64,000 bases of DNA from an uncultured Clostridia bacterium (GTDB lineage: Bacteria > Bacillota > Clostridia > Christensenellales > UBA1242): assembly GCA_947053595.1 (NCBI GenBank), contig CAMRSX010000007.1, positions 7,526-71,525 of the forward strand. The letters are read 5' to 3'. The notes beneath the pieces were generated by a model, which saw nothing but the letters and a program-made list of their open reading frames with translations, was not told the DNA's origin and did no database searches. Both the position numbers and the translations under genes were made by a program. Shown piece by piece: positions 1 through 64,000 of this stretch. Each line of letters opens with the position of its first letter. The stretch's first letter is position 1.

Positions 1-12
1 TTTTTTTTGATA

Positions 13-41
13 TTGACAAGCACTTTAAGGCGTGCTAAACT
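13..41 (+). promoter_or_regulatory. sigma-70-type promoter (TTGACA-N17-TAAACT)
   Basis: TTGACA 13-18, 17-nt spacer ending TGC, TAAACT 36-41, then AAGGAG and ATG at 59. The same TTGAC(A/T)-N17-TGCTAAACT layout recurs at 5521-5549 and 57921-57949. Confidence 0.5.
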
Positions 42-58
42 TAAAAAAAAGGAGCAAC

Positions 59-187
59 ATGACAGAGCCAAGCTTGAAAGAAAAAATTTTGCAAATCAGA
101 GGCGTCATCAAAGGGCAAATGCTTTTTATTAAAGTGCACTTAAATCACGCAATGAAAAAGCATGCACAAGAAAAAATGTGCGCTTAA
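59..187 (+). CDS. small hypothetical protein, 42 aa (MTEPSLKEKILQIRGVIKGQMLFIKVHLNHAMKKHAQEKMCA)
   Basis: Below the ORF-track size cut-off; hand translated. AAGGAG lies upstream of the ATG, it has its own promoter, and a hairpin plus T-run follows at 241-270. No family recognised. Confidence 0.3.
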   Translation: MTEPSLKEKILQIRGVIKGQMLFIKVHLNHAMKKHAQEKMCA

Positions 188-240
188 AAATGCACACCAG
201 AAAGGTGGCGCAAAAATTTAAAAACTTGCAAAAATTTAAA

Positions 241-270
241 AAAACTGAGCAAAAATGCCCAGTTTTTTTT
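241..270. terminator. bidirectional intrinsic terminator
   Basis: A-run, CTGAGC...GCCCAG stem (one mismatch), then T8. It lies between the small ORF (+) and the prfA 3' end (-). Confidence 0.5.
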
Positions 271-286
271 ATTTTTCACACAAGTT

Positions 287-1372
287 TTATGAGTTTTGCA
301 GAAGCTCTGTTCTTTCCTTCAAAATCATGGCGTCAATAAATTCGTCCAAATTGCCATTTAAAACTGCAGGCAAATCATAAGATGAAAGATTGGTGCGGTG
401 GTCAGTCACACGGCCTTGAGGATAGTTGTATGTGCGGATGCGCTCGTTGCGATTTCCTCTTCCCACTTGGCTTTTTCTGTTGGCGTCATATTCGCTCATC
501 TTCTGCTCTTGATAATAATCATACAGCTTTGCCTTCAAAATGTTGAAAGCCTTTTCTTTGTTTTTAAGCTGCGAGCGCTCGTCCTGACAAGTCACCACAA
601 TGTTAAGTGGCAAATAGGTTATGCGAATTGCCGTTTCCACCTTGTTGACATTTTGTCCGCCTGCGCCGCCAGAGTGATATGTATCAATCCGAAGGTCTTT
701 ATCCAAAATTTCAAAATCCACCTCTTCAACTTCTGGCATGCAAGCAACTGTGGCGGTGGAAGTGTGAATGCGCCCTTGACTTTCCGTTTCTGGCACACGC
801 TGCACACGATGCACCCCGCTTTCATATTTCAAACGCGAATAAGCTCCCACGCCTCTAATCATGATTGTGGCTTCTTTCACGCCGCCAATTTCCGTTTCGG
901 ACATGTCAATATATTCCACCTTCCAGCGGCGCTTTTCTGCATAGTGCGAATACATCCTGCAAAGCTCAAGTGCAAACAAGGCGCTCTCCTCTCCGCCGGC
1001 AGCCGAGCGAATTTCCAAAATGGCATTGCTGTCATCGTTTTCGTCCTTTGGCAAAAGCAGAATTTTCATCTCTTCCGTCTTTTCTGCCACCTTCTCTTGC
1101 AAAGACAAAATCTCTGCCTCAAAAAGTGCCTTCATTTCGGCATCTGTTTCCACTTGCAAATCTTTTTCACAACTTTCAAGGCTTTTCACAAGCTGCTCAA
1201 GCTGCTGGTGCGCCGTTGCCAAATCTTCCAATTGATTGCGCTCTTTCACCAGTTTTTTCCACTCGCGATTGTCCGCAATAATTTCTGGGCGCATGATAAG
1301 CTGGGTCAGCTCGTCAAACCTGACCTTAGATTTCTCCGTCTTCAAAAGAAGTTCTTTACTTAAATTTTCCAC
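287..1372 (-). CDS. prfA: peptide chain release factor 1
   Basis: GGQ motif (HSGGAGGQNVNKVETAIRITY) and RF1-type PxT region (RVQRVPETESQGRIHTSTATV). The track start at 1387 is TTG; GTG at 1372 is preceded by AAAGGA and aligns better with RF1 N-termini. Confidence 0.9.
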   Translation of the reverse strand: MENLSKELLLKTEKSKVRFDELTQLIMRPEIIADNREWKKLVKERNQLEDLATAHQQLEQLVKSLESCEKDLQVETDAEMKALFEAEILSLQEKVAEKTEEMKILLLPKDENDDSNAILEIRSAAGGEESALFALELCRMYSHYAEKRRWKVEYIDMSETEIGGVKEATIMIRGVGAYSRLKYESGVHRVQRVPETESQGRIHTSTATVACMPEVEEVDFEILDKDLRIDTYHSGGAGGQNVNKVETAIRITYLPLNIVVTCQDERSQLKNKEKAFNILKAKLYDYYQEQKMSEYDANRKSQVGRGNRNERIRTYNYPQGRVTDHRTNLSSYDLPAVLNGNLDEFIDAMILKERTELLQNS

Positions 1373-3053
1373 AAATAATCCTTTCAATTTTATTATAGTC
1401 TTTAATGGTTTTTATGTCGTCAAAGCCGCAATCTCTCAACATTTTGCGCACGTCTTTGCCCTGACCTTTGCCAATTTCCAGCATCAGCAACCCGCCATTT
1501 GTCAAGCGTTTGGTGCTGGCAGGAATGATGGCACGATAAAAATCCAACCCGTCCTGTCCGCCGTCAAGTGCCAAAACAGGGTCGCACTCCCGCACATTTT
1601 TGTCCAACTTTTTGATGTCAACACTTGCAATGTACGGAGGATTTGACACTATTATATCAAACTTTCGCTTTCTTTTCAAGCCAGAAAACAAGTTTGAATG
1701 CAAAAATTCCACTTTAACATCGTTTTTCTTGGCATTTGCCTCTGCCGTTTGAAGCGCCGCCTTGCTTATGTCCACCGCCGTCACTTCTGCCTCGCAATTT
1801 TTTGCAACTGCCACCGCAATGGCGCCAGAGCCAGTGCCCAAATCCAAAATTTTGGTTTTTTTGAAGTTTTTTGCCGCCTTAAGCACTTGCTCCACCAAAA
1901 TTTCTGTTTCCATGCGCGGGGTCAACACCTTTTTGTTGACATCAAACCGCAGCCCAAAAAAATCGGTGAAGCCAAAGATGTTGTCAAGGCTTTCTCCCTT
2001 TGCTCGGCGCGAAGTGGCTTTCAAGATGTCTTGATATTGCTTGTCCGTGACGGACGAAACCAACTTGATTTCCGCTCTGTTTTTGTTTAAGATGGTGGCA
2101 ATAAGCCAATCTGTTTCACTTTTATCGTTCACGCCCGCAGTGGAAAGTTTGTTTTTCACCTCGTTGTAAACCACCGAAAAGGCATGGTTGTCCCCTTCCA
2201 TAAATTCTCTTCCTTTTTGCGAATTAAGCAAGTTCATCTCCGTCAATGCAACCAGCGCAGTTTCTGTGTGCGTGGTTGTGGGCTTGGCATAAACCAAACA
2301 TGCGGTGATGTATGCCAAGTTTTTGAACGGTCTGCACATTTCAAGCAAATACAAAAGCTCAAACGCAACGCTCATGCAAAGCACAAAAATTGCAAAATGA
2401 AACAGCAGATTAAACCAAAAGCCAAAACTTGCTCCAATCAAGTGTATCACAACAAAATCCAAAATGAAAACAAAAATCAAAAAATTCAAAAAATTGAGAG
2501 GGCGTGCTGGGCAATGCCCCTTTTTGTTTTTTTCAGCACTTTGCAAAGCCACATCACTGGCGCGATTGAACCTAAATAGCTCGTTCACAATCGGGAACAT
2601 GCGCAAAAAAAGCAGGAAAACCACAAAGACAACCAGTTTAATCAGCACAATAACAGAGTTTCTCAGCCACCTGCTGCCCCTGAAGCCCACAATCAAGCAT
2701 CCCAACTGCCCCGGCAAATAGCCCAGCCCAACCGCCGCAAAAAGCACCCCGGCAAAAAAGGTTATCCCCAAAAGAATAAGCTTTTTGACATAATATTTCT
2801 TCAAATCGGATTGTTTGACGGCTTGCTTTTCGCAGGTGTCAAAGCTCAGCACAAACGCCGAAAACAGCCCAAACAGCCCGCACAAAAAATATTGCATTCC
2901 CCGCACAAAAGGAAAGTTCCAAAACACCACCTTGTTTTTTTCGGGGAAACTTTTCAGCCGCTTTTGCCCGTCACAATCCACCGCCGAAAGCACTTTTTTG
3001 CCGCCAGAATGCACCACAATGCCATTTGTTGTTGGAAAAACAATCTTATCCAT
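1356..3053 (-). CDS. prmC: fusion protein: N-terminal DUF1385-like multi-pass membrane domain + release-factor glutamine methyltransferase PrmC/HemK
   Basis: The C-terminal ~280 aa carry the SAM motif (LDLGTGSGAIAV) and NPPY (IIVSNPPYI). The N-terminal ~285 aa are hydrophobic with DUF1385-like landmarks (NFPFVRG; HCPARPLNFL vs HPRCGTxFL; KPTTTHTETALVAL). It overlaps the prfA start. Confidence 0.8.
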   Translation of the reverse strand: MDKIVFPTTNGIVVHSGGKKVLSAVDCDGQKRLKSFPEKNKVVFWNFPFVRGMQYFLCGLFGLFSAFVLSFDTCEKQAVKQSDLKKYYVKKLILLGITFFAGVLFAAVGLGYLPGQLGCLIVGFRGSRWLRNSVIVLIKLVVFVVFLLFLRMFPIVNELFRFNRASDVALQSAEKNKKGHCPARPLNFLNFLIFVFILDFVVIHLIGASFGFWFNLLFHFAIFVLCMSVAFELLYLLEMCRPFKNLAYITACLVYAKPTTTHTETALVALTEMNLLNSQKGREFMEGDNHAFSVVYNEVKNKLSTAGVNDKSETDWLIATILNKNRAEIKLVSSVTDKQYQDILKATSRRAKGESLDNIFGFTDFFGLRFDVNKKVLTPRMETEILVEQVLKAAKNFKKTKILDLGTGSGAIAVAVAKNCEAEVTAVDISKAALQTAEANAKKNDVKVEFLHSNLFSGLKRKRKFDIIVSNPPYIASVDIKKLDKNVRECDPVLALDGGQDGLDFYRAIIPASTKRLTNGGLLMLEIGKGQGKDVRKMLRDCGFDDIKTIKDYNKIERIICGKFK

Positions 3054-3146
3054 GCACAGATTTTTGCCAATTAACTGACTTTATAAACAACTTATTGACA
3101 AATCATGGCGATTTGTGATATATTAAAATAAACATCAGGAGGCAAA

Positions 3147-3899
3147 ATGCAACCACAATTCAAACAAGAATTTTTAAACAGCATCATCACCAAAAATGGC
3201 AGAAACATCATTGCAGAAGGAATTTTCAGAGGTTTTGGCATCAGCGTGGACGGCGATGTTTGCAGAATCACAAAATATGATGAAGACGGCTCTTCTCTGT
3301 TTTTTGTTGAAACCACAGAGAAAAACTTGGATGAAAGAGTTTTGACAGACATTTTCATCAATCACATCTCAAAAGCAACCGCAAATTTCATCATAAACGC
3401 TGTTTTCACAAAAAAAGCTTTAAAGAAAACCAGCCTTTTGAATGAGACAAACTTTAATCTTCATTTAAAATTTAACCAATTACCAGCTTGCCTCACAAAC
3501 ATGCCACAACTGTTTTACCAGCAAAAAGTTGTGACAAACAACAAGGTGTATGACGTTCATCCATTTTTTTCAAAGTCCACAAACAAACAGCAAAAACAAA
3601 CTTCTCAAAAAACAGAAAGCAAAAGCCCATTGGCAGCCACATTGCAACTTGAAAAGCAACTTGAAATCAGCGGCATAGACATAAAAGACCTCTTGCTTGA
3701 CTGCATTTTCTTTGACACAATCAGCATGTCACAAGATTTGATTTCAAAATTTGATGTCAGCAACGAGGAAAGAAAAAACTTCGACAGCTTTGTGAGAAAC
3801 ACCTATGTTGAGGCTGCAGTCATGATTTCAGAAAATTTGTTTGACCATCCACAAGCGCTCAATCAAATTTTTAAAAATGCCAACTCAAAAAAACTTTAA
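3147..3899 (+). CDS. hypothetical protein (250 aa)
   Basis: AGGAGG RBS. Upstream promoter TTGACA-N17-(TG)ATATAT at about 3093-3125. Terminator at 3924-3957. No motif recognised. Confidence 0.5.
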   Translation: MQPQFKQEFLNSIITKNGRNIIAEGIFRGFGISVDGDVCRITKYDEDGSSLFFVETTEKNLDERVLTDIFINHISKATANFIINAVFTKKALKKTSLLNETNFNLHLKFNQLPACLTNMPQLFYQQKVVTNNKVYDVHPFFSKSTNKQQKQTSQKTESKSPLAATLQLEKQLEISGIDIKDLLLDCIFFDTISMSQDLISKFDVSNEERKNFDSFVRNTYVEAAVMISENLFDHPQALNQIFKNANSKKL

Positions 3900-3923
3900 G
3901 CCTCAAAAACCATAAACTTGGCA

Positions 3924-3957
3924 ACAAAAAAAATCAGCACCACTTGCTGATTTTTTT
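3924..3957. terminator. bidirectional intrinsic terminator
   Basis: A-run, ATCAGC / GCTGAT stem, T-run. It lies between convergent genes 3147-3899 (+) and rpmE (-). Confidence 0.6.
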
Positions 3958-3971
3958 GATTTTGAAATTTA

Positions 3972-4178
3972 TTATTTCAAATTATATTTTTTCTTGAAGT
4001 TTTCAACTGTTCCGCTGGAGTCAACAACTTTCTTCTTGCCAGTGTAAAATGGATGGCACTTGTTGCAAATGTCAATTTTGATGGTGTCCCCTTTAACACA
4101 AGAGCCCGATTTGAAAGTGTTTCCACAAGCACAAACCACAGTAACTTCATGATAGTTTGGATGAATTTCTTCTCTCAT
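3972..4178 (-). CDS. rpmE: 50S ribosomal protein L31
   Basis: [28 protein letters not shown] is a typical L31 with a Cys cluster. Confidence 0.9.
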
Positions 4179-4200
4179 TTTTCAAATCTCCTTTTAAAAA

Positions 4201-4461
4201 TTAGTCTCCAACATAAGGGAGCAATGCAATGTTTCTTGCTCTTTTGATTGCATTTGAAAGCTCTCTTTGATGATAAGAGCAAACGCCAGTTTGGCGTCTT
4301 GGCAAAATCTTACCCTTTTCTGTGATGTATTTTCTGATTTTTGCCACATCTTTATAATCAATTGTCTTTTCGCCAGCAACGCAGAAAGCACAAACTTTCT
4401 TTTTGGCTGGTTTACGATATTTCTTAACAACCTTTTCTTCGGTTTTAACAACTTCGCTCAT
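4201..4461 (-). CDS. rpsR: 30S ribosomal protein S18
   Basis: KKKVCAFC...[46 protein letters not shown]. Last gene of the rpsF-ssb-rpsR order. Confidence 0.9.
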
Positions 4462-4607
4462 AATCTTTCTCCTTTTAGGGCAAATTTTTTGCCCAAATTT
4501 TTAAATACACATTTTCAATCTGAAAAATTAACTGACAAACAAATGCAAAGACACTTTTTGCTTAAGCAAAACACAAAACGCCAAGTTTGCTTAAAAAGTC
4601 AATTTTC

Positions 4608-5030
4608 TTAGAATGGAAGTGAATCGTCGTCAATTTCTTCCAGTTCTGCAGTTTGCTTTGGCTTTGGCTGAGCTGGTGCAGCAGAATAAGAATTTCCGCC
4701 TTCGTCAGAGCCACTTCTTGGGCCAATAAACTCAATTTCTTCAGCAATGATGTCTGTGGAATTGCGCTTAGAGCCGTCTGCAGCGTCATATGTGGAAATT
4801 TGAATTCTTCCAACCACGCCACATTTTGAGCCTTTTTTCAAATATTTATGGCAGTTTTCGCCAGGGATTCCCCAAACAGTGATGTTAAAGAAATCCGCAT
4901 CTCTTTCACCGTCTTGGTTGGCAAATCTTCTTTGCACAGCAAGACCAAATCTGCAAACAGATTTTCCGCTGTTTGTTGTTTGAAGTTCTGGGTCCCTTGT
5001 CAGGTTCCCAATCAACATAACTTTATTCAT
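4608..5030 (-). CDS. ssb: single-stranded DNA-binding protein
   Basis: MNKVMLIGNLTRDPEL OB-fold start and an acidic C-terminal tail DDDSLPF. ATG at 5030 has an AAGGAGA RBS; the longer track ORF to 5132 overlaps rpsF. Confidence 0.9.
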   Translation of the reverse strand: MNKVMLIGNLTRDPELQTTNSGKSVCRFGLAVQRRFANQDGERDADFFNITVWGIPGENCHKYLKKGSKCGVVGRIQISTYDAADGSKRNSTDIIAEEIEFIGPRSGSDEGGNSYSAAPAQPKPKQTAELEEIDDDSLPF

Positions 5031-5097
5031 AATTTCTCCTTTAAGGCTTATGACCTCTTTGTTTGATTTGATTTGCACCCAAAACTGCAAATCACGC

Positions 5098-5379
5098 TTA
5101 CTTTCTAACAAACATCTGACGCTCAATGCCATCAGTGATGTTCATAAGCTTTGTCATTGCGTCAACTTCTGCAGGGTTGAATTGAATGTTCATCAAAACA
5201 TAAAAACCTTCGTTTTTGAAGTTGATTGGATATGCCAGTTTTTTCATGCCAAGCTTTTCAACGCCTTCAACAACACCATTGTGTGCTTCGATGTAGGCTT
5301 TTTGCTTTGCGATGAGTTCTTCTCTTTTTTCTTCAGAAACATCGCTGGCAACGATAAACATAAGCTCATATTTGTTCAT
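5098..5379 (-). CDS. rpsF: 30S ribosomal protein S6
   Basis: MNKYELMFIV...EGVEKLGMKKLAYPI is S6-like, and the gene is syntenic with ssb and rpsR. Confidence 0.9.
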   Translation of the reverse strand: MNKYELMFIVASDVSEEKREELIAKQKAYIEAHNGVVEGVEKLGMKKLAYPINFKNEGFYVLMNIQFNPAEVDAMTKLMNITDGIERQMFVRK

Positions 5380-5469
5380 CTTACATTACCTCCTTTTGGA
5401 CTTATGGCTCTTGTTAAATCAAGAGCAAGGACAGTATTATTAAAAATTAAAAATATTACTGCTGTTTGA

Positions 5470-5498
5470 ATATTATCATAATCTTTCCCCATTGTCAA
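5470..5498 (-). promoter_or_regulatory. rpsF operon promoter
   Basis: On the minus strand: TTGACA, 17 nt, TAATAT. This leaves a ~90-nt leader to the rpsF ATG. Confidence 0.55.
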
Positions 5499-5520
5499 GC
5501 AAAATTATCAAAAACACCTA

Positions 5521-5549
5521 TTGACAACTCAAAACTTCTGTGCTAAACT
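5521..5549 (+). promoter_or_regulatory. sigma-70-type promoter
   Basis: TTGACA-N17(ending TGC)-TAAACT, divergent from the rpsF promoter. Confidence 0.5.
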
Positions 5550-5578
5550 ATGCATAGTTTAAAAATAAGGAGAAAAAC

Positions 5579-5833
5579 ATGATTAAACCAAAAAACACAA
5601 AAATTCCAGAAATTGACAATGGCAACGCTCATGCAAGCTTTATGTTGGAGGATTATCAACTTTCAAACACTTTCAACACATCTGAAAACTTGGCAGCAAA
5701 ACTGGAAGAATGCAAAAAGTCAGTTTCCGAAAAAGCAACCAGCGCTAAGCGCCCAGAAAGAGAGATTGGCTGCAACGGCATCAATTCAGAAGCCAAAATG
5801 CATTCTCACCAAAAGCATTACGCATTGAAATAA
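5579..5833 (+). CDS. hypothetical protein (84 aa)
   Basis: AAGGAGA RBS, own promoter and terminator. No motif recognised. Confidence 0.4.
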   Translation: MIKPKNTKIPEIDNGNAHASFMLEDYQLSNTFNTSENLAAKLEECKKSVSEKATSAKRPEREIGCNGINSEAKMHSHQKHYALK

Positions 5834-5848
5834 AATTTCATTTTCATA

Positions 5849-5882
5849 AAAAAAGTCCACTTCTTAAAGTGGATTTTTTTTG
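5849..5882. terminator. bidirectional intrinsic terminator
   Basis: A-run, TCCACTT / AAGTGGA stem, T-run, between convergent genes. Confidence 0.6.
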
Positions 5883-5911
5883 TCAGTTTTCATTTGGCAT
5901 TTTTTGAATTG

Positions 5912-6484
5912 TTATTTTTCAGTTGTATTTTCCTTGCCCACAACTTCTTCTTCATCCAACTTGGCTTTGCCTGCCAAGCCTTTGGAAGATTTCACGCAAA
6001 GAGAGTTGTGAAAAAGCATTGAATATCTTTCATCTTCATCAAATCTTGCAGAAACCTCTTCTTTGCTTACAAACATTTCAACCGTGCCAAAAAACCTAAA
6101 GATGCAATCGTCCGAGGTTTCAATGCAACAACAGCGTGCCGCTTGCGCCAAAAGCCCAAAGGCGCCGTCATGGTCTGAAAACAAACAGCACTCTTTTTCC
6201 GTCTTAAGCCTGTCCATAATAAGACTGCTCAACACAATCCCAAAGCGTTCTTTTGTTTCTGCGTCAATCTTTCTTGCTTCAATTTTTTCTTCAATAGCAG
6301 CTTTAAGACATTGAAGTTTTAAATTATTAATCCTCCAATTGTCATCTCTTTCTTCCAGAGGCTTGGAAAACTCTCGCACAATATAACCTGGCAAACATAA
6401 GCCCTCCGCCGTGCCATCCAACTTGTCAGCCCACCACTTTACGGCAAACTCAACCGATTTGTAAACTTCATTTTTCCCTTGCAT
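5912..6484 (-). CDS. hypothetical protein (190 aa)
   Basis: AAGGAG RBS and the promoter at 6505-6533. No motif recognised. Confidence 0.45.
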   Translation of the reverse strand: MQGKNEVYKSVEFAVKWWADKLDGTAEGLCLPGYIVREFSKPLEERDDNWRINNLKLQCLKAAIEEKIEARKIDAETKERFGIVLSSLIMDRLKTEKECCLFSDHDGAFGLLAQAARCCCIETSDDCIFRFFGTVEMFVSKEEVSARFDEDERYSMLFHNSLCVKSSKGLAGKAKLDEEEVVGKENTTEK

Positions 6485-6504
6485 AATATGCTCCTTCTGA
6501 AGCG

Positions 6505-6533
6505 ATTATATCACTCCCCTACCCGTTTGTCAA
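6505..6533 (-). promoter_or_regulatory. sigma-70-type promoter
   Basis: Minus strand: TTGACA (6533-6528), 17 nt, TGa-TATAAT (6510-6505). Confidence 0.6.
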
Positions 6534-6558
6534 TACTGGAGTGGAAACCCGTCACAAC

Positions 6559-6647
6559 CTGCGCTTAAAACTCGGCTTGCCAAAAGGCAAGCGCTTGTGG
6601 AAACGCTTGGTTGTTCCTCTTTCCCAAAAATGAAAAGCATTTTCGGG
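6559..6647 (+). repeat. left arm of a ~90-bp inverted repeat flanking the XRE cassette
   Basis: CTGCGCTTAAAACTCGGCTTGCC..GGCAAGCGCTTGTGGAAACGCT...TTTCCCAAAAATGA.AAGCATTTT matches the reverse complement of 7648-7735 at roughly 85 percent by eye. It contains its own GCTTGCC/GGCAAGC hairpin. Confidence 0.7.
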
Positions 6648-6724
6648 AGGCTAAAGGACAACTTAAAGAACTATGCCTTCATATTGTTAAATTTATATAT
6701 TTTGCGGAGACAACAAAAAACCTC

Positions 6725-6940
6725 TCAATCCTCCAAACCAAGCAAATAGTCAGTTCTGACTTTAAAAAATAAAGCTAACTCCATCAAGACTTCGGGAGAC
6801 GGAACAATTTCACCCGTCTCATATTTTGCTATGGTCGACTTTTCTAAATAGAGCTTTTGAGCTAACCCCTTTTGTGTAAGCCCCTGTTCTTCTCTTAATT
6901 CTTTAATCTTTTTTCCTAAATTTTTAAGTTTTTCATTCAT
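6725..6940 (-). CDS. XRE-family helix-turn-helix transcriptional regulator (71 aa)
   Basis: LRE.QGLTQKGLAQKL.L.KSTIAKYETGE..PS is a classic Cro/C1 HTH. It is a paralog of 7266-7475. Confidence 0.8.
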   Translation of the reverse strand: MNEKLKNLGKKIKELREEQGLTQKGLAQKLYLEKSTIAKYETGEIVPSPEVLMELALFFKVRTDYLLGLED

Positions 6941-6984
6941 TTCACTTTACATTCTGACAGAAAATCAGTAAAATTGCTTATATT

Positions 6985-6999
6985 CTGATTATTAATCAG
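6985..6999. promoter_or_regulatory. palindromic operator candidate CTGAT-N5-ATCAG
   Basis: CTGATTATTAATCAG is a perfect palindrome in the divergent promoter region between XRE 6725-6940 and ORF 7017. Related half-sites CTGA..TCAG lie at 6954-6968. Confidence 0.45.
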
Positions 7000-7016
7000 C
7001 AAGGAAATATAATAAG

Positions 7017-7262
7017 ATGTTCAATGAAAACCTGAAACAAATAAAAGAAGAGCTAAAAAAGCAAATTGATTTCTCTAGAATAGATTTAGAGGATGCTTTT
7101 CAAGTCCATTTTGGAGTATGTGGCTATATTAGAAACAAATATCTGTGGTGCAACAGAGAATTTGGCAAAAAATTAATGGCTTACTATAAAGTAAAAGACA
7201 TTGACACTGTTTCGCATAAAATTTTGGGAGAAGTGTTGGAGGAAATTAAAAAAGGAAGATAA
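7017..7262 (+). CDS. hypothetical small protein (81 aa)
   Basis: The ATG lies 3 nt after TATAAT (7008-7013) with no SD. It sits between the two XRE genes. No motif recognised. Confidence 0.45.
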   Translation: MFNENLKQIKEELKKQIDFSRIDLEDAFQVHFGVCGYIRNKYLWCNREFGKKLMAYYKVKDIDTVSHKILGEVLEEIKKGR

Positions 7263-7265
7263 TCC

Positions 7266-7475
7266 TTAATCTTCCCACCCCAACATATAACCTGCCGAAA
7301 CATTAAAGTAATCAACAAACAATTTTAGCATTATAACACTAGGAACAATTTTTTCTGTCTCATATTTTGCAATTGTTGATTTGTCAATGTTTAATTCTTT
7401 TGCCAATTCAATTTGAGTTAACCCTTTTTCAACTCTTAAATCTTTCAATCTTTTTCCAAAAGTTTCTTTTTCCAT
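7266..7475 (-). CDS. XRE-family helix-turn-helix transcriptional regulator (69 aa)
   Basis: MEKETFGKRLKDLRVEKGLTQIELAKELNIDKSTIAKYETEKIVPS. First ATG at 7475; the track start at 7499 is upstream. Confidence 0.75.
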   Translation of the reverse strand: MEKETFGKRLKDLRVEKGLTQIELAKELNIDKSTIAKYETEKIVPSVIMLKLFVDYFNVSAGYMLGWED

Positions 7476-7514
7476 AAATTTATATTGACAAAAATTCAAA
7501 CAAAATACTTTTAT

Positions 7515-7531
7515 ACTGATTTTAAATCAGT
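7515..7531. promoter_or_regulatory. palindromic operator candidate CTGAT-N5-ATCAG
   Basis: ACTGATTTTAAATCAGT is a perfect 17-nt palindrome upstream of XRE 7266-7475, with the same half-sites as 6985-6999. Confidence 0.45.
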
Positions 7532-7550
7532 TAAATATAAAAACTTAAAA

Positions 7551-7580
7551 ACAGTGCGTAACGCACTGTTCTTATTTTTT
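7551..7580. terminator. intrinsic terminator hairpin
   Basis: ACAGTGCG-TAA-CGCACTGT perfect stem followed by TCTTATTTTTT, with an A/T-rich run on the other side. Confidence 0.55.
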
Positions 7581-7647
7581 ATTCAACACTTTTGAAAAAC
7601 CTTTTAAATGGTTTTTCAAAAGTTGTTACATAAGTGTTTTAGGGTTT

Positions 7648-7735
7648 CCAAAAATGCTTGTCATTTTTGGGAAAAGCAGCAACCCAGCGTTTCCACAAGC
7701 GCTTGCCAGAATGGCAAGCCGAGTTTTAAGCGCAG
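7648..7735 (-). repeat. right arm of the ~90-bp inverted repeat flanking the XRE cassette
   Basis: Reverse complement aligns with 6559-6647. It contains the CAAAAATG/CATTTTTG hairpin core that also occurs at 58190-58225 and 58731-58767. Confidence 0.7.
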
Positions 7736-7791
7736 CGTGCGACGAGGTGTCTGTCCCAAGAGGTCAAAAACAAGCACAAAGCGCAGTTTTT

Positions 7792-10485
7792 TCACCCTCC
7801 GCAACAATTCTTAAACTTCTTTCCGCTTCCGCATGGGCAAGCATCATTTCTGCCCACTTTTGGCGCAGTGTTTCTTTCTGTCTGTTGCTTCTTGATTTCT
7901 TGAGGGCGCTCTGGCACATTGTAAACGCGGGATTCTTGATATTTTGGCTGTTGTTTTGGCTCTGGCTGTTTCACTTCAATGGAGGTGTTAAGCAGCACAA
8001 TACACGCAACTTCTCTGATTTTTTCAATCATCTCGTCAAACATATCATAGCCTTCTTTTTTGTAGGCAATGATTGGGTCTTGATTTCCAAAACCTCGTGC
8101 AAAAATTTCGTTTTTCATGGTTTGCATATCGTCAATGTGGTTCATCCAGTTGTTGTCCACCACTTTCAAAAGCACAAAGCGTTCAATCTTTTCAAAATCG
8201 ATGCCATATTTTCCGGCCTCGTTCATGCGCTCGTTATATCTCTTTTCCACAAGGGTTAAGACAGCGTTTTCCAAATCTTCGCGGTCAAAGCCCTCGCAAA
8301 ACTCTTCTGTGATGAGGTTTTTGTCTTTTTCCAGAAGTCCGCGCTCCAGCTCGGTGTTGATTTTCTCAAAATCCCATTCAAAATATGGCTTTTCATCGTT
8401 GACGCACTTATCACACACCTTGGAAATGACGCCCGGAAACATTCCCATAATTTGCGAGTGCACTTCCAAGCCGTCCAAAACCTTGTTTCTTTCTTTGTAA
8501 ATCACCTCTCTTTGGGCGTTCATGACATCGTCAAACTGCAAGACGGTTTTTCTCATTGCAAAGTTTTGAATTTCAATCTTTTTCTGCGCACCTTCAATTT
8601 GTCTTGAAAGGATTTTAAGCTGAATTGGCGTGCCCTCTTCCAAGCGGAAGAATTGTGCAATGTTTTTCAGGCGGTCTCCGCCAAATCTGCGGATGAGGTC
8701 GTCTTCCAACGAGAGGAAAAACACGCTGGAGCCCGGGTCACCCTGACGCGAAGCACGCCCGCGCAGCTGGTTGTCAATACGCCTGCTTTCATGGCGTTCG
8801 GTGCCCACAATGTGAAGCCCGCCCGCAGCCTTCACTTCTTCTTTTTCGGCGTCGGTGGTTTGTTTATATTCACGATAAAGCTGATTGAACCTTTCACGCG
8901 CCTTTTTCATATCCGCATCGTCCACCGTGTTGAAGGCGGTGGCATAGGAAATTTGCTCTTCGGTGAAATCTTCTTCTTGCATTTTCTTTTTTGCCATAAA
9001 CTCGGCATTTCCGCCCAGAAGAATGTCGGTTCCGCGGCCTGCCATGTTGGTGGCAATGGTGACAGCATCTTTTCTGCCTGCCTGAGCAACAATCATGCTT
9101 TCTTGTTCGTGATTTTTGGCGTTAAGCACGGTGTGCTTGATGCCCGCTTCCTTCAAAGCGTTTGAAATCAGCTCACTTTTTTCAATGGTGATGGTGCCAA
9201 TCAAAATTGGCTGCCCTGTGGCGTGCCTATGCTTGATTTCTTCCACAATGGCCTTGATTTTGCCTTTTTCGGTGGTGAAAACAATGTCTGGCTCGTCCAC
9301 GCGGATGTTTGGACGGTTGGTTGGAATGGTGACAACGTCCAGTTTGTAAATTGCTCTAAACTCCCCTTCTTCCGTCTTGGCTGTTCCCGTCATGCCGGAC
9401 AGTTTGTTGTAAATTCTGAAGAAATTTTGGAAGGTTATGGTGCCAAGGGTTTTGTTTTCATCCTTAATTTCCACGCCTTCTTTGGCCTCAATGGCTTGGT
9501 GCAAGCCGTCATTATATCTTCTTCCTGGCATAACACGGCCGGTGAATTCATCCACAATCACCACTTCGCCGTCTTTCACGATGTAGTTTTCATCCTTAAA
9601 CATCACAAAGTTTGCCTTCATGGCGTTGTTGATATAGTGATTTGTTTCGATGTTGTCCACATCTGAAAGGTTGTCAGTGCCATAAAAACGCTCTGCCTTT
9701 GTGACGCCGCTTTCTGTGAGGTTGAGCGCTTTGGTTTTTTCGTCCTTTTCCCAGTCTTCAGGCTTCAACTGCTTGACAAACTTTTGCGCCTTAACATAGT
9801 TGTCGCTGGATTTCATTCCGCGTCCAGAAATGATGAGTGGCGTGCGGGCTTCATCAATCAAGATGGAGTCCACCTCGTCCACAATGGCAAAGTTGTGCCC
9901 TCTTTGAACGCGCTGCTCTTTCATGATTGCCATGTTGTCGCGAAGATAATCAAAGCCAATTTCGTTGTTGGTGCAATAGGTTATGTCGCTGTTATAGGCT
10001 TCCTTCTTTGCCTGCTCTCTCATGCCCGACACAATCACGCCCACAGAAAGACCCAAAAATTTGTAAACCTTTCCCATCCACTCGGCGTCACGCTTTGCCA
10101 AATATTCATTCACCGTCACAACATGCACGCCCAACCCCGAAATGGCATTGAGATATGCCGGCAGCGTTGCCACCAAGGTTTTTCCTTCACCGGTTGCCAT
10201 TTCTGCAATACGCCCCTGATGAAGCGCAATGCCGCCCAAAATCTGCACATAGAAGTGACGCATGTTCAAAACTCTGTCTGCAGCCTCACGCATGACGGCA
10301 AATGCCTCTGGCAGCAAATCGTTTAAGCTTTCACCCGCCTGATATCGCTGCTTAAAATCCTGAGTGCAAGCGCGAAGCTCTTCGTCTGAAAGCGTGCGAT
10401 ATTTCTCTTCCAACGCCACAACTTTGTCGGCAATTTTTCTCAGTTTTTTCACTTGAGATTTGTTTTCATTTCCAAAAAGTCCCAT
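7792..10485 (-). CDS. secA: preprotein translocase ATPase SecA
   Basis: 897 aa. Walker A MATGEGKTLV, DEAD-like DEVDSILIDEARTPLIISG, and the C-terminal zinc motif CPCGSGKKFKNCCG. Confidence 0.95.
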   Translation of the reverse strand: MGLFGNENKSQVKKLRKIADKVVALEEKYRTLSDEELRACTQDFKQRYQAGESLNDLLPEAFAVMREAADRVLNMRHFYVQILGGIALHQGRIAEMATGEGKTLVATLPAYLNAISGLGVHVVTVNEYLAKRDAEWMGKVYKFLGLSVGVIVSGMREQAKKEAYNSDITYCTNNEIGFDYLRDNMAIMKEQRVQRGHNFAIVDEVDSILIDEARTPLIISGRGMKSSDNYVKAQKFVKQLKPEDWEKDEKTKALNLTESGVTKAERFYGTDNLSDVDNIETNHYINNAMKANFVMFKDENYIVKDGEVVIVDEFTGRVMPGRRYNDGLHQAIEAKEGVEIKDENKTLGTITFQNFFRIYNKLSGMTGTAKTEEGEFRAIYKLDVVTIPTNRPNIRVDEPDIVFTTEKGKIKAIVEEIKHRHATGQPILIGTITIEKSELISNALKEAGIKHTVLNAKNHEQESMIVAQAGRKDAVTIATNMAGRGTDILLGGNAEFMAKKKMQEEDFTEEQISYATAFNTVDDADMKKARERFNQLYREYKQTTDAEKEEVKAAGGLHIVGTERHESRRIDNQLRGRASRQGDPGSSVFFLSLEDDLIRRFGGDRLKNIAQFFRLEEGTPIQLKILSRQIEGAQKKIEIQNFAMRKTVLQFDDVMNAQREVIYKERNKVLDGLEVHSQIMGMFPGVISKVCDKCVNDEKPYFEWDFEKINTELERGLLEKDKNLITEEFCEGFDREDLENAVLTLVEKRYNERMNEAGKYGIDFEKIERFVLLKVVDNNWMNHIDDMQTMKNEIFARGFGNQDPIIAYKKEGYDMFDEMIEKIREVACIVLLNTSIEVKQPEPKQQPKYQESRVYNVPERPQEIKKQQTERNTAPKVGRNDACPCGSGKKFKNCCGG

Positions 10486-10656
10486 CTTTTTCTCCTGTCA
10501 ACTTTAGAGCATAAAAAATTAAGCCCAAAAGATTTTTAATTAATTATTTCAATAATAGCAAAAAATAAGAAAAAACACAACTTTTTGTTGATAAAAACCT
10601 TTCAAAATCAAAAAATAAATTGATGAAGTTTTGTGACAAATATTTTCCGACAAAAT

Positions 10657-10685
10657 TTGACATCAAGTTAAATTTATGATATAAT
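10657..10685 (+). promoter_or_regulatory. consensus sigma-70 promoter of the 2081-aa ORF
   Basis: TTGACA 10657-10662, 17-nt spacer, TATAAT 10680-10685. Confidence 0.65.
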
Positions 10686-10714
10686 TATTGAAACTCATTT
10701 TTTGGGAGGACATT

Positions 10715-13700
10715 ATGCCAATTTTTGGAAAAGACAAATCAAAAAAGCCCGAAGCTGCCCTTAAAGATTTTTCTTTGGTTTCCACTTCTAATGCAGAAAA
10801 CTCTGATGCACCGGAAGTGAGCACAATGCATGAAGAAAACACCAACGGAAACAGCGAAAAAGCTTTTGGCAAATGGGGCCCAAACAGAAAGAAAGTTTTG
10901 TTGGATGCAATATTAAACTTGCCAGAAGATGAAAAGCAAGCCATTTTTGAGTATTGCAATTATTTTTCTTCTGACTTTGAAAAATTTCAAAAAGAAAACG
11001 CTGCTCTCTTAAAAGATGAAGCACAAGGCAAAAGCCATGCCGACGCAGAAAGAGATGCAAAGATTTTCTTTGCTGTCAACTCACGCCTTGCAGACACCAC
11101 TGGGCTTGTAAACAAAAGGCTGGAGATGATTAAAAGCAAACTTGCCCTTTCACAAGATTTAAAGAAAGAGCTTATGCAACTTTGCAACAAAGTTAGTTTG
11201 TCACAGGAACAAATTGCAAACGAGTTTTGCCACGCGCAGAAAAAGCAAAGCGAATATCAAAAGTTTTTGACAGAGCATCACTTGGAAGACAGCGAAGCCG
11301 CCAAATCTGAATTTTTTCAATCTCAGATGCTCCCTTTGTATGAAGAAATTGAAAAAGGTGAAACCAACCTTGCAATTCGTGCGCAAGAATATGCCAAACA
11401 ACACCAATCAGACTTTGAATATTATAAACAAGAGCGAAAAGCTGCAACAGGAGCCCTGCCAGAAAACATTGCAGTTGCTGATTTTTTCTTGCATGAAAGC
11501 GGGATGAAATATGGAGTGGAACCTTCAAGATATTTCACAACTCGCGACAAAACGCATGATGATTTGATTATGAAAGAGGTGCAAGCAAAAGCAGCGGCGG
11601 AAGACAAAGCGCTTGTGGAAGGCTTTGAACTGCAAATTGAAGCCTTTTCAGTTGTTTTTGCAGATGAGTTTCAAGAATTTAAATCGGCATACAACAAATT
11701 TCTTGATGCAACTGCCCAGCATGAATTTGGAGCAGACATAAGCCACCTTTTTGTGAATGACATAAAACATCTTGCAGAAAAGACGGGAGATGAGCTGACC
11801 GAAGAGGAATTGAAGCTTAGATTTTATAAAGACCAATTGACAAAACCAGACTTTTCTGAAAGGCTTGATGTTGTCAGTCAATATATTTCCATCGTCAACC
11901 CAGATTTTGACCCTGTGCTTGCAAAAGAAGCAAACGCATATAATGTGCTTTATTCAGACAGGCTTGAAGGCTTTAAAAAGCTTTATCGAGATGACAAGCT
12001 TGCACTTGCTTTTGCCATAACAGAGCAGAGAAAGCAGCAAAGTCCTGAATTTGAAAATGTTCAAACATATCTTCAAATAAGAGAAAATAATTTTTCAAAT
12101 GAAAAAGTGAAAGATTTGATTGCTTATGTCAGCAGTCCTTTTGGCGACGAGATTAGAAATCATCCTTCTTTTAATAAAGACCCCGCCGCTTGCATTGTTT
12201 TGTTTACAGAACTGGAAAAGGCACGCGATGCAAAGTTTTTTGAACTAAAAATGGATGTTGCAAAAGATAGTTCAAAAGTTTCAAAAACCACTGTTGACAG
12301 ACTTAAAATGGCTGACACCTTTGTTGGCCTGAATGGAGAAGACTTCAAAAGTTTCTGCAAACAAAATGAACTTCAAGATTCAATGGCTGTAAAAGAACTT
12401 TATTTTCTTTCAAAAAACCCTATTGCTTATGCAAAAATGAAAGCCGAAGAAAAAGCTTTTGGCACTGTGCAACAATTTTCAAAAGCAGGCATGGAAAATC
12501 ACTATGCCTTCCCTTACGTGGACAAAGACGGAAATGAAAAGCACTTTGTTGTGAGAGAGCAGCTTGCCATTGGCGGAGAGTTTTCTGCACCAGAATATCC
12601 AAAATATTGGGCAGTGATTAACAAAACCAAAGATGAAAATGGTCACGATGATTTTGAAGAGTTTGAACTTGCCAAGGCTGCCGATGGGCATTTGAACATC
12701 ATGTCCATTGGCGAACAGATTTGCGTTAAAACATCCACAGAATCGTTGCTTAACATTCCAATTTCACAAAAAAACAGCCAAGTTTTTGACATTTTGGTGA
12801 ATTTAGCTGCACAAATCCCTTCTGACAAGCTTGAACTTCATGAAAACGAAAATTTTGCCGATGTTGTTAAAGATTTTGAATTTGAAAAAGACTTCACCCA
12901 TATTGCTGAAAATCTTTTGGTTTGCGAAGACAAAGAAAAAAATGAAACATATTATCATTTTAAAACAAATCAATCCGATGGCACAAACTATGTCAATTTC
13001 ACCAAGGCTGCAGACGGAAAACTTTACACAACCATAAACATCAATGAATCACAAGAACAAGTGCGTGTGGATGAAGCTTCTTTTGAAGCAGGAATTGCTT
13101 CTGATTTGGGCGTTTTAACTTTGACAGTTGCCTCAAAAGATGGAACTGTGCGTAAAGTTTCTTGCGACGGCTTTAATTTCGCCGACCAAATTGAAGTCCT
13201 CCTTGAAGGAAAGCACCCCCTTGCCATTGCCTCAAATTTTATTCCAAACTCAACAGCGCTTAAGCCAAACCATGTTGAGGAACTTTCCAAAACACAACAG
13301 CCAATTATGGCAGAACCAAAAGAATATTTTAACGATATTTTGCTGTGTGGAGACCTTGCCAAACCGGAGCCTGCTTATGTTTTCTTTCAACATACCGAAG
13401 ACGGAATAAACACAGAATATTTTCAAGTGATTAAAAAAGATGACGAGTTTTTCATCAATCTTCAAGGAATTGAAGAAGGAAAACCTGTCACCTGCAAAAT
13501 CAACGGCAGCAACATCACAAAGAAAGAAGATGGGAATGAAAGCCTTGAGTTGGATGTCACCTTCAATGGCGAAAAACACAAATTGTCTTATGTAACTTTT
13601 CAAAAAATTAACGCACGCTCATACAAAGCACTTGATTATTTAATCAACAACAAAGACCTTGGTGGAATTGGCAGCGTCCCCGCAGTCATTTCGCCAGAAA

Positions 13701-16700
13701 ATGTCCCTGCGGTTTACAACCTTAAAAAATCCATTATTGACCATCCTTATGAAGTGGAAAACAACCTTGAAAATATGGACAAAGTTGTTTCCACAACAAG
13801 AAAAGGCCAAGAACTTACCAAAACCAATTTCGCCTTTGGTGGGGAAAACATAAGTGGTTTAAGTCAAGATATTGAGCTTGGCATGGGGAAGAAAGACAAC
13901 AGCTATGTTGACAAACTTGGCATAAGCGGCACACAAAAACTGACTGTATATGAAGACAACCAAATGCTTTTGAATGTCACAAAAGGTGAAAACACTGTTG
14001 CTGTTTTCAGAAGCGAAAAAACCGCTGATGGCAAAGAGCAAACTGTGCTTTATGTTGCAAAAGACACGATTGACCAGCTTAACAATGGCAAAAACATCCT
14101 TCCAACCCAAACAGCTGGTGATTTTTATAAGTTTGAAATTGACAGCTTAAAGCTTTCAAAAGACCTCAACATTGAGGATGTTCAAATTAAAGGCGTCGGA
14201 AAAGAGGCAGCCTTCATGTTCTCCGCGCTTGGCGTGCAAGCTGCAAGCAAACTTGGAAAATCAATCTTGCGCAATGCTGACACCAATCAAAAAGTGCCAT
14301 TTGACATTGGCGTTTCTTCTTCCTTTGTTCAAAAGGCGCTGTCAAATCAAAACGGCTGCACCATGGACACAACAGAGCCAGCATTTTCGCAAACTCTGAT
14401 TGCACTTTCCAACCTTCACAGCAAGCAATTTGAAGGAAAATCTGACGAAGAGCTTGCCCAAGCAGTCAAAAATGGTGAAACAACCCTCGTTCTCAGCAAC
14501 AATCCTGCAATCAGCATCTGTGCCCTTCCACTCAAAAATGAGAAAGGAGAAGTTGAATTCTATCATTTCAAACAGCAAGACGGAAAAACTTCGCTTTACA
14601 TTCAAACCAACACCAACGCTAACAGAAGCACAGTGCCACAATATCGTGACATCAACAAGGCAATGCTTTTTGCTGACGCGGCTGACAAAACCTCCAATCC
14701 TGCACTTGGCATGGAATTTCCGGGGCAAAAGGGAGAAAATAAACTGACACAAATTGCCATCAATCTTGATAAGTTTGACGACTTTAATGCAACCAGCCTT
14801 GATGCTCTTGAAAAAATGAAACCGCTGGAAAAAGAGTCAGCTGGTGCAGCTCGCACCATTTATGCGCGAAATGACGGCACAACTTATTATGTTGTCAAGT
14901 CGCACGGTGAGAAGATTTCCACCATGCGCAGAGAGCAAGGCGAACTCCTCCAGCCAAGCCGTGAACCTGAAGTGGAGCAAATTGACAATCTCACCCCTCC
15001 ACCAATCACCGCTTATGCACCTGTTGAGCCTTTCCCAGACATTGTTTTGCCAAAGCCGACGGATGTGTCAAGATTTATTCCAACAGAAACCATCAACATC
15101 CACGATGCAGAGGTTGCCCCACAAACAGAAACAGTTGAAGAAGTTAAACCTGTTGAACCACCAATTGCAGAGGCAGAAAATACTGGTGACGATTCTTCAA
15201 ACATAATAACCGAAAACTCAGCCACAACAAATGAAAGAGAAACAACCGCTGATGCAACCCCTCCTCCTGCCCAAGAGCAAGCCGCTTCACAAGGCGGAGA
15301 AAAGAAGGAAAATAAGAAGGATGTGGCTTTGAAGGATGTTAAAAAGACAGACCTGTTTGATGTCAACACTCAAGGTCCAAACACCAAGTTGCGCGCTGCA
15401 TGGTTGACTGCCGCAGGTGCAGCCGTGGGATTGTCGTGTCTGCTTCCTCTTCCAATTTTCAACATTCTTGCCATGCTGTTTGCTTCTTTTGCGCTGGCAA
15501 CCGATTTGGAAATTGTCAACAATCTCAAAAAGGCACTCAACTGGGTGTATAAAGCTGGCGAAAGAAGAAAAGAACGCAACGAAAAGAAGAAAGAACTGCA
15601 GCGTGACTTGCAGAATGTTAAAAATCTGAACAAAGAACTTAAACAAGAAAAACAAGCTTATAAAGAAATTGTTAAAGACGAAAAGCAAAAAGAAAAAGAC
15701 AGAATTGCAAAAGAAAACTCACTTGATGGCAGGCTGGAAAATCAAGAAAAAGTTATGGCAGAACTTAAGGCAAGGCGAGATGAAATTTTGAATTCGGATA
15801 TGTCCATTGCCGACAAACAGAAAGCGATGAACGAACTTAACAGCCAAATTATTCCAGCGCAAAAAGAATATGAAAAACTTCAACAAGAAAAAGCTGTGGC
15901 AGATGCTGCCGCAGCCATGAAGCAAGCAAATGAAAAGTCTAAAGAGGCAGCCCAGAATGAAAAAGAGGCAACTGCGCAGCTTGCTGAGCGTCAAAAACTT
16001 AATGAAGCTTACAAAGAAGAAAAACTGCGCACAATGCGCCTTCCAAAGGACATGACGTCCACTGAACTTGGTGAAGTGCTGAAAGAATTGAAAGCAGCCA
16101 ATGCAGATGTGACAAAAGCCACAGACAACAGAAATGCAAAAGAAACCGCATTAAAAGACAGATTGGCAGAAGAAAAGACAGCCAAAGACGAGCAAAACCT
16201 GTCCAGAGATGTAAGAGACAAAGCCCTGCATGATGTTGAAGCAAGAAACAGGCTGATTAAGGAAGTGGACCAAGACCTCAAGCAAATTGATGAATTTGAA
16301 AACAAGGGCAGCCTTGGCGTCTTGACAGACGAGGAAAGAAAGAGGCTGGAAAAACTCAAGAAAAAATATGGCAAGCAATTTTCTGAATTTTCCGATTCTT
16401 ATTATAGCTATGACTCAGACAAATTGAATGCATATTTGTCAGATTTGAGAGACAGTTTGAAAGACCTTGACGCAAAACAAAAGTCCGCCGAACAAGAATT
16501 CAGCACAAAATCAGACGCCTTTGAAAATGCAAAACAAAACACCAACACAGCAAAACAAGACTTTTCTGATGCCGACAAAGCATGGAGAGAAGCCCGCGGA
16601 AAAGCCGACCGTATTGAAAGAACCTTTGGCAACGAAGAGCAAATTGAGCAGAAAATTGATGACACCCAAAAGCTTGAAGAGCAGATGGCAAAAAACATAG

Positions 16701-16960
16701 AAAAACTTACGCAAGAAAAGGCTGCTGCCAAAGAAGCTGCCGAAGCTGCAAAACAAGCAAAAGAAGAGGCCGAAAGAGATAGACAAGAAAAAGAATCCAT
16801 AAAAAGCAAAAAGGGCAAAGACTTTTTGGAAGATTTCAAACTTTCTTTTGACGAACCAACTGCTGACACTTCTGCAAGAGAGAATGCAGAGGTCAACCCA
16901 AGCATTCCTCCTCGCACAAATCAACATTCAATGGGAGATAATGGTCGCGAACGAATTTAA
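10715..16960 (+). CDS. giant hypothetical protein (2081 aa): modular N-terminal region, P/E/T-rich spacer, one hydrophobic hairpin, ~480-aa K/E-rich coiled-coil tail
   Basis: Uninterrupted ORF. GGGAGGA lies 5 nt before ATG 10715; the track start 10688 is TTG. The hydrophobic segment LRAAWLTAAGAAVGLSCLLPLPIFNILAMLFASFALATDL is encoded at about 15385-15510. It has its own promoter and terminator. Confidence 0.75.
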   Translation: MPIFGKDKSKKPEAALKDFSLVSTSNAENSDAPEVSTMHEENTNGNSEKAFGKWGPNRKKVLLDAILNLPEDEKQAIFEYCNYFSSDFEKFQKENAALLKDEAQGKSHADAERDAKIFFAVNSRLADTTGLVNKRLEMIKSKLALSQDLKKELMQLCNKVSLSQEQIANEFCHAQKKQSEYQKFLTEHHLEDSEAAKSEFFQSQMLPLYEEIEKGETNLAIRAQEYAKQHQSDFEYYKQERKAATGALPENIAVADFFLHESGMKYGVEPSRYFTTRDKTHDDLIMKEVQAKAAAEDKALVEGFELQIEAFSVVFADEFQEFKSAYNKFLDATAQHEFGADISHLFVNDIKHLAEKTGDELTEEELKLRFYKDQLTKPDFSERLDVVSQYISIVNPDFDPVLAKEANAYNVLYSDRLEGFKKLYRDDKLALAFAITEQRKQQSPEFENVQTYLQIRENNFSNEKVKDLIAYVSSPFGDEIRNHPSFNKDPAACIVLFTELEKARDAKFFELKMDVAKDSSKVSKTTVDRLKMADTFVGLNGEDFKSFCKQNELQDSMAVKELYFLSKNPIAYAKMKAEEKAFGTVQQFSKAGMENHYAFPYVDKDGNEKHFVVREQLAIGGEFSAPEYPKYWAVINKTKDENGHDDFEEFELAKAADGHLNIMSIGEQICVKTSTESLLNIPISQKNSQVFDILVNLAAQIPSDKLELHENENFADVVKDFEFEKDFTHIAENLLVCEDKEKNETYYHFKTNQSDGTNYVNFTKAADGKLYTTININESQEQVRVDEASFEAGIASDLGVLTLTVASKDGTVRKVSCDGFNFADQIEVLLEGKHPLAIASNFIPNSTALKPNHVEELSKTQQPIMAEPKEYFNDILLCGDLAKPEPAYVFFQHTEDGINTEYFQVIKKDDEFFINLQGIEEGKPVTCKINGSNITKKEDGNESLELDVTFNGEKHKLSYVTFQKINARSYKALDYLINNKDLGGIGSVPAVISPENVPAVYNLKKSIIDHPYEVENNLENMDKVVSTTRKGQELTKTNFAFGGENISGLSQDIELGMGKKDNSYVDKLGISGTQKLTVYEDNQMLLNVTKGENTVAVFRSEKTADGKEQTVLYVAKDTIDQLNNGKNILPTQTAGDFYKFEIDSLKLSKDLNIEDVQIKGVGKEAAFMFSALGVQAASKLGKSILRNADTNQKVPFDIGVSSSFVQKALSNQNGCTMDTTEPAFSQTLIALSNLHSKQFEGKSDEELAQAVKNGETTLVLSNNPAISICALPLKNEKGEVEFYHFKQQDGKTSLYIQTNTNANRSTVPQYRDINKAMLFADAADKTSNPALGMEFPGQKGENKLTQIAINLDKFDDFNATSLDALEKMKPLEKESAGAARTIYARNDGTTYYVVKSHGEKISTMRREQGELLQPSREPEVEQIDNLTPPPITAYAPVEPFPDIVLPKPTDVSRFIPTETINIHDAEVAPQTETVEEVKPVEPPIAEAENTGDDSSNIITENSATTNERETTADATPPPAQEQAASQGGEKKENKKDVALKDVKKTDLFDVNTQGPNTKLRAAWLTAAGAAVGLSCLLPLPIFNILAMLFASFALATDLEIVNNLKKALNWVYKAGERRKERNEKKKELQRDLQNVKNLNKELKQEKQAYKEIVKDEKQKEKDRIAKENSLDGRLENQEKVMAELKARRDEILNSDMSIADKQKAMNELNSQIIPAQKEYEKLQQEKAVADAAAAMKQANEKSKEAAQNEKEATAQLAERQKLNEAYKEEKLRTMRLPKDMTSTELGEVLKELKAANADVTKATDNRNAKETALKDRLAEEKTAKDEQNLSRDVRDKALHDVEARNRLIKEVDQDLKQIDEFENKGSLGVLTDEERKRLEKLKKKYGKQFSEFSDSYYSYDSDKLNAYLSDLRDSLKDLDAKQKSAEQEFSTKSDAFENAKQNTNTAKQDFSDADKAWREARGKADRIERTFGNEEQIEQKIDDTQKLEEQMAKNIEKLTQEKAAAKEAAEAAKQAKEEAERDRQEKESIKSKKGKDFLEDFKLSFDEPTADTSARENAEVNPSIPPRTNQHSMGDNGRERI

Positions 16961-16977
16961 AGCTTAAAGCAAAATTC

Positions 16978-17010
16978 AAAAAGGAGACAACTTCTCCTTT
17001 TTGTTTTTTT
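16978..17010 (+). terminator. intrinsic terminator
   Basis: AAGGAGA-CAACT-TCTCCTT stem followed by a T-run. Confidence 0.65.
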
Positions 17011-17117
17011 ATGCAAAAGGCTTTAAAATTTTGGCAGCGTGTGATATAATAACTTAAAAAAAGTTTGGGCTTGTTTTCTTATGAAAAAGCACAAAACAAA
17101 AAAAACAGGAGAAAAAC

Positions 17118-18212
17118 ATGAAAATTGGTGTTGTTGGATTGCCAAATGTTGGCAAAAGTTCACTTTTTAATGCCATAACGGAGGCTGGTGCCGAAAGTGC
17201 CAACTATCCTTTTTGCACAATCGAGCCAAACATTGGCATTGTGGATGTGCCAGACAAAAGATTGGATGTGCTTGGAAAGATGTATAACACACAAAAAATC
17301 ACGCCTGCCAGCATTGAGTTTGTGGACATTGCAGGGCTTGTTGCCGGTGCCAGCCATGGCGAAGGCTTGGGAAACAAATTTTTAAGCCACATTCGCGAAG
17401 TGGATGCCATTGTGCATGTGGTGAGGTGTTTTGAAAATGACAAAATCATTCATGTCTGCGGCACCATCAACCCAAAGCGAGATATTGAAACCATTGAAAT
17501 GGAACTTGCCCTTGCTGACCTAGAACAAGTGACAAAGTTTTTGGAGAAAAACGAAAAGATTGCAAGGCAAAACAAAGACAAAACGCTTGTTGCCACCGTG
17601 GAGATGCTCTCCCGCATCAAACAAGCACTGGAAGTTGGAAAGCAAGCCCGCACTTTGGAATTTTCTGAGGAAGAGCAGAAGCTTGTCAAAAACTTTTCGC
17701 TTCTCACCCTAAAGCCAGTGATTTATGTTGCCAACATTTTTGAAGACGAAATTGCCTCCTCTGACAACAAATATGTTGAAGCTGTAAAAGAAATTGCAAA
17801 GGAAGAAAATTCTAAAGTTGTGGTTTTGTGCGCAAAACTTGAAGAAGAGCTTGTGGGGCTGGATGCAGAAGAAAAAGAGCTCTTCAAGCAAGAGCTTGGA
17901 ATTAAAGAAAGCGGTCTGGAAAAACTTGTGGCTTCCAGCTATGACCTACTTGGGCTGATGAGCTATCTCACCGCTGGCGAAAAGGAAGTTCGCGCTTGGA
18001 CAATTGTTAAAGGCACAAAAGCGCCTCAGGCTGCTGGAAAAATTCACACCGATTTTGAAAAAGGGTTCATCAAAGCGGAAATTGTTTCTTATGCCGACCT
18101 TATTGAAGCTGGCAGTTTCTTAAAAGCCAAAGAAAAAGGCAAGGTGCGCATGGAAGGAAAGGAGTATGTTGTACAAGACGGCGATGTTGTTTTGTTCCGT
18201 TTTAACAACTAA
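17118..18212 (+). CDS. ychF: ribosome-binding ATPase YchF
   Basis: MKIGVVGLPNVGKSSLFNA P-loop, FCTIEPN, a C-terminal TGS-like end, 364 aa. Confidence 0.9.
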   Translation: MKIGVVGLPNVGKSSLFNAITEAGAESANYPFCTIEPNIGIVDVPDKRLDVLGKMYNTQKITPASIEFVDIAGLVAGASHGEGLGNKFLSHIREVDAIVHVVRCFENDKIIHVCGTINPKRDIETIEMELALADLEQVTKFLEKNEKIARQNKDKTLVATVEMLSRIKQALEVGKQARTLEFSEEEQKLVKNFSLLTLKPVIYVANIFEDEIASSDNKYVEAVKEIAKEENSKVVVLCAKLEEELVGLDAEEKELFKQELGIKESGLEKLVASSYDLLGLMSYLTAGEKEVRAWTIVKGTKAPQAAGKIHTDFEKGFIKAEIVSYADLIEAGSFLKAKEKGKVRMEGKEYVVQDGDVVLFRFNN

Positions 18213-18239
18213 GCTGGGACAGACACCAAAGTTTTTACA

Positions 18240-18348
18240 CGCGGGCACGAAAATGTCATGCTGAGCGTAGTCGAAGCATCTACAGACCATTTTAATTGAC
18301 ATTTTCTAACCGCTAAAACTTCGGTTTCTCATCCCAATCCTCTTCCCC
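18240..18348 (+). repeat. intergenic repeat, modules A and B
   Basis: Module A (CGCGGGCACGAAAATGTCATGCTGAGCGTAGTCGAAGCATCTACAG, 18240-18285) recurs at 22139-22167 and, reverse-complemented, at 53110-53153. Module B (CTAACCGCTAAAACTTCGGTTTCTCATCCCAATCCTCTTCCCC, 18306-18348) recurs at 21956-21994. Confidence 0.6.
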
Positions 18349-18454
18349 GAATGTGATTTTCACTTTTCCTTGCTCGGACAAGTCCTGGCAAAGAAAAATT
18401 GAAAATTGATTTAGACATTAAAATTACAATTTTTATAAAAAAGGAAAAGAAAAA

Positions 18455-18829
18455 TTGGAAAAATTTAAAGACCTCTCCCCTCTTGCTCTTGCATTCATGG
18501 GAGACGCAATTCACACAGCATATGTGCGAAAAGAAGTTCTTAAAGGTGAAAAACAGCCCCTTAACTCTTACAATAACAAAGCAAAAAACTTTTGCAATGC
18601 GAAGGCGCAAGCAGAAGCTTTAGACAAACTTCAAGCAATACTTTCAAATGAAGAAAAAGACATTGTGCGAAAAACGCGAAATACCCACAACAAGCATTCT
18701 GCCAAAAACTTTGACGAAGAAACTTACAAAAAAGCCACCTCTTTTGAGGCGTTGCTGGGCTGGCTGTATTTAAGCAACAAAACAGAAAGATTGGAAGAAA
18801 TTTTAAATTTTTCAATGAAAGAGGATTAA
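18455..18829 (+). CDS. mrnC: Mini-ribonuclease 3 (Mini-III)
   Basis: LSPLALAFMGDAIHTAYVR and SFEALLGWLYL RNase III-like motifs, 124 aa, TTG start. Sits in mrnC-rlmB-sigH synteny as in Bacillus. Confidence 0.75.
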   Translation: MEKFKDLSPLALAFMGDAIHTAYVRKEVLKGEKQPLNSYNNKAKNFCNAKAQAEALDKLQAILSNEEKDIVRKTRNTHNKHSAKNFDEETYKKATSFEALLGWLYLSNKTERLEEILNFSMKED

Positions 18830-18833
18830 AAAT

Positions 18834-19556
18834 ATGAATATTGAAGGAAAAAATCAGGTTATTGAAGCCATAAAAAATGGAGCAACCATCAACAAAATTA
18901 TCGTCGACCAAAACTATGCCTCACGCAAAGATGATGTCATCAATTTGGCACGCAAAAACAAATTGAAGGTGGAATTTTTGCCAAAAAAACTTATGGACAG
19001 CAAAAGTGTCACCTCACATCATCAAGGTTATATTGCCGAAACGGTGGAGTTTGAATACTCTTCTGTCAGCGACATTCTTGCTCATTCACAAAAGACAGGC
19101 GTGCCTGCCTTTGTGGTGCTTTTGGACGGAATTGAAGACCCTCACAACCTTGGCGCCATCATCCGCACTTGCGAATGCGCTGGCGTGGTTGGCATTGTCA
19201 TTCCAAAGATGCGCGCTTGCGGTGTGAACGAAACCGTTGTGCGCACCAGCGCTGGAGCAATTTCCAACATGAAGATTGCGAGAGTGACAAATCTTAAAGA
19301 AGCAATTGATGAATTGAAAGACAATGGGCTTTGGATTTATGCTTGCGAACTTGGTGGAGAAAACATATATTCTCAAAACCTCACCGGCCCAATTGGAATT
19401 GTTATTGGCAGTGAAGGAAATGGAATTAAACAATCTCTTCGTGCTTATTGTGATGGAATTGTCACCTTGCCTCTTAAAGGCTCTGTCAACAGCCTTAACG
19501 CCAGCGTTTCTGCCGGCATTTGCATCTATGAGATACTTCGTCAGAGAGAAAAATAA
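18834..19556 (+). CDS. rlmB: 23S rRNA (guanosine-2'-O)-methyltransferase RlmB (SpoU/TrmH family)
   Basis: LDGIEDPHNLGAIIRT, VIGSEGNGI and SLNASVSAGI SpoU motifs. Confidence 0.8.
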   Translation: MNIEGKNQVIEAIKNGATINKIIVDQNYASRKDDVINLARKNKLKVEFLPKKLMDSKSVTSHHQGYIAETVEFEYSSVSDILAHSQKTGVPAFVVLLDGIEDPHNLGAIIRTCECAGVVGIVIPKMRACGVNETVVRTSAGAISNMKIARVTNLKEAIDELKDNGLWIYACELGGENIYSQNLTGPIGIVIGSEGNGIKQSLRAYCDGIVTLPLKGSVNSLNASVSAGICIYEILRQREK

Positions 19557-19567
19557 AGGAAATAAGA

Positions 19568-20146
19568 ATGCAAACAGATGAAGAACTTATTGAACTGATT
19601 AAAAATGGAGATGACAAGGCTGAAAACGAACTCTTTGGAAGATACAAAGATTTGGTGGTGAAAATCAGCCGTGGGTTTTTCATTGTGGGTGGAGATTTGG
19701 AAGACCTCATTCAAGAGGGCATGATTGGGCTTTATAAGGCCATTCGCGGCTATTCTTCTCACAAAGAAACGGCTTTCAAAACCTTTGCAGTGATTTGCAT
19801 CAAGCACCAAATTCAGACGGCAATCAAAAGGGCAAACACCTTCAAAAATCGGCCGCTTTCTGACGCCGTTTCCTTTGCAAGTTTTGAAAAATTGGATTAT
19901 CTTCCCATGGAGCTGGTGCTTGACTCCACCCCTGCCGAGAGGATTATCAACAAAGAAAATTTTGAAATTTTGAAACAAAAACTTAAAAATCTGCTGTCAG
20001 AAAAAGAATTTGCCGTTTTGAAGCAATATTTGCAGGGCTATTCTTACAAAGAAATTGCCAAGCACTTGGGCATAAGCGAAAAATCCATCGACAACAGTTT
20101 GACAAGAATTAAGGCAAAATTGAGAGAAAGCTTAAATAAAGGCTGA
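19568..20146 (+). CDS. sigH: RNA polymerase sigma factor SigH-like (sigma-70 family, group 3/4)
   Basis: DLIQEGMIGLYKAIRGY (region 2) and YSYKEIAKHLGISEKSIDNSLTRIKAKL (region 4 HTH). Position is immediately after rlmB. Confidence 0.75.
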   Translation: MQTDEELIELIKNGDDKAENELFGRYKDLVVKISRGFFIVGGDLEDLIQEGMIGLYKAIRGYSSHKETAFKTFAVICIKHQIQTAIKRANTFKNRPLSDAVSFASFEKLDYLPMELVLDSTPAERIINKENFEILKQKLKNLLSEKEFAVLKQYLQGYSYKEIAKHLGISEKSIDNSLTRIKAKLRESLNKG

Positions 20147-20224
20147 ATTTGCAGCCTTTTATTTTTCATTTATTTGCTTTTTTTGCCTCCAGTGTGATAA
20201 AATCTTTTTTATTAGGAGAGATGT

Positions 20225-21937
20225 ATGAAACTTGAAAATGGAATTGACCTTGACACCATTGTGCCAGAGAATGAGCTGGAAGAAGAAATTATTGCCGACC
20301 TGAAAAGTGGCAGAAGCAAAGAAGTCATCACCCGCTGCCCTCCAGAGCCAAGCGGATATTGGTATATTGGTCATGTGAAGGCGTGGACAATCAACTTTGA
20401 AACCGCGCAAAAGTTTGGCGGAAAAACCATTTTGCGCATGGACGACACCAACCCAACCAAAGAAGATGGCGAGTTTGCTGACAGCTATATGGCAGACCTT
20501 GAGTGGCTGGGCTTTAAACCAGAAAAACTGGTGTATGCAAGCGAAAGCTATTTTGACGACATATATAAAATTGCCGAAAAGATGATTGAAAATGGTGACG
20601 CCTATGTGTGCGAACTGACGGCAGAAGAGGTGAGCGCAACAAGAGGAACGTTGACTGAGCCGGGCAAAGAAAGCCCTTATCGCAATCGTACACCAGAGGA
20701 AAACTTGAAGCTGTTCCGACAAATGCGAGATGGAAAATTTCCTGACGGCAGCAAAACGCTGCGCGCCAAAATTGACATGGCTCATCCAAACATAAACATG
20801 CGCGACCCTGTAATGTATAAAATTTCAAGACAGCATCACTATCGTGTTGGCGACAAGTGGTGCATTTGGCCTCAATATGATTTTGTCCACCCAATGGAAG
20901 ACTGCCTTGAAGGCACAACCTACAGCCTTTGCGACAAGGGTTTTCAAGACCACCGCGTGGTGTATGAGTGGTTTGTTCAGCACGGCTGGGGCAAGAAATA
21001 TGCTCCAAAACAACGCGAATTTTCTCGTTGCGTGCTGGAAAATGTCCTCACTGGCAAAAGATGGCTGAAGCAGGTTGTCAACAGCGGGCTTGTGTCTGGC
21101 TGGGACGACCCCCGCTTTCCAACCCTTGTGGGCATCAGACGCCGCGGCTACACCGCCAAGGCTGTCAAAGATTTTGTCCGCTCTGTTGGCTGGGGCAACA
21201 CCATTGAAGTGACAGTGCCATATTCTGCGCTGGAATTTTATGTGAGAGAAGATTTAAACAAAATTGCCACACGCGCCATGGTGGTGCTGGACCCACTTAA
21301 AGTTGTCATCACAAACTATGAAGGCAGCGAAGAGATTGAAATTGACAACAACCCAAATGATGAAAATGCTGGAACTCACAAAGCCACCTTCTCCAATGTG
21401 ATTTACATCGAAAAGGAAGATTTTTCCCTCAATCCACCACCAAAATATAACCGTCTGGTGGAGGGCGGAATTGTGCGACTTAAAGGCGCATACATCATCA
21501 AATGCAACAAAGTTGTGTTTGCCGATAATGGCGATATTGACCATTTGGAATGCGAATACATTGCGGGCACAAAAAGCGGACAAGACAACAGTGGCATCAA
21601 GTGCAAAGGCACAATTCATTTTGTGAGCGCTGACAACTGCTTTGAAGTGACAATCAGAGATTTCAAAAATCTTGTTAAAGAAGAATTCAAATCCCCTGCC
21701 AAGGCACTTGCCGACGGCACTCCAATTGAGGAAATTTTGGAGCCAAACAGCATGACGCAGTCCACCGCTTTGGCTGAGAACTTCTTGAAAAGCGCAAAAG
21801 TGGAAGACAAATTTCAATTTATGCGCAAGGGCTATTATTGCGTGGACAAAGACAAGCACGATGGCCACCTTGTGTTCAACAAAACAATTTCACTTAAGGA
21901 TGGCTTCAAGCCATCTGGGGTGGCAACAAAGTTTTAA
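20225..21937 (+). CDS. glnS: glutamine--tRNA ligase
   Basis: RCPPEPSGYWYIGHVKA (HIGH region), LRMDDTNPTKED, GWDDPRFPTLVGIRRRGYT. The KMSKS position reads VLTGKR. It has a C-terminal beta-barrel anticodon-binding region. Confidence 0.9.
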   Translation: MKLENGIDLDTIVPENELEEEIIADLKSGRSKEVITRCPPEPSGYWYIGHVKAWTINFETAQKFGGKTILRMDDTNPTKEDGEFADSYMADLEWLGFKPEKLVYASESYFDDIYKIAEKMIENGDAYVCELTAEEVSATRGTLTEPGKESPYRNRTPEENLKLFRQMRDGKFPDGSKTLRAKIDMAHPNINMRDPVMYKISRQHHYRVGDKWCIWPQYDFVHPMEDCLEGTTYSLCDKGFQDHRVVYEWFVQHGWGKKYAPKQREFSRCVLENVLTGKRWLKQVVNSGLVSGWDDPRFPTLVGIRRRGYTAKAVKDFVRSVGWGNTIEVTVPYSALEFYVREDLNKIATRAMVVLDPLKVVITNYEGSEEIEIDNNPNDENAGTHKATFSNVIYIEKEDFSLNPPPKYNRLVEGGIVRLKGAYIIKCNKVVFADNGDIDHLECEYIAGTKSGQDNSGIKCKGTIHFVSADNCFEVTIRDFKNLVKEEFKSPAKALADGTPIEEILEPNSMTQSTALAENFLKSAKVEDKFQFMRKGYYCVDKDKHDGHLVFNKTISLKDGFKPSGVATKF

Positions 21938-22123
21938 ACGGCGACACGGCTTTGCCTAACGCCTAAAACTTCGTTTCCCCGTCCCACCTACCCCTTCAAT
22001 TAGGGAACATCTTTTGAAAAACCATTTGAAAGTTTTTTCAAAAGAGTTGACTTTAAAATTTGAAAGTTGCTATGCAACTTTAATATTATAAAGTGGTGGC
22101 AACAAAGTTTTAAACGGCGACAC
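21919..22123 (+). repeat. 29-bp perfect direct repeat (glnS 3' end incl. stop) flanking a 147-bp insert
   Basis: GGTGGCAACAAAGTTTTAAACGGCGACAC occurs at 21919-21947 and again at 22095-22123 (period 176 bp). The insert holds module B and hairpin 22011-22044. Confidence 0.75.
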
Positions 22124-22264
22124 AAAAATGTTTGTCTTATGTCATGCTGAGCGAAGTCGAAGCATCTCTAATTAAAGATAAAAGAAAAAATATGATTACA
22201 ATCCAACAAAATTGCCACGTTTGTGGCTTTTTTGTTGGACATTTTTTCAAAAATTGTATACAAT

Positions 22265-23026
22265 ATGTCTATGATTATTGCGGCAACTGTTTGTATGTTG
22301 GTGGCGTGCATCGCTTTGGCTGTTGGGCTTTGCTTTGCAAAGAAAAACAGACTGCTTTTTTTGCTGCTTTCAAATGCCGCACTTGTTGCCCTTGCCTGCC
22401 TTGGCGTTTGCTGCATGGCGCTGGCAAAAAACTTTTCGCTTGGGGGCATTTTCATTGTGCTGTGCATTGTTCCACTTTTTTTGAAAGTCAACTTTCCAAC
22501 TGAAGAAATGCCTCAAGAAAAACCAACAAATCCAGCCAACAATTTGCCAGAAAATTCGCAAGCTGACGCTGAAAACAACTCAAACACCTCAAAATTTGGC
22601 AAAAAACTTCAAAAATTTGGCAATTTGGCTGCAAGCGCAAGTTATTTTGCCTCCACATTGTTTCTTGCCCTCTGTGGGCTTGTTTATGGAAAAGAATCCG
22701 CATTTGGAATTTTGACCGGCGTTGCCATTGGGCTTATGCTCACCTTTTTGCACCTTCTGATTAAAAAAGAATATGTGGGCAAAACTGCCAAAGAGAATGT
22801 TTCGCTTTATCTTGAGAAATTTTTACACTTTGTCAGCATCGGACTGCTTTTAAGCAGCATTGTGGTGGTTTTTCTGTATTCCACAAGCCTTTCCAACATC
22901 TTCTTTTCACTTGGTGCACTTGCCTATGCCACTCACATCTTTTTGCAGGTCTACTTAAAAAACAACTTCAATCACCTCGCCCACCTTGCAGCCATGCTTC
23001 TGCTGTTTGCCTCCATTTTGTTTTAA
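22265..23026 (+). CDS. hypothetical multi-pass membrane protein (~253 aa)
   Basis: Several hydrophobic spans (MIIAATVCMLVACIALAVGLC, LLFLLLSNAALVALACLGVCCMAL, and others). The start is uncertain: GTG 22223, ATG 22265 or ATG 22271. ATG 22265 directly abuts TACAAT. Confidence 0.5.
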   Translation: MSMIIAATVCMLVACIALAVGLCFAKKNRLLFLLLSNAALVALACLGVCCMALAKNFSLGGIFIVLCIVPLFLKVNFPTEEMPQEKPTNPANNLPENSQADAENNSNTSKFGKKLQKFGNLAASASYFASTLFLALCGLVYGKESAFGILTGVAIGLMLTFLHLLIKKEYVGKTAKENVSLYLEKFLHFVSIGLLLSSIVVVFLYSTSLSNIFFSLGALAYATHIFLQVYLKNNFNHLAHLAAMLLLFASILF

Positions 23027-23052
23027 AAGCCACCTGTTTGGTGGTTTTTTTT
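23026..23052 (+). terminator. intrinsic terminator
   Basis: CCACC-TGTTT-GGTGG followed by T8. Confidence 0.6.
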
Positions 23053-23302
23053 ACACTTTTCTCACATTTGGCACTCTTTGCCATTTTTAAGGCGCTTAAA
23101 GCTTTAAGACACACAAGCGCAGGATGCAGTTTTTTTAATGTTCTTTTAATAAGTTGCTTCCTAAAAATCTTCCACTTAAAAAGTCACGACCAATTCGCCA
23201 GCGAAAGCGCGAATTGCGTTTGGTCGTGAATGAAAAAACAAGCCCAAAAGCGAAGCTTTTTGAACTTGTTCAAAAACAAGCACAGGGTGCAGTTTTTTCA
23301 TT

Positions 23303-23398
23303 TGGTTGCGAGGACAGGATTTGTCCCAGATTGCCCAGCCAATCGCCGACCCACAAAAGCTTTCCTGCCAAAGGGTCGAGCCTGTGACCTCCGGGTTA
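23303..23398 (-). pseudogene. tRNA-fMet 3'-half fragment interrupted by a 57-nt insert in the T loop
   Basis: 23303-23323 is identical to the last 21 nt of the real gene (TGGTTGCGAGGACAGGATTTG on the + strand). 23381-23398 (CCTGTGACCTCCGGGTTA) is identical to the T-stem/variable/anticodon-stem part. 57 nt with two hairpins lie between them. Confidence 0.6.
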
Positions 23399-23525
23399 GA
23401 CTCCGCTGCGCTTCGTGGCGTTCGCAAACGATGTTTGCTCGGCTTGAGCTCTCCGGCTCGCTACACCCGCCGGGCTGCATAACCCTAAAATAAAAAAAAA
23501 CTGCATCCTTTGATACAGTCTTTTT

Positions 23526-23602
<77 letters not shown>

Positions 23603-23612
23603 TCATGTTGTC

Positions 23613-23642
23613 ATTATACATCCACTTTATTGCTTTTGTCAA
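23613..23642 (-). promoter_or_regulatory. tRNA-fMet promoter
   Basis: Minus strand: TTGACA, 18 nt, TATAAT, then 10 nt to the mature 5' end. Confidence 0.6.
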
Positions 23643-23722
23643 GAGTTTAGACCAAATTGTTGAAAAGAATTTGTTTCCTTCTTCTTTTTGCCTTATTTTA
23701 GCTTTTTTATTCTTAAATTCAC

Positions 23723-23751
23723 TTGCAAATTATACTGTATTATTATATAAT
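23723..23751 (+). promoter_or_regulatory. gyrB promoter
   Basis: TTGCAA, 17 nt, TATAAT. Confidence 0.55.
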
Positions 23752-23755
23752 ATAG

Positions 23756-25804
<2,049 letters not shown>

Positions 25805-25893
25805 GAAAAGTTCATGACGAGGAGTCAGGATGCAAACGACACCGAAGGTGGCATTTGCATAGAGACGACGAAGTCATATGGTTTGCGAAGGCA

Positions 25894-25941
25894 AAACATA
25901 TCGAAGAAAACGCAACTTTAGTCACCGACCTTGATGTATAA
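25894..25941 (+). pseudogene. orphan second copy of the gyrB 3' end (15 codons + stop)
   Basis: Encodes [15 protein letters not shown] against gyr[16 protein letters not shown]. The last 21 nt are identical to 25784-25804. Upstream differences are mostly third-position or synonymous. Confidence 0.65.
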
Positions 25942-26036
25942 TCGAAATGATATGGCGGCGTTCCAGAAGGCACCCATAACAACATGCCAGCGATTTAATA
26001 TATCAAATCGTGCTTAAAAACATTAAAAGGAAACAC

Positions 26037-26555
26037 ATGAAAACATCTTATTATGCAAATTTGAGAAATATTGACCTCACACAAAATGTGCCTATTGCAA
26101 TTTCTGTGGACAGCGGAAGGCTTGCAAAGTTTCGTGGCAAATCCATGAAGTGCCTCTCCCCTGCCCCTTTCTTCAAAAAGTGGAAGCAGATTGAAACAAA
26201 CATCGACGCAAACTTCAAGCGTGGCGATTTTAACAAATTCACTTATGACAATTTGAAAAAGAGCTTTCAGGCAAAATATGTTGAAGCATTTTATAACAAA
26301 GTTTTAAAAAAGCTTGAGCCTCGCAAAGTGTTTGATGCACTTGGTGAAAATACCGTGCTTTTGTGCTATGAAAAACCAACTGACTTTTGTCACCGCTTTT
26401 TGGTTGCCGGCTGGCTGGAGCTTAGTTTGGGAGTTGTGATTGACGAAGCTGCGCACGAAAAGGACAAAGCAGTTCAAGAAAACAAAGAAAGTTTGAAAAA
26501 TCAACTTAAAAAAGTTATGGAAAATGCCAAAGAAAAAGCAGGAAGAAGCAAATGA
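26037..26555 (+). CDS. DUF488-like protein (172 aa)
   Basis: MKTSYYANL..PIAISV.....LSPAPFFKKWK...VLLCYEKPTDFCHRFLVAGWL resembles the DUF488 signature (LLC.E....CHR..v). AAAAGGA RBS. Confidence 0.45.
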   Translation: MKTSYYANLRNIDLTQNVPIAISVDSGRLAKFRGKSMKCLSPAPFFKKWKQIETNIDANFKRGDFNKFTYDNLKKSFQAKYVEAFYNKVLKKLEPRKVFDALGENTVLLCYEKPTDFCHRFLVAGWLELSLGVVIDEAAHEKDKAVQENKESLKNQLKKVMENAKEKAGRSK

Positions 26556-26858
26556 AACCGAAAAACCCTTATGAAATTTTGTTGAACACTTTTGGAGAAG
26601 AGCAACAATAAGTTTGCCATTGAAGAGATGGGCGAACTTTTGCAAGCCATTTGCAAATATCAACGCAAATGCCACTGTGGCACTGCCGCAGAAATTGCAA
26701 CTGCAAAAGCAAACCTTCAAGAAGAAATTGCAGATGTTAAAGTGGTGACTGACCAACTGGCATTTATGTTTGATGAAAAAGAAATTGAAAGAATTAAGTT
26801 AGAAAAAGTTAAGCGTGCTGTTAGACGCGCAAAAGCACAGAACACCGAAATAAGCTAA
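26552..26858 (+). pseudogene. MazG-like nucleotide pyrophosphohydrolase domain protein, apparent +1 frameshift at about 26609
   Basis: ATG 26552 overlaps the upstream stop (ATGA) and gives MKPKNPYEILLNTFGEEQQ then TAA. Skipping T26609 joins it to KFAIEEMGELLQAI...LQEEIADVKVV (the EExGE and EExaD MazG motifs) in the 26592-26858 frame. Confidence 0.5.
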
Positions 26859-26890
26859 CCACTACAAAAACTGAAAAAGAGGAAAAGAGA

Positions 26891-29461
26891 ATGAGCAAAA
26901 AAGACGAAGAAAAGAAAAAAAATCTGAAAGAACTTTTGGAAAAAGACAAAGTTCAACCCATTGAAGTTGTGGGAGAGCTGAAAAAATCTTTCATTGCCTA
27001 TGCCATGGCTGTGAATGTCAGCCGTGCCATTCCTGATGTGCGCGATGGTTTGAAACCAGTGCACAGAAGAATTTTATATTCGATGGGAGAGCTGAACAAC
27101 TTCTTCAACAGCCCTCACAAGAAAAGTGCGCGCATTGTGGGCGAAGTTATGGGAAAATATCACCCTCATGGTGACAGTTCCATCTATGACGCTTTGGTGC
27201 GTTTGGCACAAGATTTTTCCATTCGTTACCCTCTTGTGGACGGACACGGAAACTTTGGCTCTGTGGACGGAGACCCTGCCGCTGCAATGCGTTACACCGA
27301 AGCGCGCCTTTCCAAAATTGCTGGGCTTATGCTTGCCGACATTGAAAAGGAAACCGTGGATTTTTATCCAAACTTTGATGACACCCTCATGCAACCAACA
27401 GTGCTTCCAGCACGCTTTCCAAACCTTCTTGTAAATGGTGCGGATGGCATTGCCGTGGGCATGGCAACCAACATACCTCCTCACAATTTGACAGAAGTGA
27501 TTAACGGCGTTCAGGCGCTGATTGACAACCCAGATATTGACATTGATGAACTCATCAAAATCATCCCTGCCCCAGACTATCCAACTGGCGGCATCATCAT
27601 GGGTCGCACGGCAGTTAAGCACGCCTACAAAACAGGCCGAGGCGGCATTCTTGTGCGCGGCCGCGCGGAGATTGAAGAAACCTCTTCTGGCAGAACACGC
27701 ATTGTCATCACCGAGCTGCCTTATGGCGTGAACAAAGCGCGCTTCATCACCCAAATTGCCGACCTTGTGAAAAACAAGAAAATTGAAGGCATTGCCGACC
27801 TTAAGGAAGAAAGTGACCGCGAAGGCTTACGCGTGGTTGTTGACATCAAAAAAGATGCCAACGCGCAGGTGGTTTTAAATTCGCTTTACAAGCACACCAT
27901 GCTTCAACAGAGTGGCGGAATCATCATGCTTGCATTGGTGAACGGCACTCCAAAAGTGTTAAATCTGAAAGAGATGCTTTATTATTACCTCGAGCACCAA
28001 AAAAAAGTTTGCGTGCGCAAAACAAAGTTTGACCTGAAAAAAGCAGAAGAGCGCGAGCACATTGTGAAAGGGCTTGTCATTGCACTTGCAAGCATTGACG
28101 AAGTGGTGCAAACCATCAAAAAATCCAAAGACAGACAAGATGCTGTTGTCAACTTGACAACAAATTTTGAACTTGACGAAATTCAGGCAAATGCCATCCT
28201 TGAAATGAGGCTTTCAAAACTGACAAGTTTGGAAGTGGACAAACTTAAGGAAGAATTGGCTCAACTGGAACTCACCATTGCCGACTTGAAGGACATTCTG
28301 CAAAAGCCAGAGCGTGTTTTGAAAATTGTCAGAGATGATTTGGAAGAAGTTAAGCAAAACTTTGGCGACGCGCGCAAAACGGAAATTTCTTTGGAAATGG
28401 GCGGAATTGACATTGAAGATTTGATTGCCGAAGAGGACGTCATAATTTCTTTGACGCACCTTGGCTATATCAAGCGCATGAGCGCAGACGAATATAAATC
28501 GCAACATCGCGGCGGAGTGGGCATCACCGCTCACAAAACCAAGGATGAAGATTTTGTTGAGAAGATGCTTGTCACCTCCACACACGACGATTTGCTGTTC
28601 TTCACCAACCTTGGAAAGGTGTATGTTGCAAAGGGCTATGAAATTCCTGAGGCACAAAGACAAGCCAAAGGCAGAGCCATCATCAACTTGCTTCAACTTT
28701 CTGTGGGAGAAAAGGTTAATGCCATCATTCCAATGAAGAAAGACGCCAAGGGCAACCTGATTATGGCAACCCGCAACGGGCTCATTAAAAAAACCGACCT
28801 TGCAGAATATGAAAGCATCAGAAAGGGTGGCAAAATTGCCATCAAACTGGTGGAGGGTGACGAACTTATTGGCGTGGACATCACAAATGGCAGAGATGAC
28901 ATCTTGATTGCCTCCCACGACGGAAAGTGCATCCGCTTCAACGAAACAGATGTGCGCGTTGTTGGAAGAGACAGCCAAGGCGTGAGAAGCATGAAACTGG
29001 CAAAGGGCGATTTTGTTGTGGACATGGCAATTGTGCATGAAAACTCTCTCATCCTCACCATTTCAGAAAACGGCTTTGGAAAGCTTTCGCCTGTGGACGA
29101 TTTTAGATTGCAGCAGCGCGGCGGCAGCGGCGTTAAGGCTGGAATTTTCACCGAAAAAACAGGCAAGCTTGTGGCAATGAAGCAAATTGAACAGCCGCTT
29201 GACATTTTGGTTATCACCGACAGCGGCGTAATCATCCGCACCCCAGTGGACGGCATAAGCCACTTTTCCAGAGTCAGCCAAGGCGTGAGAATTATGAAGC
29301 TTAAAAACAGTGCTCACATTTCTTCGGTTGCGCTTGTTGAAAAAGACGAAGAAGCAACTGAACTTTCAACCGAAGCGGTTTTGGAAGAAGATGCAACAGA
29401 AGAAGTTTCACAGCCTGCTGTGGAAAACGCTGAAACAACTGAAGAAAACGAAGAAGAGTGA
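26891..29461 (+). CDS. gyrA: DNA gyrase subunit A
   Basis: AMRYTEARL with the catalytic Tyr, [23 protein letters not shown] (QRDR), C-terminal beta-pinwheel repeats and an acidic tail. Confidence 0.95.
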
Positions 29462-29503
29462 TTTTTTGTTCTTCACGCTTAAATTAAAGTTTTAGGAGCG
29501 TAA

Positions 29504-31522
29504 ATGGATAAGCAAACCTTAACTCAAGAAAAAGCATATCTGGACAGAGTTTACACAGAAATTGACAAAATTAAGGACAAAAACAGCCAAAAAATCAAGC
29601 AAAACAAGCAGGACATCCAAAATCATAAGAGTTTCTTTGTTGAAAATTTCTATGACATCAAAACCGGAAGTGACGAACTTGCAAGTGTAAACCTTCAGAT
29701 TGAAAGCTTAGAAAATCAAAATGCCATGTTGGAAAAAGAAAACGCAAGGCTGAAAAGACAAAGAAAAAACCCATACTTTGGCCGCTTTGATTTTAAAGGC
29801 AGCACCGACACTGCACCCAAGCCATATTATATTGGCTTGGGTCTTGTTCAAAATGCTGAAAAAGAAAATCTCACCTATGACTGGCGCGCCGATGTGTGTT
29901 CGCTTTATTATGACGACAAAATTGGCAAAACCTCATACACCTGCCCAGAAGGCGAAATTTTTGGCGAGGTAACCCTCAAAAGGCAATACAAAATTGAGGA
30001 CGGCAAGCTTTCTTATTACATCAACAGCAATCTTGTGATTGATGACGACATCTTGATGGAACAGCTTTCCAAAAACGCTTCCACCAAAATGCACGACATT
30101 GTTTCCACCATTCAAAAAGAACAAAACACTCTCATTCGCGCTGAAGATTTTTCCAACACCATTGTTCAAGGCGTGGCGGGCTCTGGAAAAACCTCCATTG
30201 CCATGCACAGAGTGTCATATTTGTTATATAAATATCGCAAACAGCTTAAGAGTGAGGACATCTTGATTTTGTCCCCTTCCGAGCTGTTTTCAGACTATTT
30301 AAGCGAAGTTTTGCCCGCACTTGGGGAAGACAAGTCTTTCACCACCACTTTCAGCAGCATGGCAAAACGCCTGCTGGGTGAAAAGTTTGAAACCCGCGAA
30401 GAGATGCTTGAGAGGGTGATTGGCAAACAATCGCAAACCGATTTTGAAAACATTGCAATAAAATCCAGTTTTGAGTTTTTGGACGATTTAAAAAAATTCC
30501 TCAATCAAGACATCTGCAATCTGTTTGTGCCAAAAACGCTCACCTTTGGCGACCTTGTCATTTCAAAAGAAGAAATTTTTGACATATATTTCAAAAAATT
30601 GAAAAGCTTGTCAGTGCACAAGCGCATTGAGGTTTTGGCAGAATTCATCAGCGACAAATTTAAAGTTTCTGCCAGCAAGAAAATTGACCTTGTCAAGCGC
30701 GCAAAAAAAATTTTATATGGCAAGTTTTTGACAACCGATTTACTTAAAATTTACAATCTGTTTCTTGGAAGCTTGGAGTTGCCAGAAGTGGAAAGCATTG
30801 GAGCATATGATGTTGCGCCCGTGCTGCTGATTAAAGAAAACCTGTTTGGGCTTAAAAACAACTATGAAGCCAAATATGTTATTGTGGACGAAATGCAAGA
30901 CTATACCCCATGTCACTTCTTTCTTTTTGACAAAATCTGGCATTGCGGCAAGCTGTATTTGGGAGATGTATATCAAAGCATCGACCGCACCCTGCCAGCG
31001 TCATATCTCTCGCTTTTGGCAAAGCAAACAAAGTCAAAAGTGAGGTACCTGAATAAGTCTTATCGCAGCACCATGCAAATTTCGCTGTTTTCGCAAAAGA
31101 TTTTAAACAAACACGTTGCCAACAATGTCAACCGCACCGGCGAAGAAGTGGAATGTATTCGCACAAAAAATGTTGCGGCAGAAATTGAAAAAGCGCTTGC
31201 AAAGCTTAAAAAAGCGCAAAGCGTGGCAATCATCTGCAAAACCAAGACAGAAATCAGGCAGCTGCAAAAACAAAGCGCAATCATCAAAAAATTTAAATTG
31301 CTGGAATCTGATAAAATCAGCTCCAAAAAAGTAATAACCACCCCTGCCAATGCAAAAGGCGTGGAGTTTGATTGCGTTATCATCCCTTTTGCCAGCGAAG
31401 AAAACTATCACAATCAGCTGGACAGAAACTTGCTTTATGTGTCTTCAACGAGGGCGCTGCACAAACTGTTTTTCATCACCGACAAAGAGCCAAGCAAATT
31501 TCTTGTGAAAAGCAAAAAATGA
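29504..31522 (+). CDS. helD: UvrD-family helicase, HelD / helicase IV-like
   Basis: N-terminal coiled coil, PYFGRFDF, Walker A VQGVAGSGKTSIAMHRVSYLLY, DEMQD, and a C-terminal YVSSTRALHKL. Confidence 0.65.
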   Translation: MDKQTLTQEKAYLDRVYTEIDKIKDKNSQKIKQNKQDIQNHKSFFVENFYDIKTGSDELASVNLQIESLENQNAMLEKENARLKRQRKNPYFGRFDFKGSTDTAPKPYYIGLGLVQNAEKENLTYDWRADVCSLYYDDKIGKTSYTCPEGEIFGEVTLKRQYKIEDGKLSYYINSNLVIDDDILMEQLSKNASTKMHDIVSTIQKEQNTLIRAEDFSNTIVQGVAGSGKTSIAMHRVSYLLYKYRKQLKSEDILILSPSELFSDYLSEVLPALGEDKSFTTTFSSMAKRLLGEKFETREEMLERVIGKQSQTDFENIAIKSSFEFLDDLKKFLNQDICNLFVPKTLTFGDLVISKEEIFDIYFKKLKSLSVHKRIEVLAEFISDKFKVSASKKIDLVKRAKKILYGKFLTTDLLKIYNLFLGSLELPEVESIGAYDVAPVLLIKENLFGLKNNYEAKYVIVDEMQDYTPCHFFLFDKIWHCGKLYLGDVYQSIDRTLPASYLSLLAKQTKSKVRYLNKSYRSTMQISLFSQKILNKHVANNVNRTGEEVECIRTKNVAAEIEKALAKLKKAQSVAIICKTKTEIRQLQKQSAIIKKFKLLESDKISSKKVITTPANAKGVEFDCVIIPFASEENYHNQLDRNLLYVSSTRALHKLFFITDKEPSKFLVKSKK

Positions 31523-31704
31523 AAGAATATTCATTTGCAATGAATAAAAATTCTGCAAACTTAAAGCTTTACAAAATGATGAAAAATGTAAACAGTTTTG
31601 CAAAAATGCCCGATTGCTGTTTTGATTGCCAAAATCGGCTTTTTTGCAGAAAGAAGGCAGGAAAAAGGCAAAACATATCCACAAAAATGTGGAAATGTGG
31701 ATAA
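31519..31704 (+). CDS. possible small Cys-rich protein (61 aa)
   Basis: ATG overlaps the helD stop (ATGA). Contains MPDCCFDCQNRLFC. There is no SD, and the 3' end coincides with the DnaA boxes, so it may be non-coding. Confidence 0.2.
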   Translation: MKEYSFAMNKNSANLKLYKMMKNVNSFAKMPDCCFDCQNRLFCRKKAGKRQNISTKMWKCG

Positions 31705-31811
31705 CTTGTGTAGTTTTCCTTCAAAAACAGCCCTTTATGCCCTCCTGTATAAACATAAATTCAAATGAATATTTATAAATTTGTGGATAAGTGGACTTCT
31801 CTTGTGCACAA
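31675..31811. promoter_or_regulatory. DnaA-box cluster
   Basis: Two perfect TGTGGATAA boxes (31696-31704, 31782-31790). Near-boxes ATATCCACA (31675-31683), TGTGGAAAT (31688-31696) and TGTGCACAA (31803-31811). An AT-rich stretch lies between them, just upstream of the hisS promoter (TTGACA 31829-31834). Confidence 0.5.
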
Positions 31812-31891
31812 CTTAAAGCATTATATGCTTGACAAATTGGCGTATTTTGTATTAAAATCAACTTAAATATCAAATTATGGGAGAGGAGAAA

Positions 31892-33199
31892 ATGTCCAAT
31901 CAAAAACTTATCACCCCCAGAAAATTGCAAGGCTTTTGGGAGCTTATGCCAAAAGAGCAAATGCTTTTTTCCAAGCTTTTAAATTCAATTGAAGAAGTGT
32001 TTAAAAACAACTGCTTTTTGCCTCTTGACACGCCAGTTTTGGAATATTCTGACGCGTTGCTTGCAAAAAGCGGCGGAGAAACTGACAAACAGGTTTTTCG
32101 CTTTTCAAAGGGCGACACGGATATGTGCATGAGATATGACCTCACGGTGCCTCTTGCACGCTTTGTTTCAATGCACCAAAACGAACTTAACTTTCCGTTT
32201 AAGCGATATCAAATTGGAAAGGTCTATCGTGGCGAGCGCCCACAAAAGGGCAGATTTAGAGAGTTCTATCACTGTGATGCCGACATCATTGGAGATGGCG
32301 AGCTTCCTCTTGTTGCAGACGCCGAATGCGTAAGTTTGTTTGCCAAATGCTTCAAGGCGGTGGATGTGGAAGTGGAAATCAGGCTTTCAAATCGCAAAAT
32401 TTTGTCGGGGTTTATTCAACACATCAACAAAGAAGACAAAATGGTGGACATCCTGATTGTTTTGGACAAGCTGGACAAACTGCCTTTTGAAACAGCCGCA
32501 GCAGAGCTGAAAGCGTTGGGACTGAAAGAAAATGAAATTGAAAAAATTGTCAAACTGACAAAAACAAGTGGCAAAATTGAGGAGGTTTTGCAGAATTTGC
32601 GCGGACTTTGCGCAAATCAGCTGTTTGAAACGGGAATTTCAGAGCTTGAAGAAACCAGCAAATATCTGCAAAGCATGGGCACCAAAGTGGTGTTTGACCT
32701 ATCCATCATTCGCGGGCACAACTATTACACCGGCACCGTTTTTGAAGCTTTCTTAAGCGGCAGCAAATTGGCAGTTGGCGGCGGTGGACGCTTTGAAAAT
32801 CTGTGCAGCTATTTTTCTGACAGAAAGATGCCGGGCGTGGGAATGAGCGTGGGAATCACCCGCCTGTTTGACATCCTCTTGCAAGACGGAAAGCTGGACA
32901 CAAGCAAAACCAATGAGGTGGAGCTTGCCATTCTCACTTTTGACGAAACCCTCACCCATGGGCTTGACATCATGAGCAAGCTTCGCGCAAACAACATCAA
33001 GGCAGACTGCTTCTATGCAAACAAATCTTTCAAATCAAAGCTTAAGGAGGCCAATCGAAGACAGATTAAATATGTGCTGATTGTTGGCGAAGATGAAGTG
33101 AAATCGCAAAAGTTTGCTTTGAAAGATATGGAAAGCGGCAATCAATTTTTGCTTTCTGTTGAAGAAATTGTTTCAAAATTGAAATCTGACCGAATGTGA
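31892..33199 (+). CDS. hisS: histidine--tRNA ligase
   Basis: GGETDKQVFRF, MRYDLTVPLARF, AVGGGGRFENL and a C-terminal anticodon-binding domain. ATG 31892 follows GGAGAGGAG. Confidence 0.9.
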   Translation: MSNQKLITPRKLQGFWELMPKEQMLFSKLLNSIEEVFKNNCFLPLDTPVLEYSDALLAKSGGETDKQVFRFSKGDTDMCMRYDLTVPLARFVSMHQNELNFPFKRYQIGKVYRGERPQKGRFREFYHCDADIIGDGELPLVADAECVSLFAKCFKAVDVEVEIRLSNRKILSGFIQHINKEDKMVDILIVLDKLDKLPFETAAAELKALGLKENEIEKIVKLTKTSGKIEEVLQNLRGLCANQLFETGISELEETSKYLQSMGTKVVFDLSIIRGHNYYTGTVFEAFLSGSKLAVGGGGRFENLCSYFSDRKMPGVGMSVGITRLFDILLQDGKLDTSKTNEVELAILTFDETLTHGLDIMSKLRANNIKADCFYANKSFKSKLKEANRRQIKYVLIVGEDEVKSQKFALKDMESGNQFLLSVEEIVSKLKSDRM

Positions 33200-33281
33200 A
33201 GGCGCAAAATAAAAAACCAAACAAAAAGACAAAACAAAAAGACAAAACAAAATTTTAAGAAAGAAAAAAGGAATTTTTGAT

Positions 33282-34973
33282 ATGAATAACAAAAAAATTT
33301 TGGTTACCGCTGCGCTTTTGTATGTCAACGGGTTGCCTCACCTTGGTCACGTTGTGGGCTGCTGGCTGCCTGCGGATATTTTCACACGCTTTCACAAATC
33401 TTACGGAAATGATGTTGTGTATGTCAGCGGAACTGACGACCACGGCACAGCAAGCTATGTTTCTGCAAAAGAGGCAGGCATGGCACCTTCTGACTATATT
33501 GCCAGCATGAATGCAAAGATGAAAGAAATTGCCAAAACACTTTGCATCAACTTTGACATCTTCAGCGGAACAAACACCGCAGTTCACAAAGAAGTGACAA
33601 CAGATTTCTTCAATGAAATCCACAAAAATGGCTACACAGAAGAAAAGTGCAGCCAAATGCTGTTTTGCGAGCACGACCACATTGCCCTTGCAGACCGCTT
33701 TGTGTTTGGCGTTTGCCCATATTGCGGCTATGACAAAGCTTATGGCGACCAATGCGACAAATGCGGGAAAACCTATGAATTGGACGATTTAAAGGCTCCA
33801 AAATGCTCTTTTTGTGGCAAAGAAGCTGTCAAAAAAGAAACCAAGCACATATACATTTCTTTGGACAAGCTTCAGCCACAACTGCAAGCTTGGGTGGAAA
33901 GCAAAAAGGATGTTTGGCGCCCTCACGTTTACAGCATGACAAACAAGTGGTTTAAGGAGGGCTTGAAGCCTCGCTGCATCACCCGCGACATCCCTTGGGG
34001 AATTGAAGTGCCACTTGCTGGCTTTGAAGGCAAAGTTTTTTATGTTTGGTTTGACGCCCCAATTGGATATATCTCCATAACCAAAGAACTTGGCGGAGAT
34101 GAAATGGTGAAAGACCGCTGGCAAAATGACGACTGCCAAATTTACAACTTCATTGGAAAGGACAACATAGATTTTCACGCTGTGTTTTTCCCAAGCATGC
34201 AACTTGCTTGCAAAAAATATAATCTTGCAACAAATGTGGTTGGCTTCAACTTCTTAAACTTTGAAGGGCAAAAATTTTCCAAATCAAACCACATTGGCAT
34301 TTTCTGTGACAAGCTTCAAAACAGCAGCGTGGACATTGACGCTTTGCGCGCATATCTTGTGTCCATCTTCCCAGAAAACAAAGACAGCGATTTCACTTAT
34401 GAAGGCTTCAAGCTGAACACAAATGCCGAGTTGGTGGGAAAATATGGCAACTTTTTCAATCGCACACTCAACATGATTAACAAAAACTTTGAAGGCGCAC
34501 TGGGCGTGGATTTTGATGACATCAAAGCCAGTCTGGACCAAAACGACAACGAGATGATTGACGCCATTTCAACCTGCCCAAACACCATTGCTGACTTGTT
34601 TGCCAAGACGGAGTTTAAGGCTGCATACAAAGAAATCATGCGCTTTGCCTCCATTGGAAACACATATCTTGAAAAAACCGCACCTTGGACACTCATCAAA
34701 AACGGAAACATTGACGCTGCAAAAAAAGTGCTTTATTTGTGCCTTAACATGGCAAAAGCACTGGCAATTGTTGCCAGCCCAATTCTGCCAAATAAAACAG
34801 CAGAAATTTGGACAGAGCAGCTTAACTTTGAAGGAAGCCCAAGTGATGCAGGGCTGTGGCAAGAATCCACAAAAATTTGCATTGCAAAAAACCACAAAGT
34901 CAACCTTCCAAAGCCATTGTTTGCCCGCTTGGATGACGAAGCCATCCAAAGCTTGAAAAACGAATTGGCATAA
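33282..34973 (+). CDS. metG: methionine--tRNA ligase
   Basis: YVNGLPHLGHVVG (HIGH), zinc knuckles CPYCG..CDKCG, KFSKSN (KMSKS). Confidence 0.9.
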   Translation: MNNKKILVTAALLYVNGLPHLGHVVGCWLPADIFTRFHKSYGNDVVYVSGTDDHGTASYVSAKEAGMAPSDYIASMNAKMKEIAKTLCINFDIFSGTNTAVHKEVTTDFFNEIHKNGYTEEKCSQMLFCEHDHIALADRFVFGVCPYCGYDKAYGDQCDKCGKTYELDDLKAPKCSFCGKEAVKKETKHIYISLDKLQPQLQAWVESKKDVWRPHVYSMTNKWFKEGLKPRCITRDIPWGIEVPLAGFEGKVFYVWFDAPIGYISITKELGGDEMVKDRWQNDDCQIYNFIGKDNIDFHAVFFPSMQLACKKYNLATNVVGFNFLNFEGQKFSKSNHIGIFCDKLQNSSVDIDALRAYLVSIFPENKDSDFTYEGFKLNTNAELVGKYGNFFNRTLNMINKNFEGALGVDFDDIKASLDQNDNEMIDAISTCPNTIADLFAKTEFKAAYKEIMRFASIGNTYLEKTAPWTLIKNGNIDAAKKVLYLCLNMAKALAIVASPILPNKTAEIWTEQLNFEGSPSDAGLWQESTKICIAKNHKVNLPKPLFARLDDEAIQSLKNELA

Positions 34974-35112
34974 CAAGTTGCGCGGTTTTTGCAAAACAAT
35001 TCTGCAACGCAGATTATGCAATTTTTTGAAAAGCAATTTTACAAAGCCAAAACAAGTTGCAAAGCCAAAACAAGCAAAAAGCTCTTGTCTGCACTGTTGA
35101 TTGCACTGCAGA

Positions 35113-35160
35113 TAAAAAAAAGACATATTGATTTTCAAAATTTCAATATGTCTTTTTTTG
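35113..35160. terminator. bidirectional terminator at convergence point
   Basis: A8, AGACATATTGA / TCAATATGTCT 11-bp stem, T7. It lies between metG (+) and the 2278-aa ORF (-). Confidence 0.7.
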
Positions 35161-35165
35161 TTTTG

Positions 35166-38100
35166 CTATGCCGCAAGCACTTCAAACTGTTCTTGCAGTG
35201 AGTTGAGATATGCGTCATATTTGTCAATGTAAGACTGCATGTAAGCCGCTCTGAAATGCCCATTTGTGAAAATCAGTTTCCCGCCAAATGCCTCACCCGG
35301 CGTTCCGCCTTTGCTTGTGACAACTGCGCCAGCTTTGGTTGTGTAAGACTCTCCTTCCACAGAGTGGATGTCAATGTCAAGCGTCACGGCATCCATAATT
35401 TTAACAGAGGTGGCAAGGCTGTCAATGAAGCCATAATTTTTGTCCACCAGCTGATTTGCAGAGGTGAGATGTTTTCCTTGTGCGGAAACCGTTCCCAGCA
35501 CAACATCCATGTCAGTCGCTGTTGTGCCCATAAGGTTGGAGCCACTCACCTTCATCTTATAGCCCACAGGTGCAAGGTTGTCATCCAACAATTCGTTGAA
35601 ATCCAACAACACCCTTTCAATTGTTGGGTGAGCGTTGATGCTGGCAATAATCTTATCAATTGTTTCCATGCCTGTTTTGTTAAGCCCCATGATGTCTTGA
35701 ATGATTTGATTTATGCTTGTTGAAATTTCACCAGAATGATATGTCTTGTCAACAACTTTTTCCACCTTGGTCCACTTACTGAACAACCCTTCTGTGGTGT
35801 AATTGAACGCCTTCATGCCCAGCGCGCCGTCTTTATATTCCAGCACAACCGTTCTTGTGTCATAAGTTTTGTCAAGCAGCAGCCCCACCGCAAATGACAG
35901 CCAGCCTTCATACTTGATGTCAAGCTGAGCATAAAGCTGAAGCTCTCCTTCGTCTGAAATTGAAGCCAACAGGTCAAGTGCAATCTTAAACTTGATGGAG
36001 TTTATGATGTCCACACCAACTGTGCCTTGGAAGTTGAAGTTCTTTTGATTTGCCGTGTTAACTGCCGTATCCGTGAATTTTGGAAGGTTGTTGAAATCAA
36101 AATGCTGCACGCTTGTGTCATAATCAAATTCCGTTTCAGAAGTGAACTGATTGAATGAAATTGTGAAATTGATGACATTGTCTTGCATCACAAGATTTTC
36201 AATCACCAGTTTGCTTAGGCTGTATTTCATACCCTCGTCCGTCATAGTTCCGCGCACAATCAATTTGATTGTTGCAATGTCTTTGCCGGCATTTTGCGCG
36301 TCATTGGCTGCAACATCCAGCTTCAGCATCAAAGCAATTTCTTCCTCTGTCTGCAGCAAGCTGATTTGTTTAATCATTTTGGTGATGTTTTCAGCAGAGC
36401 TTAAAAGCCCATCCACCTTGGAGATTGTGTCCCCAATGTCTGCGCCCTCATCAGCACCAAGCAGTTTTCTTATGAAGCTGAAGTCTGTCAGCGTTTCATA
36501 AAGCCTCAATCCGCCTGACAACTTGTCGCCAAGTTTCATGCCCGTTGCGCCCACAATGAGAGAAATTATGTCTGTCATGTTGCTGTTTGAAAGCTTTGCA
36601 CGGAAATAGTTGCTTCCAATGTTGTTTGTTCCGTTCTCATCGCCTTTGTCGGTGTCATCCGCATAGTTGCTGTGAGTGTATGTGAAGTAAAGCCCATAAC
36701 CATTGCTTTGATATAACAAATCAATCAGATGCTCCACATCGCTGGCGTCAGGCGTTGTTCCGGTTTTAATGCCAAAACTTCCCTGAACATTAAGCTGCTT
36801 GCCTTCAAACAAATCCAAACCGCTTTCGCTTAAGATTGGATTGCCATTTTCATCTTTTGGCAAATCCTTCAGCTGCAAAGCAACATCACCGGCAATTTTT
36901 GTGGTGTGTGAAGTTGTCTTGTTGGAAATGGAGCCGTCCAGTGCCACCTTGTAAGCATAGCCATCTTCTTCATCTTCCAAAAGTGCATATTCCAGCACTG
37001 CTTTTGTGGCGTCAAGTAAAGTTTTGTAAGAAGTGAAATCTTCAAGCTTTGTGACGTTTTGGCTAACTTCCAGCCCGTCTTCGGCTGAAATCCAAGTTTT
37101 CACCTCCGAAACCTCTGACATGTTGGATGCAACTGCAGAGATTTGTTTGAAGCCAGCCACATCACTGAAGAAAGTTCTGTCCAAGCCCATCACAAACTCG
37201 CCAACATTGATGTTTGACAAATAGATTGCCAAGTTGCGATTGAGCGTGCTGCTTTCTTCGTCTGCCAATTTGTATTCCTCATAATTTTCATACAGCACTG
37301 TGTTGGCATCATGAATGTTTGCGCCAATCACAAGCTTTGTTGGCAGAATGGTGTTTTTGTAATTTTCAATCAAGAGTTGTGCAAAAATGTTATAGAACCA
37401 AGAGTTTTCGCCATATTTCAAAACATTTGCTTCACCGCCAAAGTCTTCAATGTTGTTTGAGAAAACTTCCACCGTTTTCATTTCGCCCGTTGCCTCATCT
37501 GCAACTTGCTTGTGAGAAACAATTTGGTTTCGTTCAACAAAGTTTCCAAGACAAATTTGAAGGCCGTTTTCCAGCCAGCTGCCATAAATGCGGTCAAGCG
37601 CTGGAAGCAGCACCTTAAACATCTGCATGGTTGTGTCAAGCACCGCTGCAGTGTTGGCAAAGTCTTGCCCAGCCTTGGCAAGTGTGACTTGTGCGTTTTT
37701 GTCAGTTTTCAGCAACTGACCAAGGTTGTTGTTTACAAAATCCATAACCTCTTGAATGGTGTTTTGTGATAGGTCAGCCACCAGCTGAAGACCATTGATG
37801 TCAATGTATAGGTTGTTTTCAATGATGTAGACATAAGTTGAAAGACCCAAAGATGTGGTGTGAAGCAAAACTGCTGGAGTGTAAGAAACGCTTCCTGTTG
37901 CCTTGTCAGTGTTTTTGACAACCATAACTGTCAGCTTCCCATAGAAAGTTGTGGTGCTGTATCTCACCGCAATGTCGCTGGTGAAAGCATAAACATCTTC
38001 TTGCACTTGCAAGCTGTCAATCATGCCGTCAATGATGTTTTGGCTATAGTCTTCAAACTCCTCTGCATCAAACTGCGAAATTGTGGAGTTTTGCACATGG

Positions 38101-41100
38101 TTCACCTTCAAGTTGCTGCTTATGCCGCCAAGCAAGTTGACATCAATGACATCCAACTTGTCTTCCGCAAAAGCAACCTCAATGCTGCCCAGTTTTGTGG
38201 AAAGCATGCCCGAATTGTTGAACAAACTGATGCTTAACTTTTCGAAGTTTCCAGAAAACTGCAGCACAAGTTTGTCAAAACAGTCAGAAAGGGTGTAATT
38301 TTCTGCAATGTCCAAAAGCTGATTGAACACACCAAAATCAACCACAAAACCAAACCTTCCAGAAGTGAGGTTGTTGATGGTTTCAAACACATCCACTTGC
38401 TTGCCCGAAGAAGAGATGTTTGTTTTGATTTTCATGTTGCCATAAGCAACATACACCAACCCTTCATGCACGCGCACGCTGAACTTTTCGCCGCACACAT
38501 TGTTGCAAGAAATTTCAATTTCGCCGTTGTAATATTTAAACTTTCCAACTTCAGTTTGCTTGTCAATCACATTCCAGCCGTTGTAAGCAAAAGTGAAATC
38601 AAATTCAAACACTCCCGCTTTAACATAGTCCACAAGATTTTTGATTTTTGGAAGCAGCAAAAGCGCATCTTGCGCATCTTCAGGAAGCTTCTCTTGCAAA
38701 ATTTGCTGTTCGTCAAGCAGCATCACTTGAATGCGCAGTTTGTCAGAAATCACATAGTTAAACTGCAACTTTTGTCCGTCCACCGAAAGCAAGTTGCCTT
38801 CAAGTGCAAAAACCTTCAAGATGTCCACCGCATTCAAGTCAAGCGTTTTCAAAAGGCTTAAGAACGCATTTTTGTCAAACTGCGAGGAAGGAATTTCCAG
38901 ATTAAACACTTGCAAAATTTCCTCAAACAGTTGTTTTGCATTGCAAAGGTCTGCCTTCAAGAAAAGTTCGCCCAGCTGGAAACAAACAACATTGTCCCAA
39001 ACAATCAACTGCACATCTTCGCCAAACAGCACGGTTTTTGCAGAGAAATAAATTTTGTCAGTGAGTTCCAACTGAATGTCAAAAGTCAGTTCCAGTGTTT
39101 TTGTCAAGCCATCTTCCACATATCCAACTTCCATTTTGGCTGTGCCAGAGTGCGCGGATGTGAGGTTGTAATATTCTTGTTCACTTTCCGCTTCCATTTC
39201 AAAATTAACAATTTCAGCAACCAGTGTTGCGCTGTTTTGCAGTGTCAACATAAAGCCATGCAACACGTCTTCTTCAAACAGCACTTCCACGTTTGCAGAC
39301 ATAGGATTTTGAGTGTTAAACAAAATGTCCACACCCAAGCCAAACATGTTTGCATAAAGCGCATAGCTGCTGTTTCTTATGTTCACAGAAAGTTTTTCCA
39401 AAAGCTGCAAAGCGGAAAGATTTGAAACATCTTCTCCAAAAATTTTGTCAAGCAGCCATCTTATCGCGTCAAGTTGTTCCACTTCTTGCAAGCTTTCATC
39501 CTCAGCGCCTTCTTGCAAAGCTTCAGCTTTAAAGCCAAAGTTGTCTGCCGCCACTGCCAAGATGATTTCAGAAAGCTGGCTGGCTTTGTCTGCCTCAAGC
39601 TTAAGTTTTCTGCCACCATAGTTCACAAAAAGCCAACCATTTTGGCATCTGATTTGCAACTGATTTCCGCCAATCTTGCAAACATCAATTTCAAAGATGT
39701 TTTGCGTTAAATCAATTTTGACTGTTCCAGAAAGAGAGATGTTGTTAAATTCAAAGCCAAAGTTAAAAGCATATTGCTTGCCTTCAAAATAAGTTTTTGC
39801 GCTTTCAACTTTGTTAAGCACGCTTTCAAAACTTTGCGTTGCCTGTGGCAAAACCACAACATCGTTGCAAGAGTGCAAAGTGAAATTCAACAAGCCATTT
39901 GCCAGCTGCGCATCCACCTTCAATGTGTTGTTTTCCACAGAAAGTTTTGCAACTTCGGCAACGCCGTCTTCCATAAGCATCTTAACCACTGCCAGAGAAT
40001 CTTTGCCCCCAACAAGTTCAACCTTGTCAAAGACATCTTTCACAAATGCCATAACGCACTCTGCATTCAAAGCGCCAAAAGAACCCACTTCCAAATCAAA
40101 CAGCTCTTGAATTCTTTTTGCATAGCTTTCCATTTCGCTCAGCTTGCCTGCCACAACCAGCTCTCCAAGCGCAAGCAGAATGTCAGCATCTGCTTTGCCT
40201 TCTGTGTCCGCAAAATTGTGATTGACAAAAATCTGCAAGTTTTCTTTCAAAGCAGTTGTGTAAAGCCCAACGCGCACTTCGCGTTCGTTGAAATTCACCA
40301 CATAATCAAAAGCCAGTTCTTGATTTTCTTGTGTGGAAAAGACAACTTTTCCGCCAAACTTTTTGGTTGTCAAAACTTCATCCAAAACGGAAGTTAGTGG
40401 CAAAAGGCTAATCAAATCATAGAAATTCTCTTCAACCACAATTCCGTCATCAGATGGCGCAAAAGCAAGCAAAACCTTCACATCATCACAGCTCACCAAA
40501 ACGCTTTCCAGCATTTCGTCTTGTTGCTTCAGCACAATGCAAAGCTCTTCACCTTCCAAATCAGCCACATCCCAGCGCATTGTGAAATCATTGCCTTGCA
40601 AAAGCGTGGAAGAAGGAAGATATGCCTTCAAAGAAACTTCCGAAGAAACCCCGGAAAGAAGACTTTTCAAAATTTGCTTGCCATCCAAATCAATGTTGGC
40701 ATAGCGCGCAATAATCTCTTTCACAATTTCAGCCACAGTTTTGTTTGTGTGTTTTTCAACAATCTGGTCAATTTCACTTGCCCACTTTTTGCAGTCTTCC
40801 ACCAAAAGCTTAAGTTTAAGATTCCCCGCCTGCAAATATATGGTTTCATCACAATATGTCAGCGCAATTTCAAGCCCAGCATAATCAGTTTCAAAGCGCA
40901 CCTTGATGGAGTCTTCAAAATCAAACAGCACTTTTCCGCAAAGCGAAAGGGTCTCTTTGTTTGCCATTGGCACTTGCAAAGCAATGTCCGCGCTCACAAA
41001 TTTATTGTTTGTAAACAGTTTTTGAGCATATCCCGCATAAAGCGCAATGCCACTGAGGTCAATTTCCTCTCCGCTTGGGATGTAAGAAACTTCAACCTCG

Positions 41101-42002
41101 CTTTTTTCGCCCGTCATAACTTGCGTGTCGTTCATTCTGTTGACATTGGCATGGAAGGACAATGCGTTGTTTTCAATCAAAACATCATTCACCGTTCGTG
41201 CGCAAACAATGTTATAATTTTGGTCACAGACAATTTGAGCATAAACAAGGCTGCCCAACCTGATTCTCACATCATAGCCCGTTCTCACACCAAAGTTCTG
41301 GAAATATTTTTCATCATCTTCAAAAGGCTTAGATTCCGAAGTGTCCAGCTTGGCCGCCAGCGACTGAATGTCAATGTTTTCAAGGTCTTCAATGCCAATT
41401 GCTTTGGCAATGTCGTCCACAAAACTCAAATCAATGTCCAAAGCTTGGGCAACAAAACCCAAAATTTGCATCACGCCAACACTTTGCTTTGCTTCTTCTT
41501 CAGCTGCCTCTTTGGTTTTGCCTTGCTTCAGCGCGGCCTCTTCGTTTTTTGAATAACCAATGCCAGCAACAGATGTGATGTCAAACTTATATGTGTTTCC
41601 CTCAATGCTTAAAAACACATTTGGCACAACATAGGTTGCCAGCACATCATATGTTTTTTGATTATAGCCAAGTTTCAAATCCAGCAAAATCCCGCTTTGG
41701 TCATAAATCACCTTGCCATCCAACGAAAGGCTAACCTTCTTTTGTGCGTCAGTGAAGTTAAGTGCAATTTGCGCATCAATGTTTTGCAAGGACATCATGT
41801 TGATGACAAAGTCACCAAAAATGTTTTCTTCGCCAGCGGCTGCATCTTGATTTGGCGTTTCCGGAATTTGTGGAGATAGGTGTCCAACATATTCAATATA
41901 GCCAAAGAAAGCAAACAGCGTCACAAAGATGTAAACGGTGAAAACTCTAAACAATTTTGGGAAAAGTGTGTTTGGTTTTTTGATATGTCTTTCTTCCATC
42001 AC
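35166..42002 (-). CDS. giant hypothetical membrane-anchored protein (2278 aa)
   Basis: Uninterrupted ORF with an N-terminal anchor FRVFTVYIFVTLFAFFGYI. The rest is acidic, N/D/L/V-rich and beta-like with no recognisable motif. The start overlaps the stop of 41999-43042 (ATGA). Confidence 0.75.
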   Translation of the reverse strand: MMEERHIKKPNTLFPKLFRVFTVYIFVTLFAFFGYIEYVGHLSPQIPETPNQDAAAGEENIFGDFVINMMSLQNIDAQIALNFTDAQKKVSLSLDGKVIYDQSGILLDLKLGYNQKTYDVLATYVVPNVFLSIEGNTYKFDITSVAGIGYSKNEEAALKQGKTKEAAEEEAKQSVGVMQILGFVAQALDIDLSFVDDIAKAIGIEDLENIDIQSLAAKLDTSESKPFEDDEKYFQNFGVRTGYDVRIRLGSLVYAQIVCDQNYNIVCARTVNDVLIENNALSFHANVNRMNDTQVMTGEKSEVEVSYIPSGEEIDLSGIALYAGYAQKLFTNNKFVSADIALQVPMANKETLSLCGKVLFDFEDSIKVRFETDYAGLEIALTYCDETIYLQAGNLKLKLLVEDCKKWASEIDQIVEKHTNKTVAEIVKEIIARYANIDLDGKQILKSLLSGVSSEVSLKAYLPSSTLLQGNDFTMRWDVADLEGEELCIVLKQQDEMLESVLVSCDDVKVLLAFAPSDDGIVVEENFYDLISLLPLTSVLDEVLTTKKFGGKVVFSTQENQELAFDYVVNFNEREVRVGLYTTALKENLQIFVNHNFADTEGKADADILLALGELVVAGKLSEMESYAKRIQELFDLEVGSFGALNAECVMAFVKDVFDKVELVGGKDSLAVVKMLMEDGVAEVAKLSVENNTLKVDAQLANGLLNFTLHSCNDVVVLPQATQSFESVLNKVESAKTYFEGKQYAFNFGFEFNNISLSGTVKIDLTQNIFEIDVCKIGGNQLQIRCQNGWLFVNYGGRKLKLEADKASQLSEIILAVAADNFGFKAEALQEGAEDESLQEVEQLDAIRWLLDKIFGEDVSNLSALQLLEKLSVNIRNSSYALYANMFGLGVDILFNTQNPMSANVEVLFEEDVLHGFMLTLQNSATLVAEIVNFEMEAESEQEYYNLTSAHSGTAKMEVGYVEDGLTKTLELTFDIQLELTDKIYFSAKTVLFGEDVQLIVWDNVVCFQLGELFLKADLCNAKQLFEEILQVFNLEIPSSQFDKNAFLSLLKTLDLNAVDILKVFALEGNLLSVDGQKLQFNYVISDKLRIQVMLLDEQQILQEKLPEDAQDALLLLPKIKNLVDYVKAGVFEFDFTFAYNGWNVIDKQTEVGKFKYYNGEIEISCNNVCGEKFSVRVHEGLVYVAYGNMKIKTNISSSGKQVDVFETINNLTSGRFGFVVDFGVFNQLLDIAENYTLSDCFDKLVLQFSGNFEKLSISLFNNSGMLSTKLGSIEVAFAEDKLDVIDVNLLGGISSNLKVNHVQNSTISQFDAEEFEDYSQNIIDGMIDSLQVQEDVYAFTSDIAVRYSTTTFYGKLTVMVVKNTDKATGSVSYTPAVLLHTTSLGLSTYVYIIENNLYIDINGLQLVADLSQNTIQEVMDFVNNNLGQLLKTDKNAQVTLAKAGQDFANTAAVLDTTMQMFKVLLPALDRIYGSWLENGLQICLGNFVERNQIVSHKQVADEATGEMKTVEVFSNNIEDFGGEANVLKYGENSWFYNIFAQLLIENYKNTILPTKLVIGANIHDANTVLYENYEEYKLADEESSTLNRNLAIYLSNINVGEFVMGLDRTFFSDVAGFKQISAVASNMSEVSEVKTWISAEDGLEVSQNVTKLEDFTSYKTLLDATKAVLEYALLEDEEDGYAYKVALDGSISNKTTSHTTKIAGDVALQLKDLPKDENGNPILSESGLDLFEGKQLNVQGSFGIKTGTTPDASDVEHLIDLLYQSNGYGLYFTYTHSNYADDTDKGDENGTNNIGSNYFRAKLSNSNMTDIISLIVGATGMKLGDKLSGGLRLYETLTDFSFIRKLLGADEGADIGDTISKVDGLLSSAENITKMIKQISLLQTEEEIALMLKLDVAANDAQNAGKDIATIKLIVRGTMTDEGMKYSLSKLVIENLVMQDNVINFTISFNQFTSETEFDYDTSVQHFDFNNLPKFTDTAVNTANQKNFNFQGTVGVDIINSIKFKIALDLLASISDEGELQLYAQLDIKYEGWLSFAVGLLLDKTYDTRTVVLEYKDGALGMKAFNYTTEGLFSKWTKVEKVVDKTYHSGEISTSINQIIQDIMGLNKTGMETIDKIIASINAHPTIERVLLDFNELLDDNLAPVGYKMKVSGSNLMGTTATDMDVVLGTVSAQGKHLTSANQLVDKNYGFIDSLATSVKIMDAVTLDIDIHSVEGESYTTKAGAVVTSKGGTPGEAFGGKLIFTNGHFRAAYMQSYIDKYDAYLNSLQEQFEVLAA

Positions 42003-43042
42003 GCCCTCCCATAACTTTCTTTAAAGTCAGAAAAAGAGTGCAACAGAATGTCGGCTTTGTCAAAATAGAAAAAGTCTTCAAATTCGTTTTTGCATTCAGC
42101 CTTTCCAAGCACTGGAATTGCGCTGCTGCCAAGGGTGTATTCTTCAACATATTTAACATTTCTAAAGTTGAAGTTTTCGTCAATTGTGACAGCAATCTCA
42201 ACTTGCTTCCAAGAAACGCCCTCATTTTTCTTAAGTGGACTTGCCTCTCTTTCATTAGGAACAGAAAATGCATAGTCAAAATATCCAGAAGTGTACATGG
42301 TTTCCCAGGTGTAAAACAGTGCCGCTTTGCTTAAATGCTCTCCACTCAAATTCAGTGTGAAAGAATATGTGCCGTCCTCATTTTTTGAAACAGCAGACGC
42401 AGCAGAAGCCGGACATGTTTTGCTGGAAATGATGTATGGCATTATGGATGTGTTTGGCATGGTTTTAAAATCAGAAACATATTGTTTTTTTGTGTAATCA
42501 GTTTGCTCAATCACATCGTTCAAAATTGCATCCAGTGTGTCTTTTGAAGAAGTGTCCAAAAAGCATTTTTCGCTTCCCTTTGTCAGGCTAACCTTGTTTG
42601 GATTTTTATAGTTGAAATAAAACTTGCTGCAAAGGTTTGGCGTGGAAAGATTTGCAAAAACTTTTTTTGCAGGGCTGAGTTTATAGAAAAACAATTCGTC
42701 TTCCATTCTGATTCTTTGCGTCCTAAGGTTGACAATCTGCCCAGTGGAGTTGGTTATGCCAAACATCTCTCTCATAAAGTTGGAAGAATTGTTAAGTTGG
42801 TTTTCAGCAATTTGAAACAACTGCACTCCATCAAAAGCTTCCACACCTTCGCCGCTGTTCACGCGCGAAAGCAAGGCGTTGATGATTTTTTCATCATCCC
42901 TAAGCGCCTCTTCAGTTTCCGTCACCACGTCCATTGCAACAGCTGTTGAGTCAATAAAAATTTTTCCAATGGAAAAGCCACTGACCACAGCAACAGCCAG
43001 CACCAAAACAAATGCAAAAACTTTTTTATATTTAAATGCCAT
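41999..43042 (-). CDS. hypothetical membrane-anchored protein (347 aa), first gene of the giant-ORF operon
   Basis: MAFKYKKVFAFVLVLAVAVVSGF N-terminal anchor. Translationally coupled to the 2278-aa ORF. Confidence 0.6.
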   Translation of the reverse strand: MAFKYKKVFAFVLVLAVAVVSGFSIGKIFIDSTAVAMDVVTETEEALRDDEKIINALLSRVNSGEGVEAFDGVQLFQIAENQLNNSSNFMREMFGITNSTGQIVNLRTQRIRMEDELFFYKLSPAKKVFANLSTPNLCSKFYFNYKNPNKVSLTKGSEKCFLDTSSKDTLDAILNDVIEQTDYTKKQYVSDFKTMPNTSIMPYIISSKTCPASAASAVSKNEDGTYSFTLNLSGEHLSKAALFYTWETMYTSGYFDYAFSVPNEREASPLKKNEGVSWKQVEIAVTIDENFNFRNVKYVEEYTLGSSAIPVLGKAECKNEFEDFFYFDKADILLHSFSDFKESYGRA

Positions 43043-43182
43043 TGGCAACCCCAATTTGTGTCTTAAGAATAAGAAATTTAAAAGTCAAAGACTGAAGAAT
43101 CAACAAGGCAAAGCCCTCTCATTTTCTTTTGCAGTTTTTGATTGTCAAGCAACATAAAAAAGGCGCAAAATTTCTTATATAC

Positions 43183-43211
43183 ATAATATCACAAACCCAC
43201 TTTAAAGTCAA
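43183..43211 (-). promoter_or_regulatory. promoter of the 347-aa/2278-aa operon
   Basis: Minus strand: TTGACT, 17 nt (ending TGTGA), TATTAT. This leaves a ~130-nt leader. Confidence 0.55.
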
Positions 43212-43295
43212 CGAAAAATAATTAAATATTTTTAAATATTTTATGCGTCAACTTTTCACTTTAAAACCATGGTGGCACTTTGCTTAAAAAAGCGC

Positions 43296-44546
43296 TTATT
43301 TTGCCCTAAGCACCGCAACAGTTTCCAGTTTGCAAGTGCATGGAAACATATCAAAAATCACCACTTTTTCAATGCAAAATTTGGTGCACAAAAACTTCAA
43401 ATCCCGCGTCAGGGTGGAGAAATTGCAAGACACATAAACAACTGTCTTGACGCCGCAATCCAGCAGCAAATCCAACACCTTGCCTTTGCACCCTTCTCTT
43501 GCTGGGTCCAGCACCACAACATCAATAAAATCCCTAAGAAAAATGCTTGGGAGTTCCTCTTCCACTTTGCCGCAAACATTGTGCACATTGTTCAAGTTTT
43601 CCATCAAAGCCGCCGCCCTTTGGTGCGCAGACTTTTGCCATTCAATTCCATAAACAAACTTGGCTTTTTCAGCAATCAAACGCGTCAAAACACCCTGCCC
43701 AGAATATGCGTTCACCACCCGCTTTTGCTGAGTGTGCTGCAAGACAAAGTCATAGAGTTTTTTCGCCATTTCATCGTTAATTTGGTTGAATGCAGACACA
43801 TCTGTTTCCGCCTCAAAGCCAGCATAAGTTTTGCAAAACTTCTTTTTTCCACTCAGCCAAAAAAGCTGAGTTTCGTTGCTTTCCAAAACCTCTCCAAATG
43901 CAAAAAACACCGAAAACCCTTCCAAAAGCTGCAAGTTTTTCACATTTTTAAGCACTTTTTGCGCATTTTTGTCAAAAAGGAAGCAAATTGCAACATCAGC
44001 TTCAATTTTTTTGACATAAACACTTTGCAACTGTTTAAAGTTGTTTTCTCTCAAAAAACTTTCAATTTTTGGCAACGCTTCCAGCAATTTTTCATCCGCA
44101 ATTGGGCAAGCTTTCACCTCAAAAAACTGTCTGGATTTTTGCTTAAAATAGCCCAACTTTCCGTCACGCACTTCCAGCTTAATCTTGTTGCGATAAGCAA
44201 ATCTGTTGCCCGATTTTTCAAAGCCAATCTCCCCAAAAAATTCAACTTTTGCAAGCTCTTTTTTCAGCATGTCAAGCTTAAGACTCTTTTCATATTCATA
44301 GTCACAATGCAAAAAAGCACACCCTCCACACTCTTCAAAATGAGGGCATTCCGCTTCAATTCTTTGCTTACTGCGCTTTTCAATTTCAACTGCTTTTCCA
44401 AGCAAAAAGCTGCTTGAGTTTTTGGTTATTTCCACCAAAACAACCTCGTCTGGCAAAGTTTTTGGCACAAAAATAACTTTTCCATTCACCTTTCCAACGC
44501 CCGAGCCTTCGTAAGTCACATCAAAAATTTCCACTTTTTCTTTCAT
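43296..44546 (-). CDS. rlmD: 23S rRNA (uracil-C5)-methyltransferase, RlmD/RumA family
   Basis: TRAM-like N-terminus, an Fe-S Cys cluster (CPHFEECGGCAFLHC), DPAREGC and the VYVSCN catalytic Cys motif. The first ATG (44546) is 7 nt after TGTGATATTAT. Confidence 0.8.
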   Translation of the reverse strand: MKEKVEIFDVTYEGSGVGKVNGKVIFVPKTLPDEVVLVEITKNSSSFLLGKAVEIEKRSKQRIEAECPHFEECGGCAFLHCDYEYEKSLKLDMLKKELAKVEFFGEIGFEKSGNRFAYRNKIKLEVRDGKLGYFKQKSRQFFEVKACPIADEKLLEALPKIESFLRENNFKQLQSVYVKKIEADVAICFLFDKNAQKVLKNVKNLQLLEGFSVFFAFGEVLESNETQLFWLSGKKKFCKTYAGFEAETDVSAFNQINDEMAKKLYDFVLQHTQQKRVVNAYSGQGVLTRLIAEKAKFVYGIEWQKSAHQRAAALMENLNNVHNVCGKVEEELPSIFLRDFIDVVVLDPAREGCKGKVLDLLLDCGVKTVVYVSCNFSTLTRDLKFLCTKFCIEKVVIFDMFPCTCKLETVAVLRAK

Positions 44547-44570
44547 AATATGAATAATATCACAAAACAA

Positions 44571-44600
44571 AAAATATACAAAACTGATTTTGTATATTTT
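44571..44600 (-). terminator. intrinsic terminator
   Basis: Perfect 13-bp stem AAAATATACAAAA / TTTTGTATATTTT with a 4-nt loop, then a T-run on the minus strand. Confidence 0.65.
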
Positions 44601-45485
44601 TCATTCAACCACAACTTCAATCTGTCCAACAGTTTTGCCATTGTGTTGTATGTAAATTCTTCCTGCGCTGCGTGCCACAACTTGCCACATCCCGCCGCCT
44701 AGTTCAGATTCACTCAACTCAATCCCTTCGCCACTCAGCGTTATCCCCGCAACTTCACTTTCAATCACAAGCACAAAGTGCGCCTTCTTGCCAGCCTTAA
44801 CCACCAACACTTTCCCTTCCGCTTTGCAGCCAAACTCGGCGCAAAGCAAAAACTCCAATTCTTTCATCTCTTCACTTGGCTTCTCTCCATCCGGCAGCTC
44901 TGTTTCAGAATCTTCTTCTGTGTCGCCTTCATCTGGCTTATCTGGGGTTTCAGGCTTCTCCGCTTCATCTGGCTTGGTGCCATCTGGCTTATCTGCTTCA
45001 TCCGGTTTGTCCGTTTCATCTGGCTTTGGGTTGTCGGTGGCATTGGAATTATCAGAACCGTTTGGCGTGCTTGGTTTGTCTGGGGTGCTTGGATTGTTGT
45101 CCTCCGCTGGCGGATTTTCCTCGTCTTCCAAATCTGGAGGAAGCGTGCATTCGCGCTGCTTAATCAAAACAGCCACTTCACACTCTGCGCTCTCGCCATT
45201 CAAGCTTGCCTTCAGTTTCAATGTTGTTTCACCCGCCTTCAATGCCGAAAGTTTGAAGTTGACAATTTTTAACACATTGTCATCTTTCACTTCAAAGCGC
45301 ACAATGGCAAACGGCTTTGAAACTTCATATTTCAACTCCACCTCTTCGTCTTCTGTCATTTCCACATTGCCAGCTGTGATTGTCAACTTTGCATCTGCTG
45401 GCAAAAATATAAGCAGCAGCGCTGCCGCTGCCACAACCACTGCCAAAATTGGCAGACAAATCCAAACATACTTTTTAAAACTCAT
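44601..45485 (-). CDS. membrane-anchored surface protein with Ig-like (Big_2-like) fold segments and a P/D/E/K-rich linker (294 aa)
   Basis: N-terminal anchor WICLPILAVVVAAAALLLIFL, then KLSALKAGETTLKLKASLNGESAECEVAV, and the low-complexity stretch PDKPSTP..PDETDKPDEADKPDGTKPDEAEKPETPDKPDEGD. Confidence 0.55.
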   Translation of the reverse strand: MSFKKYVWICLPILAVVVAAAALLLIFLPADAKLTITAGNVEMTEDEEVELKYEVSKPFAIVRFEVKDDNVLKIVNFKLSALKAGETTLKLKASLNGESAECEVAVLIKQRECTLPPDLEDEENPPAEDNNPSTPDKPSTPNGSDNSNATDNPKPDETDKPDEADKPDGTKPDEAEKPETPDKPDEGDTEEDSETELPDGEKPSEEMKELEFLLCAEFGCKAEGKVLVVKAGKKAHFVLVIESEVAGITLSGEGIELSESELGGGMWQVVARSAGRIYIQHNGKTVGQIEVVVE

Positions 45486-45585
45486 GTGACGATTATATCA
45501 CAATTCTGTCGAATTCTACTAATATTTTCAAACAAAATTGTTCAAATTTTTTCAAATTTTTATTTTGATTGACATAAAATAAAAG

Positions 45586-45613
45586 AAAAATCACCAATTT
45601 TTGGTGATTTTTC
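45586..45613. terminator. hairpin terminator downstream of tRNA-Leu(CAG)
   Basis: ATCACCAA / TTGGTGAT stem flanked by A- and T-runs. Confidence 0.5.
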
Positions 45614-45694
45614 AAAAATTTGCATTTTTCCTGCTTGCTTACTCAAGCAAACTTAAAAGCAAAACCAGCACAAAACTTGATTTTTGTGGTGTTT

Positions 45695-45780
45695 TGGTGC
45701 GGATGGAGAGGGTCGAACTCTCACAGTGTTGCCACCACTGGCACCTGAAGCCAGCGCGTCTGCCATTCCGCCACATCCGC
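45695..45780 (-). tRNA. tRNA-Leu (CAG)
   Basis: GCGGATGTGGCGGAATGGCAGACGCGCTGGCTTCAGGTGCCAG...GAGAGTTCGACCCTCTCCATCCGCACCA. Long variable arm, anticodon loop TTCAGGT. Confidence 0.9.
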
Positions 45781-45792
45781 ATGACATAAACA

Positions 45793-45821
45793 ATAATAGC
45801 GCATTTTAAAACTTTTGTCAA
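45793..45821 (-). promoter_or_regulatory. tRNA-Leu(CAG) promoter
   Basis: Minus strand: TTGACA, 17 nt, TATTAT, then 12 nt to the tRNA 5' end. Confidence 0.6.
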
Positions 45822-45846
45822 TGTTTTTAAGGCTTTTGCAGGCAAT

Positions 45847-45883
45847 AAAAAAGCAAGTTTTTTTTCAAACTTGCTTTTTTTGC
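45847..45883. terminator. bidirectional terminator
   Basis: GCAAGTTT / AAACTTGC stem with flanking A- and T-runs, downstream of the 995-aa ORF. Confidence 0.6.
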
Positions 45884-45902
45884 TGTTTTTTTGTTTGCGA
45901 TG

Positions 45903-48890
45903 TTACAAATCTCTTCCCTCGTCCTTATTGCCATAAACAACGCCTTCCATCACTGTCTTGCTTTCAGATTTAACTGTTGTATAACCCTCAAAGTCACCAA
46001 ACAATGCAGCCGCAACAACATAATTTGATTTTGTAACCGAGCCTGTGTTGTTTTTCACGTTAACTTCGTCACTTACCGCGCCAAAACCACCGCTCGTTTT
46101 TGTTCCTGCAAATGTGAATGTGACAGTTGCGTTTTTGCCGCTTTTTTCCACTTCAGCAAAAATTTTCATATCATCATTAAACCCATACTTCTTTGCAAAC
46201 TCTTTTTTAATTGCATTGATATTGTCTTCAGAAATTGAATTTTCAGGCAAGTTTTTCAAAGCAGTTTCAAGGTTTTGCCCTTTAATGCCACAACTTGCTT
46301 GCTCCATGTGCATGTCAACAGTGGAAGCGTTCACGCCAAGAGGTTTTCCATTCCAATCAATGTCAGCCAGCTCAATTGTGTAAAGGTTGCCATTTGCAAA
46401 TGCATAAATAACCTTTTCTCCCTCAGTGTAAACAAGATTGGTGTTGTCTGTTGCCACATTTTGTGCAGAATTGTTGATGTCGTTCTTCTTGATGAAGTCA
46501 ACAATTTTTTGTTCCCACATGGAATTATCTTTAACAACATCATTCACATTGTTCACTGTCATGTCTGGTCCAATGGTTGTTGTGGTGTATTCGTTTGCAG
46601 CAAGCGCAAGCATAAACTCATCACCAAGCCCATTTTCTGCGTCAAGCACAATTGCATTGTTGTTGACATCCAAAATCTGGTTGTTTGAATTTGTTTTAAG
46701 AGTGAAATTGTAAATTGTTTCTTCGCCTGTTGCTTTCAATGTTTTGTTTTCCAAAGCAAGTTCAAGGTCTTCCTCTGTTTTTGCCACAGCCTGAACAGCT
46801 GCCAAAACATCGTCTTTAAGCAAATTGTCATTAAGTGCTGCACCAAATTCATCCAAAGTGAAATAAACAGCCTTTTCTTCCTTAACTGGAGTTTTTGCAG
46901 CGCCAACAACAACGCTCCAAACTGATGTGACATCTTCTTTAATAACACTGCCATTTTTGTCCACAAAAGCGCCAGCATCATTTTTTGTGAGTGGCAAAAT
47001 CCAGCTTAAATCTTCTGAAACTTTTGCAGTTATGCTTGCTTCTCCATCAATGTCTGCAGCAGAAAGTGAAACAAAGTCATTTTTCTCGCCAGTTTTTTCT
47101 TTAATTGCATTTGCCCATTCAGTTTCATTTTTGTTCAAAGATTTGGAAATAAAACCAATGTCAATGTTTTTTGCTTCAACAGGTGCTTTGTGAAGTGGAG
47201 AATTTTCGTTATCCAAAGCTTCTTTCATATATGAATTTTCATAAATAGTTGTATAATCTTCTGCCTGCTCTGCAGTCATGCCTTGCGCCACCAAATCCTC
47301 AATGTTTTTCTCTCTTGCTGTTTTTCCATCTCTTGCAGAATTTTCAAAACCCCAAGGATAAACAATCACAAGTTTGCCATCTTTAACAAAAGACTTTCCA
47401 TCTTTGTCAACTTCAATCAGCTCTTGCATAACCGCTTGCCCAAGAGGAGCAGCTTCTTCTTCAATTCTAACTTCGCTTGCCCCAAAATTGGTTGCTGCAG
47501 TCCAGTCACCCTGTCTCCAACGTCCACGCAAAGCATTGTTTGTGTAAGGTTCAGGCATTTGAAAAACATAATCTCCGCCAACTGGAATGTTGTTTTCATA
47601 TTTCAACAAAGAATCGTCTTCTTTATAATTGTTGACAACCTTCTTTGCTTCTGCTCTTCCATATTCTTTTGCATCATCAGTGCGGTCAACATATGTCAAA
47701 GCAGCTCCAGTATGTCCAACAACAATCAGCCCTGCAACAACAGCAGATGCAATTGTAAAAGCTTTTTTATGTTCTTTGACAAAAGCTTTAACTGATTTAT
47801 TTGAAGACAAAACTTCATCTTCTTCTGTCACTTCTTCTGCGGCTGGTTGTTCTTCTTGTTCTGCAATAGTTTCAACAACTGGCTCAGTTTTTTCATTTGC
47901 TTTATTCAAAGCATCAAAGTCCTCTTCGGCCAATTTAAGAGCATATTTATACTCTTCACTATCTTCGCCTCCAATTTCGTCAATCATTTTGCGCTCAGCT
48001 TCATCAAACTTAATTTTTGCTGCTTCCCATGATTCATCATTCATATCTTTTCCTGCAACTTTGAGACAATCAACCTCAGCTGAAACAAATTCCTCAAAAA
48101 TGCTGGCTTTGGCTTTCAATTCATCAAGCTCTTCTTTTTTAAGACCTGACAATCTTTCAGCAATAGAATTAGACGTTTCTTCTCCGCCTTCAACACCAAG
48201 GTTCTCATTTGTTTTTTTGATACTTCTTGAATATTTAACATAATCAATAATACCCACAGACTCAACATCTTCAGAGACTGGTCCTTGCAGTGCCTCTTCC
48301 TCAACCGGTTCCTCCGATGTCAATTCTGTTTCTGATTCAGCGTTAAGAGCATCAGCGTCAACATATTTGCCTGAATAAACGGCACTGTGTTCTGCTGTCT
48401 CTTCTGAAATTGGTGTTTCAACAGGTTTTTCAGTTTCTTCTTCAAAAGCAGGTTCTTCCAGCTCTGCATCAAACTCTGGGTCTTCTGCATATTCTTCTGT
48501 ATTTTCAGCAACAGACTCGCCTTCAGCCATTGTTCCTGCAATAAGTGCATCTTCTCCCATCACTTCTTCTGCGGCTGGTTGTCCTGCAACAGCTTCATCA
48601 TCTTCCTTCACAAGAATGGAGTCGAGCATATTTTTATAGTCAGAAGCATTTTCTCTGTCATAAACATACCTTTCAATTTTAAAACCATCTTCAATAACAG
48701 ACACATTGTTCACTTTGCGAGGTCTTTGTTTTTCGTCTTTAATCCAAACACCATAGAGAGAACTGCCGTTAAACTGAGCCTCCTTGTCTTCAACAATATA
48801 TACAACAGCCTTTTTGTTGTTCATAACAACTGCTTTTGCTTTTCCATCCACAACAAGTTGTTGCAAAGTCTGAAGTTGATTCATTTTCAT
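45903..48890 (-). CDS. large hypothetical bitopic membrane protein (995 aa)
   Basis: GGAGGTG RBS. ~380-aa acidic N-terminal part, one TM (FTIASAVVAGLIVVGHTGAALTYV), and a ~590-aa C-terminal part. No motif recognised. Confidence 0.7.
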   Translation of the reverse strand: MKMNQLQTLQQLVVDGKAKAVVMNNKKAVVYIVEDKEAQFNGSSLYGVWIKDEKQRPRKVNNVSVIEDGFKIERYVYDRENASDYKNMLDSILVKEDDEAVAGQPAAEEVMGEDALIAGTMAEGESVAENTEEYAEDPEFDAELEEPAFEEETEKPVETPISEETAEHSAVYSGKYVDADALNAESETELTSEEPVEEEALQGPVSEDVESVGIIDYVKYSRSIKKTNENLGVEGGEETSNSIAERLSGLKKEELDELKAKASIFEEFVSAEVDCLKVAGKDMNDESWEAAKIKFDEAERKMIDEIGGEDSEEYKYALKLAEEDFDALNKANEKTEPVVETIAEQEEQPAAEEVTEEDEVLSSNKSVKAFVKEHKKAFTIASAVVAGLIVVGHTGAALTYVDRTDDAKEYGRAEAKKVVNNYKEDDSLLKYENNIPVGGDYVFQMPEPYTNNALRGRWRQGDWTAATNFGASEVRIEEEAAPLGQAVMQELIEVDKDGKSFVKDGKLVIVYPWGFENSARDGKTAREKNIEDLVAQGMTAEQAEDYTTIYENSYMKEALDNENSPLHKAPVEAKNIDIGFISKSLNKNETEWANAIKEKTGEKNDFVSLSAADIDGEASITAKVSEDLSWILPLTKNDAGAFVDKNGSVIKEDVTSVWSVVVGAAKTPVKEEKAVYFTLDEFGAALNDNLLKDDVLAAVQAVAKTEEDLELALENKTLKATGEETIYNFTLKTNSNNQILDVNNNAIVLDAENGLGDEFMLALAANEYTTTTIGPDMTVNNVNDVVKDNSMWEQKIVDFIKKNDINNSAQNVATDNTNLVYTEGEKVIYAFANGNLYTIELADIDWNGKPLGVNASTVDMHMEQASCGIKGQNLETALKNLPENSISEDNINAIKKEFAKKYGFNDDMKIFAEVEKSGKNATVTFTFAGTKTSGGFGAVSDEVNVKNNTGSVTKSNYVVAAALFGDFEGYTTVKSESKTVMEGVVYGNKDEGRDL

Positions 48891-48919
48891 ACCTAAACAC
48901 CTCCGTTTATGTTGCTTTT

Positions 48920-48948
48920 ATTATAACTCAATTTTGCCGCGCTGTCAA
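48920..48948 (-). promoter_or_regulatory. consensus promoter of the 995-aa ORF
   Basis: Minus strand: TTGACA, 17 nt, TATAAT. Confidence 0.65.
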
Positions 48949-49173
48949 TACTCTTTTTGTAAAAATGTTCGTTTTTTGACGCTTTTCAATGAAAAAATAG
49001 AGTAAATCGCGCTGTACAAACGTTATTACTCTATTTATATTATGTCTTTTTGCACATTAAATTAACCATTTTTGTGGTGTGTTGCACAATTTTCTGGCTT
49101 TTGCAAAGCTTTTGAGTGCCATTTTTCGACAAACGCCCTCTTTTTTCGCCTTTTGGACGGTTTTTGAAGCATT

Positions 49174-49770
49174 TTAGTCCACAATGATTTCATCCAGATA
49201 GGTTGTCATATAGTCTGCAATATGGAAAAGGAAGGCAACTGGATGGCGATAGAACACCTCTGACAGGATGCCCGAATGTTGCGTGCGAGCGTCAAATGCG
49301 CCCATGTGCCAGTTGATTGCCATGGCTTCATCTCTTGTCAGCTTCATGAAGCCAGAAATCATGTAAACCGATTTTTCGCCATGTCCATATGGCAGAGAAT
49401 CGTTATATTTGAAATATGGCTTTTGCACCCACTGACCATCCACTTTGACATTGCGAAAATCAACAGAATATGTGTTAACCTTGCAAACGTCATGCAAAAG
49501 CGCAATGATTGCCACGCTTTCTGGCGAAACAACCTCTGTCCACTTGTCTTGATATTCATTTTGCAGCAGCTTCAAAAACCTTTTATACACCTTCAAGCTG
49601 TGCAGGCACAAGCCGCCCTCAAAATTGGAGTGTCTTCGTCCAGAGGCTGGAGCGGTGAAAAAATCGGTTTTTTCCAAATATGCCAAAAGCTCTTCGGCGC
49701 CTTCTCTTTCCACATTATCATAAAAGATGTTGTAAAATTCTTCCTTTTGTTCTTCGATGTTGATTTCCAT
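49174..49770 (-). CDS. HD-domain phosphohydrolase-like protein (198 aa)
   Basis: SGRRHSNFEGGLCLHSLKV and IALLHDVCK (H...HD pattern). AAGGAGA RBS before ATG 49770. Confidence 0.65.
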   Translation of the reverse strand: MEINIEEQKEEFYNIFYDNVEREGAEELLAYLEKTDFFTAPASGRRHSNFEGGLCLHSLKVYKRFLKLLQNEYQDKWTEVVSPESVAIIALLHDVCKVNTYSVDFRNVKVDGQWVQKPYFKYNDSLPYGHGEKSVYMISGFMKLTRDEAMAINWHMGAFDARTQHSGILSEVFYRHPVAFLFHIADYMTTYLDEIIVD

Positions 49771-49841
49771 TTGTTTTTCTCCTTTGATTATTAATTGGTG
49801 TTTTTCATCCGTTTTGAGATGTTGCTTTTTGCTTAACATTA

Positions 49842-50813
49842 TTATACATATAAAATTCCAAACACCAAATAATATAGCGCATTTTCCGTCTGCATCTGCC
49901 CATTTTTGATGTAAAAATCCACATCGTTAAGCATTTCATATATGTTTTTAAGTTGCAGTTTGGTGAAATTTCTGGAAAGCGACCTTGCCTTTGTGATTGC
50001 AAACTCCTTCACTGAAAGCGCTTCGGCAAGCTGTTTGTCCGAAAGGTCGGAAACCGCCACAAAAAACAGCCTTCTGAAGTGATTGAGCACCAAAGAAAAG
50101 GTTTTGGTGTCTTTGTCCATGAGGTTCAAGAGATTAATCGCCTTGTCGGCATCACGCTTTGACAGCGCATCGGTAAGCTCAAACACGGTGAACTCCGTCT
50201 CTTTGCAAACAAGTTGGTCGATGGTTTTTTCGGTGATTTCAAAATCGTCGCACGCAATCAGTTTGTCCAGTTCGTTTTTGATTAAAGAATAATAATTGCA
50301 GCACGCTTCAATCAGCTTTTCCACCCCTTCGTTTGAAATGGTTTTACCTTCTTTTTGCAGCGCCGATGCCACAAGTTCTTTCAAACTGGCATCATCCAGC
50401 CTCTTGGCGCTGACCTTTTCGCAGATGAGAAAATCAAACTTGTTGAAAAAGTCAAAAATCACCAAGACAGTGCTTGCAACTGCATTTTTGAGATAGTTTT
50501 GCAGTTTTTTCTTGAAAGCATCCGTGATTTTTGAAATGTTTTTCAAAAGCACCACTTTTTTCTCACTTCCCATTGGCAGCGTTTCGCACGCGTCGATGAT
50601 TGCGTCAGCGTCAAACGAATCGTCATCAAACACCAGAAAATTGAATTCTGGCAATTGAACATCGCACGCGTTTTTGATAAGCGCAAGTGCGCGGTCATAA
50701 AGCAGCACATCCTCTCCTTGCACCAAATAACACGCCTCAACTTTTTTTTGCAATCTTGCTTTTAATGTTTTCAATCCAAACTCCTCCTTATATAATTTTT
50801 GCCGTTTATGCAA
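49842..50813 (-). CDS. holA: DNA polymerase III subunit delta
   Basis: Size, position after comEC (comEC-holA synteny) and the N-terminal CYLVQGEDVLLYDRALALIKN pattern. The start is uncertain because the ORF overlaps the comEC end by 43 nt. Confidence 0.65.
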   Translation of the reverse strand: MHKRQKLYKEEFGLKTLKARLQKKVEACYLVQGEDVLLYDRALALIKNACDVQLPEFNFLVFDDDSFDADAIIDACETLPMGSEKKVVLLKNISKITDAFKKKLQNYLKNAVASTVLVIFDFFNKFDFLICEKVSAKRLDDASLKELVASALQKEGKTISNEGVEKLIEACCNYYSLIKNELDKLIACDDFEITEKTIDQLVCKETEFTVFELTDALSKRDADKAINLLNLMDKDTKTFSLVLNHFRRLFFVAVSDLSDKQLAEALSVKEFAITKARSLSRNFTKLQLKNIYEMLNDVDFYIKNGQMQTENALYYLVFGILYV

Positions 50814-52891
50814 TATGATACATTCCCCTCCATCTCAAAGGACGAAGCGGATGACGGGCTGTTGTAATATGTCAAAAACAAAGCATCAGAATTGAAGTAG
50901 GAAGCATATTGGTCATGCTTGCCAAGAATTACAAAATCGTAATGCGCGTTTGAAAGAGTGGAAAGCGCCTCATCTGATTGTGTCCAATCCTTCAAAACAA
51001 AAACACTTGTTTGGTCGAAAGAAATTTCCAGACCAAGCAGCCGCTTTTTAAAGCTTTTGAAAACAAATTTAAAATTTCCCACGGCGCCCGCGGTGTCAAA
51101 ATCAAAAAGCTGCTCGTTGTCATAGCCCTGTCCATCGTCACTTCTGACAATGTTTTTCACGCCAACCGCGCTGGCACCATCTGTGAGGATGGAAGGCTTT
51201 TGAAGCACAAACATTGTTTCCACTTTTTGCAAGCCCACAGATTGAACAAAACTTCTGGCAAAGGACTTGCGTGCCACATCCACCGCCAAGCTTTCGCCGC
51301 TGCTGTTTGAAATGACAACCATGCTGTAAGAGTTGCTGTAACCATAACTTAAAGACGCTTTAACTGGCATCTGAACAAAACTTAGTCCCAAAAACAGTCC
51401 GGCAATCACAAAAGCAAGAGTTGAGCACGCCACCTTAACTTTCCGCTTTGCCAAAAATATGTTGCACAAGAAGAAAAATCCAAGAAAGAAAAACGCAATG
51501 AAGAAGATGTCCAGTGGCTGCAGATTTAAAATAAGCCCTGTTTTTCCAAAGAATTTGGCAATGCTTTCAATGGCGCCAAGCCCCCAACCGCAAGCCTTTA
51601 AGACAAAGCCCAAGAAAGGCAGCCCCGCTGTCAGCAAAGAAAACACAAAAAGTGTTGGAAAAATTATGCCAAAAATTGGAACAGCAATCAAGTTGACAAC
51701 TGGCGACAGAAAGTTAAGCACGCCTTCAATCTGAGAAACAAAGGGGAAGATTCCAATTTCTGCTGCAAGTGTCACTGCAAACGATTTTGCCACGGCATTC
51801 GGCAAAAACTTTTTAAGCAGCTTAGTGAGCTTTGGCACAAGCAAACAGATTGTCATGACAGAGAAGAAACTCATCAAAAAGCCAACATCATAACCCGAAA
51901 GTGGACTGAACAGCAAAATCAAAATTCCTGCCAAGCCCAAAGAATTCAGGCGGTCATAACACTTTCCACTTATGGTTGTGAAAAACAACACCATTCCCAT
52001 AAGTCCGGCTCTCAGCACCGACGGCGAAAAACTGCAAAGATAGGCATAACACCCCAAAAAAACAGTGCAAACCAGAAGGTTCCAAATGCCTCTAACCCGA
52101 CATTTTTGCAAAATCCACCCAAGAAATGCAATCAGAAAACTGACATGAAGCCCCGAAACACTCAACAAATGCATGATGCCAGCATATGCGTAAGCGTCAC
52201 GAACTTCATTGTCCAACTGATTTTTGTTTCCAAAAAGCACCGCATAGGCCACAGCGGCGTTTCGCTCGCCCATGTTTTGCTTGAGCACGGCTTCAACCTT
52301 AAGCCGATATTTCTCAACACCTTTCAAATAATTTCCTTGCACAGCAACATCGTCAATGTCCACTTCACAAACATAAGCTGTGCGCTTGCGATATGCAGAA
52401 GTGTTGAATTTGCCAAGTGTGAACAGCGAGTTTTGCTGCACATGAGCGTTGAAAGTTATGATGGCACCCGGCACAACTTGCTGCGGGTTATCATAATTTA
52501 TTGTCAACTGAACGTTCTTTGCGGGCTGCCCTTCAATTTGCACATTTTTTAAAACAACTCTGGCACTGCCGCCATAACTTGAGTGGTTGATGTCGTCAGA
52601 AATTCTGCCAACAACCTGAACTTCTCCAAGATATGCTTTTCCATAAAAGCCAGCCTCTCCCACAAAAAACCAACCAAGTCCAAACGCAAACACTGCCAAC
52701 ACAACAATCAGCACCTTAAAATTTTTTGCCCAGATGCAAAACGCTATAAACAGAAGCAACAGCAACGCGTCCAAGATTATGTATTTCAAGTTTCCATCAA
52801 AAACAAACTTTGATGTTGCAATTGCAAACATCAAAGCCAAAAAAGCATAAAAAAGCGGTCTTTCGTGAAACAATTTCTTTTTTGCGTTCAT
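50771..52891 (-). CDS. comEC: DNA internalisation competence protein ComEC/Rec2
   Basis: Multi-pass membrane core with AGIMHLLSVSGLHVSFL. The C-terminal lactamase-like region looks degenerate. First ATG is 52891; the track start 52924 is TTG. Confidence 0.75.
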   Translation of the reverse strand: MNAKKKLFHERPLFYAFLALMFAIATSKFVFDGNLKYIILDALLLLLFIAFCIWAKNFKVLIVVLAVFAFGLGWFFVGEAGFYGKAYLGEVQVVGRISDDINHSSYGGSARVVLKNVQIEGQPAKNVQLTINYDNPQQVVPGAIITFNAHVQQNSLFTLGKFNTSAYRKRTAYVCEVDIDDVAVQGNYLKGVEKYRLKVEAVLKQNMGERNAAVAYAVLFGNKNQLDNEVRDAYAYAGIMHLLSVSGLHVSFLIAFLGWILQKCRVRGIWNLLVCTVFLGCYAYLCSFSPSVLRAGLMGMVLFFTTISGKCYDRLNSLGLAGILILLFSPLSGYDVGFLMSFFSVMTICLLVPKLTKLLKKFLPNAVAKSFAVTLAAEIGIFPFVSQIEGVLNFLSPVVNLIAVPIFGIIFPTLFVFSLLTAGLPFLGFVLKACGWGLGAIESIAKFFGKTGLILNLQPLDIFFIAFFFLGFFFLCNIFLAKRKVKVACSTLAFVIAGLFLGLSFVQMPVKASLSYGYSNSYSMVVISNSSGESLAVDVARKSFARSFVQSVGLQKVETMFVLQKPSILTDGASAVGVKNIVRSDDGQGYDNEQLFDFDTAGAVGNFKFVFKSFKKRLLGLEISFDQTSVFVLKDWTQSDEALSTLSNAHYDFVILGKHDQYASYFNSDALFLTYYNSPSSASSFEMEGNVSYCINGKNYIRRSLD

Positions 52892-53109
52892 TTTCAAACA
52901 AATAATATCACAAAACCTTGCCAAGATGCAACTTCAAAGCAAATTAAAACATGCAATCTTGCACAAAAAACGCCAAATAAAAAAAACTTCCAATCAATTT
53001 GTGGACATTTTTATTGTTTTGATGTAAAATAATTTTTGTCATACAAAAAACACCTTTGCAAACACAAAGGCAACGAAGCTTCTTTCCAAAATCAACTTTC
53101 AAGAAGACC

Positions 53110-53153
53110 GTAAATGCTTCCACTGCGCTCAGCATGACATTTCTGTGCCCGCG
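53110..53153 (-). repeat. intergenic repeat module A, third copy
   Basis: The reverse complement reads CGCGGGCACAGAAATGTCATGCTGAGCGCAGTGGAAGCATTTAC, compared with 18240-18285. Confidence 0.5.
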
Positions 53154-53179
53154 CAAAAACTTTGTTGTCTCCCCAGCGA

Positions 53180-53262
<83 letters not shown>

Positions 53263-53297
53263 AAACAAAGTTTAAATCAAACACATTTTGATTTGAT

Positions 53298-53330
53298 AAA
53301 AAAGCTCACTTTTATTAAGTGGGCTTTTTT
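53298..53330 (+). terminator. intrinsic terminator
   Basis: AGCTCACTT / AAGTGGGCT stem followed by T6. Confidence 0.55.
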
Positions 53331-53366
53331 AGTCTAAATCAATTCAAATCTGCAAAAAGTTGGCTG

Positions 53367-53570
53367 TCAAAAAACTCTATTACTGTAATATTTAGCGCTT
53401 GCTATATTAAAAAAAACTGTTTTCATGTTAACCGCATTATACCTATTATAAAGAAGTGATGTCAAAGTACCTTTACTTTGTCCTGTCAAATCTTGCAAAT
53501 CTCCAATGGACAAATTTCGATTATACAAAATTTCTTTTAATCGAGTTGAAACGCATTTACTTATTTTCAT
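53367..53570 (-). CDS. short helix-turn-helix protein (XRE-like, 67 aa)
   Basis: RLKEILYNRNLSIGDLQDLTGQSKGTLTSLLYNR resembles a Cro/C1-type HTH. It sits in an AT-rich spacer. Confidence 0.5.
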   Translation of the reverse strand: MKISKCVSTRLKEILYNRNLSIGDLQDLTGQSKGTLTSLLYNRYNAVNMKTVFFNIASAKYYSNRVF

Positions 53571-53713
53571 TAGACACTCACCCTTTCAGTTGTCAGATTC
53601 ACTCCTTTATATCTGGCGTACATTAAAGAAGTTATGGTGCCTTTTGATAAACCAGAGTTTTTCCCACTCTATATTGCGTCATATTTTTTTCTTCCAATAT
53701 TTACCTAATTCTT

Positions 53714-54523
53714 TCAGCAACAGCTTGCGTTGTTGAAGGTTTTCCAAGCAGTGTTTTGATATTTTGCAAAGTTGTTTATTGTCACCTCGTTTGGGGATAT
53801 TTTGCCCAAATCTTCCCACAAAATTGGCATGGAGATGGGGGCGTGCGCCCTTGCCCTGACAGAATATGGTGCAACGCAGGTTGCACCTTTTTTATTGCGC
53901 AAAAAATCCACAAAAACTTTGCCCTTGCGGCGCTCTTTTCTTATGTTGGTTGTAAAAATTTGCGGCCACTTCTGCTGAGCAACCATGGCAATTTGTTTGG
54001 AAATCTCTTCAAACTGTTGCCAATTTTTGCTGGGCAGCTTGGCAACCACATGATAGCCCTTCCCTCCGCTTGTTTTTAAAAACGAATCAATTTCCAGCTC
54101 GTCCAAAATGAATTTAATTTTCAAAACCGCTTCCCGCAAGACCTTAAGTGGCATGGCGGTGTCGGGGTCTAAATCAAACACCATGACATCCGGTTTGTTT
54201 ATTGCATCAACGCTGCTTGCCCAAGTGTGAAACTCCACAGTGCCAAGCTGCACTTGATTGACAAGCTCTTGTGCGGTTTTGATGTAAAAATATTCATGCT
54301 GTTCCACCTTCTTCACATGCACCAAGTTGTCCGAATTTGGATGCTTTTTAAAAAAGACATTTGCGTCCACATTGTCGTGGCAGCGAATGACGCTTAAAAG
54401 CCTGTTTTCCACATATGGCAGCATGAGAGGTGCAACACTGATGTAATAGTTCATCAAATCCAGCTTTGTTATGCCGTCTTTCACAAACAAAACCTTTTCT
54501 GGACTGGTGATTTTAATTTCCAT
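53714..54523 (-). CDS. ligD: LigD polymerase/primase domain protein (NHEJ)
   Basis: ITSPEKVLF..GITKLDLMNYY..APLMLPYVENRLLSV.R, VFDLDP and KTSGGKGYHV motifs. Overlaps the upstream ligase ORF by 11 nt. Confidence 0.8.
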   Translation of the reverse strand: MEIKITSPEKVLFVKDGITKLDLMNYYISVAPLMLPYVENRLLSVIRCHDNVDANVFFKKHPNSDNLVHVKKVEQHEYFYIKTAQELVNQVQLGTVEFHTWASSVDAINKPDVMVFDLDPDTAMPLKVLREAVLKIKFILDELEIDSFLKTSGGKGYHVVAKLPSKNWQQFEEISKQIAMVAQQKWPQIFTTNIRKERRKGKVFVDFLRNKKGATCVAPYSVRARAHAPISMPILWEDLGKISPNEVTINNFAKYQNTAWKTFNNASCC

Positions 54524-56081
54524 TTTCTTTCTCCAATTTCACGCTTTTTGCCGCCTTGTCTGTTCTTAAGCCCACAAAAACTGGCTGGCGCAGCACATCA
54601 TCTTTTGTCAGCTGAGCAAACTTGATTTGTGCCACCAGCTGCGGCACAAGCCATGTGACATTTGAAAGCTTTGGACGGCTGGCAAATGGGCAGGTTTTGC
54701 TTTGAAGTTTTTCAAATTTTTTGCGCAACTGCTCTTTTGTTTTTTCATCAAAACCTGTGCCAACCTTGCCCACAAACACCAAAGCGTCATCACGATAATA
54801 TCCCAGCACAAGTGCACTTAAGACCTCATTTTTCTCGCTGGTTGTGAAGCCAGCAACAACAAACTCTTGCATGTTTGCACACTTGATTTTAAGCCAATCC
54901 TCATTCCGCTTGCCAAGATATAAGGAAGTTGCTTTTTTTGCCACAATGCCTTCCAACTGATTTTTGCAGGCAAACTCAAAGCTTTCTTTGCCGTCTTTCA
55001 CATGTTGCGAATAAATTAAATTTGCTTGGCAATCAAACAAAAGCCGCTCCAACTTTTGTTTGCGCACCTCCAGCGGCAAAAGGCGCAAATCCTCACCATT
55101 TTGTGCAAGCAAGTCAAAAATTACATAAAAGAAATTGTTTTGTTTTTGCTTGATTGCCGTCTGCAGTCTTCCAAAATCCGAGCGTCCCAATTCATCAAAA
55201 ACCACAACTTCGCCGTCCACAACAAAGGAAGTCTGGTCAATTTGCTGCAGCGCTTTTGCAATGCTTTCAAACTTGGCGGAATAGTTTTGCCCGTTTCTTG
55301 AAAGCAGTTTAACCTTGCCATCTTCTTTAAATGCAAGCATGCGGAAGCCGTCATATTTAATTTCAAAAATCCAGTCCTTGCCAGTTGGAATTTTGTTAGT
55401 CAGCGCGCAAAGTTGGCAATTTGCTGTCAAAAATGGCAGTTTTGTTTGCTTTTTATCATCTTTTTTGGCAAACTCGTCACTTATTTTCATGATAAACCAG
55501 TTGCTGTCTTTTGTTTTGATAAGCTGCCATGCGCCTTTCAGCTTGTCTCCATTCAGCACAAATTTCAGATGCCCATGCTTTAAACCATCTTCAAAATTTT
55601 TGATTGGAAGATATGTCCCCTTATCAAAAATCTCCACAGTGCCGGCGCCATAGTTTCCCTTTGGGATGATTCCTTCAAAAGTTATATAATCAACTGGATG
55701 GTCTTCCACCATCACAGCCAAGCGCTTTGTTTTGGGGTTTGTGGACAGCCCCTTTGGCACCGCCCAACTTAAAAGCACGCCGCCATATTCCAAGCGAAAA
55801 TCAAAATGCTTTGCGCGTGCCTCATGATATTGAATGACAAATCTCTTCTCTTCCTGCTTTTCTTTCAAATTTTTGGAAGTTTTGTCACCAGCTTTGTTTT
55901 TGTCTTGCTTAAGGTTTTTGTTTGCCGCTTTGTTGACAAAACTGTCAGCATTTTCCTCTTTGCTGGCGGCTGTGCTCGCGCTTTGTTTGCTGTTGGTTTT
56001 GGCTGCCGTTTTGGAAGTTTTGCCGCTGGGCTCGGTTGTGGAAGCAAAGTTGCGCTTTTGTTGATATTTTTTCAAGCTCAT
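54513..56081 (-). CDS. ligD: LigD 3'-phosphoesterase + ATP-dependent DNA ligase domains (NHEJ)
   Basis: PE domain: YQQKRNF..TTEPSG, FVIQYHEARAKHFDFRLE, SWAVPKG. Ligase domain: the adenylation motif EIKYDGFR. A K/A/S-rich low-complexity insert lies near the N-terminus. Confidence 0.85.
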   Translation of the reverse strand: MSLKKYQQKRNFASTTEPSGKTSKTAAKTNSKQSASTAASKEENADSFVNKAANKNLKQDKNKAGDKTSKNLKEKQEEKRFVIQYHEARAKHFDFRLEYGGVLLSWAVPKGLSTNPKTKRLAVMVEDHPVDYITFEGIIPKGNYGAGTVEIFDKGTYLPIKNFEDGLKHGHLKFVLNGDKLKGAWQLIKTKDSNWFIMKISDEFAKKDDKKQTKLPFLTANCQLCALTNKIPTGKDWIFEIKYDGFRMLAFKEDGKVKLLSRNGQNYSAKFESIAKALQQIDQTSFVVDGEVVVFDELGRSDFGRLQTAIKQKQNNFFYVIFDLLAQNGEDLRLLPLEVRKQKLERLLFDCQANLIYSQHVKDGKESFEFACKNQLEGIVAKKATSLYLGKRNEDWLKIKCANMQEFVVAGFTTSEKNEVLSALVLGYYRDDALVFVGKVGTGFDEKTKEQLRKKFEKLQSKTCPFASRPKLSNVTWLVPQLVAQIKFAQLTKDDVLRQPVFVGLRTDKAAKSVKLEKENGN

Positions 56082-56083
56082 GT

Positions 56084-56848
56084 TTATGCCCTCTTTTTGC
56101 TTTCCAAGCTTTTCTTTAGGGCATCCATAAGGTTGATAACCTTAACTGGTGCTTTCTCTTCCTTCGCCTCCACCACCTCGTTGCCAGAAATCTTTTGCTT
56201 TATTGCTTTTTGCAGGCGAATGTAATATTCATCCCGATATTTTTCTGGCTCAAACTTTCCCGTCATCTGACCAATCAGCGACTTTGCCAAGTCCACCTCT
56301 TGCTTTGTGGTTTTGGGTTTTTCCAAAGTGGCCGGCGGCTGAATTTCGTTTGCAAAATAGAGGGTGTTTACAAGCATATGTCCATGATTGACATGAAGCA
56401 ATATCAAGGTTTCTTTGGTGCCCAGCACTGTTTTTGCAATGCCCGCCTTGTTGGCACTTTCCATGGCCTTCAACAGCACATGAAACGCCTTGTCTGCACC
56501 TTGCGGTTTGACATAATATGCGCGGTCAAAAAAGATTGGGTCCACCTCTTTCAAATCCACAAACTTCTCAATGGTTATATTTTTGTCTTTGGAAGTTTTA
56601 AGTTTTTCAAAATCCTCCTCAGTAAAGATGACATATTTGTCCTTTTCATATTGATAGCCCTTGACAATGTCCTCGTTTTTGATTTCCTTATCTTCACAAT
56701 CCACGCAGGTTTTCTTATATCTCACCCTTGATTTTGTCTTTTTTTCCAACATATTGAAGCCAATGTCTTGCTCTTTAACACACTGCGACAGCGTTATTGG
56801 AATAAAAACCAGTCCAAAGCTGATTGCGCCCTTATACGAATATGCCAT
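56084..56848 (-). CDS. ku: Ku DNA end-binding protein
   Basis: YKGAISFGLVFIPITL, DIVKGYQYEKDKYV, FDRAYYV. ATG 56848 is better spaced from GAAGGAGA than ATG 56854. Confidence 0.9.
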   Translation of the reverse strand: MAYSYKGAISFGLVFIPITLSQCVKEQDIGFNMLEKKTKSRVRYKKTCVDCEDKEIKNEDIVKGYQYEKDKYVIFTEEDFEKLKTSKDKNITIEKFVDLKEVDPIFFDRAYYVKPQGADKAFHVLLKAMESANKAGIAKTVLGTKETLILLHVNHGHMLVNTLYFANEIQPPATLEKPKTTKQEVDLAKSLIGQMTGKFEPEKYRDEYYIRLQKAIKQKISGNEVVEAKEEKAPVKVINLMDALKKSLESKKRA

Positions 56849-57048
56849 ATCCATTCTCCTTCAACATATTTTGCACAAAAAACGCATGTTTTATGTCCAG
56901 CGCTTTAACTTATGGCAGCTTTTGGGAACCTTTTTATATGTTTGTTTCTTGCAGTCTTGCAACAAAACTTCAGCCAAACACACTTGGGGCAGCTTTCCCA
57001 TATAATGTTATTGATTACGAAAAGTAATCAAAATTACAGGAGATGAAA

Positions 57049-57303
57049 ATGTTTTTTAGAAATTGCTGCAGAAGACAATCTCACGATTGCAACCCACACC
57101 CACACTTCCACTGTCATCCACAGCCAATGTTTGACGAGCGCTGGGACAACAACAATTTTTTTGACAATCAGCAAATGAACTGGGGAAACATGAACAATTG
57201 TCATCAAAACTGGAACAACGAAAACTGGAACAGTCAGAATTGGAACAATCAAAACTGGTGCCGTCCACCAAGAAGACACAACTGTGGATGTTTCAACTGG
57301 TAA
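57049..57303 (+). CDS. Cys/His/Asn/Trp-rich small protein (84 aa)
   Basis: MFFRNCCRRQSHDCNPHPHFHCHPQP...NWGNMNNCHQNWNNENWNSQNWNNQNWCRPPRRHNCGCFNW. AGGAG lies 6 nt before ATG 57049, and a terminator lies at 57317-57346. Confidence 0.5.
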   Translation: MFFRNCCRRQSHDCNPHPHFHCHPQPMFDERWDNNNFFDNQQMNWGNMNNCHQNWNNENWNSQNWNNQNWCRPPRRHNCGCFNW

Positions 57304-57316
57304 AAAAAGAGATTAT

Positions 57317-57346
57317 AAAAAAGCCAATATTTATTGGCTTTTTTGC
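57317..57346 (+). terminator. intrinsic terminator
   Basis: AAGCCAATA / TATTGGCTT stem followed by a T-run. Confidence 0.6.
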
Positions 57347-57458
57347 TTTCTAAGTGATATACTTTTTAATCAAGAAATGATGTGATTGAAAACATGCTGA
57401 AAATCACAGAAAAGACATCGCAGAAAACAGCTTTTAAGTTTTGCCACGGAGAAAAATT

Positions 57459-57829
57459 ATGAAAGACAAAGTTTTTAAGTACATCCAAAATCAATATGCC
57501 ACCCAAGCGGAATATCTTTGGGAAAAGTTTCCCACCACTTGCGTCTTCAGGCATGCAAACAAAAAATGGTTTGCCGCCTTCATGCCCGTTGAAAAAAGCA
57601 AGCTTGGGCTGAGCGGAAGTGAAAAAGCTGATGTGCTGTTGGTAAAAAATTACAAGCTGCTGATTCCAGGGTTGATTGACGGCAAAGGCCTTTTGCCCGC
57701 ATATCATTCAACAAGCAAAACTGGATTTCGGTGTTGCTTGACAACACTGTGCCTTTCAAGCAAATTTGCAGCCTCATTGACATAAGCTTTAACCTCACAA
57801 TGCCAAAACCTTCCAAACGAAGCAAATAA
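57459..57829 (+). pseudogene. MmcQ/YjbR-family protein with apparent 1-nt deletion frameshift near 57707
   Basis: Frame 1: MKDKVFKYIQNQYATQAEYLWEKFP...LLPAYH. The family-typical continuation FNKQNWISVLLDNTVPFKQICSLIDISFNLT is in the -1 frame and runs to stop 57827-57829. Confidence 0.6.
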
Positions 57830-57920
57830 TGCGGCAAATGCAAAAATATTGAAGCTCTTTTTGTCAAAACTTGTGAAACACTAAAATTTTGCAGCTTTTC
57901 AAAAAAATTCTTGTTTTTTC

Positions 57921-57949
57921 TTGACTTTTGTTTTTCATCATGCTAAACT
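57921..57949 (+). promoter_or_regulatory. tRNA operon promoter
   Basis: TTGACT, 17 nt (ending TGC), TAAACT, then 12 nt to tRNA-Gly. Confidence 0.6.
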
Positions 57950-57961
57950 ATGAAAGCATTT

Positions 57962-58035
57962 GCAGGTGTAGTTCAGTGGTAGAACACTAGCCTTCCAAGC
58001 TGGTTGCGAGGGTCCGATTCCCTTCACCTGCTCCA
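57962..58035 (+). tRNA. tRNA-Gly (TCC)
   Basis: GCAGGTGTAGTTCAGTGGTAGAACACTAGCCTTCCAAGCTGGTTGCGAGGGTCCGATTCCCTTCACCTGCTCCA. The T loop reads TCCGATT (C at position 55). Confidence 0.85.
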
Positions 58036-58038
58036 CTT

Positions 58039-58115
<77 letters not shown>

Positions 58116-58189
58116 GCAACCTACATCTTTGTTCAGCTTAAGAAAATTCTTAAATGCTCAAAAGTTGCGGGTGCGTAAAATAAGGCTCT

Positions 58190-58281
58190 CAAAAATGTTT
58201 GCCATTTTTGGGAAAAGGAGCAAACAAAGGCGCGAAACTTTTCGTGTATGCACGAAAATAAGCAAAAGTGCAGTTTGCAGG
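58190..58281 (+). repeat. structured spacer repeat (family C/E) inside the tRNA operon
   Basis: CAAAAATGTTTGCCATTTTTGGGAAAAGGAGCAAAC...TTTTCGTG-TATG-CACGAAAA...AGCAAAAGTGCAGTTTGC. Paralogous to 58731-58826; the core also occurs at 7648-7683 and 6611-6647 (rc). Confidence 0.65.
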
Positions 58282-58287
58282 CGTTAT

Positions 58288-58364
58288 GGTGGTCTTAGCT
58301 CAGTTGGTAGAGCGCCAGATTGTGGCTCTGGAGGTCAAGGGTTCAACCCCCTTAGATCACCCCA
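58288..58364 (+). tRNA. tRNA-His (GTG)
   Basis: Extra G-1 opposite C73, anticodon loop TTGTGGC. GGTGGTCTTAGCTCAGTTGGTAGAGCGCCAGATTGTGGCTCTGG...AGATCACCCCA. Confidence 0.9.
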
Positions 58365-58477
58365 TATAAAACCCCGTTAAAAACTGGGTTCCCTATTTTG
58401 GGGAGAAGGAGAAATCCAGCGCAATAATGCGGCTTTTTAATGCAAAAGCAATTAAAAGCGCAACATTGCGACAATGA

Positions 58478-58553
58478 TGGGGTGTCGCCAAGCGGTAAGG
58501 CATTGGACTCTGACTCCAACATTGCGTAGGTTCGAATCCTACCACCCCAGCCA
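58478..58553 (+). tRNA. tRNA-Gln (CTG)
   Basis: TGGGGTGTCGCCAAGCGGTAAGGCATTGGACTCTGACTCCAA...GTAGGTTCGAATCCTACCACCCCAGCCA. Confidence 0.9.
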
Positions 58554-58730
58554 GCATGGCAAAACTTCGTTTGTGCCTTGTTTTCAAAATTTATTTTGAA
58601 AAACAGCAGTAACACTCGTTTTTGCCATTTAGCGACCAAACGAAATCGCACTTATGTTTGCGATTTGTCGCAACTCTCTTTCGAAGAACTTTCTTCGAAC
58701 AAAACTCACAAAGACGGACATAAAACCTCG

Positions 58731-58826
58731 TAAAAATGCTTGTCATTTTTGCGAAAGAGGAGCAAACAACGAAAAGGCGAAACTTTTCGTGCGTGCACGA
58801 AAATGAGCAACAGTGCAGTTTGTGAC
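58731..58826 (+). repeat. structured spacer repeat (family C/E), second copy in the tRNA operon
   Basis: TAAAAATGCTTGTCATTTTTGCGAAAGAGGAGCAAAC...TTTTCGTG-CGTG-CACGAAAA...GAGCAACAGTGCAGTTTGT, ending 5 nt before tRNA-Gln(TTG). Confidence 0.65.
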
Positions 58827-58830
58827 GCAT

Positions 58831-58905
58831 AGGGGTGTAGCCAAGCGGTAAGGCACACGACTTTGACTCGTGCATGCGTAGGTTCAAATCCTGCCACCCC
58901 TGCCA
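58831..58905 (+). tRNA. tRNA-Gln (TTG)
   Basis: AGGGGTGTAGCCAAGCGGTAAGGCACACGACTTTGACTCGTG...GTAGGTTCAAATCCTGCCACCCCTGCCA. Confidence 0.9.
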
Positions 58906-58908
58906 TAT

Positions 58909-58984
58909 GGTTCGCTAGCTCAGCCGGTAGAGCACTTGACTTTTAATCAAGGGGTCCCGGGTTCGAATCCCGGGCGAGCCACCA
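58909..58984 (+). tRNA. tRNA-Lys (TTT)
   Basis: GGTTCGCTAGCTCAGCCGGTAGAGCACTTGACTTTTAATCAAGGGGTCCCGGGTTCGAATCCCGGGCGAGCCACCA. Confidence 0.9.
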
Positions 58985-59008
58985 AAACGCTTATAAGAGC
59001 GTTTTTTT
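58985..59008 (+). terminator. tRNA operon terminator
   Basis: AACGCT / AGCGTT stem followed by T7. Confidence 0.55.
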
Positions 59009-59028
59009 AATAGCAAACAGGAGAAAAC

Positions 59029-60048
59029 ATGACAAAAAAGAAAAAAATTTACACAACCATCTTTGCAGCCCTTGGCATTCTTGCCATTGTTAGCGGAGTG
59101 TTGGCGCTTTGTTTATGTCTGCCAAAAAAGCAAACTCCACCCACTCCCCCTCCAGCAGACACCAACATGAGCACAGCCACAGCACAGCAACTTGTCAACA
59201 ATATTTGTGTGGATTTGGGCATTTTGTCCAAACAGAGCAACGAAGATGAAGCCACTCAAGCAAGTGCAACTGCACTGGATGAATATTTGCAAGACATTGA
59301 AGAGGACGAAAATGTTGACCTTCCTTCCGTCATCAACTCTGCTGATATGGTGTATTGCTTGGCATTTTCAAAAGGCATTGTGGACAACATCCACGCTGAA
59401 GACACTTATTATTTAAGCAGTGTTGCAAGCGGAAAAGTTACACTTTCAAACGGCAGCACACAAATTTTGCCAAACAACCTATTTTTCAGTTATGGCATCA
59501 AAAACAACACGCTCACCATCAACGCAATTGTTGCCTCAGCTTCAGAAAACAACGCATATTTTGTCCGCCTTGAAATGACCCACATCTCCTCAACCTCTTG
59601 GGAACTGAACTTTTTGAAATACAACACCCCAAGTGAATGGGATGGAAAAGAAACTTATTCTTCTTCCATGGCTGTTGGAAATGTCATCTTTTGTCAGGCA
59701 AAGGCAGCAAATCACAAACTGACAGAAGTGGAAGTTTCAAAAATCACGGCAGCAGAAGGCGCAGTTGAAAAAACCGGAAACCAAATCAACAGCACCGAGA
59801 AGGTGGGCATTGAAATGACATATCTCAACACAACAACAAACAAAAAAATTTTCAACCTAAGAGGTGGCGCTGGCATCCCAGAAAACAAGCCTCAAACCCT
59901 TTCAGACAAAGATGCACTTGCCAAAATCAACAGTATATATGTCAAAGTTGCGGCAAGCACAACCCCTGCCTTCAAAGAGATGAAAACAAAGTCTTCAAAC
60001 ATCCTTCAAAATGCAATTTCCGTTTATGTTGACTATTTTTCAAAATAA
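59029..60048 (+). CDS. hypothetical membrane-anchored protein (339 aa)
   Basis: AGGAGAA RBS. N-terminal anchor IYTTIFAALGILAIVSGVLALCLCL followed by a PPTPPPAD linker. No motif recognised. Confidence 0.6.
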   Translation: MTKKKKIYTTIFAALGILAIVSGVLALCLCLPKKQTPPTPPPADTNMSTATAQQLVNNICVDLGILSKQSNEDEATQASATALDEYLQDIEEDENVDLPSVINSADMVYCLAFSKGIVDNIHAEDTYYLSSVASGKVTLSNGSTQILPNNLFFSYGIKNNTLTINAIVASASENNAYFVRLEMTHISSTSWELNFLKYNTPSEWDGKETYSSSMAVGNVIFCQAKAANHKLTEVEVSKITAAEGAVEKTGNQINSTEKVGIEMTYLNTTTNKKIFNLRGGAGIPENKPQTLSDKDALAKINSIYVKVAASTTPAFKEMKTKSSNILQNAISVYVDYFSK

Positions 60049-60147
60049 AAAAAGAGAGCAAGGGCTATAAATTTTGAAACTAGCAAAATAAAAAGGACAG
60101 TTAATCAAAAATAATAAACTGTCTTTTTGTATTCCATTGGATTTTAA

Positions 60148-60573
60148 CTAATCTTGATGTCCATTTATTATTCCATCTATCAATTTGCAAAACTTTTTAT
60201 TTCTATATAATTTTGTATTTTCATAAACTTTTCTTAAACATGGATTTCTAAACAACCCGACCCAATCTTTTTCATATTTCTTCCATGATGGCAACATAGA
60301 TTCCATGTGGTTAAGAAATAAGACCAAAAACCTATATTGCTTTTCACTCATCTTATCTGCTTTAATTGGACATTCTCCAGTGCCATTATTATTACTCAAA
60401 ATTCCAGCTAATTCTGGCTCATTCATGTAATATAACCATAGTTCTCTGTGAGATAATATCGCCGCCTTTCTTCTATCTATTTTGATTTTAAATAAAATAG
60501 TTACACTCACTAAAATAATTGAGATTAAAATCATTGCTAAAAATGTTATTAACAGAATTTCAAAAGTTGTCAT
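60148..60573 (-). CDS. hypothetical membrane-anchored protein (141 aa) in a visibly more AT-rich island
   Basis: AAGGAGAG RBS and N-terminal TM ILLITFLAMILISIILVSVTILF. Composition is clearly more AT-rich than the flanks (by eye). Confidence 0.55.
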   Translation of the reverse strand: MTTFEILLITFLAMILISIILVSVTILFKIKIDRRKAAILSHRELWLYYMNEPELAGILSNNNGTGECPIKADKMSEKQYRFLVLFLNHMESMLPSWKKYEKDWVGLFRNPCLRKVYENTKLYRNKKFCKLIDGIINGHQD

Positions 60574-60657
60574 CTTTTCTCTCCTTATACTTTTGTATTA
60601 TAACATACTCTTGTTAAAAATGCATCATTTTTTATAAAAAATTCATTTTGGGATTCT

Positions 60658-60714
60658 GGCGTGTGCTTGTCTTATACGAGCGCCTTCGCTTCGCTCGGCA
60701 GACAGGCACACGCC
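60658..60714. repeat. 57-nt compound palindrome
   Basis: Outer arms GGCGTGTGCTTGTCT (60658-60672) and AGACAGGCACACGCC (60700-60714). Inner stem CGAGCG (60677-60682) / CGCTCG (60692-60697). Confidence 0.6.
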
Positions 60715-61107
60715 TTTAATTAACTTTGTTGCAAAAGAGCGGTTGCTGGCGGAGCATAACGCAATTCGCTCTTTTGTTTTTTGTTTTCCTCTCTCTATTT
60801 TCTAGTGTAAGCGAGTATTCTTTGTTGTCAAGGTTAAAGTGCATGTCTAAGTCTTCTCAAGTGAATTATTCACACGACAACCTATGACAACGGCAGAATT
60901 ATTCGCTTTTTGGGCAGTTAATAGAGAGCAAGGGAAAAAAGGAAACATAGGCCTGTTTTGGTCTATGTTTTTCTTTGTTTTTCTGCTAGTTTCAAAATTG
61001 AGTGACTAAAATCTTGCTCTTTTTTTTCATGCTTTGAATGCAAGCATATCTTTGATTGCATGCTTTCAGCTTGTTGGCTTTACTGCAATGCCTGAAGTTT
61101 GAAGCAA

Positions 61108-61497
61108 TTAAAAAGCATAATCGTTTTTATACAAGCCCAGCGAATAATATTCCGCAACCAGACGAATCACTTCTGCTGTGGTTGGCTTGTGCTCGGCCTT
61201 CAAAACTTCCATGCCATACAGCTTGTTGATGAAGCCAAATCCCTTGGTTTTGTATGTAAAAGCAATGGCGTTGTGCATATTCGCTTCCACCCTAAAAAAG
61301 TCTTTTGCCCCACACTTTTCGGCAACAATGGTAAACAAGCGCCTAAGGTCGTGGATAAGCTCGGGGTTGACAATAACCTCCTTCACCGATTGCGTCAAAA
61401 ATGTAAACCCCACATGGTCACACTTAATTCCAATCCTTATTAGTGTCAGTTTGACAACCTTTTCAATTTCCTTTTCGGTTTCGACAATGTTTTCCAT
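61108..61497 (-). CDS. stand-alone Spo0A C-terminal (effector/DNA-binding) domain protein, no receiver domain (129 aa)
   Basis: IRIGIKCDHVGFTFLTQSV...LFTIVAEKCG...RVEANMHNAIAFTY...INKLYG...HKPTTAEVIRLVAEYY aligns by eye with B. subtilis Spo0A [20 protein letters not shown]...LYPDIAKKFN..RVERAIRHAIEVAW..SSLFG..AKPTNSEFIAMVADKL. GGAGG RBS before ATG 61497. Confidence 0.7.
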   Translation of the reverse strand: MENIVETEKEIEKVVKLTLIRIGIKCDHVGFTFLTQSVKEVIVNPELIHDLRRLFTIVAEKCGAKDFFRVEANMHNAIAFTYKTKGFGFINKLYGMEVLKAEHKPTTAEVIRLVAEYYSLGLYKNDYAF

Positions 61498-61740
61498 ATT
61501 TTGCAACCTCCAATCCATAAGTTCCGCACAAAGCGTCATATTTGGACATAGTTTAACACAAAAAAACAAAAATGCAAAATAATTTTTCAATATTTTACAA
61601 ATTAATTTGAAAAATTTTGTAATTCTAACTCAGTCAACAATAAAAAATGTTCCCAAAACATCGTTATAAGACATATTTTCATAATTTCTAACCCGCCCTC
61701 CTTAATCCGCAATTTTTACAAAAAGAATTAAACAAAGCGC

Positions 61741-62172
61741 CCACCCGTTCAAATCCCACTCCTCAGTCTGCGGTTTTTGAATTAAACAAATCAAAAAAAG
61801 CACAGGCCTTTTCTTTTGGCGGAAACGGTGGGATTCGCTCCGCGGTCTGCCCGTCACAGATGGCTCTTGCCGCTTTCACGCCGGGGTGGGATAACGCAGC
61901 ACTGCTGCCTTTTCTTTTCCACCCGTTCGAATCCCACTCCTCAGTCTACAGTTTTTCAGTTAAACAAATTAAAAAAAGCACAGGCCTTTTCTTTTGGCGG
62001 AAACGGTGGGATTCGCTCCGCGGTCTGCCCGTCACAGATGGCTCTTGCCGCTTTCACGCCGGGGTGGGATAACGCAGCACTGCTGCCTTTTCTTTTCCAC
62101 CCGTTCGAATCCCACTCCTCAGTCTACAGTTTTTCAGTTAAACAAATTAAAAAAAGCACAGGCCTTTTCTTT
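61741..62172 (-). repeat. tandem array: two perfect 178-bp units plus a diverged partial unit, each starting with the 3'-terminal 21 nt of tRNA-Ser(CGA)
   Basis: Units 61817-61994 and 61995-62172 look identical. The partial copy is 61741-61816. The unit start TGGCGGAAACGGTGGGATTCG equals the first 21 nt (+ strand) of the adjacent tRNA gene. Confidence 0.85.
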
Positions 62173-62263
62173 TGGCGGAAACGGTGGGATTCGAACCCAC
62201 GTGCCAGTTCCCTGACAACCGCATTTCGAGTGCGGCTCGGTGCGACCTCTTCGATACGTTTCC
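62173..62263 (-). tRNA. tRNA-Ser (CGA)
   Basis: GGAAACGTATCGAAGAGGTCGCACCGAGCCGCACTCGAAATGCGGTTGTCAGGGAACTGGCACGTGGGTTCGAATCCCACCGTTTCCGCCA. Type II, 3-bp D stem, long variable arm. Confidence 0.9.
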
Positions 62264-62288
62264 ATATTTTCCTGCGCTTTTCGTTGAT

Positions 62289-62317
62289 ATGATATCACTT
62301 TTCTTGTCTTTTTGCAA
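62289..62317 (-). promoter_or_regulatory. tRNA-Ser promoter
   Basis: Minus strand: TTGCAA, 17 nt (ending GTGA), TATCAT. Confidence 0.5.
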
Positions 62318-62375
62318 GTTTTTTGCATCCCATTTTTAAAAAGTGGCTTTTTCCTTCCAAAAAAAACTTTTTCCC

Positions 62376-62405
62376 TTGACTTTTGCGCTCGACTTCAATT
62401 ATAAT
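62376..62405 (+). promoter_or_regulatory. promoter of the ABC exporter, start codon 6 nt after the -10 box
   Basis: TTGACT 62376-62381, 18 nt, TATAAT 62400-62405, GCCAAT, then ATG 62412. No SD. Confidence 0.6.
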
Positions 62406-62411
62406 GCCAAT

Positions 62412-64000
62412 ATGAACACAAACATAAAGTCAAACAAAAGCAAGCAATATTATTTTTTTAAATCGCTTACATATCTCAAGCCATATAAGGGGCTTGGGTT
62501 TCTTTGTGTGCTGAGCTGCGTGCTGGCGGCAGCGCTGTCTGTTGCCTTCCCAATCTTCACCGAAAAAACTTTGACGGCGTTTACAAATCAGGACACCAAG
62601 GCGTTGCTTATCAGCGCAAGTTTGCTTCTGCTGTTTCAGGTTGCTCACTCTGTGACGCACATGGCGTTGTGGGGAAATTCGGCAGACAAGTTGCGCGCAA
62701 AAGTGACAAAAGACATCCGATATAACACGCTTTCCAGCATAATTAACTTGCGAACGCGAAACTTTGACCTGTATGGCAGCGGACGGCTTTTGCAAGTGGT
62801 GACAAGTGACACCGCCACACTTTCTGGCATTTACACCAACATTGTGGATGTGTTTATGAGCATGATGGCAAAGGTTGCGGTGTTTGTTTACATCTTTGCA
62901 GCCAATTACATCCTTGGCTTTTATTGCCTGCTGGAGTTTGCAGCGGTGAGCTTGGCTTATCACTTCCGCATTCGCACCAGAATGAAAGACCGAGCCAAAC
63001 TTAAGAAAGAACACGACAAAAACACAGGTTTTGTCAATGAAATGATTCGCGGCGTGCGGGACATAAAAAACTATAACATTCAAGATTCCATGATGGACAA
63101 GGCGGAAGAGTGCTTGCATAATTTGGAAGTTGTTGACCACCATTTTGGCAGAAAGCAATACCAACTTTTCAGAATGACTGAGCTTACAAAATCGTTTATG
63201 TCCTTTCTTTACATTCCGCTGGCACTGCTTTTAATTCATTATGGTCTTGCCACTTTCCCCATTGCATTCACAATATATGTGTTTAGAAGCGATGTCACTG
63301 GCTTCATCAACTGGGCAATGAATTCTTGGGAATACATCAAAGACGGCGGCTTTTATGCAGAGCGCATCTTTAATGTGATTGGAGGATATCACGAAGGCTT
63401 TGAGGATTTCCCAGAAGAGGACAACTTCAAGAAATTGCCAAAGCAGTTGGATGTCAAAATTGCAAACCTGTCATTTGCTTACAAAGATAATTTGGTGTTG
63501 AAAAACTTCAGCCTTTCCATTGGCCACGGCAGCAAAATTGCCATTGTGGGAGAAAGCGGCAGCGGAAAAAGCACCATTTTGAAGCTTTTAAACAAAACTT
63601 ATGAGGTTGAAAGAGGCAAAATTTTCATTGGCGGATTTGATATTTGCGACTTTTCAAAAGACACACTGCGAAACACTATCACAATTGTTCCGCAAGACCC
63701 ATACATATTCAACTTCTCCATTTTGGACAACCTTAAGATAATCAACCCTGCTGCAAGCAAAAAGCAGATTGAGGCTGCGTGCAAGAAGGCGCAAATTCAT
63801 GATTTCATTCTTTCGTTGCCCGACGGCTATGACACAATTTTGGGCGAAGGTGGAACCAGACTGTCGGGTGGACAAAAGCAGCGCCTTGCCATTGCCAGAG
63901 CGTTTTTGAAAAACAGTCCAATTTTGATTTTTGACGAAACCACAAGCGCGCTGGACAATGAAAATCAAGGCAAAATCAAGGATGCAATTGACAGCATTGG
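62412..64000 (+). CDS. ABC transporter, fused permease/ATP-binding exporter (partial, runs off the window)
   Basis: Not in the ORF track because there is no stop inside the window. Hand-read N-terminal TM domain, Walker A GESGSGKST (about 63549), signature LSGGQKQRLAIARA (about 63860), Walker B ILIFDE. Confidence 0.85.
   Translation, partial: MNTNIKSNKSKQYYFFKSLTYLKPYKGLGFLCVLSCVLAAALSVAFPIFTEKTLTAFTNQDTKALLISASLLLLFQVAHSVTHMALWGNSADKLRAKVTKDIRYNTLSSIINLRTRNFDLYGSGRLLQVVTSDTATLSGIYTNIVDVFMSMMAKVAVFVYIFAANYILGFYCLLEFAAVSLAYHFRIRTRMKDRAKLKKEHDKNTGFVNEMIRGVRDIKNYNIQDSMMDKAEECLHNLEVVDHHFGRKQYQLFRMTELTKSFMSFLYIPLALLLIHYGLATFPIAFTIYVFRSDVTGFINWAMNSWEYIKDGGFYAERIFNVIGGYHEGFEDFPEEDNFKKLPKQLDVKIANLSFAYKDNLVLKNFSLSIGHGSKIAIVGESGSGKSTILKLLNKTYEVERGKIFIGGFDICDFSKDTLRNTITIVPQDPYIFNFSILDNLKIINPAASKKQIEAACKKAQIHDFILSLPDGYDTILGEGGTRLSGGQKQRLAIARAFLKNSPILIFDETTSALDNENQGKIKDAIDSI

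What the first reader, a model, noticed from the sequence alone, without database searches (positions are those of the whole stretch)
21919..62263. Common theme: four genes carry a 21-29 nt copy of their own 3' end 137-223 bp downstream
The perfect identity cores are 21 nt for tRNA-Ser(CGA), 21 nt for tRNA-fMet, 21 nt for gyrB and 29 nt for glnS. The copy-to-copy distances are 178, 223, 137 and 176 bp. In all four cases the copy lies on the same strand, downstream of the intact gene, and the intervening DNA is short, hairpin-rich and non-coding. The window holds no integrase, transposase or cargo. Classical integration leaves such duplications kilobases apart. Four miniature versions in 64 kb suggest a recurrent process. 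Candidates are decay of 3'-end-targeting integrative elements down to their att-proximal ends, or a very small non-autonomous element family mobilised in trans that carries a copy of its target end. The inserts share no obvious sequence with each other, which argues against a single element family. This is an inference from pattern only.
Basis: inference. Interest (0 to 1): 0.7.

Follow-up and report, generated by a model that had tools for sequence, protein, structure and literature searches.

The report
Mini-inserts that duplicate gene ends
Four housekeeping genes in this gut Clostridia genome are each followed by a 90-200-base, protein-less, strongly folded insert and a second copy of the gene's own end. 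Related genomes and metagenomes show these are recurrent, patchily distributed miniature insertion elements. One family sits behind tRNA and tmRNA genes in many bacteria and matches no Rfam family, and the machinery that moves them is unknown.

Summary
The four repeats are the only non-paralogous local direct repeats in the 64-kb window, and each starts in a gene's 3' end.

Each locus reads: intact gene, short insert, then a second copy of the gene end. Relatives show empty and occupied sites with exact boundaries. At least five unrelated insert classes occur at tRNA-fMet, scattered patchily over the gyrB tree. Tandem arrays reach 5 units. The downstream copies differ from the resident gene by synonymous changes (gyrB) or compensatory T-stem changes (tRNA-fMet).

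The tRNA-Ser insert belongs to a widespread family, here called class S, with 65 distinct members in metagenomes. It always lies 40-75 nt behind a tRNA or tmRNA gene, and its junction is always in the T loop. It folds as a covarying three-way junction closed by an inverted copy of the target. That inverted copy and the direct copy change with the target.

Class S matches no Rfam family and was not found in viral, phage or plasmid collections. No integrase, transposase or reverse transcriptase is in the window.

Best reading: miniature non-autonomous insertion modules that carry a copy of their target's end and are mobilised in trans by unidentified machinery, probably through a single-stranded intermediate. 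This is a new variant of integrative-element biology.

The parts
21919..21947 (+). glnS DR1: a 29-nt repeat spanning the glnS stop codon. It encodes a C-terminal extension (..GVATKF*) that relatives lack.
21948..22094 (+). glnS insert, 147 nt. It contains a degenerate inverted copy of DR1 at 21964-21986. It also contains a palindromic repeat (about 21997-22059) that recurs at 7574-7636 on the other strand, and a promoter-like site at 22060-22089.
22095..22123 (+). glnS DR2: the second, 100% identical copy of the 29-nt repeat.
23526..23602 (-). Intact initiator tRNA-fMet gene (DR1 is its 3' part). A consensus promoter lies at 23642-23613.
23493..23525 (-). Insert-borne intrinsic terminator directly after tRNA-fMet. 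It is absent from the empty sites in L001 and L008.
23399..23486 (-). Class A insert. It has an inverted target copy AGGGTTATG (23478-23486) and a GC-rich core (23399-23477). The core is shared with L003, L007 and L052.
23378..23398 (-). tRNA-fMet DR2a: copy of the tRNA from the anticodon loop to the 5' strand of the T stem.
23324..23377 (-). Class E insert, 54 nt, nested in the T loop of the tRNA copy. The same class occurs in the distant relative L014.
23301..23323 (-). tRNA-fMet DR2b: copy of the T loop through to the CCA end, plus 2 nt. It is followed by the flank that directly follows the tRNA in the empty sites.
25757..25804 (+). gyrB DR1: the last 15 codons plus the stop codon of gyrB.
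25805..25893 (+). gyrB insert, 89 nt, structured (z = -4.9). It belongs to the same family as the inserts behind gyrB in L001, L006 and L008 (TTYATGACRAGRAG...GTCATA).
25894..25941 (+). gyrB DR2: a second gyrB end. It differs at 8 nt, of which 6 are synonymous. The exact core is 21 nt.
62173..62263 (-). Intact tRNA-Ser(CGA). DR1 is its last 21 nt (62173-62193), starting at T-loop position 56.
61995..62172 (-). Class S unit 1 (178 nt). In order: trailer; inverted target copy at 62103-62115; three-way-junction core at 62016-62102; DR2 at 61995-62015.
61817..61994 (-). Class S unit 2, 97% identical to unit 1. Inverted copy at 61925-61937, core at 61838-61924, DR3 at 61817-61837.
61741..61816 (-). 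Decayed partial third unit: trailer plus an inverted copy with one mismatch (61747-61759), then unrelated DNA.

Best explanation
The four loci are occupied by miniature, protein-less insertion modules of several unrelated families. Each module is a short structured core joined to a copy of the 3' end of its target gene. For the tRNA and glnS types it also carries an inverted copy of that sequence.

Proposed mechanism: the module recombines with the identical stretch at the end of the resident gene. The crossover falls inside the shared segment. This leaves the gene intact, puts module DNA behind it, and leaves a second copy of the gene end downstream. Repeated events, or unequal exchange between the direct copies, build tandem arrays. 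Older distal units decay. The enzyme is not encoded by the module, so it must act in trans.

The strand-specific folding of the best-sampled family suggests that a single-stranded form (ssDNA or RNA) is what is recognised.

Shown here: the anatomy, insertion polymorphism with exact boundaries, multiple families, arrays, the foreign look of the downstream copies, re-targeting of one core to many tRNAs and to tmRNA, a covarying fold, and the absence of a recombinase gene from the window and from the regions checked.

Inferred: that insertion happens by recombination within the shared segment, that mobilisation is in trans, and that the intermediate is single-stranded.
For: 1. Discrete insertions.
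- L001 and L008 have tRNA-fMet followed directly by the flank AATGAAAAAACTGCAC...
- The window, L014, L020, L026 and L032 have terminator + inverted copy + core + tRNA copy inserted exactly before that flank.
- Most relatives have gyrB followed directly by the next gene. The window, L001 and L006 have insert plus copy. L008 has the insert with a decayed copy.

2. Recurrence and turnover.
- About 18 of 45 related species carry a tRNA-fMet 3' copy 65-216 nt downstream, in at least five insert classes.
- The classes are scattered over the gyrB tree. Class B is in five separate lineages, and class E is in the window and in the distant L014.
- The same pattern occurs at tRNA-Glu and tRNA-Ile.

3. 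Junctions sit at the anticodon loop, at T-loop position 55/56, or in the last codons of ORFs. From my own knowledge (Williams 2002), these are the classical integrase sublocations.

4. The downstream copies evolved as functional gene ends elsewhere.
- gyrB in the window: 6 of 8 differing nucleotides are synonymous.
- gyrB in L001: all 6 differing nucleotides, in 5 codons, are synonymous.
- tRNA-fMet in L020: the copy has a compensatory T stem, CAGTGG/CCACT against CACAGG/CCTGT. L002 and L026 have chimeric copies.

5. Tandem arrays of near-identical units: the window (tRNA-Ser), L003, L007, L011 (5 units), L047, and L440 (4 units plus a partial one).

6. Class S.
- 65 distinct members, always co-oriented with and 40-75 nt behind a tRNA gene (nine amino-acid types, at least 17 anticodons) or a tmRNA gene.
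- The inverted copy and the downstream copy track the target's T loop. Column pair 10:152 reads UA 17, CG 5, GC 4, AU 4.
- Stems P2 and P3 covary.
- The sense strand folds better than the antisense strand in 51 of 62 members (p = 4e-9).
- All 5 copy variants inside helix P1 keep a G.T wobble pair.
- Host loci range from 30 to 60% GC.

7. No integrase, transposase or reverse transcriptase in the window or beside tRNA-fMet in relatives.
Against: - No mobilising enzyme, circular junction or excision product has been seen, so mobility is inferred from comparative patterns only.
- The spacer between the gene end and the inverted copy is not conserved within class S. A fixed circular attP-like unit would be expected to keep it.
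- A 100-180-bp double-stranded circle is physically awkward.
- Some class S units lie inside tRNA operons with no terminator. They show compensatory evolution across species, which would also fit a host-useful RNA.
- The gyrB insert has no inverted target copy, and the glnS repeat is not gene sequence. The four cases may therefore not share one mechanism.
- All sequences are short-read MAG or metagenome assemblies, so array copy numbers are uncertain.
Confidence: 0.5

Rival explanations
1. The inserts are functional structured RNAs made with the upstream gene. For class S this would be a tRNA/tmRNA-linked RNA. Its inverted copy can pair either with the real 3' end or with the decoy copy, so it would work as a switch or a processing or decoy element rather than as a mobile element.
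For: - Covarying three-way junction.
- Sense-strand folding bias and wobble-preserving variants.
- Units inside tRNA operons without terminators, for example Pro-[S]-Arg in L400. The window's tRNA-Ser has no canonical terminator before the array.
- Structure is kept across diverged gut species at the tRNA-His site.
- The inverted copy can pair with either direct copy.
Against: - Sporadic presence or absence among close relatives, and different tRNAs occupied in different genomes.
- Tandem arrays of up to 5 identical units with decaying distal copies.
- Most class S units, and the class A insert, lie beyond a strong intrinsic terminator.
- At least five unrelated cores share the same odd architecture at one tRNA.
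- No Rfam family matches.
Confidence: 0.2
2. The modules spread without any recombinase. They would move by natural transformation plus RecA recombination. The conserved gene serves as the left homology arm and the downstream copy of the gene end as a built-in right arm. Arrays would grow by unequal crossing-over.
For: - All targets are highly conserved housekeeping genes.
- No recombinase was found.
- The modules are absent from the viral, phage and plasmid collections searched.
- Chimeric T stems in L002 and L026 are compatible with exchanges inside the shared segment.
- A ComEC competence gene is in the window.
- The spacer sequences are host-like and variable.
Against: - A right arm of 9-29 nt is very short for RecA.
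- This does not explain the conserved folded cores, the inverted target copy or the strand bias.
- It does not explain how one core acquires a new target copy for many different tRNAs.
- It provides no drive that would account for the wide spread.
Confidence: 0.13
3. The inserts are scars of large integrative elements (prophages, ICEs or islands) that integrated at these gene ends and later lost everything except their att-proximal arms.
For: - Duplication of the target's 3' end at the classical tRNA sublocations and at ORF ends is the signature of integrase-mediated integration (own knowledge).
- The region around tRNA-fMet is hypervariable in relatives, with Fic, SHOCT and other accessory genes and flipped tRNA orientation.
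Against: - Random decay would not give the same 100-190-nt architecture in hosts of 30-60% GC.
- It would not give near-identical tandem units either.
- No class S unit was found as the far end of a large island. Every unit is within about 75 nt of its tRNA or tmRNA.
- No viral contig carries the class S motif, the class B pattern or this tRNA-fMet end.
- No integrase lies beside tRNA-fMet in the relatives checked.
Confidence: 0.1
4. The repeats are local duplication or slippage events, or assembly artefacts of short-read MAGs.
For: The tRNA-Ser array and the glnS locus can each be written as tandem duplications of 178 and 176 nt. Copy number of tandem units is unreliable in short-read assemblies.
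Against: - The same architectures recur in dozens of independent assemblies from different studies.
- The gyrB and tRNA-fMet copies differ from the resident gene by synonymous or compensatory changes.
- The inserts are foreign sequence, not duplicated local DNA.
Confidence: 0.03
5. The architecture is that of a diversity-generating retroelement: a variable repeat at the gene's 3' end and a template repeat just downstream.
For: A copy of a gene's 3' end lies 137-223 nt downstream.
Against: - No reverse transcriptase in the window.
- The gyrB differences are not adenine-specific: only 3 of 8 fall at an A in the downstream copy.
- The targets are tRNAs and housekeeping enzymes.
Confidence: 0.01

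Closest known systems
tRNA/tmRNA-targeting integrative elements with tyrosine integrases (prophages, ICEs, genomic islands; sublocation scheme of Williams 2002, cited from memory)
   Same: The target is the 3' part of a tRNA or tmRNA gene, or the last codons of an ORF. The junction is in the anticodon loop or T loop. The gene is kept intact and a partial copy is left downstream. Tandem occupancy of one site also occurs.
   Different: The modules are only 90-200 nt, with no integrase and no cargo. They were not found in the viral, phage or plasmid collections searched. They carry a conserved folded core and an inverted target copy. The sequence between the gene end and the element is not conserved.
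CIMEs (cis-mobilisable elements flanked by att sites but lacking an integrase, e.g. derivatives of ICESt1/ICESt3 at the 3' end of fda; cited from memory)
   Same: Att-flanked, integrase-less elements sitting at a gene's 3' end. They are thought to be moved by an enzyme supplied by another element.
   Different: CIMEs are kilobases long and recognisably derived from a parent ICE. No parent element is known here, and the modules are 10-100 times smaller.
Folded single-strand recombination sites: integron attC and the CTX-phi attP(+) hairpin used by XerCD (cited from memory)
   Same: Strand-specific fold. The paired arms rebuild a duplex of the recombination site. The central hairpins are variable and covarying. 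The predicted integration product has the order direct copy - cargo - inverted copy - loop - direct copy, which matches the order seen here.
   Different: No IntI or Xer link was shown. There are no R/L boxes and no dif sequence. The target is a tRNA T loop or anticodon loop. The units carry no ORF.
MITEs and REPINs (small non-autonomous structured repeats)
   Same: Size, lack of coding capacity, strong secondary structure, multiple families, and dependence on an enzyme supplied in trans.
   Different: No terminal inverted repeats with a short target-site duplication. Insertion is specific to one gene end, and each module carries a 9-48-nt copy of that end.
Guide-bearing mobile elements (IS110 bridge RNA, group II intron EBS-IBS pairing)
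   Same: The element contains a segment complementary to its target, and that segment changes when the target changes.
   Different: No DEDD recombinase or intron-encoded protein, and no intron or bridge-RNA structure (Rfam found nothing). Here the complementary segment also pairs with the element's own target copy.

Membership tests
Integrase-type integrative element (prophage, ICE or island) | Encodes its own tyrosine or serine recombinase | tested here: not met
   Pfam scans of about 40 window ORFs and 10 ORFs beside tRNA-fMet in relatives found no recombinase. The modules have no ORF.
Integrase-type integrative element (prophage, ICE or island) | Direct repeat of the target's 3' end flanks the element, at the anticodon-loop, T-loop or ORF-end sublocation | tested here: met
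Integrase-type integrative element (prophage, ICE or island) | The free form (attP) is present in phage, plasmid or viral sequence | tested here: not met
   Motif scans of IMG/VR and blastn against phages and plasmids found nothing real. Only exact motifs and one blastn query were used, so sensitivity was limited.
CIME / non-autonomous att-flanked element | Flanked by att repeats, no recombinase of its own | tested here: met
CIME / non-autonomous att-flanked element | Shares att arms with an autonomous parent element that mobilises it | not testable with these tools
   Only 64 kb of the genome, and +/-10 kb around gyrB in relatives, were available. No parent was found in them.
MITE | Terminal inverted repeats plus a short fixed-length target-site duplication | tested here: not met
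   The duplications are 9-97 nt and target-specific. The inverted repeat is a copy of the target, not of the other end of the element.
Integron attC / CTX-type folded ssDNA site | Strand-specific hairpin whose arms rebuild the recombination site | tested here: inconclusive
   Sense-strand bias and wobble-preserving variants favour a single-stranded fold. RNA and ssDNA cannot be told apart by these tests.
Integron attC / CTX-type folded ssDNA site | R''/L''...L'/R' boxes (attC) or dif-like XerC/XerD arms, together with a cognate IntI or Xer | tested here: not met
   The conserved positions are ..TCGAAC / CGGCGTGAWAG / CGGAG, which are neither attC boxes nor dif. No IntI is in the window.
Diversity-generating retroelement | Reverse transcriptase nearby, and adenine-specific differences between the two repeats | tested here: not met
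Any Rfam 15 RNA family (ribozymes, riboswitches, tmRNA, sRNAs) | Match to a curated covariance model | tested here: not met
   Only the tRNAs are found. No match with E <= 1 overlaps a class S unit, and no credible match overlaps the gyrB, glnS or tRNA-fMet inserts (E <= 10).
Class S element (defined here) | Inverted T-loop copy, GAAC, stem P2, CGGCGTGAWAG, stem P3, CGG(A/C)G, then a copy of the target from T-loop position 56. Located directly 3' of a tRNA or tmRNA gene. | tested here: met
   Window units at 62002-62118 and 61824-61940 score 92.6 bits with model R1. R1 was built partly from the window unit, so the score is inflated. Independent members are listed.

The most novel reading that the evidence does not exclude
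Class S, and by analogy the other insert classes, may be a protein-free mobile or regulatory nucleic-acid module that is programmable by base pairing. In this reading, a conserved T-shaped three-way junction presents a 7-21-nt guide (the inverted copy). The guide recognises the T-loop-to-CCA segment of any tRNA or tmRNA and can toggle between the real gene end and the module's own copy. The module would be read either by an unlinked single-strand-specific enzyme (an HUH/Rep-like nickase, or a tyrosine recombinase acting on folded ssDNA, or a reverse transcriptase) or by the tRNA-processing machinery. That would make it a new kind of guide-directed insertion system, or a new kind of riboregulator of tRNA/tmRNA 3' ends.
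Probability: 0.2. Interest if true: 0.9.

Novelty: new variant of a known kind. Interest (0 to 1): 0.68.

Why it matters
Partial tRNA copies are the standard computational signal for genomic islands. A large population of 100-200-nt protein-less modules that produce the same signal would confound island finders. It would also reveal an unannotated layer of selfish or regulatory DNA at the most conserved genes of gut bacteria.

Class S gives a concrete system to test. It has dozens of members, one conserved core, and target-matching inverted and direct copies. It can address two questions:
- How do integrase-less elements reach tRNA and tmRNA genes?
- Can such targeting be set by base pairing?

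If an unlinked enzyme reads this fold, it could be a compact, re-targetable insertion tool. If the fold works as RNA, it would be the first switch-like element acting on tRNA or tmRNA 3' ends.

Tried and rejected
1. Known RNA families. Rfam at gathering and E-value thresholds, run on the window, the insert regions and the metagenomic class S loci, found only tRNAs. I tried by eye to fit the hammerhead core to the gyrB and class S junctions. The joiners do not match.

2. Phage or plasmid origin. The first two 14-18-nt motif scans of IMG/VR were saturated by chance hits. More specific scans for class S, class B and the tRNA-fMet end found nothing real. blastn of one class S unit against the phage and plasmid collections found nothing.

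3. 'Accretion next to big integrative elements'. I read direct repeats after tRNA-fMet in L012, L018, L019, L036, L037, L047 and L066 as integrase arm sites. Pfam found Fic, SHOCT, YpsA and similar domains but no integrase, and no distal tRNA copy was present. I dropped the idea.

4. Class S as the far end of large islands. Apparent orphan units turned out to sit behind tmRNA genes or other tRNA-like 3' ends.

5. Cargo inserted in stem P3. Left halves without a nearby right half are rare and look truncated. The genes beyond the truncated unit in L440 are WYL regulators, not recombinases.

6. DGR. Rejected on the mismatch pattern and the absence of a reverse transcriptase.

7. Copying of mature tRNA by a reverse transcriptase. 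Rejected because the duplications extend 10-76 nt beyond the CCA end.

8. Deciding which gyrB copy is native by similarity to relatives. Inconclusive: 0.80 against 0.75.

9. Literature. Four full-text searches, including one for the core sequence itself, found no description.

Full report
OBSERVATION

The window (41% GC) comes from an uncultured gut Clostridia lineage. Its GyrB is 71-92% identical to those of 80 species-level MAGs labelled Candidatus Caccovivens, Christensenella or Clostridia.

All four reported repeats are present, on the gene's strand and downstream of it. A full scan for exact direct repeats of at least 16 nt spaced 30-400 nt apart returns only these four loci, an internal gyrA repeat and the two tRNA-Gln paralogues. 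So every non-paralogous local repeat in 64 kb begins in a gene's 3' end. One 21-nt repeat at that spacing is expected about 5e-6 times by chance.

ANATOMY OF THE FOUR LOCI

tRNA-Ser(CGA), 62173-62263 on the minus strand.
- It is followed by two 178-nt units that are 97% identical, then a decayed partial third unit.
- Each unit has four parts in order: a trailer; a 13-nt inverted copy of the T loop and T stem (GTGGGATTCGAAC); an 87-nt core; and the last 21 nt of the tRNA, starting at T-loop position 56.

tRNA-fMet, 23526-23602 on the minus strand.
- It is followed by an insert-borne terminator and an inverted copy of the anticodon-loop region (AGGGTTATG).
- A GC-rich core comes next, then the tRNA's 3' half from the anticodon loop.
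- That 3' half is itself split by a 54-nt insert in its T loop.

gyrB.
- It is followed by an 89-nt folded insert and a 48-nt second gyrB end ([15 protein letters not shown]).
- This copy differs from the real end at 8 nucleotides, of which 6 are synonymous.

glnS.
- The 29-nt repeat spans the stop codon but is not conserved glnS sequence.
- Relatives end at ...KDGFKPQK*, while the window carries the extension ...PSGVATKF*.
- The native terminator and promoter lie about 300 nt further on. The insertion therefore replaced the last codons.
- A degenerate inverted copy of the repeat sits 16 nt after the first copy.

The inserts fold far better than shuffled sequence: z = -4.9 for gyrB, -3.3 for tRNA-Ser, and -4.8 for a tRNA-Ile example in relative L051.

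COMPARATIVE EVIDENCE

gyrB. Only L001 and L006 share an insert plus copy, and L008 has the insert with a decayed copy. The other relatives run from the gyrB stop codon straight into the next gene. The four inserts form one family (TTYATGACRAGRAG ... GTCATA) whose internal stems covary. In L001 all 6 differing nucleotides between the two gyrB ends, in 5 codons, are synonymous.

tRNA-fMet. The gene lies near gyrB in about 45 relatives. In about 18 of them it is followed, 65-216 nt downstream, by a copy of its own 3' part.
- The inserts fall into at least five unrelated classes (A-E).
- L001 and L008 are empty sites: the tRNA is followed directly by AATGAAAAAACTGCAC... In the window, L014, L020, L026 and L032 the insert sits exactly before that flank.
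- On a gyrB tree the classes are patchy. Class B occurs in five separate lineages, class C in five, and class E in the window and the distant L014.
- In L020 the copy has a compensatory T stem (CAGTGG/CCACT against CACAGG/CCTGT). L002 and L026 carry chimeric copies. The copies therefore come from other functional alleles.
- Arrays of identical units occur in L003, L007, L047, L013 and L011, with 5 units in L011.

Other targets. In the 1.36 Mb from relatives, local direct repeats outside ORFs are mostly tRNA-3'-end units of this kind. They include tRNA-Glu in L034 and tRNA-Ile in L051.

A WIDESPREAD FAMILY: CLASS S

The tRNA-Ser core has the same conserved joiners as inserts behind tRNA-Glu in L034, L032 and L066. 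After discarding chance hits on proteobacterial tRNA genes, 65 distinct members remained.

Location.
- Every member is co-oriented with, and 40-75 nt behind, a tRNA gene (Ser, Glu, Arg, Gly, Pro, Leu, His, Val or Ala) or a tmRNA gene.
- A few members follow a tRNA-like 3' end that neither ARAGORN nor Rfam calls.

Layout.
- The order is always: inverted T-loop copy, GAAC, stem P2, CGGCGTGAWAG, stem P3, CGG(A/C)G, then the target from position 56.
- The gene reads GGTT|CGAAT at the junction and the copy reads GGAG|CGAAT.

Structure.
- The inverted copy and the direct copy change together with the target (UA 17, CG 5, GC 4, AU 4 at one pair). P2 and P3 also covary.
- The motif I searched with forces conservation of the joiners, so their invariance is not independent evidence.
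- The sense strand folds on average 4.3 kcal/mol better than the antisense strand: 51 of 62 members, p = 4e-9.
- All five copy variants inside the closing helix keep a G.T wobble pair. The fold therefore belongs to one strand, as RNA or ssDNA.

Range.
- Elements are 102-192 nt long, there are 46 distinct target copies, and host loci range from 30 to 60% GC.
- Tandem arrays are common: four full units plus a truncated fifth in L440, 3 in L427, 2 in L421, L404, L380, L381 and L387.

Palindromes. In many loci the inverted copy mirrors the tRNA end plus trailer about the intervening terminator. In L344 it is a perfect 21-nt inverted copy, which makes a palindrome of about 100 nt. The inverted copy can therefore pair with either direct copy.

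Absence elsewhere.
- Class S matches no Rfam 15 family.
- It was not found in IMG/VR by motif.
- One class S unit gave no blastn hit in the phage or plasmid collections.
- The window's two units are its only class S copies.

WHAT IS ABSENT

Pfam scans of about 40 window ORFs show housekeeping genes: prfA, prmC, ssb, secA, ychF, a sigma factor, glnS, gyrB/gyrA, a UvrD-like helicase, hisS, metG, a TrmA-like methyltransferase, holA, comEC and a Ku-LigD end-joining operon. There is no integrase, transposase or reverse transcriptase. About 15 ORFs had no hit.

ORFs beside tRNA-fMet in relatives encode Fic, SHOCT, YpsA and similar proteins, not recombinases. No viral contig carries this clade's tRNA-fMet end or the class B pattern.

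INTERPRETATION

I read these as miniature, non-autonomous insertion modules of several families. Each carries a copy of its target's 3' end. Insertion by exchange within the shared segment keeps the gene intact and leaves the second copy downstream. Repeated events or unequal exchange build arrays.

The junction positions (anticodon loop, T loop, ORF end) and the use of tRNA and tmRNA genes are those of integrase-mediated integration. That is established knowledge cited from memory, not tested here. However, no recombinase is linked, the spacer next to the gene is not conserved, and the folded, strand-biased core with a target-complementary segment points to a single-stranded intermediate.

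From memory, and untested:
- The order direct copy - spacer - inverted copy - loop - direct copy is what folded-ssDNA sites (integron attC, CTX-phi attP) leave after integration.
- The recurrent GCGAAGC and GCGAAAGC mini-hairpins and C-GNA-G triloops are typical of stable DNA hairpins.

I put about 0.5 on this reading. Shown: anatomy, insertion polymorphism, multiple families, arrays, foreign-looking copies, re-targeting, a covarying fold, and the absence of a recombinase gene from the window and from the regions checked. Inferred: the recombination step, mobilisation in trans, and the single-stranded intermediate.

RIVALS
- Functional RNA, 0.2. Supported by operon-embedded units and structure kept across species. 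Weakened by the sporadic distribution, the arrays, upstream terminators and the many unrelated cores.
- Recombinase-free spread by transformation and RecA, with the copy acting as right homology arm, 0.13. It does not explain the folded cores or re-targeting.
- Scars of large elements, 0.1. Contradicted by the uniform architecture across distant hosts and by the lack of any parent element.
- Local duplication or assembly artefact, 0.03.
- DGR, 0.01.

CAVEATS

All data are short-read MAG or metagenome assemblies. Class S was sampled with an exact motif, and only the first 120 stretches were returned. Only 64 kb of the focal genome is visible. The four window cases may not share one mechanism: gyrB has no inverted copy, and the glnS repeat is element-derived.

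NOVELTY

Duplication of a target's 3' end by integration is textbook. I found no description of protein-less 100-200-nt modules with a conserved three-way junction and target-matched inverted and direct copies, spread across many tRNAs and tmRNA. Rfam and four literature searches gave nothing. I rate this a new variant of a known kind, interest about 0.7.

Noticed in passing
window 53714-56854 (minus strand): A complete bacterial end-joining operon: LigD primase-polymerase, LigD phosphoesterase plus ATP-dependent ligase, and Ku. This is unusual equipment for a small gut Clostridia genome and could be relevant to how DNA ends are joined near the inserts.
   Followed up: partly
window 10688-16960 (+) and 35166-42002 (-): Two giant ORFs (2090 and 2278 aa) with no Pfam match at E < 1e-4 when scanned in halves.
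   Followed up: partly
window 23183-23300 (-); also window 58554-58680 (+) after tRNA-Gln; L034 2645-2760 after tRNA-Glu; L001, L008, L020, L026, L032 and L050 after tRNA-fMet or tRNA-Glu: A further structured repeat ('class F') follows several different tRNAs: an AATGAAAAAAC...GTTTTTTCATT long hairpin, then CACGACCAAACGCAATTCGC...GCGAATTGGTCGTG. I used it as the 'native flank' of tRNA-fMet, but it may itself be a tRNA-flank element without a target copy.
   Followed up: partly
window 22140-22168, 18253-18281, 53114-53140: A REP-like hairpin, TGTCATGCTGAGCGAAGTCGAAGCATCTC, occurs three times in the window (one copy inverted), once just after the glnS repeat.
   Followed up: no
window 21997-22059 and 7574-7636: A 63-nt AT-rich palindromic repeat (84% identity, opposite strands) lies inside the glnS insert and again downstream of secA.
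   Followed up: no
L001-L066, region between glnS and gyrB: tRNA-fMet lies on either strand relative to gyrB in different species, 0.2-3 kb away. Variable accessory genes lie beside it (Fic in L019, L021, L029 and L066; SHOCT; YpsA). The region is a rearrangement hotspot.
   Followed up: partly
L331, L394, L418, L350 (upstream of their class S units): The class S units follow a T-arm plus acceptor-like 3' end (e.g. AGGGGTTCGAATCCCTTATCGTTCGCCA). Neither ARAGORN nor Rfam recognises it as tRNA or tmRNA. It may be an unrecognised tRNA-like RNA or the copy left by another element class.
   Followed up: partly
L066 1-760: 165-nt tandem units contain a tRNA-Glu-like T arm, a terminator and an inverted copy of the tRNA-Glu acceptor end. 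This is a further, different architecture that I did not decode.
   Followed up: no
L001 20482-20560: The last 19 nt of an ORF (AAAAAAGAATTGGCATAAG) recur 49 nt downstream, with a shorter third copy between them. This may be a minimal version of the same theme at another protein gene.
   Followed up: no
class S stem P3, class A core and class B/C hairpins (e.g. L332, L404, L387, L007, L011): The mini-hairpins GCGAAGC and GCGAAAGC, and C-GAA-G or C-AGT-G triloops, recur. TAGCGA sits in the conserved class S joiner. From memory these resemble the very stable DNA mini-hairpins and the CS-6 box of plasmid single-strand origins. Not tested.
   Followed up: no
window 61108-61590 (-): A small ORF with only the Spo0A C-terminal DNA-binding domain lies next to the class S array.
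   Followed up: no

Follow-up and report, generated by a model that had tools for sequence, protein, structure and literature searches.

The displaced tRNA 3' fragments that mark tyrosine-integrase islands and prophages, as attL/attR direct repeats, have been defined by Islander (PMC4383910). The locus described here, behind a tRNA-Ser(CGA) gene of an uncultured Clostridia bacterium, resembles such islands in its intact tRNA, its insert and its direct 21-nt copy of the T-loop-to-CCA segment, and it resembles real prophage junctions (such as L091) in that the insert supplies the terminator of the regenerated tRNA. It deviates from tRNA islands in that the insert is ~157 nt long, lacks integrase and cargo, is tandemly repeated and contains an inverted copy of the T arm, and in that the sequence after the tRNA is homologous to the host-side flank. 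Williams is said to have described, in 2002, a T-loop "sublocation" class of such sites.

CIMEs, the att-flanked remnants of ICEs and IMEs, lack recombination genes and can accrete in tandem (PMC5704250, PMC7563491). The units described here are likewise att-bounded in layout, carry no recombination or transfer genes and stand in tandem at one tRNA, such that mobilisation in trans is conceivable; unlike CIMEs, they measure no more than 158-178 bp, and searches of phages, plasmids and IMG/VR contigs returned no related element. To our knowledge, the CIMEs on record are far larger, and their descent from an ICE or IME resident in the same host is plain to see. Phage mv4, whose Int targets the 3' end of tRNA-Ser(CGA), has a complete attP of 215-234 bp with 17 bp of attP-attB identity (bioRxiv 10.1101/2023.11.06.565760). 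Here the target gene and region are the same and the attP is similar in size to our unit, whereas the window holds no integrase and no similarity to phage records, and the mv4 attP has not been described with an inverted T-arm copy. [quoted passage not shown] A homologue of our insert on another contig (L098) resembles an attP beside an element-borne tRNA (10 nt shared, 45 nt away), but both it and the window are chromosomal, with no nearby phage genes or integrase and no disrupted host tRNA seen.

Other parallels concern the folding portion of the insert, which we call element E. Folded single-strand attachment sites are used by CTX phage (attP(+)), by other Xer-exploiting elements and by integrons (attC). 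In a likeness drawn from the sequence alone, the inverted half-sites of E could similarly fold to the target duplex, without an integrase of their own and in tandem arrays, although the stem is only 10 bp and there is no dif-like or attC R-box (GTTRRRY) motif. Trailer-derived sRNAs, stable fragments released from a transcript shared with the tRNA, form a further comparison. The Xanthomonas sRNA sX4 (RF02223) overlaps tRNA-Ser(CGA), and its consensus joins a tRNA-Ser(CGA)-like core to a 3' extension that base-pairs with the T stem's 3' strand; its scores at our loci are, however, far below threshold and mostly driven by the tRNA, and strong terminators part the tRNA from the insert at two of the loci (L098 and L024). 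Finally, E is like a MITE in its length (110-132 bp), its perfect 10-bp terminal inverted repeats, its conserved subterminal sequence, its variable interior and the existence of truncated copies (window positions 61741-61759 and L095). It is unlike a MITE in that all three full or near-full copies (3/3) lie at the same position relative to tRNA-Ser, that neither the rest of the 64-kb window nor the 1.5 Mb of loci retrieved for comparison contains a dispersed copy, and that a target-site duplication is lacking in the window, since the flanks of E are CTGAGGA and CGTTTCC.

Results

The window, by which we mean the whole 64-kb stretch of DNA that was analysed, carries the following features, of which all but the promoter and the tRNA gene form the array.

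62289-62317, minus strand: sigma-70-like promoter of tRNA-Ser(CGA), TTGCAA, 17 nt, TG-n-TATCAT (consensus scan)
62173-62263, minus strand: complete tRNA-Ser(CGA) gene, CCA encoded (ARAGORN; Rfam tRNA, 52.5 bits)
61995-62172, minus strand: unit 1, tRNA-proximal, 178 bp (identity to unit 2; TRF period 178)
61817-61994, minus strand: unit 2, 178 bp (178/178 bases equal to unit 1)
61741-61816, minus strand: terminal partial copy A', 76 bp, diverged, comprising terminator, spacer and the first 19 nt of E
62149-62172, 61971-61994 and 61793-61816: weak bidirectional terminator-like hairpin, AAAGAAAAGGCCTGTGCTTTTTTT in the tRNA sense, directly after CCA (RNAfold of the unit)
61995-62015 and 61817-61837, minus strand: displaced 3' fragment of tRNA-Ser(CGA), its last 21 nt (C56-A76), CGAATCCCACCGTTTCCGCCA
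62006-62115 and 61828-61937: element E, 110 nt, multi-hairpin, with a closing 10-bp stem GTGGGATTCG/CGAATCCCAC
62103-62115 and 61925-61937: inverted copy of the T loop and 3' T-stem strand of the locus's own tRNA, 13 nt, GTTCGAATCCCAC on the plus strand
62074-62086 and 61896-61908: internal hairpin GCAGC-ACT-GCTGC of E
62054-62067 and 61876-61889: middle motif of E, TCACGCCGGGGTGG, common to L098 as TCACGCCTGTGTGG
62162-62173, 61984-61995 and 61806-61817, with 62085-62096 and 61907-61918: 12-nt direct repeat GCCTTTTCTTTT (AAAAGAAAAGGC in the tRNA sense)

An initial annotation had reported two identical units, a diverged partial third copy and their position against the tRNA gene, and this outline holds at every point in the assembled sequence: all 178 bases of the two units agree, the partial copy departs from the last 76 nt of a unit at six positions (61751, 61770, 61772, 61779, 61781 and 61792), and ARAGORN and Rfam both place the tRNA where the array abuts it. 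TRF delimits the array at 61741-62193 (period 178, 2.5 copies, 97% matches), and similarity to the units is lost abruptly to the left of 61741. In the tRNA sense, each unit runs from terminator through spacer and element E to the 21-nt tRNA 3' fragment. As had also been annotated, every unit read on the plus strand begins with this tRNA piece and then diverges from the gene: TGGCGGAAACGGTGGGATTCG is found at 61817, 61995 and 62173, and is followed by CTCCGCGG in the units and by AACCCACG in the tRNA gene. The displaced blocks stand in direct orientation relative to the gene end (62173-62193), begin with CGAAT inside the T loop (the T arm reads GTGGG-TTCGAAT-CCCAC) and end with CCA. Between the tRNA end and the displaced fragment lies a gene-free insert of ~157 nt, and the sequence after the tRNA (A) is 92% identical to that after the last fragment (A'). 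The 12-nt repeat occurs five times in the 64-kb window, every time inside the array, with one copy after each tRNA end or fragment and one in each E. What had been called an A-rich tail is indeed part of each unit, and is the weak terminator hairpin of the tRNA itself, read on the opposite strand.

The absence of integrase and cargo was upheld for the window. Specifically, no integrase, excisionase or transposase was found by Pfam among the 34 larger open reading frames scanned, 24 of which matched families, all of housekeeping type, while 10 had no match. The only long reading frame of the insert (158 aa, 61816-62292) has no Pfam match, and a protein-coding reading of the array was rejected on that ground and on the unit length, 178 not being divisible by 3. 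The neighbourhood is chromosomal, with gyrase and aminoacyl-tRNA synthetase genes, and the genome encodes Ku and LigD. We also rejected a decayed tandem tRNA copy, as the unit body aligns with the tRNA no better than shuffles do (local alignment z of -1.5/-1.1 in the window, 0.6/0.3 in L098 and 0.5 for the L024 sense strand). The body being unlike the rest of the tRNA, the earlier description of the units as tRNA-derived applies to the 21-nt block and the 13-nt inverted piece, and not to the body. Elsewhere in the window, a copy of the C56-A76 segment of a tRNA-fMet lies 202 nt downstream of that gene; the insert between them contains a direct and an inverted copy of the same tRNA's anticodon arm and resembles the tRNA 5' two-thirds (alignment z 11.6).

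Both ends of E (GTGGGATTCGAAC and CGGAGCGAATCCCAC) are inverted copies of the tRNA T loop and T stem, forming perfect 10-bp terminal inverted repeats that enclose 90 nt (half-sites ~90-110 nt apart), and the closing stem, read from the sequence, equals the tRNA gene duplex at C56-C65. The inverted T-arm copy had been annotated before; its presence is confirmed, with a length of 13 nt rather than 10. An inverted-repeat search returned a third copy at 61747-61759 (12/13 matches), and a 28-mer around the inverted T arm was observed three times against 0.00 expected, hence not by chance. The GCAGC-ACT-GCTGC hairpin, previously recorded with one position, is present in both units, and is terminator-like on the plus strand because CTTTTCTTTT comes next. 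The fold z-score of the window E is -4.4 on the minus strand and -3.9 on the plus strand, with 0/200 shuffles equally stable, and the range across the window and L098 is -3.9 to -5.0. A consensus scan found no promoter-like site ahead of E on either strand. The attC R''/R' core (RYYYAAC/GTTRRRY) is absent from E, GTTCGAA being a misfit to GTTRRRY, and no dif-like 28-mer was seen on reading the sequence. A hammerhead or other ribozyme was considered and rejected: although CUGAGGA stands ahead of E in the window, the stem is not followed by GAAA, the CUGAGGA motif is missing from L098, and Rfam ribozyme matches were nil.

A single-copy homologue of E lies at 122-253 of L098, an unrelated metagenome contig of 34% G+C, behind another tRNA-Ser(CGA). 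Between the two sequences the ends of E are conserved (19/19 and 15/15 nt), as is the middle motif, while the remaining body differs, a pattern that would be expected of binding sites. A hairpin stands at the position equivalent to GCAGC-ACT-GCTGC with a different sequence, and the inverted repeat comprises 14 nt at 93%. Across these two independent E sequences the closing stem does not vary, and the inner hairpins are set apart by indels, not by paired substitutions. In L098, E sits 45 nt from the complete tRNA, behind a strong terminator (17-nt perfect arms and a T run), and sharing with the T arm is limited to the 10 nt of CGAATCCCAC, two copies of which lie 188 bp apart. Given that it ends in CGAATCCCAC without the acceptor and CCA part, this E is no simple displaced tRNA fragment. 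The context is chromosomal (trpB, nadE), and neither tRNA-Ser nor E was found by synteny at any of the trpB-related loci (0/11).

An independent array, made of 2.2 units of 158 bp, lies behind tRNA-Ser(GGA) in L024, from another Clostridia MAG of gut origin. A unit there consists of a terminator, an inverted copy of the T arm (GGGATTCGAACCCTC), a body of 86 nt and the last 16 nt of the tRNA; both tRNA-derived pieces match the GAGGG/CCCTC T arm of that locus's own tRNA. The insert lies behind a strong terminator (14-nt perfect arms and a T run), and the array, like that of the window, terminates in a diverged extra terminator copy. The units show no significant structure (fold z -1.5 and -1.9), and the closing stem is missing from them. 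In a related contig, L115, the ferredoxin neighbour is 98% identical and there is one unit against two in L024, with both counts taken from short-read assemblies, which are able to collapse repeats; this difference is the only dynamic signal observed. A further contig, L116, starts ~20 nt beyond the last tRNA-fragment copy, within the diverged terminal terminator. No tRNA-Ser was found beside the L024-type ferredoxin in relatives L117 and L118 (77-80% identity).

The distal junction of the window array has independent support from an ENA contig of another sample, L099, which is collinear with window positions 60688-61890 at 95% identity and takes in the terminal partial copy and, beyond it, the 21-nt fragment with 53 nt of the adjoining unit body. 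Over 61500-61890 the two differ at three positions only, all within A', and at each of these L099 has the base of the full units, in what looks like gene conversion between repeat copies. It is extremely improbable that the window array is an assembly artefact in which a single unit was mis-assembled as two. The two units are admittedly 100% identical and the window is probably a short-read MAG, all relatives being MAGs, but the junction of A', tRNA fragment and unit body exists in the L099 assembly, and a single unit would still leave the tRNA, the insert and the displaced fragment. Further, the two units of the L024 array differ at three positions, and that array is therefore no product of collapse or expansion in assembly.

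In L102, from a relative of the window organism whose tRNA is 92% identical, no insert follows the tRNA, which has the opposite orientation and different flanks; a related TTGCAAAAAG motif lies upstream of it, comparable to the window promoter. The orientation of the tRNA relative to a Spo0A_C-like gene is inverted between the window and L102, indicating that the locus has been rearranged. In the closest relatives, L001-L011 (49-78% identity), no tRNA-Ser adjoins the ABC transporter, and in the synteny comparison only L024 (37% identity) has a tRNA-Ser next to it. At L091 and L093, genuine prophage junctions occur at tRNA-Ser(CGA), and there too a terminator comes immediately behind the restored tRNA end. 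A 20-mer from the 5' end of E matched four loci in 241 million metagenome records, two of them related, and a 22-mer from the same end was absent from 185,579 reference genomes. The two unrelated matches were L096, a chance match at 66% G+C, and L097, which lies 7.4 kb from a tRNA-Ser(GGA), reads as a tRNA-Ser 3' end and is consistent with an ordinary displaced tRNA fragment.

The initial annotation had named a match to an integrative element elsewhere as the finding that would make this an ordinary att scar, and none emerged from the phage, plasmid and viral-contig collections: blastn against phage records matched only tRNA genes, three different queries had no match among plasmids and phages, and five unit- or E-derived patterns gave zero matches among IMG/VR viral contigs. 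Rfam over 60.5-63.5 kb of the window (E<=10) returned the tRNA and noise only (tmRNA_permuted, 14 bits), with no sX4 match at that cutoff. L098 and L024 gave the same picture, except that sX4 appeared below its threshold, scoring 26.6 and 25.7 bits, respectively, over tRNA and trailer against a gathering threshold of 70.

Discussion

The array is best explained as a DNA-level structure rather than a gene product. Specifically, the layout of the units, with an intact tRNA end, a short insert and a displaced C56-A76 copy, is what site-specific recombination leaves when it targets a tRNA gene between the T loop and CCA. Our preferred reading, which we hold tentatively and at a little under an even chance, is a cargo-less, att-bounded micro-insert, whether relic or non-autonomous, that was amplified by unequal recombination and homogenised by gene conversion. 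The insert would be the relic of an integrating element stripped to an attP-sized recombination region, or a non-autonomous micro-element of that size; its terminator serves the tRNA. A first insertion would have created two direct repeats of 97-116 bp (tRNA 3' end, terminator and E start); unequal homologous recombination between them could then gain or lose whole 178-bp units, and gene conversion would keep the copies alike. The inverted T-arm ends and conserved E motifs would be protein-binding recombination sites that mimic the tRNA target. The same architecture at the independent tRNA-Ser(GGA) locus, with ends that match its own tRNA, points in this direction, as does the repetition of the C56-A76 block downstream of the window tRNA-fMet. 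The genuine prophage junctions of L091 and L093 likewise supply the restored tRNA with a terminator, and mv4 has a complete attP of the same size order as the unit. Further support comes from the unit counts of L115 and L024, the L102 tRNA without an insert (in another orientation and flank), the conversion-like bases of L099, the conserved ends and middle motif of E, and a unit body that is no decayed tRNA.

Several observations count against this reading. There is no recombinase among the 34 reading frames and no parent element in the collections searched; folding of E on both strands is not needed by classical attP arms; we know of no characterised integrase with inverted core copies in its att arms; the E of L098 has no acceptor and CCA part behind it; and the one-versus-two unit difference comes from short-read assemblies. 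Moreover, A' includes the first 19 nt of E, which means that the supposed host flank already carried part of the element, and the A/A' homology fits local duplication equally well as integration.

A purely local duplication without any integrating element, in which E is an old chromosomal element behind tRNA-Ser(CGA), as in L098, is an unlikely but serious account. Slippage or unequal crossing-over between the CGAATCCCAC 10-mers of E and the tRNA, 178 bp apart, would produce the units, and a later rearrangement would have truncated the last E. The spacing of the two 10-mers is exactly one unit, L098 would represent the pre-duplication state, the E part kept in A' places E-like sequence in the flank beforehand, the locus has been rearranged relative to L102, Ku and LigD could support end-joining, and the anticodon-arm copies behind tRNA-fMet show a duplication-inversion pattern. 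Such a process, however, predicts a complete E and an unrelated flank at the array end, whereas the array here closes with a tRNA fragment and A', in which no more than 19 nt of E are retained. At L024, comparable terminal microhomology is absent (only CCC is shared), yet the layout and the diverged terminator end are the same; independent recurrence with T-arm boundaries points to a directed process, and duplication gives no account of E itself.

It is somewhat less likely again, though still a serious alternative, that E is a functional structured nucleic acid and the tandem units are extra copies of a gene or site. [quoted passage not shown] The stable folds of the window and L098, with no shuffle as stable, the conserved ends and junction motifs, the hairpins that hold equivalent places with different sequences, and the identity of the 10-bp stem to the C56-C65 duplex all favour it, as does the sX4 consensus, with its tRNA-Ser(CGA)-like core and 3' extension; the weakness of the hairpin behind the window tRNA would also permit read-through. 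Against this stand the strong terminators ahead of the insert in L098 and L024, which make a trailer RNA less likely, and the lack of a promoter-like site; sX4 scores of 25-27 bits are far from the gathering threshold and the window has no match; the L024 units are not significantly structured and have no closing stem; two independent sequences offer no covariation; the E 20-mer matched four metagenome loci, two of them related, and the 22-mer no reference genome; and neither a dif-like site nor an attC R-box is present. Among the three options raised initially, then, stacked att scars and a tandemly amplifying miniature element gain ground, through the C56-CCA block, the own-tRNA ends at L024, the one-versus-two unit counts, the gene-conversion-like exchange and the L102 tRNA without insert, while the trailer RNA is weakened by the terminators and by the missing promoter and Rfam family.

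A bolder proposal, which we consider improbable, is that the arrays belong to a hitherto undescribed class of gene-less micro-elements of ~160-180 bp tied to tRNA-Ser in gut Clostridia, each consisting of the tRNA terminator and a hairpin module with ends that copy both strands of the cognate T arm and so form a folded or duplex mimic of the target, and that a recombinase encoded elsewhere inserts them, excises them and amplifies them in tandem. Specificity would then lie in the T-arm-matched ends, which would vary together with the target tRNA, as is seen at the CGA and GGA loci.

If local duplication were instead correct, the array would be an ordinary neutral repeat, relevant mainly to assembly quality. 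Should our preferred reading of att-bounded micro-inserts hold, a recombination module would be able to persist, and even to amplify, free of genes, in a size class far below that of known cis-mobilizable elements. Island finders that depend on an integrase would miss such arrays, which also interrupt short-read assemblies at tRNA genes. The T-arm copy in inverted orientation, which matches the neighbouring tRNA in two unrelated loci, could reveal how a recombinase reads its tRNA target, or could mark a new structured element linked to tRNA-Ser.

A recurrent tandem array behind tRNA-Ser

Behind the tRNA-Ser(CGA) gene, the window carries a tandem array with the following parts.

62173-62263, minus strand: tRNA-Ser(CGA)
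61995-62172: unit 1, 178 bp, directly behind the CCA end
61817-61994: unit 2, 178 bp
61741-61816: partial terminal copy, 76 bp, 6 mismatches

The initial annotation had described two identical 178-bp units and a diverged partial third copy, and a base-by-base comparison bears this out: the two units agree at all 178 bases (copy number as assembled), the partial copy departs from them at 6 positions, and similarity to the units is lost abruptly to the left of 61741. As had also been claimed, a piece of the tRNA 3' end opens every unit when the + strand is read: TGGCGGAAACGGTGGGATTCG, the complement of C56-A76 (T loop to CCA), beyond which the sequence differs from that of the gene. The array is flanked by a Spo0A_C-domain gene (61108-61503, minus strand) on one side and a divergent ABC-transporter gene (start near 62413) on the other.

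A contig in ENA that derives from a different sample (L099; 95% identity over 1.2 kb) contains the partial copy at the array end as well as the 21-nt fragment and 53 nt of the unit body. Because this separate sample has the same distal junction, the junction is not specific to one assembly. Over 61500-61890, only three bases separate L099 from the window, all within the terminal partial copy and each matching the full-unit base, a pattern that gene conversion among the copies would be expected to produce.

The same architecture, in unlike sequence, lies behind tRNA-Ser(GGA) in another Clostridia MAG (L024), where the tRNA gene is again divergent from an ABC-transporter gene. Here, the array has 2.2 units of 158 bp. 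In each, a strong terminator precedes an inverted T-arm copy (GGGATTCGAACCCTC), which is followed by an 86-nt body and then by the last 16 nt of the tRNA; the array ends in an additional, diverged terminator copy. Both tRNA-derived pieces fit the T arm of their own tRNA (GAGGG/CCCTC), not that of the window tRNA. Where L024 has two units, a strain-level relative (L115) has one, as assembled from short reads, and a third contig, L116, starts ~20 nt beyond the last tRNA-fragment copy, within the diverged terminal terminator. Just upstream of tRNA-Ser(GGA), the tRNA promoter region (L024 9328-9383) holds degenerate copies (77-85%) resembling the tRNA 3' end and terminator start of the unit, as well as the terminator hairpin. 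The repeats may formerly have reached upstream of today's gene. The array is a real, reproducible, and recurrent feature, its structure, recurrence, and variability being directly visible in the loci compared, and it is highly improbable that an assembly artifact is its source.

Unit anatomy and related elements

Read in the tRNA sense, each unit runs from the CCA end through a bidirectional terminator hairpin, weak and rich in A/T, and then 33 nt of spacer to a hairpin-rich element, E, and ends with the 11 nt CGTTTCCGCCA.

62006-62115 and 61828-61937: E, 110 nt

The 21-nt tRNA fragment consists of the final 10 nt of E plus CGTTTCCGCCA. The 5' end of E, GTGGGATTCGAAC, is the exact reverse complement of the tRNA T-loop and 3' T-stem strand; the initial annotation had recognized this inverted piece, although its length is 13 nt rather than 10, and the hairpin it reported within the unit was found again. 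The 3' end of E is CGAATCCCAC, and the two termini are predicted to pair in a 10-bp closing stem enclosing three or four small hairpins. The fold of E is markedly more stable than that of shuffled sequences (z = -4.4 and -3.9 on the two strands; 0/200 shuffles equally stable), whereas the unit taken in full is unremarkable in this respect (z about -1.7). Each tRNA end or fragment is directly followed by one copy of the 12-mer AAAAGAAAAGGC, and each E contains another; the remainder of the 64 kb has none.

In a metagenome contig of 34% G+C (L098), tRNA-Ser(CGA) is followed by a strong terminator and a single E-like element of 132 nt. It shares with the window E the first 19 nt, the last 15 nt (CGGAGCGAATCCCAC), and the middle motif TCACGCC.G.GTGG; the remainder is dissimilar, including differently sequenced hairpins at equivalent places, and the acceptor/CCA part of the tRNA is absent after E. 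Positions 1-58 of L098 are the exact reverse complement of 565-622, just upstream of trpB, so that an inverted repeat brackets the tRNA-Ser(CGA) and E module. The segment may genuinely be invertible or mobile, or the repeat may stem from assembly, as 58 = k-1 for k=59, a value in the default k list of MEGAHIT. In L095, from the same metagenome, E is reduced to its first ~37 nt. This contig starts with a sequence resembling a tRNA 3' end plus a strong terminator (1-110), continues with two small genes on the minus strand, of 163 and 222 aa, and ends in the shortened E 5' end (1385-1432); it may represent a small island between tRNA-related sites. As an exact sequence, E is not widespread, given that the 22-mer at its 5' end has no occurrence in 185,579 reference genomes and the corresponding 20-mer matches four metagenome contigs, two of them related.

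Several identities were rejected. The array has neither an Rfam family nor Pfam support as a protein gene, and decay from a tRNA copy is rejected, since the unit body lacks similarity to the remaining tRNA. The phage, plasmid, and viral-contig collections searched held no match. Scores to Rfam sX4, a Xanthomonas sRNA family whose consensus combines a core resembling tRNA-Ser(CGA) with a 3' extension that pairs with the T-stem strand, were sub-threshold (25-27 bits; threshold 70) and came mostly from the tRNA part, with no match in the window; they are a lead only.

Genomic context

The closest relatives are uncultured Clostridia MAGs, several labeled Christensenella or Catabacter. In L102/L103, relatives of the window organism (identity 92% for the tRNA and about 71-73% for the Spo0A_C protein), the tRNA adjoins the same Spo0A_C gene in the opposite orientation, with nothing behind it (window 61108-62263 versus L102 9729-10399). 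A closer relative (L100; Spo0A_C protein 85% identical) has a short-chain dehydrogenase gene in the place of tRNA-Ser(CGA), and in L098 the tRNA lies beside trpB, a position from which it is absent in 11 trpB relatives. The tRNA-Ser(CGA) gene swaps neighborhoods unusually often. Downstream of tRNA-Ser, both L024 (7612-8358; GGA, array) and L102 (8910-9689; CGA, no array) carry an EFR1-type flavodoxin/4Fe-4S ferredoxin gene, which suggests an old linkage, lost in the window. Two stretches of very low G+C (25-31% versus 41% for the window) on either side of the Spo0A_C-domain gene (59900-60700 and 61400-61800) hold a 141-aa membrane-like ORF and adjoin a 339-aa ORF, neither with a Pfam family. 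Both ORFs are missing from L102 between its Spo0A_C gene and the tRNA-Lys/Gln cluster, and this region of the window may be an insertion.

The 24 scanned window ORFs with a Pfam match are ordinary chromosomal genes (among them RF1, PrmC, SSB, SecA, YchF, GlnRS, GyrB/GyrA, HisRS, MetRS, ComEC, HolA, and LigD plus Ku), and none of the 34 larger ORFs scanned against Pfam matched an integrase or transposase, in agreement with the initial annotation. Three ORFs are very large (10688-16960, 35166-42002, and 45903-48890; 2090, 2278, and 995 aa), the last without a matching Pfam family. At a distance of 5 kb from six clustered tRNA genes, the window encodes a complete bacterial end-joining set (53714-56854; LigD primase-polymerase, LigD phosphoesterase plus ligase, and Ku), which may bear on illegitimate joins of the kind seen in the truncated final E copy.

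A second tRNA gene, tRNA-fMet (23526-23602), which adjoins gyrB in the core chromosome, has its own C56-A76 copied 202 nt downstream, with one direct and one inverted copy of its anticodon arm in the intervening DNA.

23303-23525, minus strand: insert behind tRNA-fMet, 223 nt

This insert comprises a terminator, an inverted 18-nt anticodon-arm copy, a direct 35-nt copy (anticodon arm to T-stem), ~57 nt of unrelated sequence inserted precisely between T-loop positions 55 and 56, the last 21 nt (C56-A76) copied without mismatch, and a second terminator. It matched no Rfam family.

Origin of the array

The start of the repeated block in the T loop fits a class of integrase crossover positions reportedly recognized by Williams in 2002. 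At genuine prophage junctions in tRNA-Ser(CGA) (L091/L093), a terminator directly follows the regenerated tRNA end, as it does in the array unit. An intact tRNA end, a short insert, and a displaced tRNA copy from T loop to CCA form the pattern by which site-specific recombination into tRNA genes is recognized (PMC4383910), and the complete attP of mv4, a phage that targets tRNA-Ser(CGA), spans 215-234 bp (bioRxiv 10.1101/2023.11.06.565760), near the size of the 178-bp unit. On these grounds, we tentatively favor, at slightly less than even confidence, the view that each unit is an att-bounded micro-insert lacking cargo: all that is left of an integrating element, or else an attP-sized, non-autonomous element. 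We infer that a recombinase was involved, with the ends of E as putative binding sites. A single insert in place would create a locus with two direct repeats of 97-116 bp, between which unequal homologous recombination would gain or lose whole units, while gene conversion would homogenize the copies. Together, these processes would explain why units 1 and 2 are identical, why the terminal copy has diverged, why strains differ in unit number, and why the terminal copy of L099 is mosaic.

Several observations do not fit well with an att insert. The sequences following the regenerated tRNA end and the last fragment are 92% identical, and the last copy contains the first 19 nt of E; therefore, the flank already had E-like sequence. 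In L098, E occurs without an attached tRNA 3' fragment. E is strongly structured, and its inverted T-arm copy co-varies with the adjacent tRNA, for which we know of no precedent among characterized att sites. These same observations keep two other explanations alive. One, a local duplication at an ancestral tRNA-terminator-E locus by way of its 10-nt T-arm repeats, is rather unlikely; the other, a functional structured element, whether an RNA or a folded, single-stranded att site, is somewhat more doubtful still. Its trailer version, an RNA made as a 3' trailer of tRNA-Ser as the initial annotation suggested, is weakened by the strong terminators ahead of the insert in L098 and L024, the lack of an apparent promoter, and the absence of significant structure in the L024 units. 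With its inverted T-arm end, E is the one conserved component that the att reading leaves without explanation. Taking each unit as an att-bounded micro-insert, the array is best classed as a novel form, very small and gene-less, of the att-repeat structures left by integrating elements at tRNA genes.
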